Below are positions 1 to 64,000 of a DNA stretch of 64,000 bases, piece after piece. The notes under the pieces were generated by a model. It saw only the letters and a program-made list of their open reading frames with translations. It searched no databases and was not told the DNA's origin. The stretch's first letter is position 1. Every line of letters starts with the position of its first letter. A program made the translations under genes and the position numbers. Source of the DNA: Yuukianura sp. NJ FZ-2021 (taxonomy: Eukaryota); NCBI GenBank assembly GCA_046563655.1, contig CM102290.1:2976001-3040000 (forward strand). The letters are read 5' to 3'.

Positions 1-1
1 G

Positions 2-220
2 AAGAGTCACGGGTTCTGGCTACTGTTTGACGATGACATGGTAGATGTAAGGTTTCGGACATAAATGTTACTCTGCAATACGTTTAATTGTCGTTCGTTT
101 ATGAAATTTTAGAAAATAGATGCTTCAGCAATTGAGGATTTTTACGGTCTCACATCCACAGTTCAAAAATCTTCCGAAACGGGATACATTCTGTTCTACC
201 AGTCCAAAGATTACAACTAA
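2..220 (+). CDS. USP12/46: 3' end (last two exons) of ubiquitin-specific protease USP12/USP46 homologue
   Basis: Exon 2-46 reads [25 protein letters not shown] intron spans 47-112. Exon 113-220 reads [41 protein letters not shown] and [10 protein letters not shown] are the recognisable C-terminal USP12/46 motifs. The gene begins upstream of the window. Confidence 0.92.
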
Positions 221-1005
221 CAACTGAAACCTCACTAACACTCGTCATCTCCCTCAAGGTTTTTAATCTCTTACAACTTCTTGTCAGGTCACCAAAACAA
301 CTCATGTCAACGTACTTTACATCGTTCCGGGATCTTCCCGTGTAATGGATGTACTGAAACCGAATCTAGCAGTAAGACTCGGGAGTGCTTTGGAGAACTT
401 ACCAGTTAATACGCCGGGGCCACATTCAACAATCCCAAACAGTCATGTCAGAAATAACACTGTTCTTAAATTCTCAAACAATTGTGTATTTAGTTTCAAG
501 TTCAACTTATAATCTATTTATCCAAATCCCTCAACGCAAAGTGGCACGCACACCGACACCCGGTATGAAATTCAATGATTTATCCACCAGGCAAGTCAAA
601 GGCTGATTAATTCACTAGACTTAGACAAGGACTTTTGGAAATTTTTTTGAAAATTGTTCCGTATTTGAGACTACGCCCTAAACGAATTTTTAGAACCAAA
701 ATCTTGTGCAGGTTTTCGGAATGATTGTTAATTGTTATATGCTTTGCCTTGGCTGGCCTAAGTTCTGTCCATCATTCTGGTGGATCTCTATTAACAGATT
801 TCAAATTTTATCATTAAGGCAAAGACGCAATAAAAACGTACTAATCAACAGGAATGTTTGATTGTATTAATCTGGATAAATAATTTATTGTAAGAAAGAA
901 GAAAACCAATAGATATGAAGATCTAAATTATAATTTTGGAGGAGATAAAAAGGACTGATGAGTGACAATTTGACTCATAAATTGGGAAAACTTGATTGAA
1001 GAAGA

Positions 1006-1714
1006 CTACATTTTAGTGGTAGTGTATTCATTTGGAAAACTGAAGCTGTGGCTTCCATCAGCCACAATATTTGGCAGGTTCCCAGCATTTGGAATCACAT
1101 TCCAGGAAAGTGTTAGGGTCACGTTCTTGTTTCCCCTGATAAAATTGAACACAACAAAGAACGAAATGTGTTTAAAGATCGATTTAGTTGTTAGTGTACA
1201 GTTGGATTAATAAGAAACTTACTTTAGACCATGTCCGTCATCCCAGAAGTAATACTTTGGTCGTATATTCTTATGATCCAAAACTGCATTCTCTCCACGC
1301 TGAATGATCTTGTCCCAAATTACAACTTGGTTGAGCTTGTTTGACGGAGTTTCATATTCGGCAGTTAGATACAAAAATAATTGTTTGACGTTCCAGTTGA
1401 AAAGGGGGCGGAGATCAGCTTTGAGGTCAAAGATCATAAATCCCATATCGTTTTTCTCCCGTGATGCGCTGTAGTCTGGTACATTTCGCCTAAAGTTCAG
1501 AACGAAAACATATGAATCAAGCGAACCCCATTTCCTCAATATGTTTTCAGTATTCATAAAATTGTACTTACACAACGACAGTGACGGTGTTTATAACAGC
1601 TTTTGTACTGTAGTCCCGGAAAACCGTTGTCCCAAAGCAGATAAAAGTTAGGGCTGCCAAAACACTAACAGTGTATGCCGCTAGAGCATGACTCCTTGTG
1701 AATGCACTATGCAT
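1006..1714 (-). CDS. SPCS3: Signal peptidase complex subunit 3 (SPC22/23), 3 exons
   Basis: Exon 1714-1572 reads MHSAFTRSHALAAYTVSVLAALTFICFGTT... (N-terminal TM). Exon 1489-1223 reads RNVPDYSASREKNDMGF...LFNWNVKQLFLYLTAEY...VVIWDKII...KYYFWDDGHGLK. Exon 1135-1006 reads GNKNVTLTLSWNVIPNAG...TKM*. Introns are canonical GT-AG and phases are consistent. Confidence 0.96.
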
Positions 1715-3064
1715 CTCTGACTTTGAGGATAATCTCTTAATTGATTGATTTCATAAAAGATTCAACTAAATTAATCTAATCCCTTGATCCAGTATCGTAT
1801 CCAGTTGTCTGTTTCTTACGTATACTTTTGTTTCGGCTTTTAATTTCTGCAACAAATACTAAATTGACGTGTGATTTTTCGCAATGATTCAGTCTGCACC
1901 AACCGTTCTCGCCTTTAACGGTATGTTGGATTTAGCACATGCAAAATACCGTGAGAAAAGTGTCTCCGCTTGGCAAAATTTATCTATAGAGTCACAGACT
2001 GCCTGGCCTCATCTGTCATGTGTTTTAAAAGATAGCAACAAGAGAGAGGCGATAGTGCAATTGCAATTGCTCAACAGTCGCCTACAATTGCCACGCAAAA
2101 TGATTAAAATCGCACAACGCATATATCGCAAATAACCTAATTGGCCCGAAACAAATAGCGTAACTCATTAGAAGCTTGAAAACTAATTAGTTCACTGGAG
2201 TACAACAATTCTGCGCCCTGTAGACAATGGTATAAACAAATTATTGTACTCTCATACTCCTCCGAGGCGGAGGCTCCGACCGCTAATTAGTATTGCTCAA
2301 CCATTTGCACTCTTTTTATAGGAATTAGGCAAATACTTAATTCAACGCAACCTTGAATTTGTTTTAAAAAAAAATGGCTGCCCAATCGGAAGTGTAAGAA
2401 GAATAGCTCTAGGGTTTAATTAATTGATAATTTGTAGTTTCGTCGTTTTGTAGCATTTGGCAATTGGTAATTTTACGGTGAATATGAAATTAGACGTGTA
2501 GGAAAGGAATAGGAGACGTCTTCACTAAATACGTGGCCAAAAACTTTCAACTTTTATCAAATTTGCGCCAAATTCAAATCCATTCCCCCACTACTTATTC
2601 CCCACCCGATCCCACCCAATTTTTTTTCCTCTTGTAAAAGCATTTGCAATTCCAAAACTTGCGGATGATTGGAATTGAAAAATACTTGTTCTTTTTCTTA
2701 ACGTTAACAGCGTAAAGAGAAAAAAAAATACGGGTTTTGCAGAAATTGCACTTTTGTGTTTCTACTTTTGCAATGGTAATTCAGATACTGTTATCACCTT
2801 GTTAATATTTATCTTGTGTCACCTGCTGCGAATTAAAAGTCCCTGCTGAATCCTGATAAAGTTTCTTTTTAAAGTGAAAAGTGGAATCTTTGAGATTCCA
2901 ATACAAGATCAAGTAGAGGCGTTAAGATAATGTGCTAATTCAAGGCCAACTGTCAATGGTCTGTGACTCGAATGATTTGGGACATCCGAAGAGAAACTTT
3001 TTAGCTACGTTTCAATCCTCTTCACAACGAAACATACTTACAGTTACCGTCGATTCTTCTCAAG

Positions 3065-3149
3065 GTAAGTTTTATTTTGGCAAGTTGAATTGTGCTGGTA
3101 TTTAAATACAGTTGTTTTGCCCGTTCCTTACCAGTATTTTTTGTTGCAG
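3065..3149 (+). other. Probable 5'-UTR intron of the FGFR1OP2 homologue
   Basis: CAAG|GTAAGT donor at 3065 and TTTTTTGTTGCAG acceptor ending at 3149. The 85-nt length matches the short introns of neighbouring genes. Confidence 0.65.
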
Positions 3150-3311
3150 GGAAGCACAGATCTCTGACTGCTGACCTGTACCCTCCCTTGGATGTTAAGC
3201 GCTAATAAGGCGACGTAAGCGAAGAACTGACTGCCCAATTATCCAATGATCTTCACGTTCAGCTGAATTTATCGATTCGCTCCGTTTCTAAGCAATAAAG
3301 TGGGAAAAGAC

Positions 3312-4267
3312 ATGACCCTTACGTTCCCAGACGTGTTGAACGCGGCCAAGGAACTGGCAAATAGACTGAAGGACCACGACACCACTGCAGATGGACTGGT
3401 GTCACATGCACAGTCAATGTACAACCAAGTAGAGGCGATGAGACAGGTAATTGCACTTGCTTCTTCAAGTACAAAGTATTCAGGTTACTCTATACAATGG
3501 TTCATGTTATTCTCTAACCTACGCTTTGATTTATGTTACAGTATGGCGAGGACCTATCCCATCTAAACAATTTAACTTCAGAACGACCTCGTCTAGCCCT
3601 GGTAGCCGGTATACAGCAAGAAAGTAAACACATTATGGAACTGCAGCAAGAAAATCGAGAGCTGAGAATAACCCTGGAAGAGCAACAGAATGCAATGGAT
3701 CTCATCATGTCAAAATACAGGCAGCAGGTTTCCAAATTGGTCAATAACAAACACTACGACGAGAAATTACTCAAATCCATCGATACGAACACCCAGGTCA
3801 GAAGTGTTTTGTATATAAAGGTGCGGATTAATTCAGGTCGAGTAATTGGAAATGACAGTTGTTGGAAATGAGATATTATTTCTTACTATAGGTGCTCAAA
3901 GGACACAAAGACGAAATTAATGAAATGAGGTATATAATGAAGTCTGCCATAGAACTTGATGAAATAGCTTTGCGGAAACAAGAAGAAGTAATGTCATCTT
4001 TATGGAAAGAAAACCGGGTAAGTGAAATTCTTAAAAACCTCAACCTAACGCCTCTTTACTCAAGATAAATCTACTAAATACTTGTCCGGGAATGTTTACG
4101 TTCTTATTATCATGTAGGGTCTGCGAGAAATGTTGCAAATTTCTGGAACTTATGGATCCTACAATACAAAATTTGGTGCCGTAACAGTAGAGAAAGGCGT
4201 TCAGACTGAAGAAGAGTCCTTGAACCCTGTGAAAGATTCCCCTCTGCCATCAGAAAAATCGTCATAA
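3312..4267 (+). CDS. FGFR1OP2: FGFR1 oncogene partner 2 / SIKE family coiled-coil protein (STRIPAK-associated), 4 coding exons
   Basis: Exons are 3312-3446 (MTLTFPDVLNAAKELANRLKDHD...VEAMRQ), 3542-3796 (YGEDL...RPRLALVAGIQQESKHIMELQQENRELRITLEEQQNAMDLIMSKYRQQV), 3892-4017 and 4118-4267 (GLREMLQIS...EKSS*). All introns are phase-0 GT-AG. LQQENRELR..LEE.Q.A.DLIMSKYR is the family signature. Confidence 0.92.
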
Positions 4268-5501
4268 TAATACTTCAACGTTGACGCATGTGAATTGATA
4301 CGTTCGTGAATTACAAATTTAACTTATAACTTTTCATAACATTTGTATTAATAATTGTATTAATCAGGAAGGTGTTTCCTTTAGGATTCGATCTAACAAA
4401 AGTGTCGACTATTCAACCACATAAAGTCCCTGATAATATCGCGTAAGAGTAAAATTCGCTTAAGCTCCTTTTCGGTTTTAATTGTTTAACTGAATTTAAC
4501 TTATGATTTTAGTATGGATGTTGCCATTTTTTGGCAACCGCATAGATCCAAAAAGTAATAATTTTTTAAAACTGAAACATTGTCAGTTTTTAGTCAAACA
4601 CAAATGCAACTTAATCTTGAAATAATTTCCAAAAATGGCTAGATTTCAGATAATTTCTGTTCAAACTAAAATTTCTCTGAAGTCTCCTAGCTCAATTCCT
4701 AATTGCCTTTGCCTTATAAGAATTACCATACCCGCCATGATTGTAAAAGAACATTAAATTTTAAACGTTTGTAAGTTGTTTAATTTACAAACAACTAATT
4801 GCGTAATTGATCAATTTCTTGCAAACACATGTATAGGAAAAGTAATCAGAGCGCATGCACTCTTCTAGACCGCAGATTTGGCGAGCCTTCGGATTTACCC
4901 TGCTCATTTTGTATTAAAATGGAGTCTTGTATGTCATATTGGAATGCAGAAGAACTTGGACTCTATGCTGGGTAAGCAAATATTTAAAAACTAAAAGATT
5001 AAATTTACTCGGTTGAAGAAGTTTTGACTGTAAACTTTGTTTTTTTTTAGACTGAACTGAAGCCAAAGGAGATTTCAAAAGGCTTATAGGAAGAAGTGGG
5101 ACAGCATTTTTATCCACATGAATTTCCTTAAATGGAACTTTCAAAGCCACAAAAATGGAGATGAAGAATGTAAACTTCCAGAAAGATGTCTGGGTCATTG
5201 AACATCTTTTAGAAGACGGATATCATCACTTCTTGGAAGTTCAATTGAACATGAAGTTTTCCACCACTTTCCGTTTCACAGTTCTGCAGAGATCGTGTAA
5301 CTTTTTTGTCGTCTCTTCCGCTGATGTATCCAGAAGAGAGAAGAGATCCATACATCGAAGCCAAGCCATACATACATGTTAGATTAGGTTATAGCTGAAT
5401 CTTCTAGTCACTCTTTTCTGTTGGCATGTATGTTTAGTCTAAATTTGGACATTGAGGGAGTCAATTACTTGAGCTACTGTGATTTTTAATTTAATATAAC
5501 C

Positions 5502-7040
5502 ATGAAGTACCAAAGATCAATCACCCTAACGCTAGCTTTCACTTTGCTTCTCTTTACATTAGGTTTTCCGCATCCCAATCATCACGTGGATCAGGTGAGT
5601 GTCAAACAATTTCTCTACTCAAGTAAAGGTCATATCAAAATTTAACACACTTTTCCGAAAACGCTAATAAGCGTTTGTTCGTTAATCGTTGTAGCGTCGA
5701 GTGTTGCTTTTTTTAGTTATAGTCTTTTCCTGCTCTGCCATTACCCTGCCTGCCTGGACGTTTCGGCTTTTCGCTTTACTGTAACTAAAAGGTGGGAAGT
5801 TAATTGAAAAAGTTAAGGATTAATCAATTAATCTTTTGTTCTAATTGTTTGCAGAAGCTGAGTAGTCACAACCATTACGAAAATGGAAATCACAATGCAG
5901 ATTTCGACCACGATGCGTTCTTGGGCAACGATGCTGCCCGAGAATTCGATGAATTTAGTCCGCAAGAATCAAGAAATAGACTGAGGTAAATCAATTAACA
6001 ACTACATCACTACTGTTGTTACAATGTCCAGCTTTTTATAGCTTCATTGTACCGTACAATTTGTACGTGCTGGTCTGCGAATATCTCGATACCTTATGTA
6101 TTTTGTTTTAGCATGATCTTTGACAAGATTGATGTCAATGGAGACGGCTATGTCAATGCGTCAGAATTAACCAAGTGGATTCAATGGACTCAACGAAAGT
6201 ACATCGTGTCAGACTGCGCAAAGCAATGGAAGAATCACAATCCTACTGGGAAGGAAAGTCTACCGTGGACGGACTACAAACAAGCGACTTACGGATTTCT
6301 AGAAAGCGAAGCCAAGGATTTGGACGAATATAGAACTTATACAAGAATGATGGAACGAGATCGAAGGAGGTGGTTGGCTGCTGACGAAGGAGGTGACGAT
6401 GCTCTGTCGTTTGAAGAATTTCAAAATTTTCTACATCCCGAGGATGTCATCAATATGCAAGATGTCATTGTGCTCGAGACCATTGAGGACATTGATAAAG
6501 ATGGAGATGGCCAGATCTCCGTCGATGAATACATAAGTACGTACGTCGTGATTGCCACTCTAACTTTCCCCTCAATTCCGCTTCTACACATAGTCATTAA
6601 TCATGTGTTAAATCTAATTTCTTCCTTTGTTTCTAGGTGATTTGTTTCGTGGCGAACCGGGTGACGAAGAACCTGCTTGGGTCCAATCCGAACGTGATAC
6701 ATTTTCTTCCTACCGAGATCAGAACAAAGATGGATTCTTGGATAGTTCAGAGGTAATTGTACACATCAAACCTTCTGTATTCCATTTTGCATTCACGAAT
6801 TTCAAAATCATACTTGGGCCCTACATAAGCAAATTGTTGTCTAAATTACAGGTGAAACAGTGGATAATGCCTCAAGGATATGATCATGCTGGAGCTGAGT
6901 CTGCCCATTTAATTTACTCTGCAGATTCAGACAAAGATGGAAAACTAACCAAGGACGAAGTTCTGGACAAGTATGAAGTTTTTGTCGGATCCCAAGCTAC
7001 CGATTTTGGCGAAGCCCTTACGAAACACGAAGAATTTTGA
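5502..7040 (+). CDS. CALU: Calumenin/reticulocalbin (CREC family) multi-EF-hand ER protein, 5 coding exons
   Basis: Exons are 5502-5594 (signal peptide MKYQRSITLTLAFTLLLFTLG), 5855-5985 (DFDHDAFLG), 6112-6536, 6637-6752 and 6852-7040. EF-hand loops include DVNGDGYVNASE, DKDGDGQISVDE, DQNKDGFLDSSE and DSDKDGKLTKDE. The protein ends FVGSQATDFGEALTKHEEF*, an HDEF-like retention signal. Confidence 0.95.
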
Positions 7041-7182
7041 GCTATTTTCTGAACTTTCGCCACCGCGACATCGAAATATTATCGCAGCATCCTCCAGTGC
7101 CATTCATGTTTTGCCATCCAATATTTTAGTGTGTTCAAACAACTCCTTTCTAATCGCATCTCTTTCAATACGTCTTTGACTA

Positions 7183-7419
7183 CAGTAGAACCTCTCATTT
7201 CGCAACACTCTGTGAGTCACACACTGTGACTGGTGGGTTTGAAGAAAAGTGTTAGCGTCTTCCGCAAGATTTCAAATTCTAACGATCAATTCTGAATTCT
7301 AATTTGGTGTTGTTTACAAATTACAAGTAAAACTCTTCCAAAAATTGCAAGTTTTATGGTATCCCACCCCAGCTTCGGGAGAGGCGGAGCTGAAAGTTTC
7401 GCAACGAGAGGTTCTACTG
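7183..7419. mobile_element. Tc1/mariner (pogo/Tigger-like) MITE, about 237 bp
   Basis: TA|CAGTAGAACCTCTC ... GAGAGGTTCTACTG|TA. It has perfect 14-bp terminal inverted repeats (TIRs), a TA target-site duplication (TSD) and no ORF. Confidence 0.85.
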
Positions 7420-8878
7420 TACTAATGAAAGTTTTCACTCTTCTGGCACCTTACTTATAACCTTACCTAAATTAACTCATCAACTGTTTTCAATTTTTTT
7501 GAATCTTCGAATCGACGAGTATCGTACGATTCGTTGTCTTTGATTAATTTAAACATGTTCAAGGAATTAACCAGATTAAAGAATGAATCACTTTGGAATG
7601 GGTTAGGGATTAAAAATTTTTTTTTGTAGATTTTTGTAGAGGAGATTTAAAAATAAACTCAACGATAAAAATTTTGAAAAAAAAACGTTTATTATCAAGT
7701 TTTAACTGAAAATTTAGCTTAGTATAAACGTTATATATTAGAAAACGGCCTTCTTGAAGTGACAAAGTAATCTAGTAGGTGTTTTTAAATTGGATGCCAA
7801 CAGCGTAAAACGACAGACGCTTCAAACGTAATTGTCAACCCCAGGTTATCTATTTTAGTCTTACAATTTCTTTTGGAACTTGAAGCAGCCAGCATTTCTT
7901 TCCACATCCACCCACGAGTCATACAAAATTCAGAACCTAAGAAAATAGGACATTTCCATTGATTCCTTTTGTGTTTTAGTTCTAAGTCTCCCCTCTTGAA
8001 TTTTTTGGCAGTCGTTCAGAAAACAATTCCCCTGTGAAAGTGATCTTGTTCTCACAAGATCAAAAAAATACTGGAACCAATTGAATCATATATGAGACGT
8101 CTTTACTTTATTCTTGTTTTTCGTCTCTAGAGATCAGTTGGACTTAATTAACCGTAGTTACAGTCTTAATAACCCCCTGTGACTTACCATCCCTCCCCCC
8201 TCAGAAAAGTTCTCAAAACACACATTTTTTTGGAAATCCGGTTCCAGAAATTTTGAAACCCGAAAAGCTCCGGAATTTTGTTTCGTAGCTCTCAACAGTG
8301 AAAGTGCAATAATTTTCAGCGATCCTGTTCCCACATTCCGCGGCAGGTTCTTGATCTTGGACTAAAATCTTCCCAGATCCTTTTCACAGCGCTTCTGTGT
8401 AATACTCCCAGACGGTGCAGCGGTGAAGTGAAAAGCCAAATGTTCCATTTGCACTTTTAGTGCTCAGCGACACACTGTACTCCTCTAGAAGTGATCGTAA
8501 CGACTGTTACTTATTTGACACTATCCAGGATTTCCTGGAACCTGATTGATCTCTACGTGATTGATTGGTTCCTATTTGGACTGAATTGGTTTCGACGCTA
8601 TCTTCGTTACCAGTGCAGAACAGTGGAGTAAAAAGTCACAAGAAGAGAAAAGTCTGTTTGCATTTGGCGACTTTGGTGGCAGATGAGAAAAGGGGCTGGA
8701 CGGGATCTGGTGAAAGTTGGAGATCTCCTCTGGAGCTGTATTGCTCTAAAGACTTTTAGCTGTTTTCTTCCCACAAGAAAGTCAAGTTGAAGTGTTGAAC
8801 ATAAGACGCTGTCAGCACTGCGGTCTGACATTTGCCAAGTTAAATAGAATTGGACAGAAGCGGCGCCGCCACAGTGAC

Positions 8879-11800
8879 ATGACGATACCAATGATGGGAA
8901 ATCTCTCAGCTTTTGGTGACTTTGACAAGGATGGATTCGTCGCCAATTACTTGGGACCGAAACAATTACCGTACGAAAGTCTAATCCCAATGACGATCGT
9001 CTATAGTCTCATCTTTGTTTCCGGCCTCATTGGAAATTTTAGCACTTGTATTGTCATTTACAAGGCCCACTACATGCGAAGTTCAACCAACTACTACTTG
9101 TTCAACCTCGCAATTGCTGATTTCCTGACGCTCATCTTCGGTAAGTCAATTCCAATTTCTTCTTGTTCTTTCTTTTCCAAAGATTTTAAAAAGTTGACCT
9201 CTGGTGACCTCGCTTGAATAAAAGTTAGGAATATTGTGTTTTTGAGAATACTTAAGGTTAGGTTAACAACTTTTTGTTAAGGTGAAGTTTAAGTGTGTGA
9301 GGCTAAATTAAACAAATAGTGCTTTCTCTCAACTTTCCATTATGTTTATAGACTGGAATGCTCCTATGGAAAGGTAAATATAGTTTTGGAAGTTCAAAGG
9401 AAAAATCATTTTCTGAAATCGGAAACATCAAAAGTATGGTTTCAAGCATCGGTTCTGATCGTTTCTTCTTTTGTTCGTTAAGTATTATCTGCCGCATCCA
9501 ACTTAACTTACCAATTACCGTCTCATTTCCTCAGAAATTTCTTTTGTAAAGCTACCAAAAACCAACGTTCTTTTTTGTGTATCAAGACCAATTTCTGTGT
9601 ACGGATCAGAGTTTCTTCGAATTTGGGAAGTGTAGCAGAATGAGTTTGAGTTGATTTTGAAAAGATTTTGTTCCAAGAAATAATCAGTGTGTCTTAGTTA
9701 CATAACAAAACGCCGGAACAAATAATACGTTCGGAGAATTGTCACTTTTCAACAAAATGTTTTACAACATTTTGGTTTCTACAAAACTCAAAATCATTTC
9801 CAGTGTAGCATTTGCTTTGATTTTTGTATATTCCCACATTTTTCAAAATTCAAAATATCCTAAAAAAGATCTAAAAAACTGCAATTTTGCACATAAAATG
9901 ATCATGGTTTTTGACGAGAGTGAAAGTACAGTTCTCAAATTTTCAGAAATGAAGTGATATTTCTTCACTTCCGAATTTTTTATACGTTCAGAACTTAAAT
10001 TGGATACAAATGGAAGCGATTAAGGTTTCCAGCACTTTGACCTTTATAGATCCCTGATATTAAATGGTCTTTAGTACTACCGTGGTTAGTAGCCGTAAAA
10101 CTTACAGTAGCGTAGAGAAACCTATTAAATTTCCAAAATGTTTTCAGGCGAAACAAGTGAACTGGAAATTTGAAAAGGGCAATGCTTTCTCGTTCAATGT
10201 GTTTTCGTAAAATCCATTTTATAGGCTTAACGCTCCTCTAGAATATTGAGTTTGATGGAAACTATTCGTCAACACTAAAATTTCAAAAAACGGGAACAGA
10301 ATTTCAAGGCGTTTAGACCATTTCAGTGTTTTTCCAGCCCATTCATTCTTTTGTGTCTTGGTTTGTTTTGATTCTTGTTGATGAGGAGCACGGATTGTTA
10401 TTGGATTTAAGTTGATTGGAGCGTTCCGTGTACGTGTTCCAAATGCTCGTCCAAATCCGGTTAATTCAAGTGCTTTTGTTTCCGGAAACATTGGTTTGGT
10501 ATGGAAGTTAGTGGTGACGGCTCGTGTTCACCCGGTGCCTCCCAAACACCAAAAATAGCTTCTTTTTTGTTTGGAAATTGGTAAAGATTGATTTAACGGA
10601 AACCTTATTTTCGGTTTTTGGTGGTATGGATTTGGCTATAGTAGAAACGGAAATAGAAAAAGTGAAAGCGACCTTTCCCCCATTTTGTTAATGGTACAAC
10701 CGCCGCCGTGATATTTCTTTTAGCCCAATGTTTCTCATATTTTACACATAACACATAGAGTTTTGGTTCACAAAAACTGCGTTGGGTTGTCCCTATTTCC
10801 TTTTTTTTTTGGTAAAAGTCATAAAACGTAATGCTCTGAGATGGTAACTATTCCCATTAAGGATTTCATAAAGAAAACGGAAGCAGAGCTTTCATTCTTA
10901 CTCTATTCAACTAATAACTAAAGTGAAAAGGCGTGGGAGAAAGGAATAGGCCGCAGTGCAGTTCAACTTATTCATACCCTCTGTAATATTATTACCTACT
11001 AAAAAGATCAATTCCGGGTCAAAGTTCATTTTTCTAACAAAAGTGAAAACAAGCAAAAAATGTTCACTTTAATAAAAAATTCATAATTTGAAGCAACTGT
11101 AATTATTTTCATGTAAAATTTAAAGTCAAACGTCAATTTTTGTGACCTCAATTTGCTCATTTGAGCAGCGTTGAGTTGTCAGGCACAAAAGCAGAAGATT
11201 TAGAAATTCCAAAAAGTAATTCTTTGAGTTTTGGCACAAACTTTGTTCCGGAAAATGTCGTACCGCACTGTTCCATTGACTGACATTACAATTTACTCCT
11301 ATTTTAAGCTTTCTTTTCTTTGGACTTGAGTCTTGGTTAGGTAAGGTTTCTTGGACGTTGTTCAGTTCGAAAGCACCTCAGGGAATACACTGTTCTGGTT
11401 GCCTTAGGACTTAACATTGTGAAGTCGTTGGCATTCCATATGAGAGTTCCCTGCTACAAAGTCAACCTCAGTGACCCGTAGCGTCGTCTCTTTTTCTAAG
11501 TGTCATAATGCAGTGTCATCCAACTTTCAAACAGGATCTCACCAGTCGACCGATTTCGCCTCCAAGCCAAACCCCATTTTTTAAAAAGAATTCAGCAACC
11601 GTTCGTATTCTAAAAGAAAAACTGTTCTTAGAAAAACATAACGATCTCATCGTCTTTTCTGTCTTATGGTTTCGTACGTGTGAAGTCAGCAGTTTGGGCG
11701 TTGCTGACGCCTCAGCAAATTTTTTCTATTTCTATTGTTTTTCTTTTGCCTTACATTCATTACATTGGTTCAGTTCTAGTTGCCTGCTCAGAGCAGGATC

Positions 11801-14800
11801 ATCAGTTTCCTTCAATGAAAAAACAACAACAGCTGGAAATGAGAACTTATCTATCAAAATAATGTCACTTCCATTGGCAAAAAGTGACAGAGATTGAGAT
11901 TAAGTAGAACTAAATGAAGATACTACTAAATATGACGCATGCGTGTTTTCACAACTTCCGTGTTTGTAGGTTATTTGCAGAAGAAAGTTGGAGAAATCAT
12001 TTCTCAAACTCTGCCAAAAAGGAAAAACTTTTCAAAAAAATTTTTTTTTATTACTGTGTTTGTGAAACGTAAAAAATTGGGATTTGTGCGCCTTAAGAAC
12101 TTTCCCTGGAGAGAAATTGATTTTGCTACACCTTAGAAACTAACAGCCTTAACATAACCCTAGGGATTTTCAAAAAAATTAAGTTAGGATTTGAACATAG
12201 TTTGGCACATAGCAACTATCATGCTAGTTTGTGTTATAAGGTTTAGCTCCTAGGAACCTACTATTCAAACTTTCATTGAATTTCACTTTTCTCTTGAAAA
12301 GAAATCGAACAGTAGGACTTGAGATTGATTATTTTTTGAGATTTTTTGGTTAGCTTGAGTTTAAAGTTTTAAAAAGCTTTGAACGTAACGTTTTAGAAGA
12401 AAAATAGAAATTTGATACTTTTTCTTGGTTAGGTTTTTCATTTTTTTTAAAGTGTTGCGATTGGGCGACTTCACTAAAAGCATAATGACTTTTTAACTCA
12501 TTTCGTAAATGTAAATGGATAAAGTGCTATGGGAGAGTTGGCAAAAAGTTGTACAAAACCAAATTTTAGCGGCTTTCTGGATTCTGCATCCGAATGACCT
12601 TGACATTCAAAACCTAACCGACTTTTTTGGGTTCATAAACTACAGCTGCTACAGGTTTTGGGTTTGTACGTGCCGCTTCAAACAGACACAAAACAACCAG
12701 AAAATGCTAAACATACGCGCCATGTTGCAGTTAAAAATTAATTTTGTTTCCAAACAAAACTTTACGGAACTTCATTTTTGAAGTATTTCTGTCCGAAAAC
12801 AAAAATAAGTCTAGTTCTGCTTTATACAATTTCAAAACATTTTCGGCTGTTGAAAAAAAAACGGAAAAATTTAATTTTAAAATGAAGACGGAAACATTAA
12901 ATGTTGAATCATAATTGTTTGTTTACATTTCAAGCAAAAAAGTTATTACTTTTACCCTCATCCTGTTCAACTTTTCTCAAAGAAGTATGAATATAAATAG
13001 AAATTCTTATTATTGTTTTCATTTTTCAATTCTTTCGAATTCACTTTCCTGAATATGTTTTGACACAATTTGTGAGGCTAAATTAATTTATGTTTTGTAA
13101 AAACGGGGTTCCCCGAAATGTTTTGCTGAATTTCTTGGAGAAATGTTCAAAACAAATTTACATCCGGAGCACTATTAACTTTTTATTTGAACAACAAGAT
13201 TCAGTTAACCTCATTTTAATGGAAATTAAGTTAACTTCTATCAACTCACGAAAAAAGCTTTATCAAACCTTGGATTTAACCTCGAGACAAGTTAAAAGTT
13301 AAATATTTGTTTTGCCCGAAACTGTAAAATATTCTTTTTGGAAAAAAGTTTTTTAAAATGTTAAACTTCGAAAATTCTAAAGTTTAGGAAATTTAATATA
13401 ATAACGTAACTGTTTTGGCTTTCTCTTGTGGATCTTAATAATAATGAACCCGAAAATAATTGAGCGTTATTAGTATCCATTAGGCTCATCGTTTAGATTT
13501 TATAGTGTTTTAGTACTTTCTTAAAACATCAGGAAAAGTGCCGCTTTCGTAAAATGGTTCGCTAATCTTACTGCCAGCAGAAAACTTTGAAAGCTCATTT
13601 TACTTTTTTCCTGCAATTCTTCTGAACAAAAAAATTGTGTAGAAGTTCTACAGGTTTATGGTTATGTTAGAGAAGTGGAGGATCTTAATTAATTGTACGA
13701 AGAACAAGGATTAGTGCAGATGTGGGAACTAGAAAAAGAGAGTAGAGGGAGTTGCCCAGTTATGGTGATGCACAAAAGCACTTTTCCTGGTTCCAGGATT
13801 TCAGGAACTGGAGAAAGTCCTCATTAAGTCCTCTCCTTCTGCGTAGCTTTTTCTTGCGTTCCTTTTTTTGGAAAGTGCGCGGGCAAAAGAGAAAAGTCCA
13901 ATTTTCTTCTAGAACTTATTCATTGTCCTCCTCCGTCAAGTAAGCGTCTTATTGGGTAATTTATGATTTCGGAAGCCCCACTTTCTCTTCCGCAACCCTT
14001 CCTTACCACCATTCCACAAAGATCACTGTACTTTTCTTCTGCAACTCCAATTTACACAATAGTTTTTACACCAAAATTTGGAAGATAAATTAACTTTTTG
14101 TAAAGTTGAACTAAAAAGTTAACGAAATTAAAACTTTGGGGACTAATGGTGTAAAGTCGTAGCTAAACCTTCAAAGTTCAGATTTGAGCAGACGTTGAAA
14201 TATGTTTATGTTAGCCACAGTGTGAGATTAATTTTCATACATTTTAACTTTAGCGTTTCGTTTTTAATTCTGGTCCTTTCATTTTGTTTCATTGTCACTT
14301 TCACTGTCACTTTGTGCCCAATTTCACAAAATGCGACTCAACCAAGCCTTTTGTTTTCGAGTTGGATAAAAAAGTGCACTTTTGGATTTAATCTGTTAAA
14401 AGAAAATACAAAAACGAGTGGGAAAAAACACAAAAGGAAAATTAAGCCCAAGAGCACTTGCAGTTTAGTTTTAAAAATTCAAAACCCGCCGCCAGGTTTT
14501 CCGCCTTTTAATTCAAAATTCTGACTCTTCTGTGTACTTTCTCTTTGGTCGGAATTGCATTAGTGGGCGGCGGGTTTACACAATTAAATAAACAACATTT
14601 TCCAAAATGCAGCGTGTGAACTGTAAAGTGAAAGTGCTGCTCAGTTCCCACAGTGTTGCTGCTGGAGAAACTTATGGTTTACCGCAACGTTGTTTCTTTT
14701 GATCAACCTTATGAACAAAATGAGAAATTATCTTAACTGGTTTCCTTTGTTTTGTTTGCTTTTCGTATAACGGTTTATTAAAGTTGACTAACAATAAACA

Positions 14801-17800
14801 CGAAACTTATTAAGTTTTGTAGTTGTAAAACTTAGGCTTAAGCCCATTGTTCTAAACAAATTCAAAATTTCAAGGTTTTGGAGAAAAACAAAAGGAAGAA
14901 GAAACTAAAAGTAGGCTAATCTTATGTCAACCCCATTGTACGTATAATCTGACAGACACAAAATCCATGTACTGCGTAAATCGTAACATGCTCGTATTTT
15001 CCAACAGATAAAAAAAACGTTCCGAAAACGTTTTTTAAAAAAAAACAATAAAAAAAAATACTTGTTTACTGTGACAGTTCAATAAAGAGTGAACGTAGAT
15101 AAGCAAACCATGGCGTCATTGTAAATCCAACTGACTGATATTTACACTTAAGGTTTTGGAAAAAGCAGTTTGAAGTGCACCACAAATCTCAAAAAGAAAA
15201 AGTTTAAAATGAATCTGATTTGAGAAAGTTTGTTCAATTTTGACACAACGCGTGGGTTGGAAATTTGAACGTTTGAGAATTTTTATAAAAGTAACGGCGA
15301 ACATGAATTTCGTTTTTAACTTTTTCTAAAAAGCCCTCAAGAAACAAAGTAGAATAAGTTGAATAGGAACCGATCTTAGCCTAAGCCTCACATGCTGGCA
15401 AAACCAACAGTACTTAGCAAGTTATAACTTTTAAAAAATGTGTTAAAAAAGTTTTAAAAAAAAGAGTTTGGTTTCAAAAAAGTCCACACCAAAGTATATG
15501 CATTGATCTTCAGTAAGATTTCTTTTCTAATCTCATCATTTTTTTTTTAAAAAAAAAAAGGTAGTAATGGATCTTTTTCGGCTTAAACTTTTTCTGTGCT
15601 ACCACTGTTGAAACAAATTCAAACTTTTACTTTGCAGAACTAGATTTTTTCGAACATTTTTGAAACAAAAAAAGAGAGGCAGAAGAGAAAGTTTTTGGAC
15701 AGAAAAGTTTTTTGGAAAGGCGACAGTCTGTAGCTGCTACTTGAGAATGGTGTTGGAGATTCCAAGTATTAGAAAGAACATGTCCATCACTTTCAGTTGC
15801 TCGTTGCTTCACAAATCCTCAGCTGTGCAGCGTATATAAGCTTAGAACTGGGCATTCTGAAAAGATCAGAGTTGGGCATCTCATACCTTTTATCAAGGGA
15901 CAACAAAAGTGCTTATTTTCTTTTTGCATTTTGTGAGATTTGTTGAAGTAGACACGTGGAGAAAGCATAATGCGTTCATCCGGCGTGTAAGTTTACTGTA
16001 AGACTTTCACAAGCGGAAAATTTGAAAGATGTCTATAGAAGCGGAAGAAGAAGAAAGTTTCAGAGCGAGATTAGACAAGTTTCCAATTAATCTTGGAACT
16101 GTTTGTTGTTTGTGTCGTATGGAGGAGCGCATCGAATCATAAGTAGGGCGACTACACACTTTCCAAGTTTTCAAAAAGTTGCAAAATTCTATGTTTCAAA
16201 AAAGTTCTAATCTTGATTCTACCTGACTCGGTCTACTGGGGAATAGAAATTCGTTTAAATTTTTAATCGCAATTTTGTTCGATTTCGAAAATGAATACCT
16301 CCGGAACTCAAATTCCATGTTTTGTACTTGTGCGTTGCAATTTTGAAATTGGAAAAGTGTGTTATGGTTTTCGGTTGTGGTTTTTTGGAAGGCACATAAA
16401 TAGTGTAGGCGGGATAGGACAATGACACATTCTATTAAAGTGTGTTATGTCACTGTTCCTTGACACTTGGGAAGAACCAGGGCGTGGTTTTTGTGTTTTG
16501 GCCAATATTTTCCCCCTTGGTTTCCGGTATACAACGACTTTTTTGAAAATAAGAAAATACTTTTAGGGAAAGTGACACCAAATTGTCTGAAGGACTTTAC
16601 TTATGTAATGTGACAGTTGAAATAGTCATGTTACAATCTCTAAAATTTTTAGAGAAATATCAATTAAAACGTAGTGTTACAAGTGAAATGATATTGCGAC
16701 AGTCGTTTTTTTTTGTAAGGCTATTTTCCTAAGGTTTCAGACTAACTTTTTCAAAAGAAAGTGACCTGTCACCACATCCACATTCTAGAATTCCCTCCTG
16801 TGGTTTTCACCATTGAAACTCTAAAAGAACTAAACCGTGTAACTGTGGCTCGTGTGACTCGTAATTAATTGCAACAAGTTCAAGGTCAATCGAAAACTTC
16901 ACTACCCGCAGTATCCCGCTGAGCCTTGTTCCTGTTTGCTCGTAACCTTGGTCTTGTCACGTCCAGACCGTGCAGAGGACTCACCATTAAAGCAAGTTCA
17001 ACCATTTGTGACTCTCCAAACATTTTCGCTCGAAAATAATAAACCGGTTGTAAATCGGAATTTACAAAAGTAGCGAAAGATGGCGCTGCGTAATCGCGAA
17101 TGGCTCTTCATAATGGCCCACCATTTTAATACATAATTGGCCATAGTTGTGAACGTCGAAAAGATAAAAGTTAACCTTTGACCCAAAAGGAGGTCACTTC
17201 GGGTCACATGAAATACACGAAAGTTGTTCGCCTTGATGAAGCTTTTGTAGATGTCATTCTCTATGTTACCGGGCATGAATGCGGTTGACCTTGACCTTTG
17301 ACCCGGAAAGTGTTGACCTACGGGGATGATATTCAACAGTGAACATCCGCGGGTCAATAGGTGTCTACCGGTAAAACAAATCCCTAAATGTTGAGCCGTT
17401 TCTGAGATAATTGCCGGAGACGGCCGGCCGGACGGACAGACAAAAGTAATTGCATAAACTAGCTTTCGCTGCTGCATAACTAACTTGTGTGTGTTTGTGT
17501 GAAGAAACGTGAAAATGCATGGAAAATGTGATTTTGATCCTGATATGTCCCATGTCCATTGAAGCTTTGAGAAGTGAATTATAAAACAAATGAGAAAGTC
17601 TCTGGGGGGTAGATACTTTCACTTCGATATAAACTTTTGTCCTTTGATCTTCTGTCATTCTTTTCTGCCTCTCCTAGTAGACAGAATTTACTAAAAACTT
17701 CAAAAACTGAAAAGTTTCTTAGAAAACGAAGAAAAACCAGCTTATATACAGAAGGAAAAGCAATTTTGAATGAATATTAGGAGGAGTTGCGTGGGAGAAA

Positions 17801-20800
17801 GTCAAAACAAAAAGAGAACAGGGGCCGTAGGCTCATTAATTCATTCGACAGAAGCAAAAATGTTTTTGAGTTTTGAAAATTATTTAAAAAAAGCAGTTTG
17901 AATTGATGGATTTTAATTTTTGTGCGTTGGCAGTTAAGCAAAGTCTATTGTTTTCGAGGGTATAAGAAATACTTGACGCGCAGTTACTATTTCCGCTATT
18001 TGTTTTTTTCGAAAGAAAGCTGAGGCTGTAAAGTTGCATTGAAGATGAAATTGGGTTCTTTAAATGCAATAATGGCTCCGTGTCTTCGATGTCGCAAGTG
18101 GTATAAAAGGCCTCAAGGTCGTAAGAGGGGCAAAAGCAAGTTTAAATTGGCAAAGAAAATGGCGTTAAGAAACTTGTTGGAAGAGGGTTTTCCGGGATGA
18201 AAATTTAAGCGAGGAACGTGAATCCAGAGATGAGGAAAAACGAGGATGGTGAATGCTGGAGAGCGAAGGCCTGGCTTCTTAAAGTTGAAGAAAAGCGTCG
18301 AAATGAGTAACCCGGGAGCGTAAAGTAAAGAAATTCAAAAGAGCGCGGTTGAATTTCCGGACATGAAAAAAAAATAGAAGAAGAGAAGCTGAAAATAAGA
18401 TTCTGAACGAACCGGATGGAAATTTGAAGCAAAGGATTGAAAAGTAGACGTTGTAAAGCACCCCGATCTTCATCTGCCTTACTAATGCTTTCAAATTTTT
18501 ATTTTCGCTTCTTCCAAAAAAAAAAGGATAAGTAAAAAAAAAATCTCCTTTTGTGACGCCTAAGACGCAAAGTTACTAAGCTGGAAAAGTGGAGAAATGG
18601 CGACAGAATTTGGCAGTCATGCCTTTATTTTTCAGAATAAAAAAATTCAGAGTTCATTGTACCTTTCATTTGAATCAAAAAGCCAAAAGCTTAAACATAC
18701 CAAGGGAATGTCCATGTTGGGTTTGTTCCAAAATTTGAAAATATGTGAACCGTTTTTTTTTCGAAGGAACTTCCCCACCTCTATTCTGTCTCCAAATTTG
18801 TCGTTTTCCCGGTAATCCAATTTTCCGAAAAATTATTGTTGCAGCAGTTTTCGGATCAAGTAGGTTTACCCATAGTACCGATTTTGTGGAGTGTTCTTAC
18901 TGTGTTTCTATTCTTTTAGTAAATCTACCAACACAATTTTTTTTGTACTTTTTTGTTGTTGTATTAACTAACGCCTTTGTAACATGAGGAACTCTAACTA
19001 GTAAACATGGTTAAAAACATTACACGAGAAATGTTTTGAAAACGAGTCTATTGATATTTACTTTCAACAGCAATTTTCTTGAAAATTGGAACAAAAGTTT
19101 TGAAGAAATTCAAAACAGATACCAAAAATCGGATTTTTGAAAATCCGAGAACGCGATTTCAGGAAATATTTTTTTCCAGTGCCTAAGAATTGCTTTATGT
19201 TTGATTTTATTTCCACTGAAGTGTGGTGCCTCATCTCTTCTTTGCCTTGTTGTAATCCATACCGCCTATTTTTCTTCTTTGAGTTACCAAAACATCATTT
19301 TCCAAAGAAAAAATTCCATAACAAAGTCGCAGATTTCAAAATCTGAAACCGAAAGATAAGCAGTATCGGATGTTCGCTTTGATTTATTGTCAATTTTGGT
19401 TCTCTTTTGTTGTCTTCAGTGAAAACTTGAACACTGCAAACGACTCAAGATCAAAAGTACAATCTTTTATTACCTTGCTTCTGTATTGAATTACATCTTA
19501 TCCACAAAAATACCACACGACCATTGGCCATGCGACAGTAAAGGTCAAAGGTCATTTGGAAAACTTGTGTTGCCACAGCTACAGCATTGTAATTCCTTTC
19601 AAATTGGCTTGATGTTTTTGTTGTTTTGGCACAAAATCTGACATTCTGTTCTGAAAGATTTTGCAGATATACATGAAGATACTCGTTAGTAAATTCAGAT
19701 GAATTTCTGCATTGTTTTCTTTGTTACAAATTTCAAAACCGAAAGTTTTGATATTCTTGTTTTCTCCGTTCCAAGATTTCCCTCGTGTTTTCTAGTTCTG
19801 GCTCCGGTTGTGGTTTTGTTGAGTTCCGAAATTAACAAAATAACAACACGGCCTCTTTTAGTTTAAACTTGATATAATTCAAAACTAAATTCCAAAAAGC
19901 AACAGAAGCCAAAAAAAGAATTGAACAAGTTTTTTCCAACTAAAGGAAATTTTCTTTGATTTTGTTTTGAAAACACGGAAGATGCAAAGTTTCGTATGGT
20001 AATTAGGTTTTCCGAAGAACCGAAAAAGTCATCAAAGCTAAACTTTCTTTTTCGTTTTTTTTCCAATTTAAGTCCAATCGCAGGAAAAAATCATATTTTT
20101 AACCAAAATAAACCGTTGTAGGCCGAAATGTATAAAAGTAGCGAAAGATTTCAAACGGGTGCGCCCTTACGGCACATCATCATGAGTCATCATAATACCA
20201 CGATAGTTATGAGTTGTAAACATGAAAAAGTTAACGTTTGACCCGGAAGCTGGCCACCAAGTGTTGTATGATGAGCACAAAAGTTGTTTGTCTCGTAGAA
20301 ATGAACTTTTTTAAGTAGTAAAAACAGATACTGGAAATCTGTAGCGGCTTCCCATATAATTACGGCTGACTGCCGGACGAACAGACGGACAGACCTGGCC
20401 TATCCTTAAACTAGCTTTTGCTACTTTATAATGTTGTTTACGTTCAAGTGAAAAAGTTGTAGTTTGTTAAAAGTTCAAATTAAAGTGAAAGTGACAAAAG
20501 CGAGATCTCTGACTTCCGATGGCTATTGTTGGTGTTTTTTCTTGAAAAAGCGAATGTTCAATTTTCTGTTTTCAAACGAACTGAACATCTTTAGAAAAAT
20601 AGTAAACAACGTCCGACAATCACTTTTCTTTTTGATACCGCAAGAGGTCTACTGGAACTGCGCCTGTCGGAACGGAAGTGTAACCCACTTCGTCGGGCTT
20701 CCGTTTTTTTCTGGCCATTTGAAGTTCCGCGGGGTGTTTTTTTTTAGATTTACTGTGAAAGCATAGTTATGATGCACCAAAACACTCTTTGACCTATAAA

Positions 20801-23800
20801 TTAAAAAAAAACAGTTTGTGGTTGAGCGGCTTTGGAACTACAGGGAAAAGGCGCGACGTTGTTTTTTTTTTCAAAAGCCTAGATCCGGAGATAGTAAAAA
20901 AAAATTTTTTTTTAGAGTTGTTCAGAACACAGATCAAGGAATTCGTAAGTCGTAAAGTTGCGTTTTCAAACTCCCCGCGCATCCTAGGTCCTCTTGTGTA
21001 GCTTTTCCGAACTACAAATCTAGACGAATGACGTTTCCGGAGAAAGTTTTGCACAGTAACAGAGTTTGCAGGAACGGCTACACGGGGGAGCAGGAAGTTT
21101 GCAAAAAAAAATTGCACGTGGAAAACATTTCCAACTTTTTTCGCCAAATTTTTGCGGGGGTGAGTTTTACGTATTTCCTCTGACGTAACAAGCCTTTGCT
21201 CTAAAAGCCCTTAATGAAAAATGTATTGGTATTAAGAAATGGAGATGATGATACAATGTTGTTTCGAGAAAAACATTTTGCGCGAGAGTTTAAATCTTAC
21301 TCAACCAATCAACTCACGTCATATCAAAGGAACTCTTATTTGGCCAATTTTTTAATAGCATATTTTTTTGTCAATATTTCGGCCGTTTTTAGCACATGCA
21401 TATTTTTGACAACCCTGGAAACGACCTTATGAAGTTGATAAACTTTATGGATCGTCAGAATAGGTGTGTTTGCCATTCTTAGAAGTTGAAAATTAATGAA
21501 ATAACTAGTAATTGATAATTTGAAGTGTTAAGTTCAACTTTACAAAAAGAAGACACAATAGACTTCATTTCTACAAAGAAGTTGTTGTGTCAAATTGGAA
21601 ATTAAAAATAATTTGAAGGTTTGATCCAATTTCCGCAGGCTTCAATTAAAATTATATTACATTCACTTCAAAACAACTCAAAAGTAAAACTTTGACGTGC
21701 TTCATTGACACTTGTTGAAAAGAAAACGTATTTGCTTTGATGTTACACTCATTGACAGTCACCTAGGTGTAGAAATTCACAAGACGTAGACATGTCTGGG
21801 GTCAAAGGTCAAAAGTCAACGCCATGCTTTTGATGTTCAAGCTGTTGCTGAACTCATTTTTATCAACACAAACAACACGGAGCTCATACTTTCAAATGAA
21901 ATTCATAGAGAGGAGGGTTTAAATTTTTCGTTTTTGATTAAAATGTCATTCAAAACTGTTCCCCGGGTATGTTTTCGGATCAGAGAGCAGGAAAGCCGTT
22001 GTTGCTAGGCAATTTCCGTGTTAATTAAAGAGACAGAAATAGATTGAAGGGGCCCTGGGGACTATCTCTGGACAAATTTTCAAGAGAAGAGCATTTGTTG
22101 ATTGGGGATTCCTGCAAGAAAGTTGGTGCGGAAGTGATCCAATTCTTCTTAAGCAGCCTTTGTTTAAACTATTTTCATTAGCAAAATCCTCAACAAAAAC
22201 TAATGCTGGAGAAACTCTTAATTAAGATGACAAAAGAGGTGCAAAAACTAAAACGTTCGACGGAAGTTGCCCAGAAAAAGTCGAAGTTTAAACAAAGTTT
22301 TTTTTTTCATTCTTTGTTTTTGTTTTATATTTTTTCTTTGTGGAGTTGCTTATTTTTAAATCGAATTTCACCCAGATTTGGCGGCAAAAGGACCGCTGAG
22401 TGAAAACTGGTGAAAGTAAATTAGAGAAATTACCAGAAAATTAATAATTGTAACTTGGGTTACAACTAGATTAACCAAATGCACCGCAGTTAATGCTTTG
22501 TGACATGATCAGTTGGAATGTTATTTAGCGTTACAATGTGTACAACGTTTGTAGAGCCAGGCCTCACTTAGTAGATAAAGTTGATTAATGTCGACTTCCT
22601 AACTTGGAGACAAGTGGACATTAATCACTTCCAGGATTTTGAAAAGCGTGTGACTAAAGTGTAGTGGCGATGAAAACTTGCAGAACGGAACATCCGCCAC
22701 GGTTGCATGCTTCAAATTTCAGGCTTAAAAATCTACACGCGTGCTGACAAAAACGAAATTTCCGATAGCGTAAGCAAAATTAATTGCAAAATTAATTTAA
22801 AGTGGCAACAAAATCTTTATCAACATTAGCAAAATTGAGTCATGTAAAAACTAAATTAATCAAATCCTAATAAAAAAAAAACAGTTCTACTTTTTTTTTA
22901 AATTGTATTACAAAGGCTATTTCCGACTATAAATCTAAACATTAACTTAACTTTTTAGACTTCTTTCTAAAAATTGTAACCGGAATGTTTTGCTGGGCTT
23001 ATTTTCTGTTTGCTTTGCTGTAAATTCTCATTACGTGGATAGGACTTTTCAAAGTTAGTGTAAAAGGAGGTATTTTAGGTTCAAAATTTTGAAATAATTT
23101 TCTTTTTTCCTTTTAAAAGTGTGGGTTTGACGGATTTTGATCTCCTTGATCCTATTCTCATTTTGTCCACCAACAGAACTTGATGTGTCTACCCTTGTAC
23201 TATTTACTTCACTTTGGTTGAGGGATGATCTCTAAATAAATTCTCTTGCCAAATTTTTTTTTGTACGTTACTGGCTCAATTAATCTGGACGTTACATATA
23301 TTCTCAGCACTCTCAACGTTTAGTCACATGAGAGCATGAGACATAAATTTCTTCTAACAAAAACCCATTGTTATAATCTTCCTCATCCGTATAGTCAACG
23401 TCCACAAGTTTTAAGTTACTTTTTTGCAATATTGAAAATTTTGATCTTGGAATTACCTAAAAACAAAAACCGGTTTTTGGAAATTAAGTTTTGAATCTGC
23501 AAAAAATATATTGCAGTTTGGATTTTCCCTTGATTGATACTGACCATAAAACGTTTTGGTGCTTAAAGAGAACCTAACTTTTCCAGTCAAGTAGACTCAA
23601 AATACGACTTTTTTGCTAGAACCGATTTTTATAAGAAAAACCATAGTGGTGAAATTCTCATCCTAACTTTTTCGCGTAGGATAAGATTATGCTTGTTAGG
23701 CTAGATTATAAGTTCCATTGCACTTCTCGACCTTTCTTAACATTTCTGACCTTTAGAACCTAAAACAAGGTTCAGACTGTCTGGAATTGGCGATTGGACG

Positions 23801-26800
23801 AAAATTGTTTTTTCTCCAGTGCGATTCTGGCCAATTTTGTGTTCGGATGAGCTCTAGAAGGGTTTTGTGCGAATTTTTGCAACGTTCGGCCCAGGGTTAG
23901 AACGGAAAGCGCAATCTCATGTTCCACCAAAAACTGAACGCTGGTGTGAGTTGTTCCAGTTCCAGGCTTTTGCCTGCATCTTCACGCTGTGTTTTTGTGA
24001 AGTGGTTTAAGATCCTGGGTGGGATGTTGGATTGGAACTAAACTGTTCCACAGTTGGGCCTCGGAGTCTCACGAAGTGACGCTGAAGCTCCGCGTATACT
24101 AACAAGTACGTTCCAACTCTACGCAAAAATAGACGCCACCAGTTTTGTAATTTAGCGTTTTGGAAACAAAGCAGATCCAACTCAAAGTTTTCCACGTTTT
24201 GTTCAAATCAAAAAGTTAAATAGCGTTCCAGCATTTTTTTTTGGAAAAAAAAATCTGACAGAAATTTTTTCTCTTTGCGTTTTGACCTAAAGTGGCCCGT
24301 GAAGTTTGCGGACAGTGTCGTATTTTAGAAGTTTTAAATATTTTAACTTCATTTTTTTAGCATAACATAACTTGTCATAATTTTCAAAAATGAGTGAAAG
24401 TGATGAGCCGTTTTCATCCCTGATTGGCTTGTTTGAGCCCAGTTCCAGTCTTATTCCTCTGTTGACCTCTGACCTGGACAATGCAACTTTTAATGATTCA
24501 GAACCATACTTTGACGTAGAAGAACATATTCGACTGTACCTAGGGTCCAAGTCTCTACCCTATGAAAATCTTATTCCAATGACTTGTATCTATCTCATCA
24601 TTTTCATAACGGGAGTATTTGGTAACGTGATGACAATGTGTATCATCACGAACAACCATTACATGCATACAGCCACAAACTACTACCTGTTCAACCTAGG
24701 TAATTTCTTTTGACACACGTAAACTTAATTACTAATTGTCACTTTTCACTTTCATTCATTTACTCATCTTTGGATTTCAGCCGTCGCGGACATGACAACT
24801 CTCGTAGTCGGTACGTCAAAAACATTTTCACTTGCAAATGATGACAAAATTTACACATTTCATTGGAAATTTGAGCATATTTGCACATATTTTGTAACAA
24901 AAAAAGGAAAGTTCCGATGTTTAGTTTGTTAACACAGAAATCAAAGGCTGTAATACTGACACTAACTGGAACATTTTGAGTCAACAACTTTCTTTGAAAA
25001 GGAACGGAATTTGGAACAAAACTGTGATAAAATTTCATTAGTTGATGACGCAGACTGTATTACTATGATGACAAAAAAAAGTTGAGCCCTCCAGTTGATT
25101 CTAGAAAAGCATTTGAGAGAATGGGTCCAAGTTTTGTTGCTATTTTGAGTCACTTCAGTTTATTATGTTTATAGCCAGTGTCCAAGTCCTAGTTTCTCTT
25201 TCAAAATTTTAAGAGAAAAAACGACATTCTTTCTTTAGATGACAAAAGATGTGCAGCGAGGCTCGAGAAATAAAAGTGAGAAGATGACTTAGAAGGCATG
25301 TAACAAACAGTATTTTTTTAAAAGAAAGAAAATACAAAGGGATGAGACGAAGGAAAAACGGAAAAATTGGGGGAAATGAAAGGGAAAGTTTTCTTTGGGG
25401 AAAAGGGAAGTGTTTTTGCTTTCTCTTGTGCACTGTTCCCTCGAGAAGTGGCGGCACTAGAGAGGAAGTGTTTTTGGATGTTAGCTTATTGGATTAGGTT
25501 AACGGAGAAAATAGAGTCAGGTTAGTTAGGTTTTGGTTAACCTAATTAATTTTTGGGGGTTGACATTTTATTTCTTAAAAGTAGCGGTGAGAGCAGGTTT
25601 GAAGTAGAAAGCATAGTGCCGAATTTAAAAAAAAACCATAGAAACATAGATTTAAAAAACTTTTACCATTCATTTCAGTTTTGCTTAATGTCAGAAAAAA
25701 AGCGCAGCGGAAGAGGCTCATTTCATTAAACATTTGCTTTTGTTCCTGGAGTGTTTCGAAAGCGCACTTTTTTTTTGCTAATGAGAATCTCACTTGGATT
25801 TGGTTTTTAGATCAACCAACGGAATCTAGTTCAGAAATCTAAATTCTACCGGTTTCAAGCCGGAACCAAATCAAATCAAAAACAGTTTGGCGTCTTTCAG
25901 TAAAGAAATGGTTTGTTTTTTAGTATTTGAAGGTTGTCTGAAAGTTGAAGTGTTGTTAGTATTGGGTATAACTTTGGCTATGTCAGTTTAATAACTAGCG
26001 TCATTTTCAAAACTAAATAGAGGCACGTCATTTTGAAAAGAAGAAAAAACATAACAGTTCCATTGGCTTAATCAGTTACAATCTGACGCACTTCTGGTCT
26101 ACTCAAGTTTATGTTACGTCTATCGACGTAACCAGAATTGTTGGAAATTTAAAACTGCGAGAAAATTCGTTTTTTTTTTGTTTTTGAATCCGGGAATTTG
26201 AAATCCCTAAAGCCAGTCTAGCGTAGCACTTGTAAAAGTAGAAAATAGGAAAATGAGATTTTAGACCTTCTGGATTTACGGCTTTATCTCGCGCTACCAA
26301 AAGCTTTTTTGTGGAGCCATATTAGCGTTATGCTCTTTGTTCATTTTCTCTTTTGGTGAACAAAACACATGATGACTTTTTTCCGTCATCAAAATCGAAT
26401 CAGTCAAAAACACACAGAGGCTTTTTTTGATGACAGTAGACACAATAGAAAAATTTCTTAATAACTTTGTTGAAGATCTTTTTCCTTTTGAAAATGATCT
26501 TGTCAGTGTCATAATTCCTTGTAAAAAACTTAATCCAATTTCCTTTTTTATACACTTATACATGACAAAACAGAAATTCATTTTCTTCAAGTTCTTTTTT
26601 GACAAACTAAATCCAAAAAAGCCTTTTCGGCCAACTTCCCTTTCACTTCGTAATTTTGAGCAACGTTGTACATTCCATTTCATCGTGTAATTAAGCTATG
26701 CTGTATATAACAAAACAACAAAACATTTCTTTGAAAAGATTGTTACTTTTTGTTAAAATTTTCCAATTTTCTTGCGGAAATTCAAGTGTTCCAAAGGGAA

Positions 26801-29800
26801 AGTTGTTTGTTGAAAAAGTTGTACAAAAATGAAAAGTTCCATCGTTTTATTTATGTTTGGGCTTTTGTCTTGTTGCATGTTCACAAAACATTTAGACAAG
26901 TCCATACTTTCTTGTAGTTCGATGACCTTTTGACCCCTGTCTAAACTGAATTACTCTAATAACTTTGACCCCTATGCCACATTTAACTTTGACGTGAACC
27001 TGGAACGTTAAGTTTCTTGTTTCCACTGAGCGAACTTAATTCTATGTCGTTTTTCAAAGCGTTTTTGGTAGAACCTTAAATTTTACTAAGAAAAAGCAGC
27101 TCCTGATTAAAATCAAGAGAAGCAGGCAAGGTTTTACCACAACTTTCTCCTCTGATGGAGGTGCTCTGTAACAGACACTTTGCTGAGGCGCTGGTAGCAC
27201 TAAGTTTTTGTTTACTGAAAAACCACGTGCTGGAAGTTCATTTCAACTAATCACAATTCGCGACTCAACTACTTACAGTAGGCTACGTAATCACGAACTG
27301 CTTCGGGTAATCTTCCAACTTTGTTCTTCCCGCTTTAGTCGCTTCGTTTCACACAAAGAACTTACCAAAGGAGCAAACTTTCACCTTTTGTGCCTTTAAG
27401 TTTCAACATTTTTGACATTTTGCAGAATAGAGATTTAATTTGGATTAGGTAGAACTTACATAAAGAGGCATTTTCATTCGCTCCTCCTTAAAACTTAACT
27501 TCCTCAAGTGGTTTTCTCCTATCTCAAAAACTTCATTTTCAACTAATTCAAAACTTCCGAAAACTTTTTTTGGAAGTTACAACTCTTGTACTTTCACTTT
27601 CTTCAAATTTTACAGGCGGTTTTGAAAAAATTGACGCGTGTCTAAAAACATTTACATCATTATTTGGAAGACGGAAGTGGAAAAAAATGAAAACGATGTT
27701 TTCAAGAATTTGAAACTTCAACATATGACGTGTCTTCAAAATTTTTGACTTTTCTTGTGCTTACTTAGTATTTTATTTGCATGATGTTTTCAACTTAGAG
27801 AGAAGTAGCAAATCTTGTCTAATTAAAAAATGAACTCGTTTTCGTTTTTTCTTTCTTGGTTGACACATTTTGGGTGAAAGTTTAAAAAAAATGAGTTTAG
27901 ACATTTGTGATGCAGATGAAATCTCTGGAAATTTTCTTCATTTTTTTTTTCGTCTGAGGACGACGCATAGACTTTCCAAGTGACATGGAGCTTGTGGGAA
28001 ACTGTAATTCGGCAAAGGAAATGTTCTGGAAGACAATGTCGTATCAACAATAAATTACGATTTGCTTTATGGTTCGGAGTCTATAGGCCTTACTTTATGG
28101 AAATTAGAGGCATACGGTGGCCTCAACCCCCCAAAAAAGGGAAGCGCAGTGAAGCGCTAGAAAATGTGAAGCTAAGGGCACGACGGTGACGCTTGTGTTT
28201 TCGTTCTTTTTTTGTCCAGAGGTGTGCAAAGTTATTCTGTCTAAGAAAAATTTAAAAGATATTCATGAATTCAGGGTTCTATATGCAGTTCACGTCAGTC
28301 TCTCTGATTCTAAAAGATGACATTTGTTCTTGAAATCCAGGAGTTAAGTCACGGAACTTAAAAATAACTTTTTCCAAGGTCATTTGTCACCATCTCCGCA
28401 ATTGCATCTTTCAGCTTTGCCAATTTCAATGACATCGTCACTTAACATCTCCTTCCTTGAATAAACTTCTGGCTCAATGCAATTAATTTTTCAGACTTCC
28501 TGTTTCTCTCTGATCGCTAGTTTACGATCACTTCTAAGAATTTCAGCGGCAAATTATCAAGATAGAAAAAACACTCAACTAAAGAAACAACTACTATTTG
28601 AAAATAAAAAAACTTGTTGACTTTTTTTATAAATATCGTGGGAGTGTGTTGTCTAGTAGGCCAAAAAGAATTGGCAAACGCAAAACCCAGGAAACTAAAA
28701 AGAAAAAAATTATTGCCAAATCTCAACGCCATTTTAAAAAATACAAAATAAAGTTCTTTTTAAGTTTTATTAAAATTAAGTTTAAAGTCACAAAATCCTT
28801 TGTTTGCAACTGAACTTTTTATATTTATAAAAAATACAAACTTTTAACAAAATTCAAAACTGTGTTGGGCATATTATGTGATGCGGGTGGAAGACTATGG
28901 AATGTTTTGTATTTTACGCATGTGCTAGAATTTGATTATATTTTAGGAAAGGAATTGAGAACGATTATGAGTCAATGGAGAATTAAATTGAGCCAAATTG
29001 AATTTAAAATGTACAGTCAGATCCAAAGTGTTTGGTGCTTACTTAGTACAGTTCAACGGCATGGGATCTTTTGAACTTGAGGAAAGATGTTCTGTGAAAC
29101 CATTAAAGTTTATTATTTCCCCTCCATGGTCCATCCCAATTTCAAAATTGAATGAACATTCCTCTCTCTCTTCGTTCCGAAGCCAAGAATAGTTCATGCA
29201 GCTCTTCTGTGTAGGAAGATTCATTTCTCCGCGCTTTCTAGCCTTAGTTTGGGCCATAGTGGGCGAGAAAGCGAAAGTTCTAACACCACCGCTAACCTAA
29301 CAAAGCCCACCGCTAGCTCCAAGGACCCACGACCATTCCCCAGACAATAGAATTTAGAACTTGGAATTTTTTCTTCCTCCTTTGGCTTCCGTTGGAATTG
29401 GATTTTTTCCAAACAGTTTTCTCTCTATGCCTTGTCTTCTTGTCCCATTACTTTGAATCCAAAGAAAACGTTGTTTGGCCACTTCCAAGAATTATGACTC
29501 GCCAAATCCAAATGTTGTTTTGCTTTTCCTAAAGAAATTACATTGTTGTTCGTACTGTCTACCGGATAAAGTTCAACACATTAAACATAGGATAGGCAGA
29601 AGCAGCGAGATAGGGTACGTGTGACCTTGGTTGGAATTGAAAAGATCAAGTTGACCTTTGTCAAAGTGGCGGAAGAAGACTAATAAGATCAACAGTCCAA
29701 TTGAATTTGAGTTTCGCAACTCAATTTTGTTGTAACTTTTGGAAATTATATGATTTCATAAAATGGTTTTTGTTCTAAACTCGGTTCATATGAGCAGAAA

Positions 29801-32800
29801 TGCTGCTCAATTTGTTTCAATTGAATAGAAATTAACTCAATTCTCAGAAATGGAATGGAAAAAAATATGAGACTGGTTCTGTTTTTTGAAAAAGAAAGCA
29901 ACAAAGGACTAGGTAATGTTTCAGTTTACGTAATGCTATTGAATTCAATCTGCTTTTCGCTTCTACTGGTTGGTTTCTATTACTTTGTTCTATGAGATCA
30001 ATGCACGATGAAAGTTATGTAATAAGGGCAATGACGCCATTCCTAACTTAATTTGTTGCATGATTTTTTTTTGTTCGAACTCTTCCACTTTTGTTTGAAC
30101 AAATTCTCAGACTACTTTCTCCTCCGTTGTCTCGGGAAAGTTGAAAGCCGATGCTTCCAAATGTTAACATTTTCCTAATTTGAAAAGATCGCCAAAAACA
30201 CCATAATTCCTTGTTTATTTGACAGAACTTTGAACTCGTTTCTCCTTTTCGCGCCAATTTGTACTAACCAGAACCTAAGGACTACTAAATCTCTTTATGG
30301 AAAATGAAATTTGATAATTATGTGTACCGTAAATTTCAAAAGTAGTTCCAGGCCTGTATTAATCAATTTGAGAATGGTAGCAAAAACGATGTGTTTGAGA
30401 AAGAGATAGTTTTGGAAATTTACGGTATTTCCAATTATAGGAAAGTTTGTAACAAAATCTCATCCTGTGTTCAACCGACTATGAAAACTTATGATCAAAA
30501 TTTTGAATTTTGGAGACCAAGTTGAGTCAGCGGTCGTTTGAAATATCATAGTTTGAGATCTTTGCAACGCCTTGACTTTTGGAACTTATGATCCTCCAAC
30601 TTCACTTTTTACCTTGAAAACTAATAGTTTTAGTTTTAAATTCTTTAGGTGCAGAAATGTTTAGATTTCTAATGACTTACAGTTAGATTTGAAACTAACG
30701 AGGAACTTTTGACTTTTGAAGGCCTCTTTGTTTAGTCTTGTTTGCTGAATGTCTTAACTTTGTTTTGTTTGCTTTCTTTTTGAACAAGTATCTTGTTTTA
30801 GAAAAACCAAAGTTAGAAGTTGGAAAAAGAGAAAGTTGTGTTGAGAAAACCTGATTGTCTAAACCTAACAATTCTATTTGAGAAAAGCACAATAGGACTT
30901 TGACGTCTAAAAGAAAATTCCTTTAGATGTTTTCATGTACTCCAAAGTAGGTTCAAGTGTTCTTCCTCCACAAATCCGGTTGAGGACACCGTGATTTCAC
31001 GGTCACGGTTTCACAAATTTCCGTTTCCTTCCTTCTCTGAAGAAGGAGTGAAAACGTCTTTGAAATTTGGAAACGAAAACGATTTGTACTTTTCAAATTT
31101 AAACTCTCCGTCATCATAATCTTACTTATGCACGCAACTATTTCTGACAACTTAACAAACGGCTCTGAGACATTTCCACATCAGTCTTGTTTCAAGTGGC
31201 AGAGGCTTTGGCGTTCGGAACTTTTTTTTTCATATTTTTAAATTGGTCACAATTTTTGAAAATGTCTCACCAAAAAAAAATCCATGAGAGTTGACTTATT
31301 TGTCCAATTTTGACTTCATTTTTCTTCCGTCATCACACACCAGGTTCTATTTACTCAAGAACTAAAGAAAAACGACTGGACTTTTTTATACACAAAGTCA
31401 ACCAATTTTTCACTTTTGAGCAAACGACAAAATCGCAAGTGAAAGTGAAAGTCCTTGAGGACACGAGCAGGAAAAAACTCTTCAAAAATACTAAACTGTC
31501 CAAAAAATACGTGTGCCTAAAGTCATATTTTTTGAGGGGACTTAAGGGCCTAAACACCATAAAAATTGAACTTACAAGAGTACCAGTTTGGCTCAATAAA
31601 TTGATGAGTTTTCGAAGGTGTAACAAATTGAATTTGTGTCTGTTTGACTGAGCAGAGTTAAATTTTATACGAGTATGCTTTCACCATACCGGGCTACAAA
31701 AAAAAAAAAACTCGTGTTTTCAAAAAAAGCAACATCAAAAATTGATTTAACCTTTACCATGCACGTACACTTCAAGCTAATAGTTTGAAAATCCTCGTTT
31801 TTTTTTATTCCTTTTTTCAAAAAAATCATTGATCTCAATAAAATGTAAACTTGAAGAGAAGGATTTTGCAATGAATATTTGACAGCCTAAAGTGCTTAAA
31901 TCCGCCTCCCTGATCATCATCTTCAGTATCCTGCTTTTCAATTTTCCAACAGAGGACTGTTCAATTCCTGGAAAAGAAGCTTAAGAGGGTCGAAGTCTCT
32001 TTCTTCCAGAATCTCCACAAATCCATTGGATCAAGATCCAAGATCATGATTTCAAGGCGCCAAGACCATGAATTTAACATCCGCATAGTTTTTCCATGTT
32101 TCTGGGTTCTGGTACGAGTAAAATAAAATGGAAATGATTTCTAGTGATCGTGGTGTGGTTAGCTGAGACAGGACGGAAAGGCTTTCTGTGGTTGGGATTT
32201 GACAAAGAGATGAGTTAGTTTCAGTTCCAAGTTCAAAAAAAGTGTGAAAACGTAGTCTAACCTTTCACCATTTGGAGTCCGGTTGGAAAGTGCTTGTGGA
32301 TGCTGAGGTTTTGAGTTCCAAGTTCAAATGCAGGAGAATTGCCGTTGAGGGATCGATTTAGACGTAAGGGGACACATAAATCTTGACCTCATCTGCCCTA
32401 ACCAACTGCTCCACTCTCTCCTGTCAGGACTCTGGAGACCTTAAGGGGTCAAAATGGAATTTGAAAACTTGAGGGACCACTTTCCACATTAAATTCTCTC
32501 TATGGCAGGATAGGCCACTTTCACTACCATCCTCTTATCACTTCTACAACGATTACATAACGGGTCGTCGCCCTGTGACCCCCAAAACCTTGTAATTTGC
32601 TCTAAAATTTTGAATTTTTAGTTTGTATTTGGCTTTTTCACCTCCTGTGAGTCATAAAAACTAAAAATATTTTCAAATTTTGTCCAAATTTTGAATCTAA
32701 AAGTCAATTCTGACTGAAGTTGACAGTTTTTTGTTAGTTTAAGTTTAACTGCCTTGTATAAATATTTTTTTAACTATCAGCAAAATTTCGGACGAAATCC

Positions 32801-35800
32801 TTTGCGAAAAAAAAACTTCTTTTTGAAATTGTATAACCATTGAAGTTTGAGTGAAGTTTGAGTTCATTTGAATATTTTTTTGAAGTTTGAAACAAAAACA
32901 CATTTGGCTTTTGCTGTAGTTTTTCTTTGAAAAAGTCTCGTTTCTGCAATTTGGAAAAATGGAGTTTATAAATTATGTGGGAAGAAGTAGAGTCCGAGCT
33001 CTGGGGAAATCTGAAGACGGATTCCTGCAGGAGCAGTTTTAGGCTAAATATGGTAGATTAGGATAGACAACGTTTGGGTAACAAACTAACTTTCTACCCC
33101 ATTTAGAAAGTGTTGACTTTGCACTTTTTTTGAAAGAAAAAACAAAGAAGACGATGATGGCCTAAGTGTGATGCCCTAAACCTGAAAGTTAATTTGGAAG
33201 CCAAGTGAGGCCTGAGTAGGCGGGACGTGATTCTTCATTAGCAATTCAGAACAGAATCCGGAACATAAATGGTTCGAGTGTACACCATGTACATACACAT
33301 GTAAGGTCCATATTTGTCTGCCCTAAGCTTTAAAACCTCTGCTCTCGGTAGTAACGATGACACTAGTTTTGCTCTCAGTTTTGGCACGAAGAACCTATGA
33401 CAGGAGCCAAAATCACAGGATTTGTTACCCCTGCGCTGTCTAATTAGAATTTCTTTGTATGCCGTCAACCCATGGTGCTGCTAAAATTGTAAAGAAAGTT
33501 TCAAGTTTTAAGAAAGTTAAAAACAAAGTAATTACAAAAGTTTTGTCATATTCTATATTTTTATGTTACAAATATTTTGTTGCTGAAGCATCCGACACAT
33601 TTTCGAAAATGAAATTTTGAGATTTTTTTAACTCAAGTTGAAAATATTCCCACAACTGGAGATGTTTGGAGCTGAATTTTGGAAAACCAAAATACAGTGT
33701 TTTGATGTTTGTGGTGAGATGAGAAAAGAGAAAGTTTTTGAAATGTTGTATCCGAAATTAAATCCAGGTTTAATTTCAAAACCTAATTAAGTTTCCAAAG
33801 TGAAAACAAGCTACGGAACTTGAGAAAGACCATGTTTTGTGGTTATGCCTTTGGTTTTGTTTTCAAACACAGTGATCAAGTTGCACATATATTTTGTACA
33901 CTGTGGTTTCAATGTTTTGAACATAACTTTTGCCCTAGTTTTACATTGTAAAGAGCATAAACATACCATTACTGTGAAGCTCAAAATTGGTTTCAAAATT
34001 TTCCAACGCAATTTTTTTTTTGAAAATTACGGAGAAACCAGACTTCGTCAGATAAACTTCTCATACACTCTGTAGTAGTTTATGTAAATTTTCCATTTGA
34101 AACTTTGTTGCAGCTCATGTCAACGACAGTGGGCTTAACTGTATCCAAAATGGCTCCTTTGCAGTCGACGCAAGGATTGGGGCTACTGGGTCATTTGGTG
34201 TCCTGAGATTTAAATTGAACCGAGCGAATAAGAAACTGAAAAAAGCGTAGCGTTGTTCCAGTCCTGGAAAGGGACGTTCCAGTGCTGATGCTGATCGCTT
34301 GGAAACGTGATGCAGATGAAGCGAAAGTCCCAAAGCGACAGTTTGGGAATAAGATCCGAAGCGTTTTCTTAAAGACAAGAACGAGAGGCTGGGATGTGAT
34401 GTTGGAAAGTCACCCATTTCCTTTAGCGTTGAGACCCTCTCTACGTACTTACCATTATTTCACGTTCTCCATGTTCTTTTTCAAATTCTAGTCGGCGGGC
34501 GTGCGATCGTTTGAAATTTGAAAATGGTACTAACACTTTAGCCAGCTAAGTCAAAATCCTCGTTACACTCCGCACAAACCCAAAATTACGATTTGTTTTT
34601 ATCCTTTCGGAGAACCAAAAGCCGCGTCTCCAAAAAACAGATTGGAAACGGTTTTTTTAATCGAGCGCCTAATAAATTGGGTGTAATTTACTGTGCCTAA
34701 TTCGCTTGAAGTTGAACCTGAATTTTCAAATGCCAAGGCATGGGAAAAGTCTGTTCCTGGATTCCATTATTTCCGTTTGTAGCATGTGTGATTCAGGAGG
34801 AAAAAAAGTAGATTTTGGTGGGTTTTTGTTCAATGTTCAAAGTTCCAAGTGTCATTAGGTTTGGAAAGTACCACAGTCTGTGCTGCTCCTCGAGCATTCG
34901 ACGACATCCAGAATAAATTGGAGTTCATGGATTTAGTAAAGATAGTGAACTCGAGGGAACTTGTAAAGGTGTGTCGTCGTTGCCGTTATAGTCTGGAAAG
35001 TGCTTATAGTCTTTTTGAGAAAGACGAAAAAAGTGAAAGTAAAAAAAAAGTTTGGTCATTATTACAGGATATAAAGTAAGGTTTGATGAAGGAAAAACGG
35101 ATAAAAGGAACTGGAAACTTTAGGAAGCAGAGGGGGACATGTCACCGTGTCGCAGTTTTTACTTTGGTGTGCGGTGACATCAAAACTCTAACTGGAGACA
35201 CACGCCACCACACGTCTGGCGTCACTCTGGTAGAAAACAAGGTGTCATTACTGACATCAACGATACTTGTAAAGCTAACGTAAATATCAAATGCCGTGTA
35301 GATGCGACGGTTTCTTAGAAATTGTTGTTGACAATAATTGTAATTATAAGAAAGAAAAAGCGAAAAGTTCAGATTTTGTATAATTTTTCGACATTTTATG
35401 GAAAGGATAAAGGATCTGGCTACCTAGAAAGATTTATAACTTTACGATTTTGAAAATTTTCTCAAAATTTTTCCAATGCCTTTATAATTATGAGTACGAA
35501 TTTAGTTAATTTTGAAAGTTATGAAAAGTTTTTGTGTTCGTGAAAAGTTTATGGTAAACCGCTGCATATGCTACACTAGACACATGAACAAAATTTTGTC
35601 ACTCAGCAGGTGAACAGGAAACATTTCTGAATTCAACTTTTCAAAATTAGAATAGAATTTCGGAAATTTCGAAATTTCAAAATTTTGTGTGGTTTTACGT
35701 CCACAGTAGGATCGGAAACCGTGAACAGGAAAATTGTTCCTAGTTGGTCACATCTAAATTCAGTTTAGTGGAAATTCGTGTGGTGAAAGGCGGAGGAAAG

Positions 35801-38800
35801 CTAGGTTTAGAGCGCAGGTCAACTCTGAGGTCAACATAGAGAAATAAAAGAATTTCGAAAACCTTAAAAATTTAAATTGAATCCTCTTGTTTGAAAATAC
35901 TGAAAACTGAAACTCATTAAGCTACATTTTTTGTGGTTGTGGTATTGCAGCTATGCCGGTGGAACTATTCGTGATGTGGCATCAGTATCCCTGGGTGTTT
36001 GGTGAACTGGGCTGCGATCTTCGTGGAATTCTAACGGAATGTACGACATATGCCTCCATTCTGACTATAGTCGCCTTCACTACAGAACGCTACATTGCCA
36101 TTTGTCATCCAATGAGAACTCAGACCAAGTCCAAGTTCAGTCGAGCCACTCGTGTCATTGTCCTCATCTGGATGATTTCCATTACGAGTGCTCTCCCATG
36201 GGGAGTCTACACTCAGGTAATAAGAACTTAACTAAATTTTTCAAAACTAAGCTTAAAGAGATCACAAAAAGAACATTTGCAAATCTGCAAAGTCCTTGAA
36301 GCTTCTGCCAAGAAAAAGAAACTTTAATTATGCATAACTTCCTGCGTCTCGAGAAAAATTTAAAATTTTATGAAAATTTCTGCACATTGTATAGTCTCTC
36401 TGTTTTTGCTTTTCACTTTCACTTTCCTCCTCCACACGTTTAAGTTTTACGTCGCTTTGTTTTTGTGGCGCAGTTATTCAAAATTTGGCTTTTAATAACT
36501 TTGCAGATCTCTTATCGTACGCGAAACAGTTTTATTGTACAGTTTTAACAGCGCCCAATTTCGCACAAATTACCCAAAATTGAAATAAAACTCTTGGCAT
36601 TCTCTAGTTGAGTAGTCCAGGTTCTGAGAGAAACGTTGAGTTTTCTTAGTAATTAATTTTCAGATTAATTCTCCTGATATTATCTCAACCAAAAATAAAA
36701 CTTGTTTTCCAAAACGAAGACACGCTTTTTGGTTGGGGTGAAACTTTCACCGTGAAAGTTGTAGAAACGGAAATGTGAAATGTAGAGGAAGAAATCGTTT
36801 TATGAGAAAGTTGGAAGAAGATAGAACAGAAACGAAGAATATTTTAGTTAAAAGAGGTTGAAAGCAAATTCGAAGGCATTTTGTTTACATAAGGGCCTTC
36901 CGCTGAGACTTCATGCTGGTTTCCTCTAAAGTTTTTTGAAAGAGGTCAACCGAGAGGTCAAATTTTGAGGTCACGTGGCAAATCGGGACAGTTACTTGAA
37001 TATTCGTAACTAGTATGCTACATGGCAATAACGTAGGAAGTTTTAAAAATGAAATTAAAGTTAGCATAAAAGAAAATGAATCAACAGAAATGAACCCCGC
37101 GGACTGCTAAACTCAAAACCTTTGTCTCCCTGCTTTGTTCCAAAAGGGAAAATGAACTTTCACTTTCATTTTTCTTAGCCTTACATTACGTTCTTAGGTT
37201 CATGTTAGGTTAGGCTCTAACCTCGCGTGGCTTAGAAAATTACGGAAACATTTTCAGGGGGTGGCATCCTCCATTTTCTAGATTTTTGAAAAGTAAAACT
37301 AGAATTTATTGCAACCGGGAAAGTAAGTCTGGAGGTAATTAGAGTTATTTATGCCGCCAAAAACTCCTTCACCCACCCTAAAACCCACGTTGTTAGCGTA
37401 ATTCCTGAAGAGAAAAAAGTTTATTTCAAAACTTTCCTCTCTTTTGGCATTTTTCCATCTCTTTTATAGTTTGTTTTTGTTTGTGCGAGCAGACACGCGC
37501 CAGCATATAGCAGTAGCAGAACTTGTCATTTTAGTAAATTGACATTAGGAATTAAGATGAAGATAAAAAAGCAATTTTGATAAAAGTTGGCTACTGGAAG
37601 TTTAGGAAAAGCAAGGAGAAAGTTGGCTGATCTTTACAAAATCACGTTTCAAATTGAAATGGAGAAAGTCAGAGCAGAAGGAATATGAATCCCTAATGAA
37701 ATGAAAAATTCTACTGAACAGACGACAGTAGTCAAAATTTTATTGTTTCCTCCAAAAGGGAATCGACTAACGAAATCCATGCGTCAACTTCAATCATTTC
37801 AGTTTCTATTATGTTCCAATTCAGTGTTTATTTTGAACCAAAATTTTGGTTAAACGAAAACCCAAATTCACAAAGTAGTTACTCTGACGCTTTTTCGTTT
37901 TTGAGAGGCTACACATACCACTTCCCAAGAGACAAGTTGACTAAAACGTTTGTTCGGGGAACAATGGACATTTCATTTTGAGTAAACCAACGCAAACATG
38001 AAAATTCAGCAGTCAAAAGCCCACATTTCAAAATTTCAAAAAGACGCATTTTGAGAATTAGTTATGACGAAGAGGACGGATGACAGTTTTGTAAGGATTT
38101 ACATCTGAGCCATAAATTAGATTTCCGGTAAAAAGTACACGTCCCTCTGGACAACTTTGTCTGTAGATTGCAGACATGTCAAAAACATTAGAGTACTCAC
38201 CAAGAAAAGTGGAAGTTCGTAAAAGATTAAGCGTTCGGGACTAGTAAAATCTACTTTTCTTCCAACGTTGAAAATCTTTTTGTGGGGGGTTGAAAGAGAC
38301 TTGCAATTTTTTTGATTCAAGAGCATTAGGGTGTGGGTAGAGTCCAGTAGCATCAGCAGGGCTGTTACCCTTTGACCTTACAGGAACTTTCTTGCTGAGA
38401 CCACTTTGGATTTGAAAATAAATCTTGAAAGTTCCTTTTAAGAGCTTCTACTAGGAGAGTCTGACAGGTTGCGTGCCAATCTACCGTACAAGAGAAAGTT
38501 GGATGATGGTGATGAGAACGGCTTTTCGGAACCAGGTTCCTTCAGTTCGAAACTCCTCTACTGTTCTAAGGGTCTTTTTTTTCCAAACATCCTGAACAAG
38601 ATTTTGAGAGTAATCAAAGAAAAGTACTTTCTCTCTTAGTTTTAGTTTTAAGGTAAAGTGTTTAAGTACAATTCTTTTAATGGGCTTCAAATTTTTGACT
38701 AATTTTCCACATTTGCCAAAAACTTTTCAAATTTAGGCGGCTGGTAAACCCTTGACTTTCAACATGTCGATTTCTCAGTTCCACGTTCATTGTCTAAAAC

Positions 38801-41800
38801 CTGGACGAAAGATGTGGTTTCTTTGATTAGGTCGCCAAGCCTTCTTCGTTATCGTTCTCTCACGGAAGGCTAATCAACCAGGTCCAAAAACAGCAAAACG
38901 CCGAAAGCTAATCCGAAACGGTTCTAGTACTTCTAGTCTTACAAAAGTTTATTGTTTGAGCTAAAATCTTTTTTCAAAAGAAAAAAGAAACGGATTGAAT
39001 TTCTCATAAACATAAAAGGATATGGACGTGTAAGTTGAAGTTGTTTGGTGAAAGCACAAAACTTCTTTCCTGGAAGGCTCCCCATGGATGTTGCGCAGCT
39101 TCACCTAAATCCAGTAGACCATTAACATGCCCATCTTCGTCTTGAATAAGTGATTTGTATGCTAATGAAACTGCTTACTATACGCCTCCAACAGCTTTTT
39201 CTTTATAAAGTTTCAGGGGACCTAAGGATCCTGTTTGGGATTTTAGAAGATTAAATAGGATTTTGAAAAGAGCCAAACAACCTAGGCAGAGTCAAGGTTT
39301 TAATCAGGAATTCAATTGGAATCAATTGTCAACCGAAAGGTTCTGGAAAGTTGAACAATGTGTCAAAACAGGAAAACTTTGACTTTGGACAACAAGAGTC
39401 TCAAAATGGCTACCGATGTGACACAACCTGTCACAACTTCCGATGCTTCTCCTGAAAAAAAAGGAAAATGATTCAGGTCTGGACCAAAATGAGGAACGTT
39501 AGGTTAGGAGACCTATGCCACAAGAAATGTACTGCCAGTATATACTTTGGTGAAAGGTGTATGATGGGATTGGAAATGACAAAATCCAACAAAGCTCTTC
39601 CTGTCACTCCATGTTTTATGACATTCGAACTGAAGCCTGATGGAGAAAACTGGGGAAGTTCTGGAAGGCGCACAAATATCACTGGAACTTTCTTTTTTGG
39701 TTGGTTGTCGATTGTTTCCCAAAGTTTTTGATTTGGTGACTTTCTTTTATATGATGGAGGGCAGAAGTGGTTTCTTTATGACCACTTCAAGGCGGGGGGA
39801 GACTGCTTGAGTTATAAAAATTAAATGTTTTGTCTAGAAACCAACCTAACTTCCCTCATTTCTAAGAATAAATTTTGAACGTTGAAGTTTTTGAATCTGG
39901 GTTGGTTCTAGCGTAAAACTAGAAATGTAGGCTACTGCGTTGTTCCATATTTTCAAACCTCAGAGTCATTTAGAAGCCGAGTTTTGAAATTAACTTTTAT
40001 GACTCTTCATTTGAAACGAAATTTTAATGCGCTGAACAACCAAAACAAGTCAAATAGACACGGAAAATAAAGTTTTTCAAAACTGCAACAGCAACTCCAA
40101 ACGCTGTTGCAAAATTGTCCACCGGATTCCTGCTATCACTCAGTCTAGATTTTAATACAGTGGATTCTCTAAATAAGGGACAGGAGCTCCTCCTCTTTCT
40201 CACTTTCACTCGAAGTCGCGGTACCGTAAAGTTTTAATTTTGGAGGGAACGTATGTTTCAGTTTATCGGCTTATTTTTTACGATTGTTTTTTTTCGTTAA
40301 TTTTTTTTTGGTGCGAAACAAAAGTAATTAGATAATTAAATGGAATTAACTAATATTAATATACAGTGAGAGGCACGAAAACCTGCACACCCCAAATTTG
40401 TTTCCCTGGTAACAATAAAAATTGTGGAGGCGAAAACGTACCTTTTTGTTGAAAACGCTAAAATGTGACTCAAAACTCTCATTGTGGGTTTTTTCGTGAA
40501 CCGATTTTCCCCCCATAATTTAGCAAAATAAACAAAAAGCTACTTTTGAGGTGTGCAGGTTTTCGTGCCTCTCACTGTATATATATTATATATATATATA
40601 TATATATATCTGCGCACAAACTGCGCAACAGCGCACAACCTGCGCAACAGCGCACAACCTGCGCAGCAGCGCACAACCTGCGCAACAGCGCACAACCTGC
40701 GCAACAGCGCACAACCTGCGCAACAGCGCACAACCTGCGCAACAGCGCACAACCTGCGCAACAGCGCACAACCTGCGCAACAGCGCACAACCTGCGCAAC
40801 AGCGCACTGTATATAATATATTATATTATATAACCTGTTTAATAAGTGTGACATTCACAACGTAATTTGCATATAATATACCATATAATATTGATTAGTA
40901 TATAGATATCACATATAATTAGCATTAATATATGAATATTATGTATATTAATATTAATTATATACTCTGAACTTCGAAACAGGAAATTTTCATTAGAATG
41001 GTGTTCCTAGCCTTAAATTCCATATAACTGACCGTTTACCAGAAATCTTACGGTACTGGGGGAGGCGCCTACTACCAATCCCCCAATCGTGATTTTTTCC
41101 CTTATTTAGAGAATCCACTGTAAATGCATTTTTTTTTAAATTTTGATGCTTCAAATAGGACATTCCGAAAATTGTTTTTTTTTTCATTTTGAATTCAACA
41201 GTAAAAAAGAGCAAATTTAGTTTTGACTTTTTGAATTTAATAGTCGCGTGCTTGGGCTTTTAGTTTTGAAAAATGGAGCCAAATGGTGTTACTCTCTTAA
41301 GTTGACAGTAAGCACTAAGAATACCATCTTAACTTTGTTTCCTTTGGGACTACATAGGTCAACTACGTGTCAGATCGGCAGAATCGGACTATCGAGGAGT
41401 CCGCGTGGTGCGGCGTACCGTTCGACCAGCCCAACCTCTCTTGTCAACTTCTGATGCTTCTGTCCACAAGCATTTTCTTTGTTGCCCCCATGACCCTGAT
41501 TCTGCTTCTCTACGTACGAATCGGTCTAGTTTTGCATCGCAGCTCACGAAACGGGTCATTGCGACGATGCTGCGCAACGCAACACCAACCACACCAAAGT
41601 AACAACGGGAGTCTCTTGAACGGAACGGCCGTTGCCGGTCCAATTGGAACACCGACGCATATGCACGCACTTACGCATGGTCATGGAGTGGCTATCCAAA
41701 GCAACAGTGGTGGGAACAAGAGAGGACAAGTGGAACGACAGCACATTCAGAGTCGCCGTGCAGTCATTCGAATGTTGGGTAAGCATTGTGTTTTGTTACT

Positions 41801-44800
41801 TTTGCTGGATTAGGTTAGCCAAGGTTCCTTGACGGCGGAATTGTATTTCCTACAAGAGGTTGTTCAATAACTCAGGGTTTTAAAAAAACCTAGCTTCAGA
41901 CAACTTTTATTAGCACCAATTTAGCACCAATTTTGTTTATACATTTTCCCCCATTTTTTTCAAACTTTGAATATTGAAATCGCATCGGAATAAAATAAAA
42001 GTGGAAAAATTCAAAAATTGTTCCAAAAATGGAGGGAAAGGTTAACCCGTTTGGTTTTTGAAAATTTTAGCAAAAAATTGAAAAACCCGAGTTATTGGAC
42101 AACCTGGTGTAGAAAAACATTTTCGTTGTTTACAAACCTTGAGGTTAGCCTAGGTTTTGTTCGTTGCAAGGAACTTGGCAGCGGAAATGGATTGAGCAGA
42201 AAGAATTGAAGGTAGGCGGAGGTTAGCAAGCTGACGCAAGCAAAGCCTCAACTGACGCGATTTCGTGTAGCAGCGATAAGCGGTCACGTAAAGAGTCTAA
42301 AGTGAAGAGTCAGGACACTTTTAATGTGGTACTAAAAAGAGGGCCTAGGAGTACTACGACGCAACTGTATCGTGTTTATATTAAAACGACTCCAGTTCCA
42401 GAACTTTTTTTTCTAAATTTGAAACCTAGACAGACTTTTTTTTAGTCCAGTGAAACCCATAATGTCCCCCAAAAAAGTTATTCGAAAGTGGCCCATTCAA
42501 ATAAATGTCAATTGGCAAAAAAATATTTTTGAATTTTCTCGAAAAAAAAAAGAAGAAAAAATAGTAGCCCCCTTGGTTTGGAATGTCGATTTGTACAGAA
42601 TCTTAAAAGTATTGGTGCGAAGTACTCCAAAACGTTGTCAAAATTTTGAAAATTTAATTTGTTGGTAAATGAAATTTTTTGCTATTTTTTTTTTCACTTG
42701 GGTGCGTATGCATTAAATTTTGGAGAAAATTTAGAAAGTGAAAGTATCGCTTTGAGATCTAAGAAGTGAAAGTGCATAATAAAAAGAAAGCGAGAACGTG
42801 ATAAACCACTTTTGAAAAGTAGTCTTTTGTAACTTTAAAAATGGAACGCAGTCACCTGAAATAATTTCCCGCCGTGAAACCACCTTCCACGCCCGTCAAC
42901 TTTCTCTTTGTATTCCATCTCTCCGCGTTGTGACGGTTTCTTTTTCCCTCCACCGCCGCGGCAGCGTTCTTCTTGACTGGTTTCAAACCAACCCTTTGAA
43001 CTTAAAAATGAAAAGTGTACAAACCCAAAAGCTGTGCCTTTGAAATTCCGTCCCCGCAATTTTTTAAATACGTTTTTGTTCCATTAGTGAAACGAACCGA
43101 ATAGCAAAACCCAGATTCTGTTTCACTTGGGCTTAAATTTGCAGTTCAGTGCTCTTAGGAATTGATAATGGAAGCAGATTTGTGTGGCGTTTCTTTGTCC
43201 AACAATTTCACTCACACCTTCGTTAATCAAATCACCGAGAAAGTAAAAACAAGATTTACCGAACCCGGGTTCGGAAACATCGTCTCGTTCATTGCAGTAT
43301 CTCATTTCAAAAGTTTTATTGAAAATCCCACTTCTGAAATCCAAAAGAGGATCAAATTACCAATAAAAGGTGGCAAATCTTGATCAAAACTAGTCTGGCA
43401 CCTAACCTTGAAAAGACCAAGTGCACTAAAACGGGCAAATTCGGAACAATTTTTTTTTCATTTGGAAAATTCTCTGTTTTTTCGATTGTTAAATAGGTGA
43501 GGAATTGCTTTTAGCTAAAGTGAACTAGCAACCTTTACGTAGATTGATTGGAATTATTTATTTCGAACTTTTTACAAGACACGGTGGTATGTGGACTCCC
43601 ATAAATCAGTCACTAGAGAGTCACTAGTCCTTATTGAAATTCGATCCAAGAACTCTTGGCGGGAATGTAAAATGGACGACTATCGCGTCATTCTTTTAGT
43701 TTTTCAAAAAAGTCTAGTGGAAAGGTCAAGGTCGTAACCTTTGCCTACGCCGTAAGACTTTTTATCAAAATAGTACCAGCAGGGACCATCAAAATTTTGA
43801 AAAAATAGAAATTCAAAAAAGACTATAAAGCTGTCTTGGCTCCTTTGCATCCTATCATCATTCCCTCTTTGGCCACAAATCGATTCCCACCGTTGTCGTC
43901 GTTTGTCGGATGTAGAAAAAATACGAGAAAGAAAAATGTCGAAAAAAAAACTTACGGAAAAGGTGCGCTAGGGAATTTTTGGAGGCTCATTTTCCATTCT
44001 CGCATTTTCTTCTGTCGATTCTTTGCTGGCGGAATTTTTTTACTTTCTCTCGATGACTTTCCCCAGAAGCAATTTTACTCTTCTTTTGCTTTTTTTTGTA
44101 GTAATAGTAGTTTCTCTATTTTTAGTTCATTTTTAATGCCATAATGCAGCGTACGGAAAAAAGTTGCTTCTGACTCTTCAGTAAAAGTAAAAATTGTGAA
44201 AGTTTACTTAATACGTCCATTAGTAGCGAAAAAAAATCGGAAATGGAGGGAAGGAGATAAAAAAATCCAACGTGCCCGTCAGCGTACCTTCAAAATTAAG
44301 CTTTTCTCTAGTTCTAAAATGCGCTGAAATTTTAAGCTCCCTTTTCCACCAAAAGTCTTCCATTTGAGAGAAGAAAAAGTATAAACAGAAAAGTACGAGT
44401 AATTTGTGGAGGCATCCACCAGTTCAATTTTAATCAAAAAGAATACCTGGCCTAATTTCCGCATTTCAACAACCTAGTTTAGCCTAACTTGAAAAATTTA
44501 CTGTTTCGACAAAAAACGTAACATAAATGAGACATGATCCATGAAAATTGTCTAAGTGAAAGCCTCAATTGTTTTGGAGCGACTGTTAGAAAGTGCATAG
44601 GGATTCGGACGGTTCGTGCCGGAGACAAAAACGAAGACATTAAAACGTCTTCTTTTGAGCACAGAAAAACAAAGTTGAATCTCGCAGATTTTTGGAGAGG
44701 ATTTCGAAACCCATTTCCCTTTTATTGTTTCCAACCCGCCAGAAGAGTCGTGTGTGCAGAGAGGCTCAATTCCCGCCAAAGTTTGAAGTTATGAATGTTT

Positions 44801-47800
44801 ATGGAAGTGGTTGGAGAGACTACAGACTAAAAGTGTAGTGTTCATTTAAAAAAAAAACGACAACACATGGCTAACTAAATGGAGAGAGGCTTTAGGGAAA
44901 CGTGTCTCTGCGTCGGGGAGACTTAAAGACTCTCGGGCAGAAAGTTCTGAAGGGCTCTAAGCGCGCCAACTTTCACTTTCTAATGCTGCTCCTACTGCTG
45001 GGAGTTCGTTTTTAATTTATTAGGATATGCCAGACGCAGGGAGCGAACGAGCGCCAATCTTCTACTTAATCATGTCTCCATTTTTCTTATTTTTAGTTGC
45101 TGTCGTCATTGCATTTTTTGTCTGCTGGGCTCCATTCCATAGTCAGCGCCTTCTTTTTGTTTATGTCACACTGTACGGGAAATGGACAGAAACTTTCAGA
45201 GATGTCAATCAACACCTCTTCTATGTCGCAGGTACTTAACATGACCTAAATTTTGAAAATTTCAAACCCAAACTTTGACGTTTTCAAGGCTCCTTTAGCA
45301 TCGAAATAGTTTTTCTTTAACAGGTTAGGCAATAAGTCTCCTTTTCTAAAAATCTTGCTGCAAACATTTTTCCCTTGAACTTGATTATCACTCTTTTTGT
45401 GCAAAAATTTAAAAGTTTGCACCAACCGGAGTGTTCGAAATGAAGAAAAGAAAAGTTCGGAGGAAAATTTTCTCGGAAAACGAGAGCTGCCGATATGCGT
45501 TATAATTTTTGAAATATCGAAGAGAAAAAAATACAAAGGCGATTTATTACCTAACCTGTTAAAGAAAAAACTATTTTCTTGTTTACAAACCTTGGACATT
45601 TTTTTTGAACTTTTAAGAATTTGGTATTTTTTTGGATCTGAATTTTGAAATTTCCAGGTGTATTCTACTTTTTGAGTTCGACAATCAACCCGATCCTGTA
45701 CAGCGTCATGTCCAAAAGGTTCCGCAGAGCCTTCCGTGACAAGTTATGTCGCTACAGAAGTTGTTGTGTGTGTCTGTGCTGCAGTGACATGGGCATGGTT
45801 ACTGGGGCAACAGCATCTGCAGCCCCTCAAGGACCTGCTAGGATCCGTCCTGGTGACAGTCAAAGTACGACCACGCGTCAAAGACTGATGCAAACCTATG
45901 GCGCCGCAAAAAATCCACTTCTTACAGCATCCAACAAGCGCCCCAAAGAGATTTCCTTTGCTCCAGGCGGTAAGACGACGAACAATGACAGTAATTTTTT
46001 TTTCTAACAAAATTGAAATTGAAACAAACGTTATGTTTTTCCGCGAAAAAGTTATTGAACAAGCCTGGCATTTTTTGACAACCATTTTAGTCCGCTCGTG
46101 TGCATCTTCTGCTTTATAGGACTTTAAACTGAATGGAAACGGAAGGGCCACAGGAAGTTGCTAACACAAACTTCAATTTTGTTTCATTATACTTGCGAAA
46201 ACGGATATTAAATTTTTGCGAGCCACTCGCTCGAGGATATGAATTAGCAGTTTCTAAGTCGCAAATTTTTGAATCAATTTTTGCTAAGCTACAAATGAAA
46301 GATCGCGTGTCCTTTGTTGATTTTTTTTTGCAAATCTAATCAAAACCATTTTTAAGCAACAAGTTGCAAAATTTTTATAAGAAATGCATAAGGTTAGAAA
46401 GCAGAAAGCGGAAAGTTGAAATCAGTGGAAAAAATAGCAAAATTTTTAAACCAAAATAATATTTTTGGCGAAATATTTTTTTCCCCTTTTTTGAATTTAA
46501 ACTCAAATTCAAAATCCATTTTTTTCTGCTTAACGAAACGTTATTGAATAAGTCGGAGATAGGAAATTTGAACTTTTCTTTTGTTCAAAAGATTTTTATT
46601 TGAAGATCAAACACAATTTTTTTTTCTCGAAAAGCAAAAAAAAACGCTTTTAGTCTGAGTCCATTTTTTTGACTTAACCGATACACAGAGTGAAGTAAAA
46701 TTAGTCAAAGTAGAGCAAGTAAAGTAAAGCGCAAATTGCATTTTGTTTCTATCAAAAATAGTCAAGAACCGGCGATTTTGGAAATTTTATTGAATAGCTG
46801 GAAATGAAAGTTTTCGAAAAAAAAATTCTTTTTCTTTTTTGAAACTAAAAGTGAAAAGTGAAAAAATAAGATACCTGTTTCAGGTGAGGGCTCTAGGGGA
46901 AACAAATATCAAAACTTATTTTGTTCTAGCTTTTTTTTAAATCCCACTTTTTGGTTTAGTTTTTTGAAATTGTTGGAAAACTTCGGCGTGTTTTTTTGGC
47001 CTAGAAAATTTTAAAGTAGCTCAAGATCTTAAACTTGAGTTTCTTTTTCTTTTGAAACCGAGCACAAAAAATAAACTTTTCATCACCTTTAGATTTTCTT
47101 TAGTTTTTATATCCAATTCTAAAAAAGTTTTTGACTTTTGACTTTGTTCTTTTTTTCCTGGTGAAAAGTTACTATTGGAAAAGTTCTAAGACTCTTCCAC
47201 TTTTTATAAAAAAAAAGGTATCGAAATTGGAACGTGCGGCCACATTGCAAAGAAAATCAAACGAGGCTTGTCTTGTTCTTGTTTACTTTTGGTGATTTTT
47301 TGGTGAAGTAAAACGTTTGAAATTTTGCGTTTGAGCAAAATAAGTAATGTAAATACATTATTAAAAACCATTCCTTTGCAAGTAAAAGACAAGATAAATA
47401 CTAACCGGAAAACTGTAGCTTACATTTCGCCCAACTAAACTTTGTATTTCACCCATTGAAAATAAGTTTTATTTGCTTGGTTTTCTACAAATTACAAAAG
47501 AAAAAGTTCAAGAAACATGTTACTAAGTTTCTCGATATTTCTCCATTTTTTTGCTCAATTGAATGTCAAAGGTCAAAGTGACCTTGCTGCATCGGGGGAA
47601 GCGGCTGAATTGGATATTGGATGCTGGAAAGCTTTTCCTTGCTTTTGGGAGTGACTTTTTCCAATAGAATTTTTTCAAATCCATTTTAAAATCATGTCAC
47701 TTTCAAAAGCTGCAGGGGTTATTTTCGAAAAAAAAAAAGAGCTCTCGAGGAAACATGACCTTGACCTTTCAAAAAAATTTGTTTTAGGCGAGCGTTGCGT

Positions 47801-50800
47801 GGGTGATGAGATGTCGGGCGGCTCTTCATCTGATCGTATTCGGACATATACTTATCCAAGTAGTACTGGACTTAAGAAAAATGCTACCAAAAAGTCACAT
47901 TCCCTTCCTGACTCCACACTCTTGCCGCTGTGCTGTTTGAACAATGGGGATGTGCCGTTTGAGCCTCCGATGACCTTGACATCTTCAACTCAACAGTCAT
48001 TGAAACCCAGGAAGCAGGGAAAAGAGAGCAGTACGTTCGTCGCTACAGATTTTTTAAAAAAACGACTTGCGTCAAAAAGTGACGGTGACACGCCCACCAC
48101 GGGTCATGATCCAGATTTGCACGAATGTCTTAAAGGTACGTACTTCCCCATTTTTTAAAATTTTGAACCAATTTTTTGTAAAAGGCTAACCTGACGTAAA
48201 ATTTGAAATGGTGAAGTGGATCAATGCCTTTAAAGAGTTATTAGAAAGTTAAGAAAGTTAGTCAAAACCGCCTAACCACTCAAACTAACAAGTACAAACT
48301 GTTCAAACAATTTTAGATTTTGAGAACAAAGATTTAAAACATTTTGAAATTGAACAAAAGTTTGAAAAGTATGCCACCATAACTCAATTTAATACAAAAG
48401 TGGTTGCGGCTTTGTCGAAACCTATTTTCTCTAGAAAATTGAGCAGGCGCACCACTTTGGAAGACAAAGCCTTTTTTTTTATACACTTTACAATAACGTT
48501 GGTTTGAATGATACACTTTCTAAGAAGAAAAGAGAAAATTTTAGAACAAAACTTTTTTCGAAATGGAGGGAAAGCTGATAAGTTTAATTTTGGGAGCCTT
48601 TTTTCTTTCGGCACCGCAATAACAATAAAAGATTTTCAAAGTTTTTGCAACTAAAAAAGCTCAATTTAAAAAAAAAACCTAAGGGAAAAACAGCGATGGA
48701 AGAGAAAAGGGCGCTAGAAAATTCAAATGCGTAGGAAGACATTTCGTAGATGGAAAATATACTGATTCCGGAAGCTGTTTTTCTTGAATATTTCTTTTTG
48801 CTGGTGTTAGCCCATTATGGAAAGTGAAATTATGCCGAATTTACACATTCCCATGCCGTTCTTCTTTCAGTTGTTCTTTCTGCTTTCCTTTCCGATTTTT
48901 CGGTGTATGGTTGCCTTTCTCGTGACAACAGAATTCCTCACATCTTTCTGATGTGAAACAAGCAAGTAAAGGAATTGCATTTATACTTGCCGTTTTCAAA
49001 AGTTGAACCGAGTTCAACTTTTTGAAGGAAAGTAGAGAGGAAAAGATTTTAAATAATAATCTTTGTGTGTTGCCTGGACAATTCTTCACTTTCCTCAATC
49101 AACGATTTACACTTTCTGTGTAGAAATCAGAAAGGAAAGAAGAACGGCATGAGAAAAGATTCCTTTCTACTGGATTTTGGCAGCAAGTATAAATGAAACA
49201 ATGAACGTAAAGGTAACGGCATGGGAACGTTCACGGCATGGGAACAGTATGTGTAAATTCGGCATTAACCTCTTGAACCCTGAGTTATTTTCGTGATGTT
49301 TGGTTTTCGGCCCTCTTTTAATTTCCATTGGTTACCACGGCTGACTAAATTGAAATATTGTTACGATTCGAGGGCGACGCCATTTTTTTTGTGGGGTGGC
49401 ACAAGTGGCCGGATTTATGCCTAGATATTTTCTCACATATTTGACCCAAAATTAAATACACAATCCAACATAATGTTGGTGCCGGGTTAGTTTGACACAA
49501 ATTCCGATTTTTTTTTGGAATAATATGATACAAAAATTCTGGAGTTTCTTAGCCGTAAACAATACATTACCTCTTTAATGTATTTTGTATATCCAGAAAA
49601 TTTTGACCCATAAAAGTCTTATCTTGAAAAGCCTGATCCAGAAAAGTCTGAGCCAGAAAAGTCTGATCCAGAAAAGTTTGATCTATAAAACTCTTATTTA
49701 GAAAAGTCTGATCCAGAAAAGTCTGATCCAGAAAAGTCTGAGCCAGAAAAGTTTGATCCATAAAAGTCTTATTTAGAAAAATCTGATCCGGAAAAGTCTG
49801 ACCCAGAAAAGTCTGAGCCAGAAAAGTCTGATCCAGAAAAGTTTGATCCATAAAACTCTTATTTAGAAAAATCTGATCCGGGAAAGTCTGATCCAGAAAA
49901 GTCTGATCCAGAAAAGTTTGATCCATAAAAGTCTTATTTAGAAAAATCTGATCCGGAAAAGTCTGATCCAGAAAAGTCTGAGCCAGAAAAGTCTGATCCA
50001 GAAAAGTTTGATCCATAAAAGTCTTATTTAGAAAAATCTGATCCGGAAAAGTCTGATCCAGAAAAGTCTGATCCAGAAAAGTTTGATCTATAAAACTCTT
50101 ATTTAGAAAAGTCTGATCCAGAAAAGTCTGATCCAGAAAAGTCTGAGCCAGAAAAGTTTGATCCATAAAAGTCTTATTTAGAAAAATCTGATCCGGAAAA
50201 GTCTGATCCAGAAAAGTCTGAGCCAGAAAAGTCTGAGCCAGAAAAGTCTGATCCAGAAAAGTTTGATCCATAAAAGTCTTATTTAGAAAAATCTGATCCG
50301 GAAAAGTCTGATCCAGAAAAGTCTGATCCAGAAAAGTTTGATCCATAAAAGTCTTATTTAGAAAAATCTGATCCGGAAAAGTCTGATCCAGAAAAGTCTG
50401 AGCCAGAAAAGTCTGATCCAGAAAAGTTTGATCCATAAAAGTCTTATTTAGAAAAATCTGATCCGGAAAAGTCTGATCCAGAAAAGTTTGATCCATAAGT
50501 CTTCTTTAAAAAAATCTGATCCGGAAAAGCCTGATCCAGAAAAGTCTGAGCCAGAAAAGTCTGATCCAGAAAAGTTTGATCCATAAAAGTCTTATTTAGA
50601 AAAATCTGATCCGGAAAAGTCTGATCCAGAAAAGTCTGAGCCAGAAAAGTCTGATCCAGAAAAGTTTGATCCATAAAAGTCTTATTTAGAAAAATCTGAT
50701 CCGGAAAAGTCTGATCCAGAAAAGTCTGAGCCAGAAAAGTCTGATCCAGAAAAGTTTGATCCATAAGTCTTCTTTAGAAAAATCTGATCCGGAAAAGTCT

Positions 50801-52206
50801 GATCCAGAAAAGTCTGAGCCAGAAAAGTCTGATCCAGAAAAGTTTGATCCATAAAAGTCTTATTTAGAAAAATCTGATCCGGAAAAGTCTGATCCAGAAA
50901 AGTCTGAGCCAGAAAAGTCTGATCCAGAAAAGTTTGATCCATAAAAGTCTTATTTAGAAAAATCTGATCCGGAAAAGTCTGATCCAGAAAAGTTTGATCC
51001 ATAAGTCTTCTTGAGAAAAATCTAATCCGGAAAAGTCTGATCCAGAAAAGTCTGAGCCAGAAAAGTCTGATCCAGAAAAGTTTGATCCATAAAAGTTTTA
51101 TTTAGAAAAATCTGATCCGGAAAAGTCTGATCCAGAAAAGTCTGAGCCAGAAAAGTCTGATCAAGAATAGCCTAATCCAGAAATGGTGATATGTGCCCAA
51201 GAATACACTTTCTCACATTGAATATTTGTTATAATTAGAATTTTGGCCAAGAAATTCGAATTACGTTGGAATACGTTTTTACGGTGTTGTTAAAATTTTT
51301 GATTTTTTTTTCTCTTAAAAAAACGCATCAGAATTTAAAAAATTTCGATTTTTCAATTTTCTAAAAGTTTTCTTTTATAAAAAGATTTTCAATTCATTTT
51401 CGAAAAGAATCCGTGCCAATAAGATTTCACAAAACGTTTCTTTTTTTTTTTCAAAAAAAAATACGACAATAGTCGTCGTCCGGCTCCTGAGCAGGGAAAC
51501 AGAATACGACTAAAGTCGTATTCAGGCCCCGGAGCACGCACACAAAGTACGACTAAAGTCGTATTCAGGCCCCGGAGCACGCACAGAAAGTACGACTATA
51601 GTCGTATTCAGGCCCCTGAGCCCGCACAGAAAATACGACTAAAGTCGTATTTAGGGTTCAAGAGGTTAAAGGGCATTAACCTCATTTTCAAAACGATTTT
51701 TCAGAATATTTTCAATAAAAATGCCGAAACGAAAAAAGAAATGCGCGTTGTTTGGAATTTAATTTTTAGAAAGTTTGCCTGAACTTTAGTGTAGTACTAA
51801 CTCTGCATCGAGGCTAGCTTTTTTTCAAAATCGTTCCAAATTTTTTTTTCAAAATTTGATTTCCCCATTTCCAGGACGTCGGCCTCTGACGATGATGGGC
51901 GGTTCGGCAGACTCTGACCTTTGGCGAGGTCATCAACACCGTGAACGAATTGGGATTTTGGTTCAAGAACCTTTGGATCCTACTGCAGATGATCTCTGTT
52001 CCGAAGTAAGTCAACTTCCAGAAGAAGACGATGACCTTGACCTCAACGTTGACCTTTACGGGTCAAAGCATCCGACAGTGTCAATTTCAATGCAAGTTCA
52101 TACTCATCCTGTTCCAGGGAATCGAAAGTCATTGAATTGGGCAAGTCCTTCGACTGCCATTTTGGAAAATGGGTCACGTGACAGCAAACTTCGAGCCCAA
52201 ATTTAA
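8879..52206 (+). CDS. Class A neuropeptide GPCR, PRXamide (CAPA/pyrokinin)/neuromedin-U receptor family; isoform A (about 691 aa)
   Basis: Exon 1A (8879-9140) joins shared exons 35951-36216 ([33 protein letters not shown]), 41358-41778 (TM5 [16 protein letters not shown]3), 45097-45231 ([14 protein letters not shown]), 45658-45969 ([17 protein letters not shown]), 47788-48135 and 51875-52206. All junctions are GT-AG and frame-preserving (2076 nt total). [12 protein letters not shown] and CWAPFHxQRL typify PRXamide/NMU receptors. The last two C-tail exons rest on splice and phase logic only. Confidence 0.85.
17035..17480 (+). mobile_element. Non-autonomous interspersed repeat, HINE/DINE-1-like (copy 1)
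   Basis: Sub-terminal inverted repeats AAGTAGCGAAAG (17068) and CTTTCGCTGCT (17463), TGACCTT tracts, and a CCGGACGGACAGAC microsatellite near the 3' end. It is colinear with a second copy at about 20106-20430. The family assignment is inferred. Confidence 0.6.
20106..20430 (+). mobile_element. Non-autonomous interspersed repeat, HINE/DINE-1-like (copy 2)
   Basis: Shares AATAAACCG-TTGTA, AAAAGTAGCGAAAGAT, AAAAGTTAAC-TTTGACCC, AAAGTTGTT, GACGGACAGAC and TAAACTAGCTTT with copy 1, in the same order. Its ends are inverted: TATAAAAGTAGCGAAAG / CTTTTGCTACTTTATA. Confidence 0.6.
24390..52206 (+). CDS. Same GPCR, isoform B (about 717 aa), using the second N-terminal module
   Basis: Exon 1B 24390-24699 (MSESDEPF...[16 protein letters not shown]...TNYYLFNL) plus the 30-nt exon 24781-24810 ([10 protein letters not shown]) splice in phase 1 to 35951 (AMPVELF). 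The downstream exons are those of isoform A (2154 nt total). Confidence 0.88.
30327..30425. mobile_element. Very short TA-flanked MITE (99 bp)
   Basis: TA|CCGTAAATTTCAAAAGTA ... TAGTTTTGGAAATTTACGG|TA, with imperfect TIRs of about 18 bp and a TA TSD. Confidence 0.65.
40364..40577. mobile_element. Tc1/mariner MITE, 214 bp
   Basis: TA|CAGTGAGAGGCACGAAAACCTGCACACC ... GGTGTGCAGGTTTTCGTGCCTCTCACTG|TA. The perfect 28-bp TIRs extend to about 33 bp with one mismatch, and the TSD is TA. Confidence 0.92.
40578..40807. repeat. (TA)n microsatellite followed by a 19-bp minisatellite (CTGCGCAACAGCGCACAAC, about 10 copies)
   Basis: TA run at 40578-40609. Units start at 40621, 40640, ... 40792 with a single substitution in copy 3. 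Confidence 0.97.
45304..45576. mobile_element. Fold-back/MITE-like element with about 41-bp inverted arms
   Basis: 45304-45344 (AAATAGTTTTTCTTTAACAGGTTAGGCAATAAGTCTCCTTT) matches the reverse complement of 45535-45576 (AAATAGTTTTTTCTTTAACAGGTTAGGTAATAAATCGCCTTT). No TSD could be resolved. Confidence 0.65.
48833..49264. mobile_element. PIF/Harbinger-like MITE, 432 bp
   Basis: TTA|TGCCGAATTTACACAT ... ATGTGTAAATTCGGCA|TTA. It has perfect 16-bp TIRs and a 3-bp TTA (TWA-type) TSD. Internal inverted motifs include CATGCCGTTCTTCTTTC and GAAAGAAGAACGGCATG. Confidence 0.82.
49591..51184. repeat. 15-bp satellite (ATCCAGAAAAGTCTG consensus, about 105 units) with a roughly 90-bp higher-order repeat
   Basis: Six variant monomers recur in order: ATCCATAAAAGTCTT, ATTTAGAAAAATCTG, ATCCGGAAAAGTCTG, ATCCAGAAAAGTCTG, AGCCAGAAAAGTCTG, ATCCAGAAAAGTTTG. 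Some blocks gain or lose a monomer. Confidence 0.97.
51462..51650. repeat. 43-bp tandem sub-terminal repeats with palindromic core TACGACTAAAGTCGTA
   Basis: Cores start at 51462, 51505, 51548, 51591 and 51634, an exact 43-bp period. The last core lies immediately next to the right TIR. Confidence 0.93.
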
Positions 52207-53198
52207 AATGTTGGAATTTAACGTTTCTCAACTTACGTAAGAAAACAAAAAAAAATGTGAAACGAAACAGTTTAAGACAAGGAGAAATCAGTGTTGAAGT
52301 TGTCGAACCCTCGCGGCAGGGAAATTTTGTTTCCAAAAAACAAAGGAAGTTTGGCTTTTACGAACAAACAAAATCTTTTGAAATTTGCCGTCATACGCTT
52401 TTAGCAAAAAACTAAACTAAAAATTGAATAGAGTGATGTTGCTGGTGCAAAAATTCGTTGACCTCCACTATGTACCTAAAACGTTTACGTAAGGACTTTG
52501 TTTTTGTAATTGTCTGAATGTCGCATGCTCATAACGTTGTCTCTCTTCAAAACATTATACAGAGTATTAAATTTTTGAAACATACAAATTCCAAATTTTA
52601 GAACTTGAAATTTATAAAGTTTAGGATGCTAGAGTTGTTGAACAGACTTGCGTAAACTCTTGCCAACGATACTGCGTGTAATCCGAAAACGGATTTCATG
52701 GGACTTAAGTGCCATATACTTAACTGGCATTTAATTTTTTATGATTTATTACCGTCTTATAATTAATTAATATAATTAATTATATTTAATTGTAATTATA
52801 TCGTTGGTGTCGTTGTTGACTTGTTTAAATTTCTAAATTTTAAGGGAACAATTCCAAGAAGTTTCTAAATATTCGGTATTAATTAACTTTGCGATTGTTT
52901 TACTAAGTCGTGTACACGTATAATATATTATGTTAACTTTGAGATATAACAAAAAAATGATTGTATTTACTCGTATATGATCTGTATGAGAAAATAAAGG
53001 TTTAAAGCCATCGGATTACAATTGATTGTAACAAGTGCGAAAAAAAAAGTTTGGAATTGTTTTGAAGCACAAAGTAACAAAAAAGGAACATCGAATGTAA
53101 AATTCGCAACGGAAGGAAGTTGTTTTTTAGCACGGTGGATTGTCTGCCGTCTGCGTCAGGTTTATGCTCATGCGCACTACAACTTCTGCGCATCCAAT

Positions 53199-56100
53199 TC
53201 AAGAATACTTGTATAATTTGACACAGTGATTTCCCGAATCAGCAATGGCAACGTAGCCATCTAGTGTAACCGTAAGACCTTGCGGGCCGTAAAGCGGTTC
53301 CACGGCCGTACTCACGTAGGATAAAAAGGAACCTTGGCTATCAAAGATCTAAAAATCGAACAAGTTTCATAAAAATTTCAAAAACGAAGTTGAAATCTCA
53401 AGATTTCAAAAATGTGAAATGTACTGTACCTGAATTCTACTATTACCCCAATCGGCAACTAAAATGTTGTCGTGTTTATCTACAGCCACACCCGTAGGAG
53501 CATTGAACTGTCCATTGCCTTCTCCATTTGTTCCAAAGCAGTAGAGGTAGTCGCCCTCAGAGTCAAACACCTAAAATTGTGAAAATTCGAAAATTTTGGG
53601 AATACATTTCGAAATTTTGAACTTTCGAAAGATTTGCTACTGACCTTGACACAATGGTTATGAAAATCCGTGACAATGACATGCCCTTTGCTGTTGACAG
53701 CTACAAAGTGCGGTCCAGCAAATTGCCCTTCGTCGTTCCCACGACTTCCAAATTTGTTCACAAGTTTTCCAGTAGATTGAAAAACGAGAATAGAAGATGC
53801 TTTGTTGTCCACGACGTAGATGAGACCATTGGAATCAACAGTTAAACCCTTGGGCCCTATAGTAAATCAACCATAAGTTTCCAGGAGTTCCAAAATTTGC
53901 AAAATTTGGCAAATTCATGCCCAAATTTGGAGAAAAGGAATTACCCAGAAGTTTCCCATGTCCAATGCGACTCATAAATTTCCCTGTTTGATCGAAAATG
54001 GAGATCCATTTGTTATCATAGTCGGCAATTGCTAAGTTGCCATTTGACAGCATGGCGACGCCCACAGGCCTTTGCAGTTGCCCCACCAGGCGTCCACGGA
54101 CACCAAACCTACAATTAATTATACACAAACCTTATTATAATATATAAATTATAAAAACTTAATAGCATAAACATTAGTACCAATTATAATGCATCACAAT
54201 TGAGAGGTAATGGATTCCAGTCTCAAAGAATTTAACAAAAATCTTTTAAAAGAAGATTTTCAATTCTGGGTAAGACGCCATTAAAAAATTTTCTTTTGAA
54301 AATAATTTTTCTAAGGAAATAATTTTTTTTTACAGTTTCCTCTCTTTCTCCGTACGCATTATAATTACGGGAAATTTTTAGGGAAATTTTGAAACTGGAT
54401 GAGTTTGTCAGTGGGGTTTTTAGCGGGAATTTATATTTTTAGCGGCGTATCATCCAGGCCATTTAGTTTTTCGGATATGAAAGTTTGCCGAATTTGAATC
54501 TTATACTTTCACTAGTTTCTTAAGGTTTCTGTACTTTCCCTTAAGGGGTCTGAAACAAAAACAGAGAAAGTCCAGAGAGAGGATCAATATAAGGTTCCTT
54601 TTGGACTAGAAAGTGCTCTGAAAGTGCTCTTGACTCTTCCTTTGCTCTTTGCTTTAAGCAATGCCCACTTCCAATTCTATTCTGATCTTGCCCTTTGGGA
54701 ATTCTTGGACTGGGGCCAATCCCTATAAATTTTCTGGGGCAAACAAAAGGACAAGGTCTCTACACCACTTTCCTAGAAATTATGCTAGCAAAAGGGGAGG
54801 AAAAACTTTTGCGGGTTTTCTGAAACAAGTTTGACCTTCTGGAACAAGGTTAGAACAATTTTAGAAAATTTAGAGGCTGTCATGTAAGTGGTGTAAGTTG
54901 TCACCTGAGTTTACACTCTCCCGTATGATCGAAAATGGTAACACATTGATTGTTGGAGTCAGTCACAGCTAGTCGTCCGGTTCCAATGGAAGCGACACCT
55001 TGTGGATTTGAAAATTCACCGCGGTTTCTTCCGCGGTGCCCAATCTTGAGGATCAAATCGTCTTCCAACGTGTTGCTTCTGCGGGAACTTCCATGCGTAG
55101 AACCTTACGAAAAACGTAACAAGCATGCTTACAAGTTGAATTGTGCGTGTAAGCATTTTTTGTGATTTTTTGAATTTTAGTACCGCACCTATGCAACCAT
55201 TGCTAAAAAACTTGCGCGTGGGAGTAGACATGCGTGATCTGGGTGAAACAGAAGCTCCATTGGCCCTTGGAGTGCGTGACATTGTGCCTGCAGTTCCCGT
55301 AGGGGAATGTAGAGCTGAGACGGATCCATTTCCATTAATGTAAGGCACCGGACTTTGGCTATTTGATCGACACAACTCAGCTTCGTAACCGTGGAACTGA
55401 AAACCGGAAATCCGAAACCGTTAGATCATATCGGTTTGAGCCGGAAATTACTTTTTTTTCCTTTACCTGAAACGGACTTCCAGAAATATGTTGACCTCGA
55501 ATCACAACTCCAATTGAAAACGGACCAACCCGTGACACGAGAAATCGGATAATGAAAGCTCTGCTGTCGGATTCTCTTGGTTGTTCCAGAGAAAATACAC
55601 ATTCTTTTGTAGACGTCGTAACATGAATGTCTGCTGGACTTATGTCTAGATGTGGAGCATAGGCTGCAGAGAGGTGAAGGCGCAGAAAATGGCGGCGACC
55701 GACTGGAACGCACCGTGACTCAAAAACTTCGCCTGACACGGCCCAGCTCTTGTGAAGTGTCGACACGACACGACCAAGGCTGTCTATGTCTAATCTCTCA
55801 ACGGCCAGTCCATCAAATCTAAAATCATAAGAACTAATCTTTAGAATTGAAAAAAGTCATGAGCTAACTTCGACTAACTTTGAGAGTCAAAAGGAAATTG
55901 GATTTGAAATTAGTACGGACGGAGGAGCGTGTCGAAGCATGAAATGAGTTACTTAAGGCTTCTTCTCCGACTTAATACAAAGTGTCAATTAAACATCACG
56001 CAGGCAGACGAACGTTAAACCTTCAAAAATTATTTTTTCATTTTGATGTTGACTAAGATTCAAGGTGAGGCTTTTACATTGTACCTACTTCAAAAATTTA

Positions 56101-59100
56101 CATTTGAATAGACACAAAAAAGTCAAAGAAAAAGTGGAACCGGAAGCCTCGTTTTTCAACTTCAACGCCCGTCCGGTTTTTATAAATTTTTCTAACATTG
56201 CTTTCTGTAGTCTTGAACAGGTTTACTGTCACTTCACTACAGGGATGGGAAATTACAAAATTTCAAAACTTTTGACCAATTTCAAATCAAATTCATATTT
56301 TTAAAATTTTGAGACTTTTTTTTTAATTTTTGAAAAGTAATGCTTACTCCAAGGAATCGTCGTTTTGAACAAAGGAAGCATTGACATTCATTTTGGAATA
56401 ATCCTCTAGTCGATTTCCAATTTGTTTTTTGACAAATAAAATTTCAGTTTCATTTTCATGACTAAGGGCTCGTTCAGTGAGAAGGCAGCATTCGTTAACA
56501 TCTTGTAGATGAGTTGTCAGTAAGTTTCTAGATTTTTCTAGAAAAGCACAAAATGTGTTACGATTTTAAACAGTTAATTAAGTTTACTGATTTAAATCAA
56601 TTACTTACGAATCTGATCCATTTTTGAAACAAATTCACTGTCTACAGCTTCCATGAGACTCTGGCGTCGTTCTTTAATTTTTTCAAGTAAATTTCCAAAA
56701 ATCAAATTAATTTGATTCACAGCTTCACTTTTTCGTTCAGACAGAAGACACATAGACTTTTCAGAAACTGCAATGCCTTCCTGTAACTTCTCCACCTTCA
56801 AAATAATTTTGCAATTGAAAAAGCACTTATGCTAAGCACAATTTTGATGATTTCATTTTACGGGATAATTTGGAACTACTACAAGTGATAATGATAAGAG
56901 CAAATCTCTGACGTACTGCTGAGGATTAAATTCTTAAGGTTTCACTTTACAACTTTCCGAGAAAAAAAAACTACTTTGCATTTTCCAAGAATGAAAACGA
57001 TAGAACCAAATTTTCCCACGCCCAAGTGACATAACATTTTTAAGTGGATCTTACTTTTTCCTGGACAGTTTCCATCAGTTCTTTGAGTCGTACTTTTTCA
57101 TCCAGAACGGCATCGAGAACACGGATTGTGAGATGTCGTCCATGCTCAATGTCAGTACAACTGCTACAAACGGCAGTGTCACAGTCACGACAGTAGAAAC
57201 GAAGCGTTTGACCTTCAAAAAGACAACAACAAAAAAACTATAATTTTTTTGGTCTAACTTAAAGTTTCAAAATCATAGGGTTCAGTAGGTCATAATTTCT
57301 CCGTAACAAAATCCAATTAACCTTTGGATTTTCTGCGCATAAAACTAAAAACGAATTACACAGAAATGGAAAATCTTGGTTATTTTTGCCAAAAAAAAAT
57401 TTGGAAGGAAAAAATAAATTGAAGTTTTTGCAAATTAAAATTTGTAGTTAGTTTTTCAAGGAAAATTGGAACTACTACATAACTGCAAAGTGTTCTTCAT
57501 GATTGTTTGGTAATTATAGGCTTTCCAAAGTCTAGTGTTGGTGAAGTTTAACAAGTGGAGTGATTGGATCTTTGTCTTTTTCATCATCTCTGCTCCTCAT
57601 CCGTCACTTTTTTAATATAAATTACAGGTAGATGACGTAGCTGTCAACACCTCCACAACAATGCAATTAACAATTAACCTTCGACTCCACAAGTGATTTG
57701 CAAACAAATCTCATCTGGAAATGCAAACTGCTGCTTTGAATATTTACTTTTCAATCATAACTGAAAAAAAAACGCAATTCCAAAAAGTTGGCACCACACC
57801 CAGTAGTTTTAAAAACCAAACTTTTCACAAAAAAAAAATGGTGAACCTTGCCAAGGTAAACGTGACCAATTAATTAATTAATTAATTTTTTTTGTCATTG
57901 CTCTAGATTCTGATTAATTTTCTGTGTTTTCTGATTCTCAGTAAAAGTACTCTATGCAAGCATAAACGCACGAAAAAAAAGTCAAAAACTTTATACCAAT
58001 ACTAAAGAAATCTGGGGTTTGCCGTCTTTACGTTACATGCCAACGCTAGTCCCAATTGGTGTGGAAAAATCATTTTTTTTTTGGTAAACTTTGGAAATTT
58101 AAAATTCTTAACAAAATTTTGGCTACGTTAAGTAAAATTTTGGCGTAAGATGAGGTTCGACTTGTCAAAAATTACTTCAGAGAATTGAATCAAGTTTTAA
58201 AAACCTGAAGAAAGAATGTGCAATGGTTCACAGTGTGAACTTCACACCTTGTCGATTGTTGCACAATTGAAAAGTGACGTGACAATTCCTTATTTCAAAG
58301 TGCTTGATTTCTTTCCAAGTTTTATCCCAGAACTTGCATAATTTCTTGTCCACTCCCTTGAGATTTACTTAACGACCTCAAATGTTAACGAACTGTAAAT
58401 GCTTTTTAAAATGACCACCCTGCACTTTAACATCAATACAAGACAAGGAAAAACAAAAAAATTGTTGGCATTTGTCCAAAAATATAACCAAAATCCTCAA
58501 ATCCTGTCAAAACATTATTTAAAACAAACCCAAAAAAAAATAAACTTCACAGTTAGTATTTTTTCCCCCGTATTTTTGCGGGACAAAAAAGAAAAAAGAA
58601 TTTGCAAAATTTGTTTGAATTTGGAAATTTTCGAAAAACTCACCAGCGTGACTTGGACAATAGAGGTAACGTGCTGTGGGGTTGTTCGGAGCGTTTCCAT
58701 TGACTTTGGAACTTCTGACATTGTTGACCATTGTGGCAGCAGAAGTCGGATGGTCGTTTTTGCACGGGGGGTCAGTTGAAGGTGACTTAGAAGGAGAAGT
58801 TCCGTTGGTGTCTTTAGGTTCAACCAATGGAGAAATTTGGTGACATGAGCTACTGCTCCTCCCGTCGTCCTGAAAATGCAGGATGTATATAACTGGCATT
58901 TAAAATTTTAGCAAAATAAATTTCCAAAAAAAAAATGGTCAAAATAATCCGATTTCTCCTCAATTGCCTGAATTTTTCTTAATAATTTTTTCCTAATTTG
59001 GAGATCCCAAGTCTGAGACTTCCGAAACCTAACTGAAAATGTTTGTTTGATCTGATTCTTCTTTTATTTGGACTTTACGGGTATGGTACCCACCACAAAA

Positions 59101-62100
59101 AATTCTGGAAGTGGCGTAACGTTACGATTTGCTGCTCTTTAATTTCTCATTTCGTCCAGGTGAAACTTTAAAAAAATCGTTTTTTTTACTACCACAATAA
59201 AAAGTCTCCTGAAACTTGAAATTATTTCTAGCTGGAAAAGTCATCACATTTCATTTTTTTTTGTGCAAAAACAGCAAAATAGCAGGAGTAACAAATGTGA
59301 GCGTCGTGTCTGGAGATAATGCTGTGGACGGTGGTTCTTAACCAACCACTTAGCCTAAAGAACTTGGAACCGCATTGACATTCGCATAAGGTTTGCTCGC
59401 ACAAGATTTTCATGGAAGCGTGATTTGCAAAAACTTCACCTTCAAATTAACTTTTTCTTCAAGTTTCAAAGAAAAAACAACTTAAAAATAAGACTTTACT
59501 TGAGTGTATCTAAAGGAATCTGAGCTTCTGGAAAGAACTAAAGAGTGTCAAGAACTTAAACACTCTCAAATTAGAAATCAAGATGCGAGGTCAGGTTGAT
59601 TCTGAGAACTCAAGGTCAAATTGGAGGGAAATCAAAACAACTTTCCAAGTGACACAATCAGTTTTAATTAAACTTCGTCTCTAATTCAAACTAATGAAGC
59701 TCAGAACCTTACGTTAATTTCTAAATTGAAACAAAGCATAATAAATCACGCAATTTGTGTGTCACTCCAATTTTTCTTCAACAGAAAAAATTTCACACGT
59801 ATTTTTGCTTTTCACCTTCAGATTTGACCGATAAAGATTTTAAAGTCGTGATGAAAAACGTAACGGCCTTCCTTACAGCAAATGGTCAAAACTTTTGCTG
59901 TTTTTGCTGTTTCAGACTTGGCAAAAAGTTGAAGTCAAAGCTTTTGAGAGTGAATGAAAAGCGGAAATAAGGAAATTTAAAACTTACCGACTTCGGGTGG
60001 GTTTTCACACAGTCTTCGCAAATATCCACATCACAGTCATGGCACTTGAACTTTGCAGTTTGTCCACAATGAGTACACCGATGTCCCACGTCGTCCTTGT
60101 CCATTGAGAGACTGGTCACGCAGAAATTATTCTGCAGAGCCGAAATCTGCACATTGTTGCACAAAAACAAGAAATTTACACTTTTTTTCGCGAAAAACTT
60201 GAAGTACGTCTACCCAGGACGGAGTTTAGAAAATGACTATAAAAGAACATTTGAGAAGAAAAGTCGGCATATAGGCTAAACACTAAAAAGTTAACAATGA
60301 ATGTTGCTATAATCGTTTTGGACATCATGGAACATCTTAAGATAGTAAGTTAACATGGGGGAGGTAAAGGGGGGGATGGGGGAGAGCGTGACCTGCCTTT
60401 GAACGGTTTCCGACACACATTAACGTTAATCCATTGTTGTCCAGAGAATTACTTTTGTGTGAATTAAACAATGTGTAATGTATATAAGGTAACTGTGTAG
60501 TTTAATCACTATTTGTAGTACTTACTCCTTTTTCTGGTAAAATCGATTGTTGCCGACAGTCTGGACATGTAAGAGTGAGACTCTCCGTTGGAAGATAGGA
60601 AATCAAACAAGATTCACAAAATGTATGAAGACAAGGTAAAACCTACAAAAAGAGTTTTAAAAAAAGAATTAAAAAAAGTTATAAAAAATATTCCTTTGTA
60701 ATCCTCTCCATTTTTAGACATTTTGAAACATTCACATTCACTTCAACATCCAAAAGTGCACGGAATCAATAATAGAAATTTAAGCCGCTTAGAAACAAAA
60801 ACGCTTTGATTCATTTCTTCTAAAAATAAGAAAAACATGCACAGCCAGCCTATAACAGATTCGTCACGACATCATGAACAATATCTCATGAACAGGGCAT
60901 TTTTTTCGAAGAGACAAAAGCGCTAAAATTTTGAAAATTGACAAAACGGCAAGCAATTGTCAAAATTTCGGTTGACATTTTGATGTAAAGTGGTTCCATT
61001 AACAAAGCAATTTCCATTGTTTCCACTCCCGCTCTTATTTTACGTTTTTGCAAACTATGAAAACAGCAAAATTTATTTCGCAAAAAAATTTTTTTCAGGA
61101 GTCAATTTGCACTTGTGCAGTTAGAGATGCAGCATCACTTGGGTGTAAATTGTTGCGTGAGTTAAATTGTTAGTACTATTAAGGCATTCAGTATTTGTAC
61201 TGCTGATTGTCCAAGTCAGATGAAGTGCAGTACTTGATCTTGACCTTGAATGTCCACCCACTTCTAGTACAACTGACCAACATCAGTCCCAGATGCCCAA
61301 CCACAATAACGTTGCAAAAAAATAGACAACAATAGTACCTGTCAAAGCCCACCATTTTCAACACCTTCATTTTAGCCACGCACTACTTTTTACTTTGTCA
61401 CCGATTGCAGAAATTGTCCAACCAAACATTACTTTTTGTCAACTTAAAAAAAGAAACTTCAAAAAAAACTTTGCACACTTCGGGACAGTTTTGTGTCCAC
61501 TCATGCGCGTATGCGCCTAGCCTAACCTGTACTTGGTCCAAAGTTGTCCACAAAAAAGTTAGTAGTATTTGGTACTAGTTCTGGAGGAGATGCTCATTAG
61601 AGCCTTCTAATCTGAGTACTAATGAGACGAAACCAGAGAACAATTAGTTTTTGAGTGCCTCTTCCCCCGAGGTGTCAAAGAAGAAGTGGAGGTCTCACCT
61701 TATGCAGACTAAAAAGTTTAATGGGGGACTCAAACCAAAAGACTAAAAGCTTTGCTAAATCAGGCCACACTGTAGTACTAAATAACTTTAGGTTAGACCT
61801 CCACAAATTGTTGCAGGAAGGTGAAAAATGAGGCAAAACGTAAACCTAAGCATGACTGTTGTTGTTGTTGAAAATAAAGTCAAAGTCACAGTTACATGGG
61901 TTCAGGTGTTGCTGCGACTTGGAAGTTGCAAAGTTATGAACAGTGAGCCAATGTCGATGGTTCCATGCCATTTCATCGAATGAATTCCAACGAAGCGAAT
62001 ATCGCCGAAACCAATTACAACGAAATTTGAATCACCCCGAAGCGAATTACAACGAAATTGGAATTTCAACAAAAGTTGAATTACAACTTTTAATTTGACT

Positions 62101-63290
62101 TTCGTTGTAATTCGACTTTCGCTGTAATTCCCTTCGAGGTAATTCAGCTTTCGTTGTATTTGGTTTCGGTGGAATTTATTCGGAAAAATTCGCTTCGTTG
62201 TAATTCATTCGATGAAATGGCGTGCTCCCATGTCAGTTGGGTGTAAGGTTACGGGAAGTGGCAAATTTGCAATTTCCAATTTTTGCAAGTCCTGCTTCCT
62301 TGCAAAACAAAAAGCAAGATGGGTTTTACAGGTAATAATTTTTGTGTTGAACGATGATGATGAAGCGTCTTTTACCTCTTCCTCTCTCCATTTGTTTCAA
62401 ATGGCAGGATGTGACAAAACAATCAACTTCCGTTCTATTTCTAATTACTAATTCACAATTAAAGGAAATTTGATTGTTTGAATGTTTCCTCTAGGTCAAT
62501 TTCCACTAATATTCATAATACGTAATATTTAATACCTTAGTATTTATAATAATCTGGAATCTAAAAAGTTATGGAAATCTAAGGTTATTGAATCTCCGTA
62601 ACTTTCAATTCCTGCGTCAGTTTTCACTTTCACTCACTTCCGTTCACATAAAGTTTATGACAGCCACGTTTGTAGGGTAACTTTCGTTGTTAACTTTGAT
62701 TAGCATTGATGTGTAATTTAGATTAGCTGATACATAAGTTTTAATTAAGTTAAATTTAAATGTCTGGGAAATTTGAAATCAAACATGAACTAAGGCGTTT
62801 GTTATTAGGTTTATGTTAGAACAACTTTAAGATTGGTATGCACTCTAGAACAGAGAGGACCAAGCACCAAAATGTACTTCAACTTTAGTGAACTAGGTGG
62901 CGGGAAAGAGGTAGGAATTTGCAAAAAAAAATTGCAACGTTGTTACATGCCAATTTGCGAAAAAGCTTGCAGAAATGTTTTACAAGAGTTTACAATTCGC
63001 AAAGAAACATCGTCGCATCAATTTTGAGATCCGAGCATTGCACACGTCTACGGCAGAATTCGCACAAAGGAAAAAAAAATTTTGACAGATTATAATTTTT
63101 GAGTTGTTACCTTGGGATTCTTATATTTTTCGCGACAAATTGCACAACTAAGTGGATGTCTCGTGATGTCCGTAATGATGAGGGACTGTGACTCGGCTTC
63201 AGGATTGTGCAAACTCCCGCCATTTTCAGAACTACTCAGACTCTGACTTCCGTTTTTTTGAATTCGCAGTGGACTCCCGCCAGCAGACAT
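53199..63290 (-). CDS. TRIM2/3: TRIM2/TRIM3-like TRIM-NHL E3 ligase (RING, two B-boxes, coiled coil, filamin-like, NHL repeats), 14 coding exons
   Basis: Minus-strand exons are 63290-63111 ([12 protein letters not shown]), 60642-60526 ([31 protein letters not shown]), 60146-59988 (ISALQNNF), 58869-58644, 57212-57055 (B-box [24 protein letters not shown]), 56795-56609, 56537-56348, 55818-55467 ([10 protein letters not shown]), 55396-55189, 55103-54905 ([23 protein letters not shown]), 54108-53945 ([19 protein letters not shown]), 53856-53645 ([16 protein letters not shown]), 53570-53430 and 53348-53199 ([21 protein letters not shown]). Junctions are GT-AG and phase-consistent. The RING and NHL segments closely follow vertebrate TRIM2/3 as I recall them. 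Confidence 0.93.
61964..62224. mobile_element. Fold-back MITE with 37-bp arms and internal AATTACAACGAA repeats
   Basis: 61964-62000 matches the reverse complement of 62188-62224 at 35 of 37 positions. Internal short repeats switch orientation at the centre. The TSD is degenerate, so the superfamily (possibly Mutator-like) is unresolved. Confidence 0.8.
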
Positions 63291-64000
63291 TTTGCTTCCC
63301 CTGCGTTCCTCTCCACCGCCACGAGAGGATTGCTACCAAATCAACAGACAAAGTTTTAGCAACGAGGAGAAATACTTTTTCGTTTTTAGCGATGGAGAAT
63401 GTGTTCTGGCCAAAGTTTGCAAATTTTTTGCATCATGCCGATGGAGCATTATGCTCTTGTTTTTCATACCCGGTGGAAATTAATTTGCAATAAGACTATT
63501 AACTAGGGAGGCAATTACAAGGGGATCCGCCCAGTGTAATGCCTTTAATAAAAACCAGTTTAGATTTGGATCTCGTCCGTGAGAGGTTCTTATGAACCAC
63601 AAAAACCATTAGCCAAATGAAGATGAAACAAGTTTATAACTACTGGTGTACTGCGTTAATTCCAACTTTAAAAACATAACACGTAAAGGAACTGCAATTC
63701 TGAAAAACAGTTCAAAAAATTAGGTTTACATGTTAGGAAAAGTTTTTTTGTGTAATATCTTATGTAATACCATATTATATCGCTTCACTTCGCAGTAGCT
63801 ACAGAAATTGACACGGCGAAGACTCGGTGTTTTCTTCATTTTTGAGTTTTTAAAATGAAATTTCGAAAAGTAAAAAAACACTTTTAAACTGCACCAAACT
63901 TTCTCCTCTGTTAACTTTTCACAATTTTTGGCCAACTTTTCAAAATATGTTTCAGTGAACGTTTAAGTTTGTTTAGAGTGAAGATTTGTTTTATCCGAAG

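Follow-up and report, generated by a model that had tools for sequence, protein, structure and literature searches.

Introduction

Two subtypes of a neuropeptide G protein-coupled receptor (GPCR), ETHR-A and ETHR-B, are made from one insect gene by exclusive alternative coding exons. These alternatives encode the C-terminal half of the protein (from about TM4/5) and share one common promoter. The two splicing variants have been described as expressed in different neurons (PMC8175484). Several isoforms per gene also occur among the pyrokinin/PBAN receptors of Hemiptera and moths, which belong to the same broad family as the receptor described here; it is the C-terminal intracellular end that varies among them (PMC7274154). 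Reports of isoforms in class A neuropeptide receptors usually concern the C-terminal tail or, in the case of ETHR, the C-terminal half.

On the side of the peptides, springtails have been shown to carry a single capa/pk gene that encodes PVK, tryptoPK and PK peptides and has splice variants (PMC4770511). Here, a receptor gene of the springtail Yuukianura sp. NJ FZ-2021 is described within a stretch of 64,000 nucleotides (the window). Two receptors are probably made from this one gene. In contrast to ETHR, the alternatives cover the start codon and everything from the N-terminus to inner TM2, and the swap within TM1/TM2 is unlike the C-terminal variation of the hemipteran and moth receptors. 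This two-front design seems to be undescribed in print, and it has already been modelled in a database for Folsomia candida.

Two Modules and One Shared Body

The locus is composed of two homologous modules (A and B) on one strand and in the same phase, one downstream acceptor and one body (Table 1). Module A opens with the first ATG in its reading frame and holds an NLS sequon, the GN of TM1 and LAIAD; it ends in ...TLIF plus G, followed by the phase-1 donor G/GTAAGT. Module B holds NAT and NDS sequons, GN and LAVAD, and four codons before its ATG at 24390 there is an in-frame TAA. It ends in ...TLVV plus G before GTACGT, at the same residue and in the same phase as module A. The start codons, sequons, GN and LAxAD motifs listed in the initial annotation were all seen in translation, as was the common phase-1 end that fits the acceptor at 35951. 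At this acceptor (TTGCAG/CT), a GCT (Ala) codon is completed by either module. The gap-free alignment of the modules was also recovered, with 58% identity across a 64-residue core (tblastn of A against B, E = 6.6e-20). A detail absent from the initial annotation is an 81-nt intron (24700-24780, GT..AG, with in-frame stops) that splits module B into two exons after FNL plus G.

Table 1. Coding exons of the receptor gene, in window coordinates; the slash in a splice site marks the exon edge.
Feature	Position	Strand	Content and evidence
Exon 1A (module A)	8879..9140	+	ATG, short N-terminus, TM1, ICL1, TM2 to 2.56; translation and 7tm_1 match
Exon 1B part 1	24390..24699	+	ATG, longer N-terminus, TM1, ICL1, TM2 to FNL; donor G/GTAATT, phase 1
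Exon 1B part 2 (30 nt)	24781..24810	+	Completes TM2 to 2.56; donor G/GTACGT, phase 1
Shared exon 2	35951..36216	+	Outer TM2 (AMPVELF), ECL1, TM3 with ERY, ICL2, TM4; sole acceptor TTGCAG
Shared exon 3	41358..41778	+	ECL2, TM5, ICL3; tblastn, boundaries, 7tm_1 131-189
Shared exon 4	45097..45231	+	TM6 (CWAP), ECL3; tblastn, 7tm_1 207-243
Shared exon 5	45658..45969	+	TM7 (NPILY), helix 8, start of C-terminal tail; tblastn, continuous frame
Shared exon 6	47788..48128	+	C-terminal tail with conserved 14-residue motif; tblastn, joined translation

The body exons reach at least 48128, and exons 2 to 6 join into an uninterrupted frame of 492 residues. When module A, module B and exon 2 were searched by tblastn against the whole window, the count was exactly two modules and a single exon 2; neither a third module nor a second exon 2 was detected in the 64 kb (next best matches E >= 0.18). 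Within the window, the tBLASTn check proposed in the initial annotation gives a single copy of exon 2. Likewise, a search with full-length relatives found no second set of body exons in the window. The gene is thus likely to encode two full 7TM receptors, predicted to be identical in their body from TM2 residue 2.57 on. An EF-hand gene lies upstream on the same strand, and its Pfam-matched frames stop about 1.8 kb before module A.

Receptor Family

Judged by its sequence, the gene encodes a neuropeptide receptor of the rhodopsin class and belongs to the neuromedin-U/pyrokinin/CAPA family. The coding exons match the Pfam profile 7tm_1 (PF00001) collinearly and without overlap, with module A at profile positions 1-35, exon 2 at 38-124, exon 3 at 131-189 and exon 4 at 207-243. 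Exon 2 scores 71.3 bits (E = 1.2e-19). Module A alone reaches 28.1 bits, under the cut-off of 30.5, and part 1 of module B alone gave no match at E <= 0.01. Because the profile is covered piecewise by module and body exons, a complete receptor requires both. PF00001 is also the precomputed assignment of two relatives (P0001 and P0002), and the names given to relatives in their sources are pyrokinin-1 receptor-like, capa receptor and neuromedin-U receptor. GN (N1.50) and LAxAD (D2.50) are present in both modules, and ERY, CWAP and NPILY in the body; N1.50, D2.50, E/DRY, CWxP and NPxxY are hallmarks of the class.

With the Folsomia orthologue as query, human NMUR2 (6.9e-54) and NMUR1 (1.1e-53) were the best solved relatives in a PDB search, ahead of the neurotensin and ghrelin receptors. 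NMUR1 and NMUR2 differ from the springtail gene in being vertebrate genes, and neither is known to have alternative TM1/TM2 modules. Y1.39, T2.39, D2.50 and E2.61 of the human receptors (PDB 7w53, 7xk8, 7w55) are conserved in the springtail protein. In a tree of receptor bodies, built without CAPA-R, PK2-R and ETHR reference sequences, the springtail gene clusters with millipede, tick and unnamed sequences (support 94/97). The Drosophila PK1-R, the Bombyx DH receptor and the 'capa receptor' of Orchesella cincta form a separate clade (100/98). Orthology with the insect pyrokinin-1 receptor (Drosophila CG9918 type) is not supported, since both this tree and the 31-row module tree place the springtail gene outside that clade.

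The Counterpart in Folsomia candida

The closest known counterpart is the 'pyrokinin-1 receptor-like' gene of Folsomia candida, for which RefSeq holds three computed models. X1 and X2 (XP_035705428/29) are B-type and X3 (XP_035705430) is A-type. The 578-residue body is 100% identical between X1/X2 and X3, and the models switch at the same residue as the window. The initial annotation pictured a single body with a choice of two N-terminus/TM1/TM2 modules, which is supported both by the anatomy of the window and by the design modelled in Folsomia. Its suggestion that this architecture had not been described holds for the literature searched, in which no published description of the Folsomia isoforms was found, but not for databases, where the isoforms already exist as models. 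The two species differ in where a module is divided: the Folsomia A module has an apparent internal intron near LAIS/D (read-through ORF P0114), while the split module of the window is B.

In the depositors' own annotations, both of Folsomia (OXA58656.1, 126 aa) and of Orchesella cincta (ODN01361.1, 152 aa), module A stands as a small gene by itself and is not joined to a body. One consequence for annotation is that module A has been entered in these two species as a short stand-alone 'neuromedin-U receptor'.

Age of the Modules and Selection

In a tree of 31 rows, A-type modules form one clade (13/13; 98/95) and B-type modules another (4/4; 99/95), and an earlier tree of 19 rows also separates the two types. 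Core identity between orthologous modules is 81% for window A and the X3 module of Folsomia and 66% for window B and the X1 module, against 56-58% between A and B. Selection on module A was estimated with two metagenomic springtail contigs (L001 and L002) by the method of Nei-Gojobori over 64 codons. The dN/dS ratio is about 0.01-0.07 (about 0.013 with L001 and about 0.07 with L002), and the comparison with L001 holds 29 synonymous and 4 non-synonymous differences, with synonymous sites saturated. Neutral evolution of module A is not borne out by these values, which show strong purifying selection. With a 4-kb query, DNA similarity to L001 and L002 is limited to 8894-9149 and 8969-9145, respectively, and stops at the exon edges. 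In both contigs the exon ends in ...LIF plus G/GTAAG, as in the window. An in-frame stop lies 10 codons upstream of the ATG in L001, so module A is the first coding exon there. For module B, conservation was assessed at the protein level only: all 4 B-type modules are open and 66-75% identical to window B. Selection has thus kept both modules, as judged by dN/dS for A and by protein conservation for B. The old duplication with two retained copies that had been proposed for this locus agrees with the separate A and B clades across springtails and with the selection on A. Given the RefSeq isoform models of Folsomia and the conservation of both modules, both junctions (9140-35951 and 24810-35951) are presumably used.

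Two Genes in Orchesella dallaii

Alternative splicing and gene duplication can, as a general idea, stand in for each other. In Orchesella dallaii, the same two module types with closely related bodies are found as gene duplicates, not as isoforms: an A-type protein (CAL8081340.1, 874 aa) and a B-type protein (CAL8081332.1, 852 aa) are encoded by separate full-length genes, whose bodies differ (48% identity overall). The one-body design is not universal among springtails, and a second body for one of the modules is conceivable elsewhere in the genome of the window's species. The bodies of the two Orchesella genes are sister to each other (99/96), and an AU test rejects a grouping in which the A-gene body joins those of the window and Folsomia (p = 0.0098, with the group chosen once the tree was known). 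The same body tree would result if two old Orchesella genes had undergone gene conversion. Since the bodies are sisters, the duplication of the module looks older than the duplication of the Orchesella gene. We read this as two isoforms that later became two genes in the Orchesella lineage. The comparison offers a concrete case of such an interchange among receptors: Orchesella has two genes, against a single two-module gene in the window and in the RefSeq models of Folsomia.

Favored and Alternative Explanations

Module A could instead be an unused remnant of a tandem paralogue that was lost, or a truncated gene in its own right, with only the B isoform made. The sequencing runs listed for the species are of DNA only, the depositors in two species annotated module A as short and stand-alone, and in Orchesella dallaii the A-type module sits on a separate gene. 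A relic is nevertheless very unlikely, given the dN/dS of 0.013-0.07 with saturated synonymous sites and unalignable flanks. The frame of the A-type module is open in 13/13 cases, in 11/13 as one piece to ...LIF and in 2/13 with an intron cutting inside the module. In the DNA itself, the phase-1 donor reads G/GTAAGT, the consensus, both in the window and in L001, and GTAAGA in L002. A truncated gene that covers only 7tm_1 positions 1-35 cannot be a receptor, and the X3 model of Folsomia joins an A-type module to the body. It is more improbable still that the one-body picture is artefactual, with two tandem genes as in Orchesella of which one body was collapsed, misplaced or left outside the window. 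Orchesella dallaii does have two bodies, and 8700-28600 is not spanned by any one DNA contig; the DNA contigs from two studies, however, fill 30/30 bins of this interval. An assembly gap, raised as a concern in the initial annotation, was not found, as the window contains no N. In addition, the donor of module A must find its acceptor downstream on that strand, and the stretch between A and B offers none with receptor coding potential. The same arrangement was modelled in Folsomia from an independent assembly and annotation.

The explanation that fits best, and that we favor with good confidence, is that one gene makes both receptors. An old duplication produced modules A and B, each bringing a start codon, an N-terminal ectodomain, TM1, ICL1 and the inner two thirds of TM2. 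Either module, ending in phase 1 at residue 2.56, is presumably spliced to the same exon 2. Two promoters most likely make the choice, because each module appears to be the exon in which coding starts and the EF-hand gene has no Pfam-matched frame past 7037. The less probable arrangement, though worth keeping in view, is a single shared promoter with an upstream non-coding exon to which the modules are spliced in a mutually exclusive manner; it would give the same gene and the same two products. AG sites preceded by pyrimidines were seen by eye (unscored) upstream of both ATGs, near 8775-8777 and 24358-24360, so either module could be an internal exon, and exclusivity would be enforced because both modules in one transcript break the frame. 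Against this, no shared upstream exon was identified, with about 1.8 kb left after the EF-hand frames, and no DNA conservation with L001 or L002 was detected upstream of module A.

Possible Differences Between the Isoforms

The swap point lies between residues 2.56 and 2.57. In human NMUR2, the outer TM2 positions 2.61, 2.64 and 2.65 have been shown to contact the peptide (PMC9019041). These positions are encoded by shared exon 2, and the differing 'TM2 pocket wall' of the initial annotation has to be given up. Any functional difference between the isoforms would concern chiefly their expression pattern and what ICL1, inner TM1/TM2 and the N-terminus determine, such as coupling, regulation, trafficking and access of the N-terminal part of the peptide, rather than the deep binding pocket. 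Tentatively, and with some doubt, two functionally distinct receptors may have been made from one locus since before the sampled springtail lineages split. By way of its fixed ICL1 and inner TM1/TM2 differences above all, and of its N-terminus, the module would set transducer coupling or regulation, and perhaps the preference among PVK, tryptoPK and PK. If this were true, Orchesella would amount to an experiment by nature, the isoforms there having been split later into two genes.

Because the N-terminus to inner TM2 is swapped and every outer-pocket residue from 2.57 on is identical, the gene would provide a clean natural chimera for what the N-terminus, TM1, ICL1 and inner TM2 add to signaling, regulation and ligand access. 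The difference in ICL1 expected from the initial annotation was confirmed, as the fixed A/B differences cluster mainly in this loop, with further ones at 1.51, 2.52 and 2.56. In ICL1, A-type modules read K-A-H-Y-M-R-S/T-S and B-type modules N/T-N-x-Y/W-M-H/Q-T-A; the outgroups read K/R-N-Q-Y-M-Q-S/T-A.

Anatomy of the two modules and the shared body

The two-module feature is genuine; it is conserved and subject to selection, and the locus is likely to represent one gene that encodes two receptors. The initial annotation had largely read the feature correctly; its description of two modules matches the sequence when starts, sequons, motifs, ends and the acceptor at 35951 are re-read. Modules A and B, the alternative front ends of the receptor (N-terminus, TM1, intracellular loop 1 (ICL1) and inner TM2), are each a first coding exon. 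Module A opens at the earliest ATG in its frame. In its translation, an NLS sequon is followed by TM1 (GN motif), ICL1 and TM2 (LAIAD), and the module ends in ...TLIF plus one base at a consensus donor (G/GTAAGT). Module B has an in-frame TAA four codons 5' of its ATG, contains NAT and NDS sequons, TM1, ICL1 and TM2 with LAVAD, and ends in ...TLVV plus one base, followed by GTACGT. It is split by an 81-nt GT..AG intron with in-frame stops, which was missing from the initial annotation. The acceptor of exon 2 forms a GCT codon with either module and the reading frame runs on. The predicted joints would be ...CTCATCTTCG/CTATGCCG for module A and ...CTCGTAGTCG/CTATGCCG for module B.

Coordinates of the receptor gene, its neighbors and repeats in the window
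Feature	Position	Strand	Basis
SPC22 signal peptidase subunit (upstream neighbor)	1225-1590	-	Pfam
SIKE-family protein (upstream neighbor)	3530-3868	+	Pfam
Multi-EF-hand protein (upstream neighbor)	5999-7037	+	Pfam
Module A	8879-9140	+	direct sequence reading and translation
High-copy repeat, A-B intron	16700-18000 (approx.)		
Module B, two pieces around intron 24700-24780	24390 (ATG)-24810 (end)	+	sequence reading
Shared exon 2	35951-36216	+	tblastn with two full-length relatives, splice sites inspected
19-nt tandem unit x10.3 (98% match), intron between exons 2 and 3	40612-40807		
Shared exon 3	41358-41778	+	as exon 2
Shared exon 4	45097-45231	+	as exon 2
Shared exon 5	45658-45969	+	as exon 2
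Shared exon 6	47788 to at least 48128	+	as exon 2
15-nt tandem unit ATCCAGAAAAGTCTG, about 107 copies (79% match)	49591-51183		
43-nt tandem unit x4.6	51458-51655		
TRIM-NHL type protein: RING, B-box, filamin and NHL-repeat exons (downstream neighbor)	about 53400-63330	-	Pfam

The modules align without gaps, with 58% identity across a 64-residue core (E = 6.6e-20). Sensitive tblastn across the 64 kb found two modules and a single exon 2, the next matches having E values of at least 0.18, with neither a third module nor a second exon 2. Exons 2-6, when joined, form an unbroken 492-residue frame (to 48128) with ERY, CWAP and NPILY. Coverage of Pfam 7tm_1 is collinear (module A 1-35, exon 2 38-124, exon 3 131-189, exon 4 207-243). 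A receptor needs a module and the body; neither alone is a receptor. None of eight long intronic frames has a Pfam match that would indicate a nested gene.

The window contains no N (G+C = 36%). DNA contigs of two sequencing runs (X1 and X4, labels unrelated to isoform names) cover 30 of 30 bins of 8700-28600 in each run, and no listed contig bridges the whole interval. Contig word depth at the repeat between the modules reaches 11191 (X1) and 186 (X4), versus about 200 and 5 elsewhere. Contig joints listed at this repeat have short sides (at most 36 letters) and were set aside. A 206-aa frame inside it (17001-17618, minus strand) has no Pfam match. Among the 40 listed of 392 contig-versus-window differences in 8700-28600, none lies in an exon. 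The five runs found to contain 8760-9140 are all DNA, with no RNA run among them.

The small intron inside the module differs in position and presence among species. It is in phase 1 after FNL+G in the window's module B and in the A-type ORF P0115, in phase 0 after FNLA in P0012 (a relative's sequence), and in phase 1 after LAIS+G in the Folsomia-type ORF P0114. It is absent from the window's module A, from two metagenome contigs (L001 and L002) and from the B-type P0120. This pattern suggests an old intron with repeated losses, or else intron sliding.

Conservation among springtails

At the level of sequence, the key result for the two-module design being real is the comparison with Folsomia candida. 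Cluster look-up and sequences gave three isoforms, which are computed RefSeq models: X1 and X2 (XP_035705428/29) carry a module orthologous to module B (B-type; GVFGNVTT...), and X3 (XP_035705430) carries an A-type module. X1 and X3 are 100% identical over 578 residues from AMPMELGIMW on, and they switch at the same residue as the window's gene. X1 and X2 (P0102, P0002) have identical modules and bodies of 578 and 577 residues; by eye, the extra residue lies in the C-terminal tail (...LYPQEGPNP vs ...LYPQGPNP), as expected from adjacent alternative acceptor sites. In depositors' annotations, module A has been modeled as a short stand-alone gene in both Folsomia (OXA58656.1) and Orchesella cincta (ODN01361.1).

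In a tree built from 31 rows covering the modules, all 13 A-type sequences form a clade (98/95), composed of the window, two metagenome contigs, Folsomia, O. cincta, Orchesella dallaii and seven other contigs. All four B-type sequences (window, Folsomia, O. dallaii and one JGI contig) form another (99/95), and an earlier 19-row tree gives the same split. Over the core, A-type orthologues share 81% identity and B-type orthologues 66%; A compared with B gives 56-58%, whether in one species or between species. B-type sequences and a millipede sequence group weakly (91/84, not starred). The homology search with module B returned three weak matches and missed known B-type proteins because of a word-index limit. 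For module A, 13 of the best 150 matches in a representative library were examined, all of 89-152 aa. Among them are nine A-type sequences (P0109-P0115, P0123 and P0012), each either a read-through ORF from genomic DNA or a short gene model; none of these nine is a spliced A-plus-body sequence.

In Orchesella dallaii, both module types occur on full-length proteins, the A-type on CAL8081340.1 (874 aa) and the B-type on CAL8081332.1 (852 aa). With different bodies and 48% identity overall, these are the products of two genes. A tree built on the stretch between TM2 residue 2.57 and helix 8 makes their bodies sisters (99/96) inside a springtail clade (97/99). An AU test rejected a grouping of the A-gene body and the bodies from the window and Folsomia (p = 0.0098), for a group chosen after the tree had been seen. 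Together, the trees indicate that the modules had split before the lineages diverged, whereas the division of the bodies took place inside the Orchesella lineage. Most simply, an old gene with two modules and one body would later have been duplicated in Orchesella, each copy now being modeled with a single module type. An alternative that would also make the bodies sisters is gene conversion between two old Orchesella genes. An origin of the window's body from a lost Orchesella-type "A gene" or "B gene" was rejected on account of this sister relationship, with the same caveat of gene conversion. The contrast between predicted isoforms in the window and separate genes in Orchesella gives the locus added interest.

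Selection on module A

The A-type module alignment was used to scan metagenomes and yielded the genomic contigs L001 and L002 (90% and 79% protein identity). In both, module A is one exon that ends in ...LIF+G/GTAAG, and in L001 an in-frame stop precedes the ATG by 10 codons. When window positions 7000-11000 were compared with the two contigs by blastn, only 8894-9149 and 8969-9145 aligned, that is, the exon alone. Between the window and L001, the Nei-Gojobori method over 64 codons counted 29 synonymous and 4 non-synonymous differences (pS 0.70, pN 0.027), or a dN/dS of about 0.013; both comparisons involving L002 gave about 0.07, and all these figures are rough because synonymous sites are saturated. 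Neutral evolution of module A, which the initial annotation had named as a refuting outcome, is excluded by these ratios. For the retention of module B, the sequences point to conservation at the protein level. Neither module B nor exon 2 lies within the 2.6-3 kb 3' of module A on L001 and L002. A marine metagenome contig (L003, 259-468) contains a distant module relative with 52% identity and a GT end at a similar place in TM2.

Choice between the modules

Pfam-matched frames of the EF-hand gene, on the same strand, end about 1.8 kb 5' of module A. Because they stop there, the promoter for module A probably lies within this stretch, between 7037 and 8879. A second promoter would lie 5' of 24390. 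Pyrimidine-preceded AG sites 5' of both module ATGs leave room for another arrangement, in which a shared non-coding leader exon is joined to A or B by mutually exclusive splicing.

Receptor family and differences between the predicted isoforms

The best matches of exon 2 are from springtails (O. dallaii 82%, F. candida 80%), followed by millipede, sea spider and tick. The solved structures nearest to the Folsomia orthologue are human NMUR2 and NMUR1 (E about 1e-53). In trees, the springtail gene clusters with millipede, tick and other sequences, and no grouping with Drosophila PK1-R, the Bombyx DH receptor or the O. cincta 'capa receptor' was seen. From the structure matches and trees, the gene is assigned to the NMU/pyrokinin/CAPA receptor family. 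In view of the separate placement, it is not regarded as an orthologue of insect PK1-R.

The alternative exons of ETHR-A/B encode the C-terminal half of the receptor, whereas the springtail gene swaps the N-terminus, TM1 and TM2. ETHR-A/B is the standard example of alternative exons that yield two receptor subtypes (PMC8175484). The PK/PBAN receptor variants that have been reported differ at the C-terminal end (PMC7274154), again unlike the springtail gene. The initial annotation knew of no description of this architecture for the family. No description of an N-terminus/TM1-TM2 swap in PK, CAPA, NMU or other neuropeptide receptors was found in the literature, which was partially covered and is thus weak evidence for the swap being unpublished. 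The design is not categorically new, since the Folsomia isoforms already model it in the database.

The swap falls between residues 2.56 and 2.57 (with D2.50 set in LAxAD). In human NMUR2, peptide contacts include 1.31, 2.61, 2.64 and 2.65, with E2.61 held in place by Y1.39, and T2.39 is in contact with Gq (PMC9019041). In the springtail gene, positions 2.57-2.65 are encoded in the shared exon, and Y1.39 and T2.39 are identical in both types. Type-fixed differences concentrate in ICL1, which reads K-A-H-Y-M-R-S/T-S in A-type, N/T-N-x-Y/W-M-H/Q-T-A in B-type and K/R-N-Q-Y-M-Q-S/T-A in outgroups; the others are at 1.51, 2.52 and 2.56. The N-termini are of different length and carry different sequons. 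The deep pocket is thus not where the isoforms are expected to differ; the differences may lie in expression, in intracellular or regulatory properties, and in how the peptide gains access. Springtail capa/pk is described as one alternatively spliced gene that yields PVK, tryptoPK and PK peptides (PMC4770511), so a ligand-related role of the receptor isoforms would be an attractive possibility.

Downstream of the receptor gene, the 15-nt array lies before the TRIM-NHL gene and gives rise, on either strand, to long open frames of repetitive sequence.
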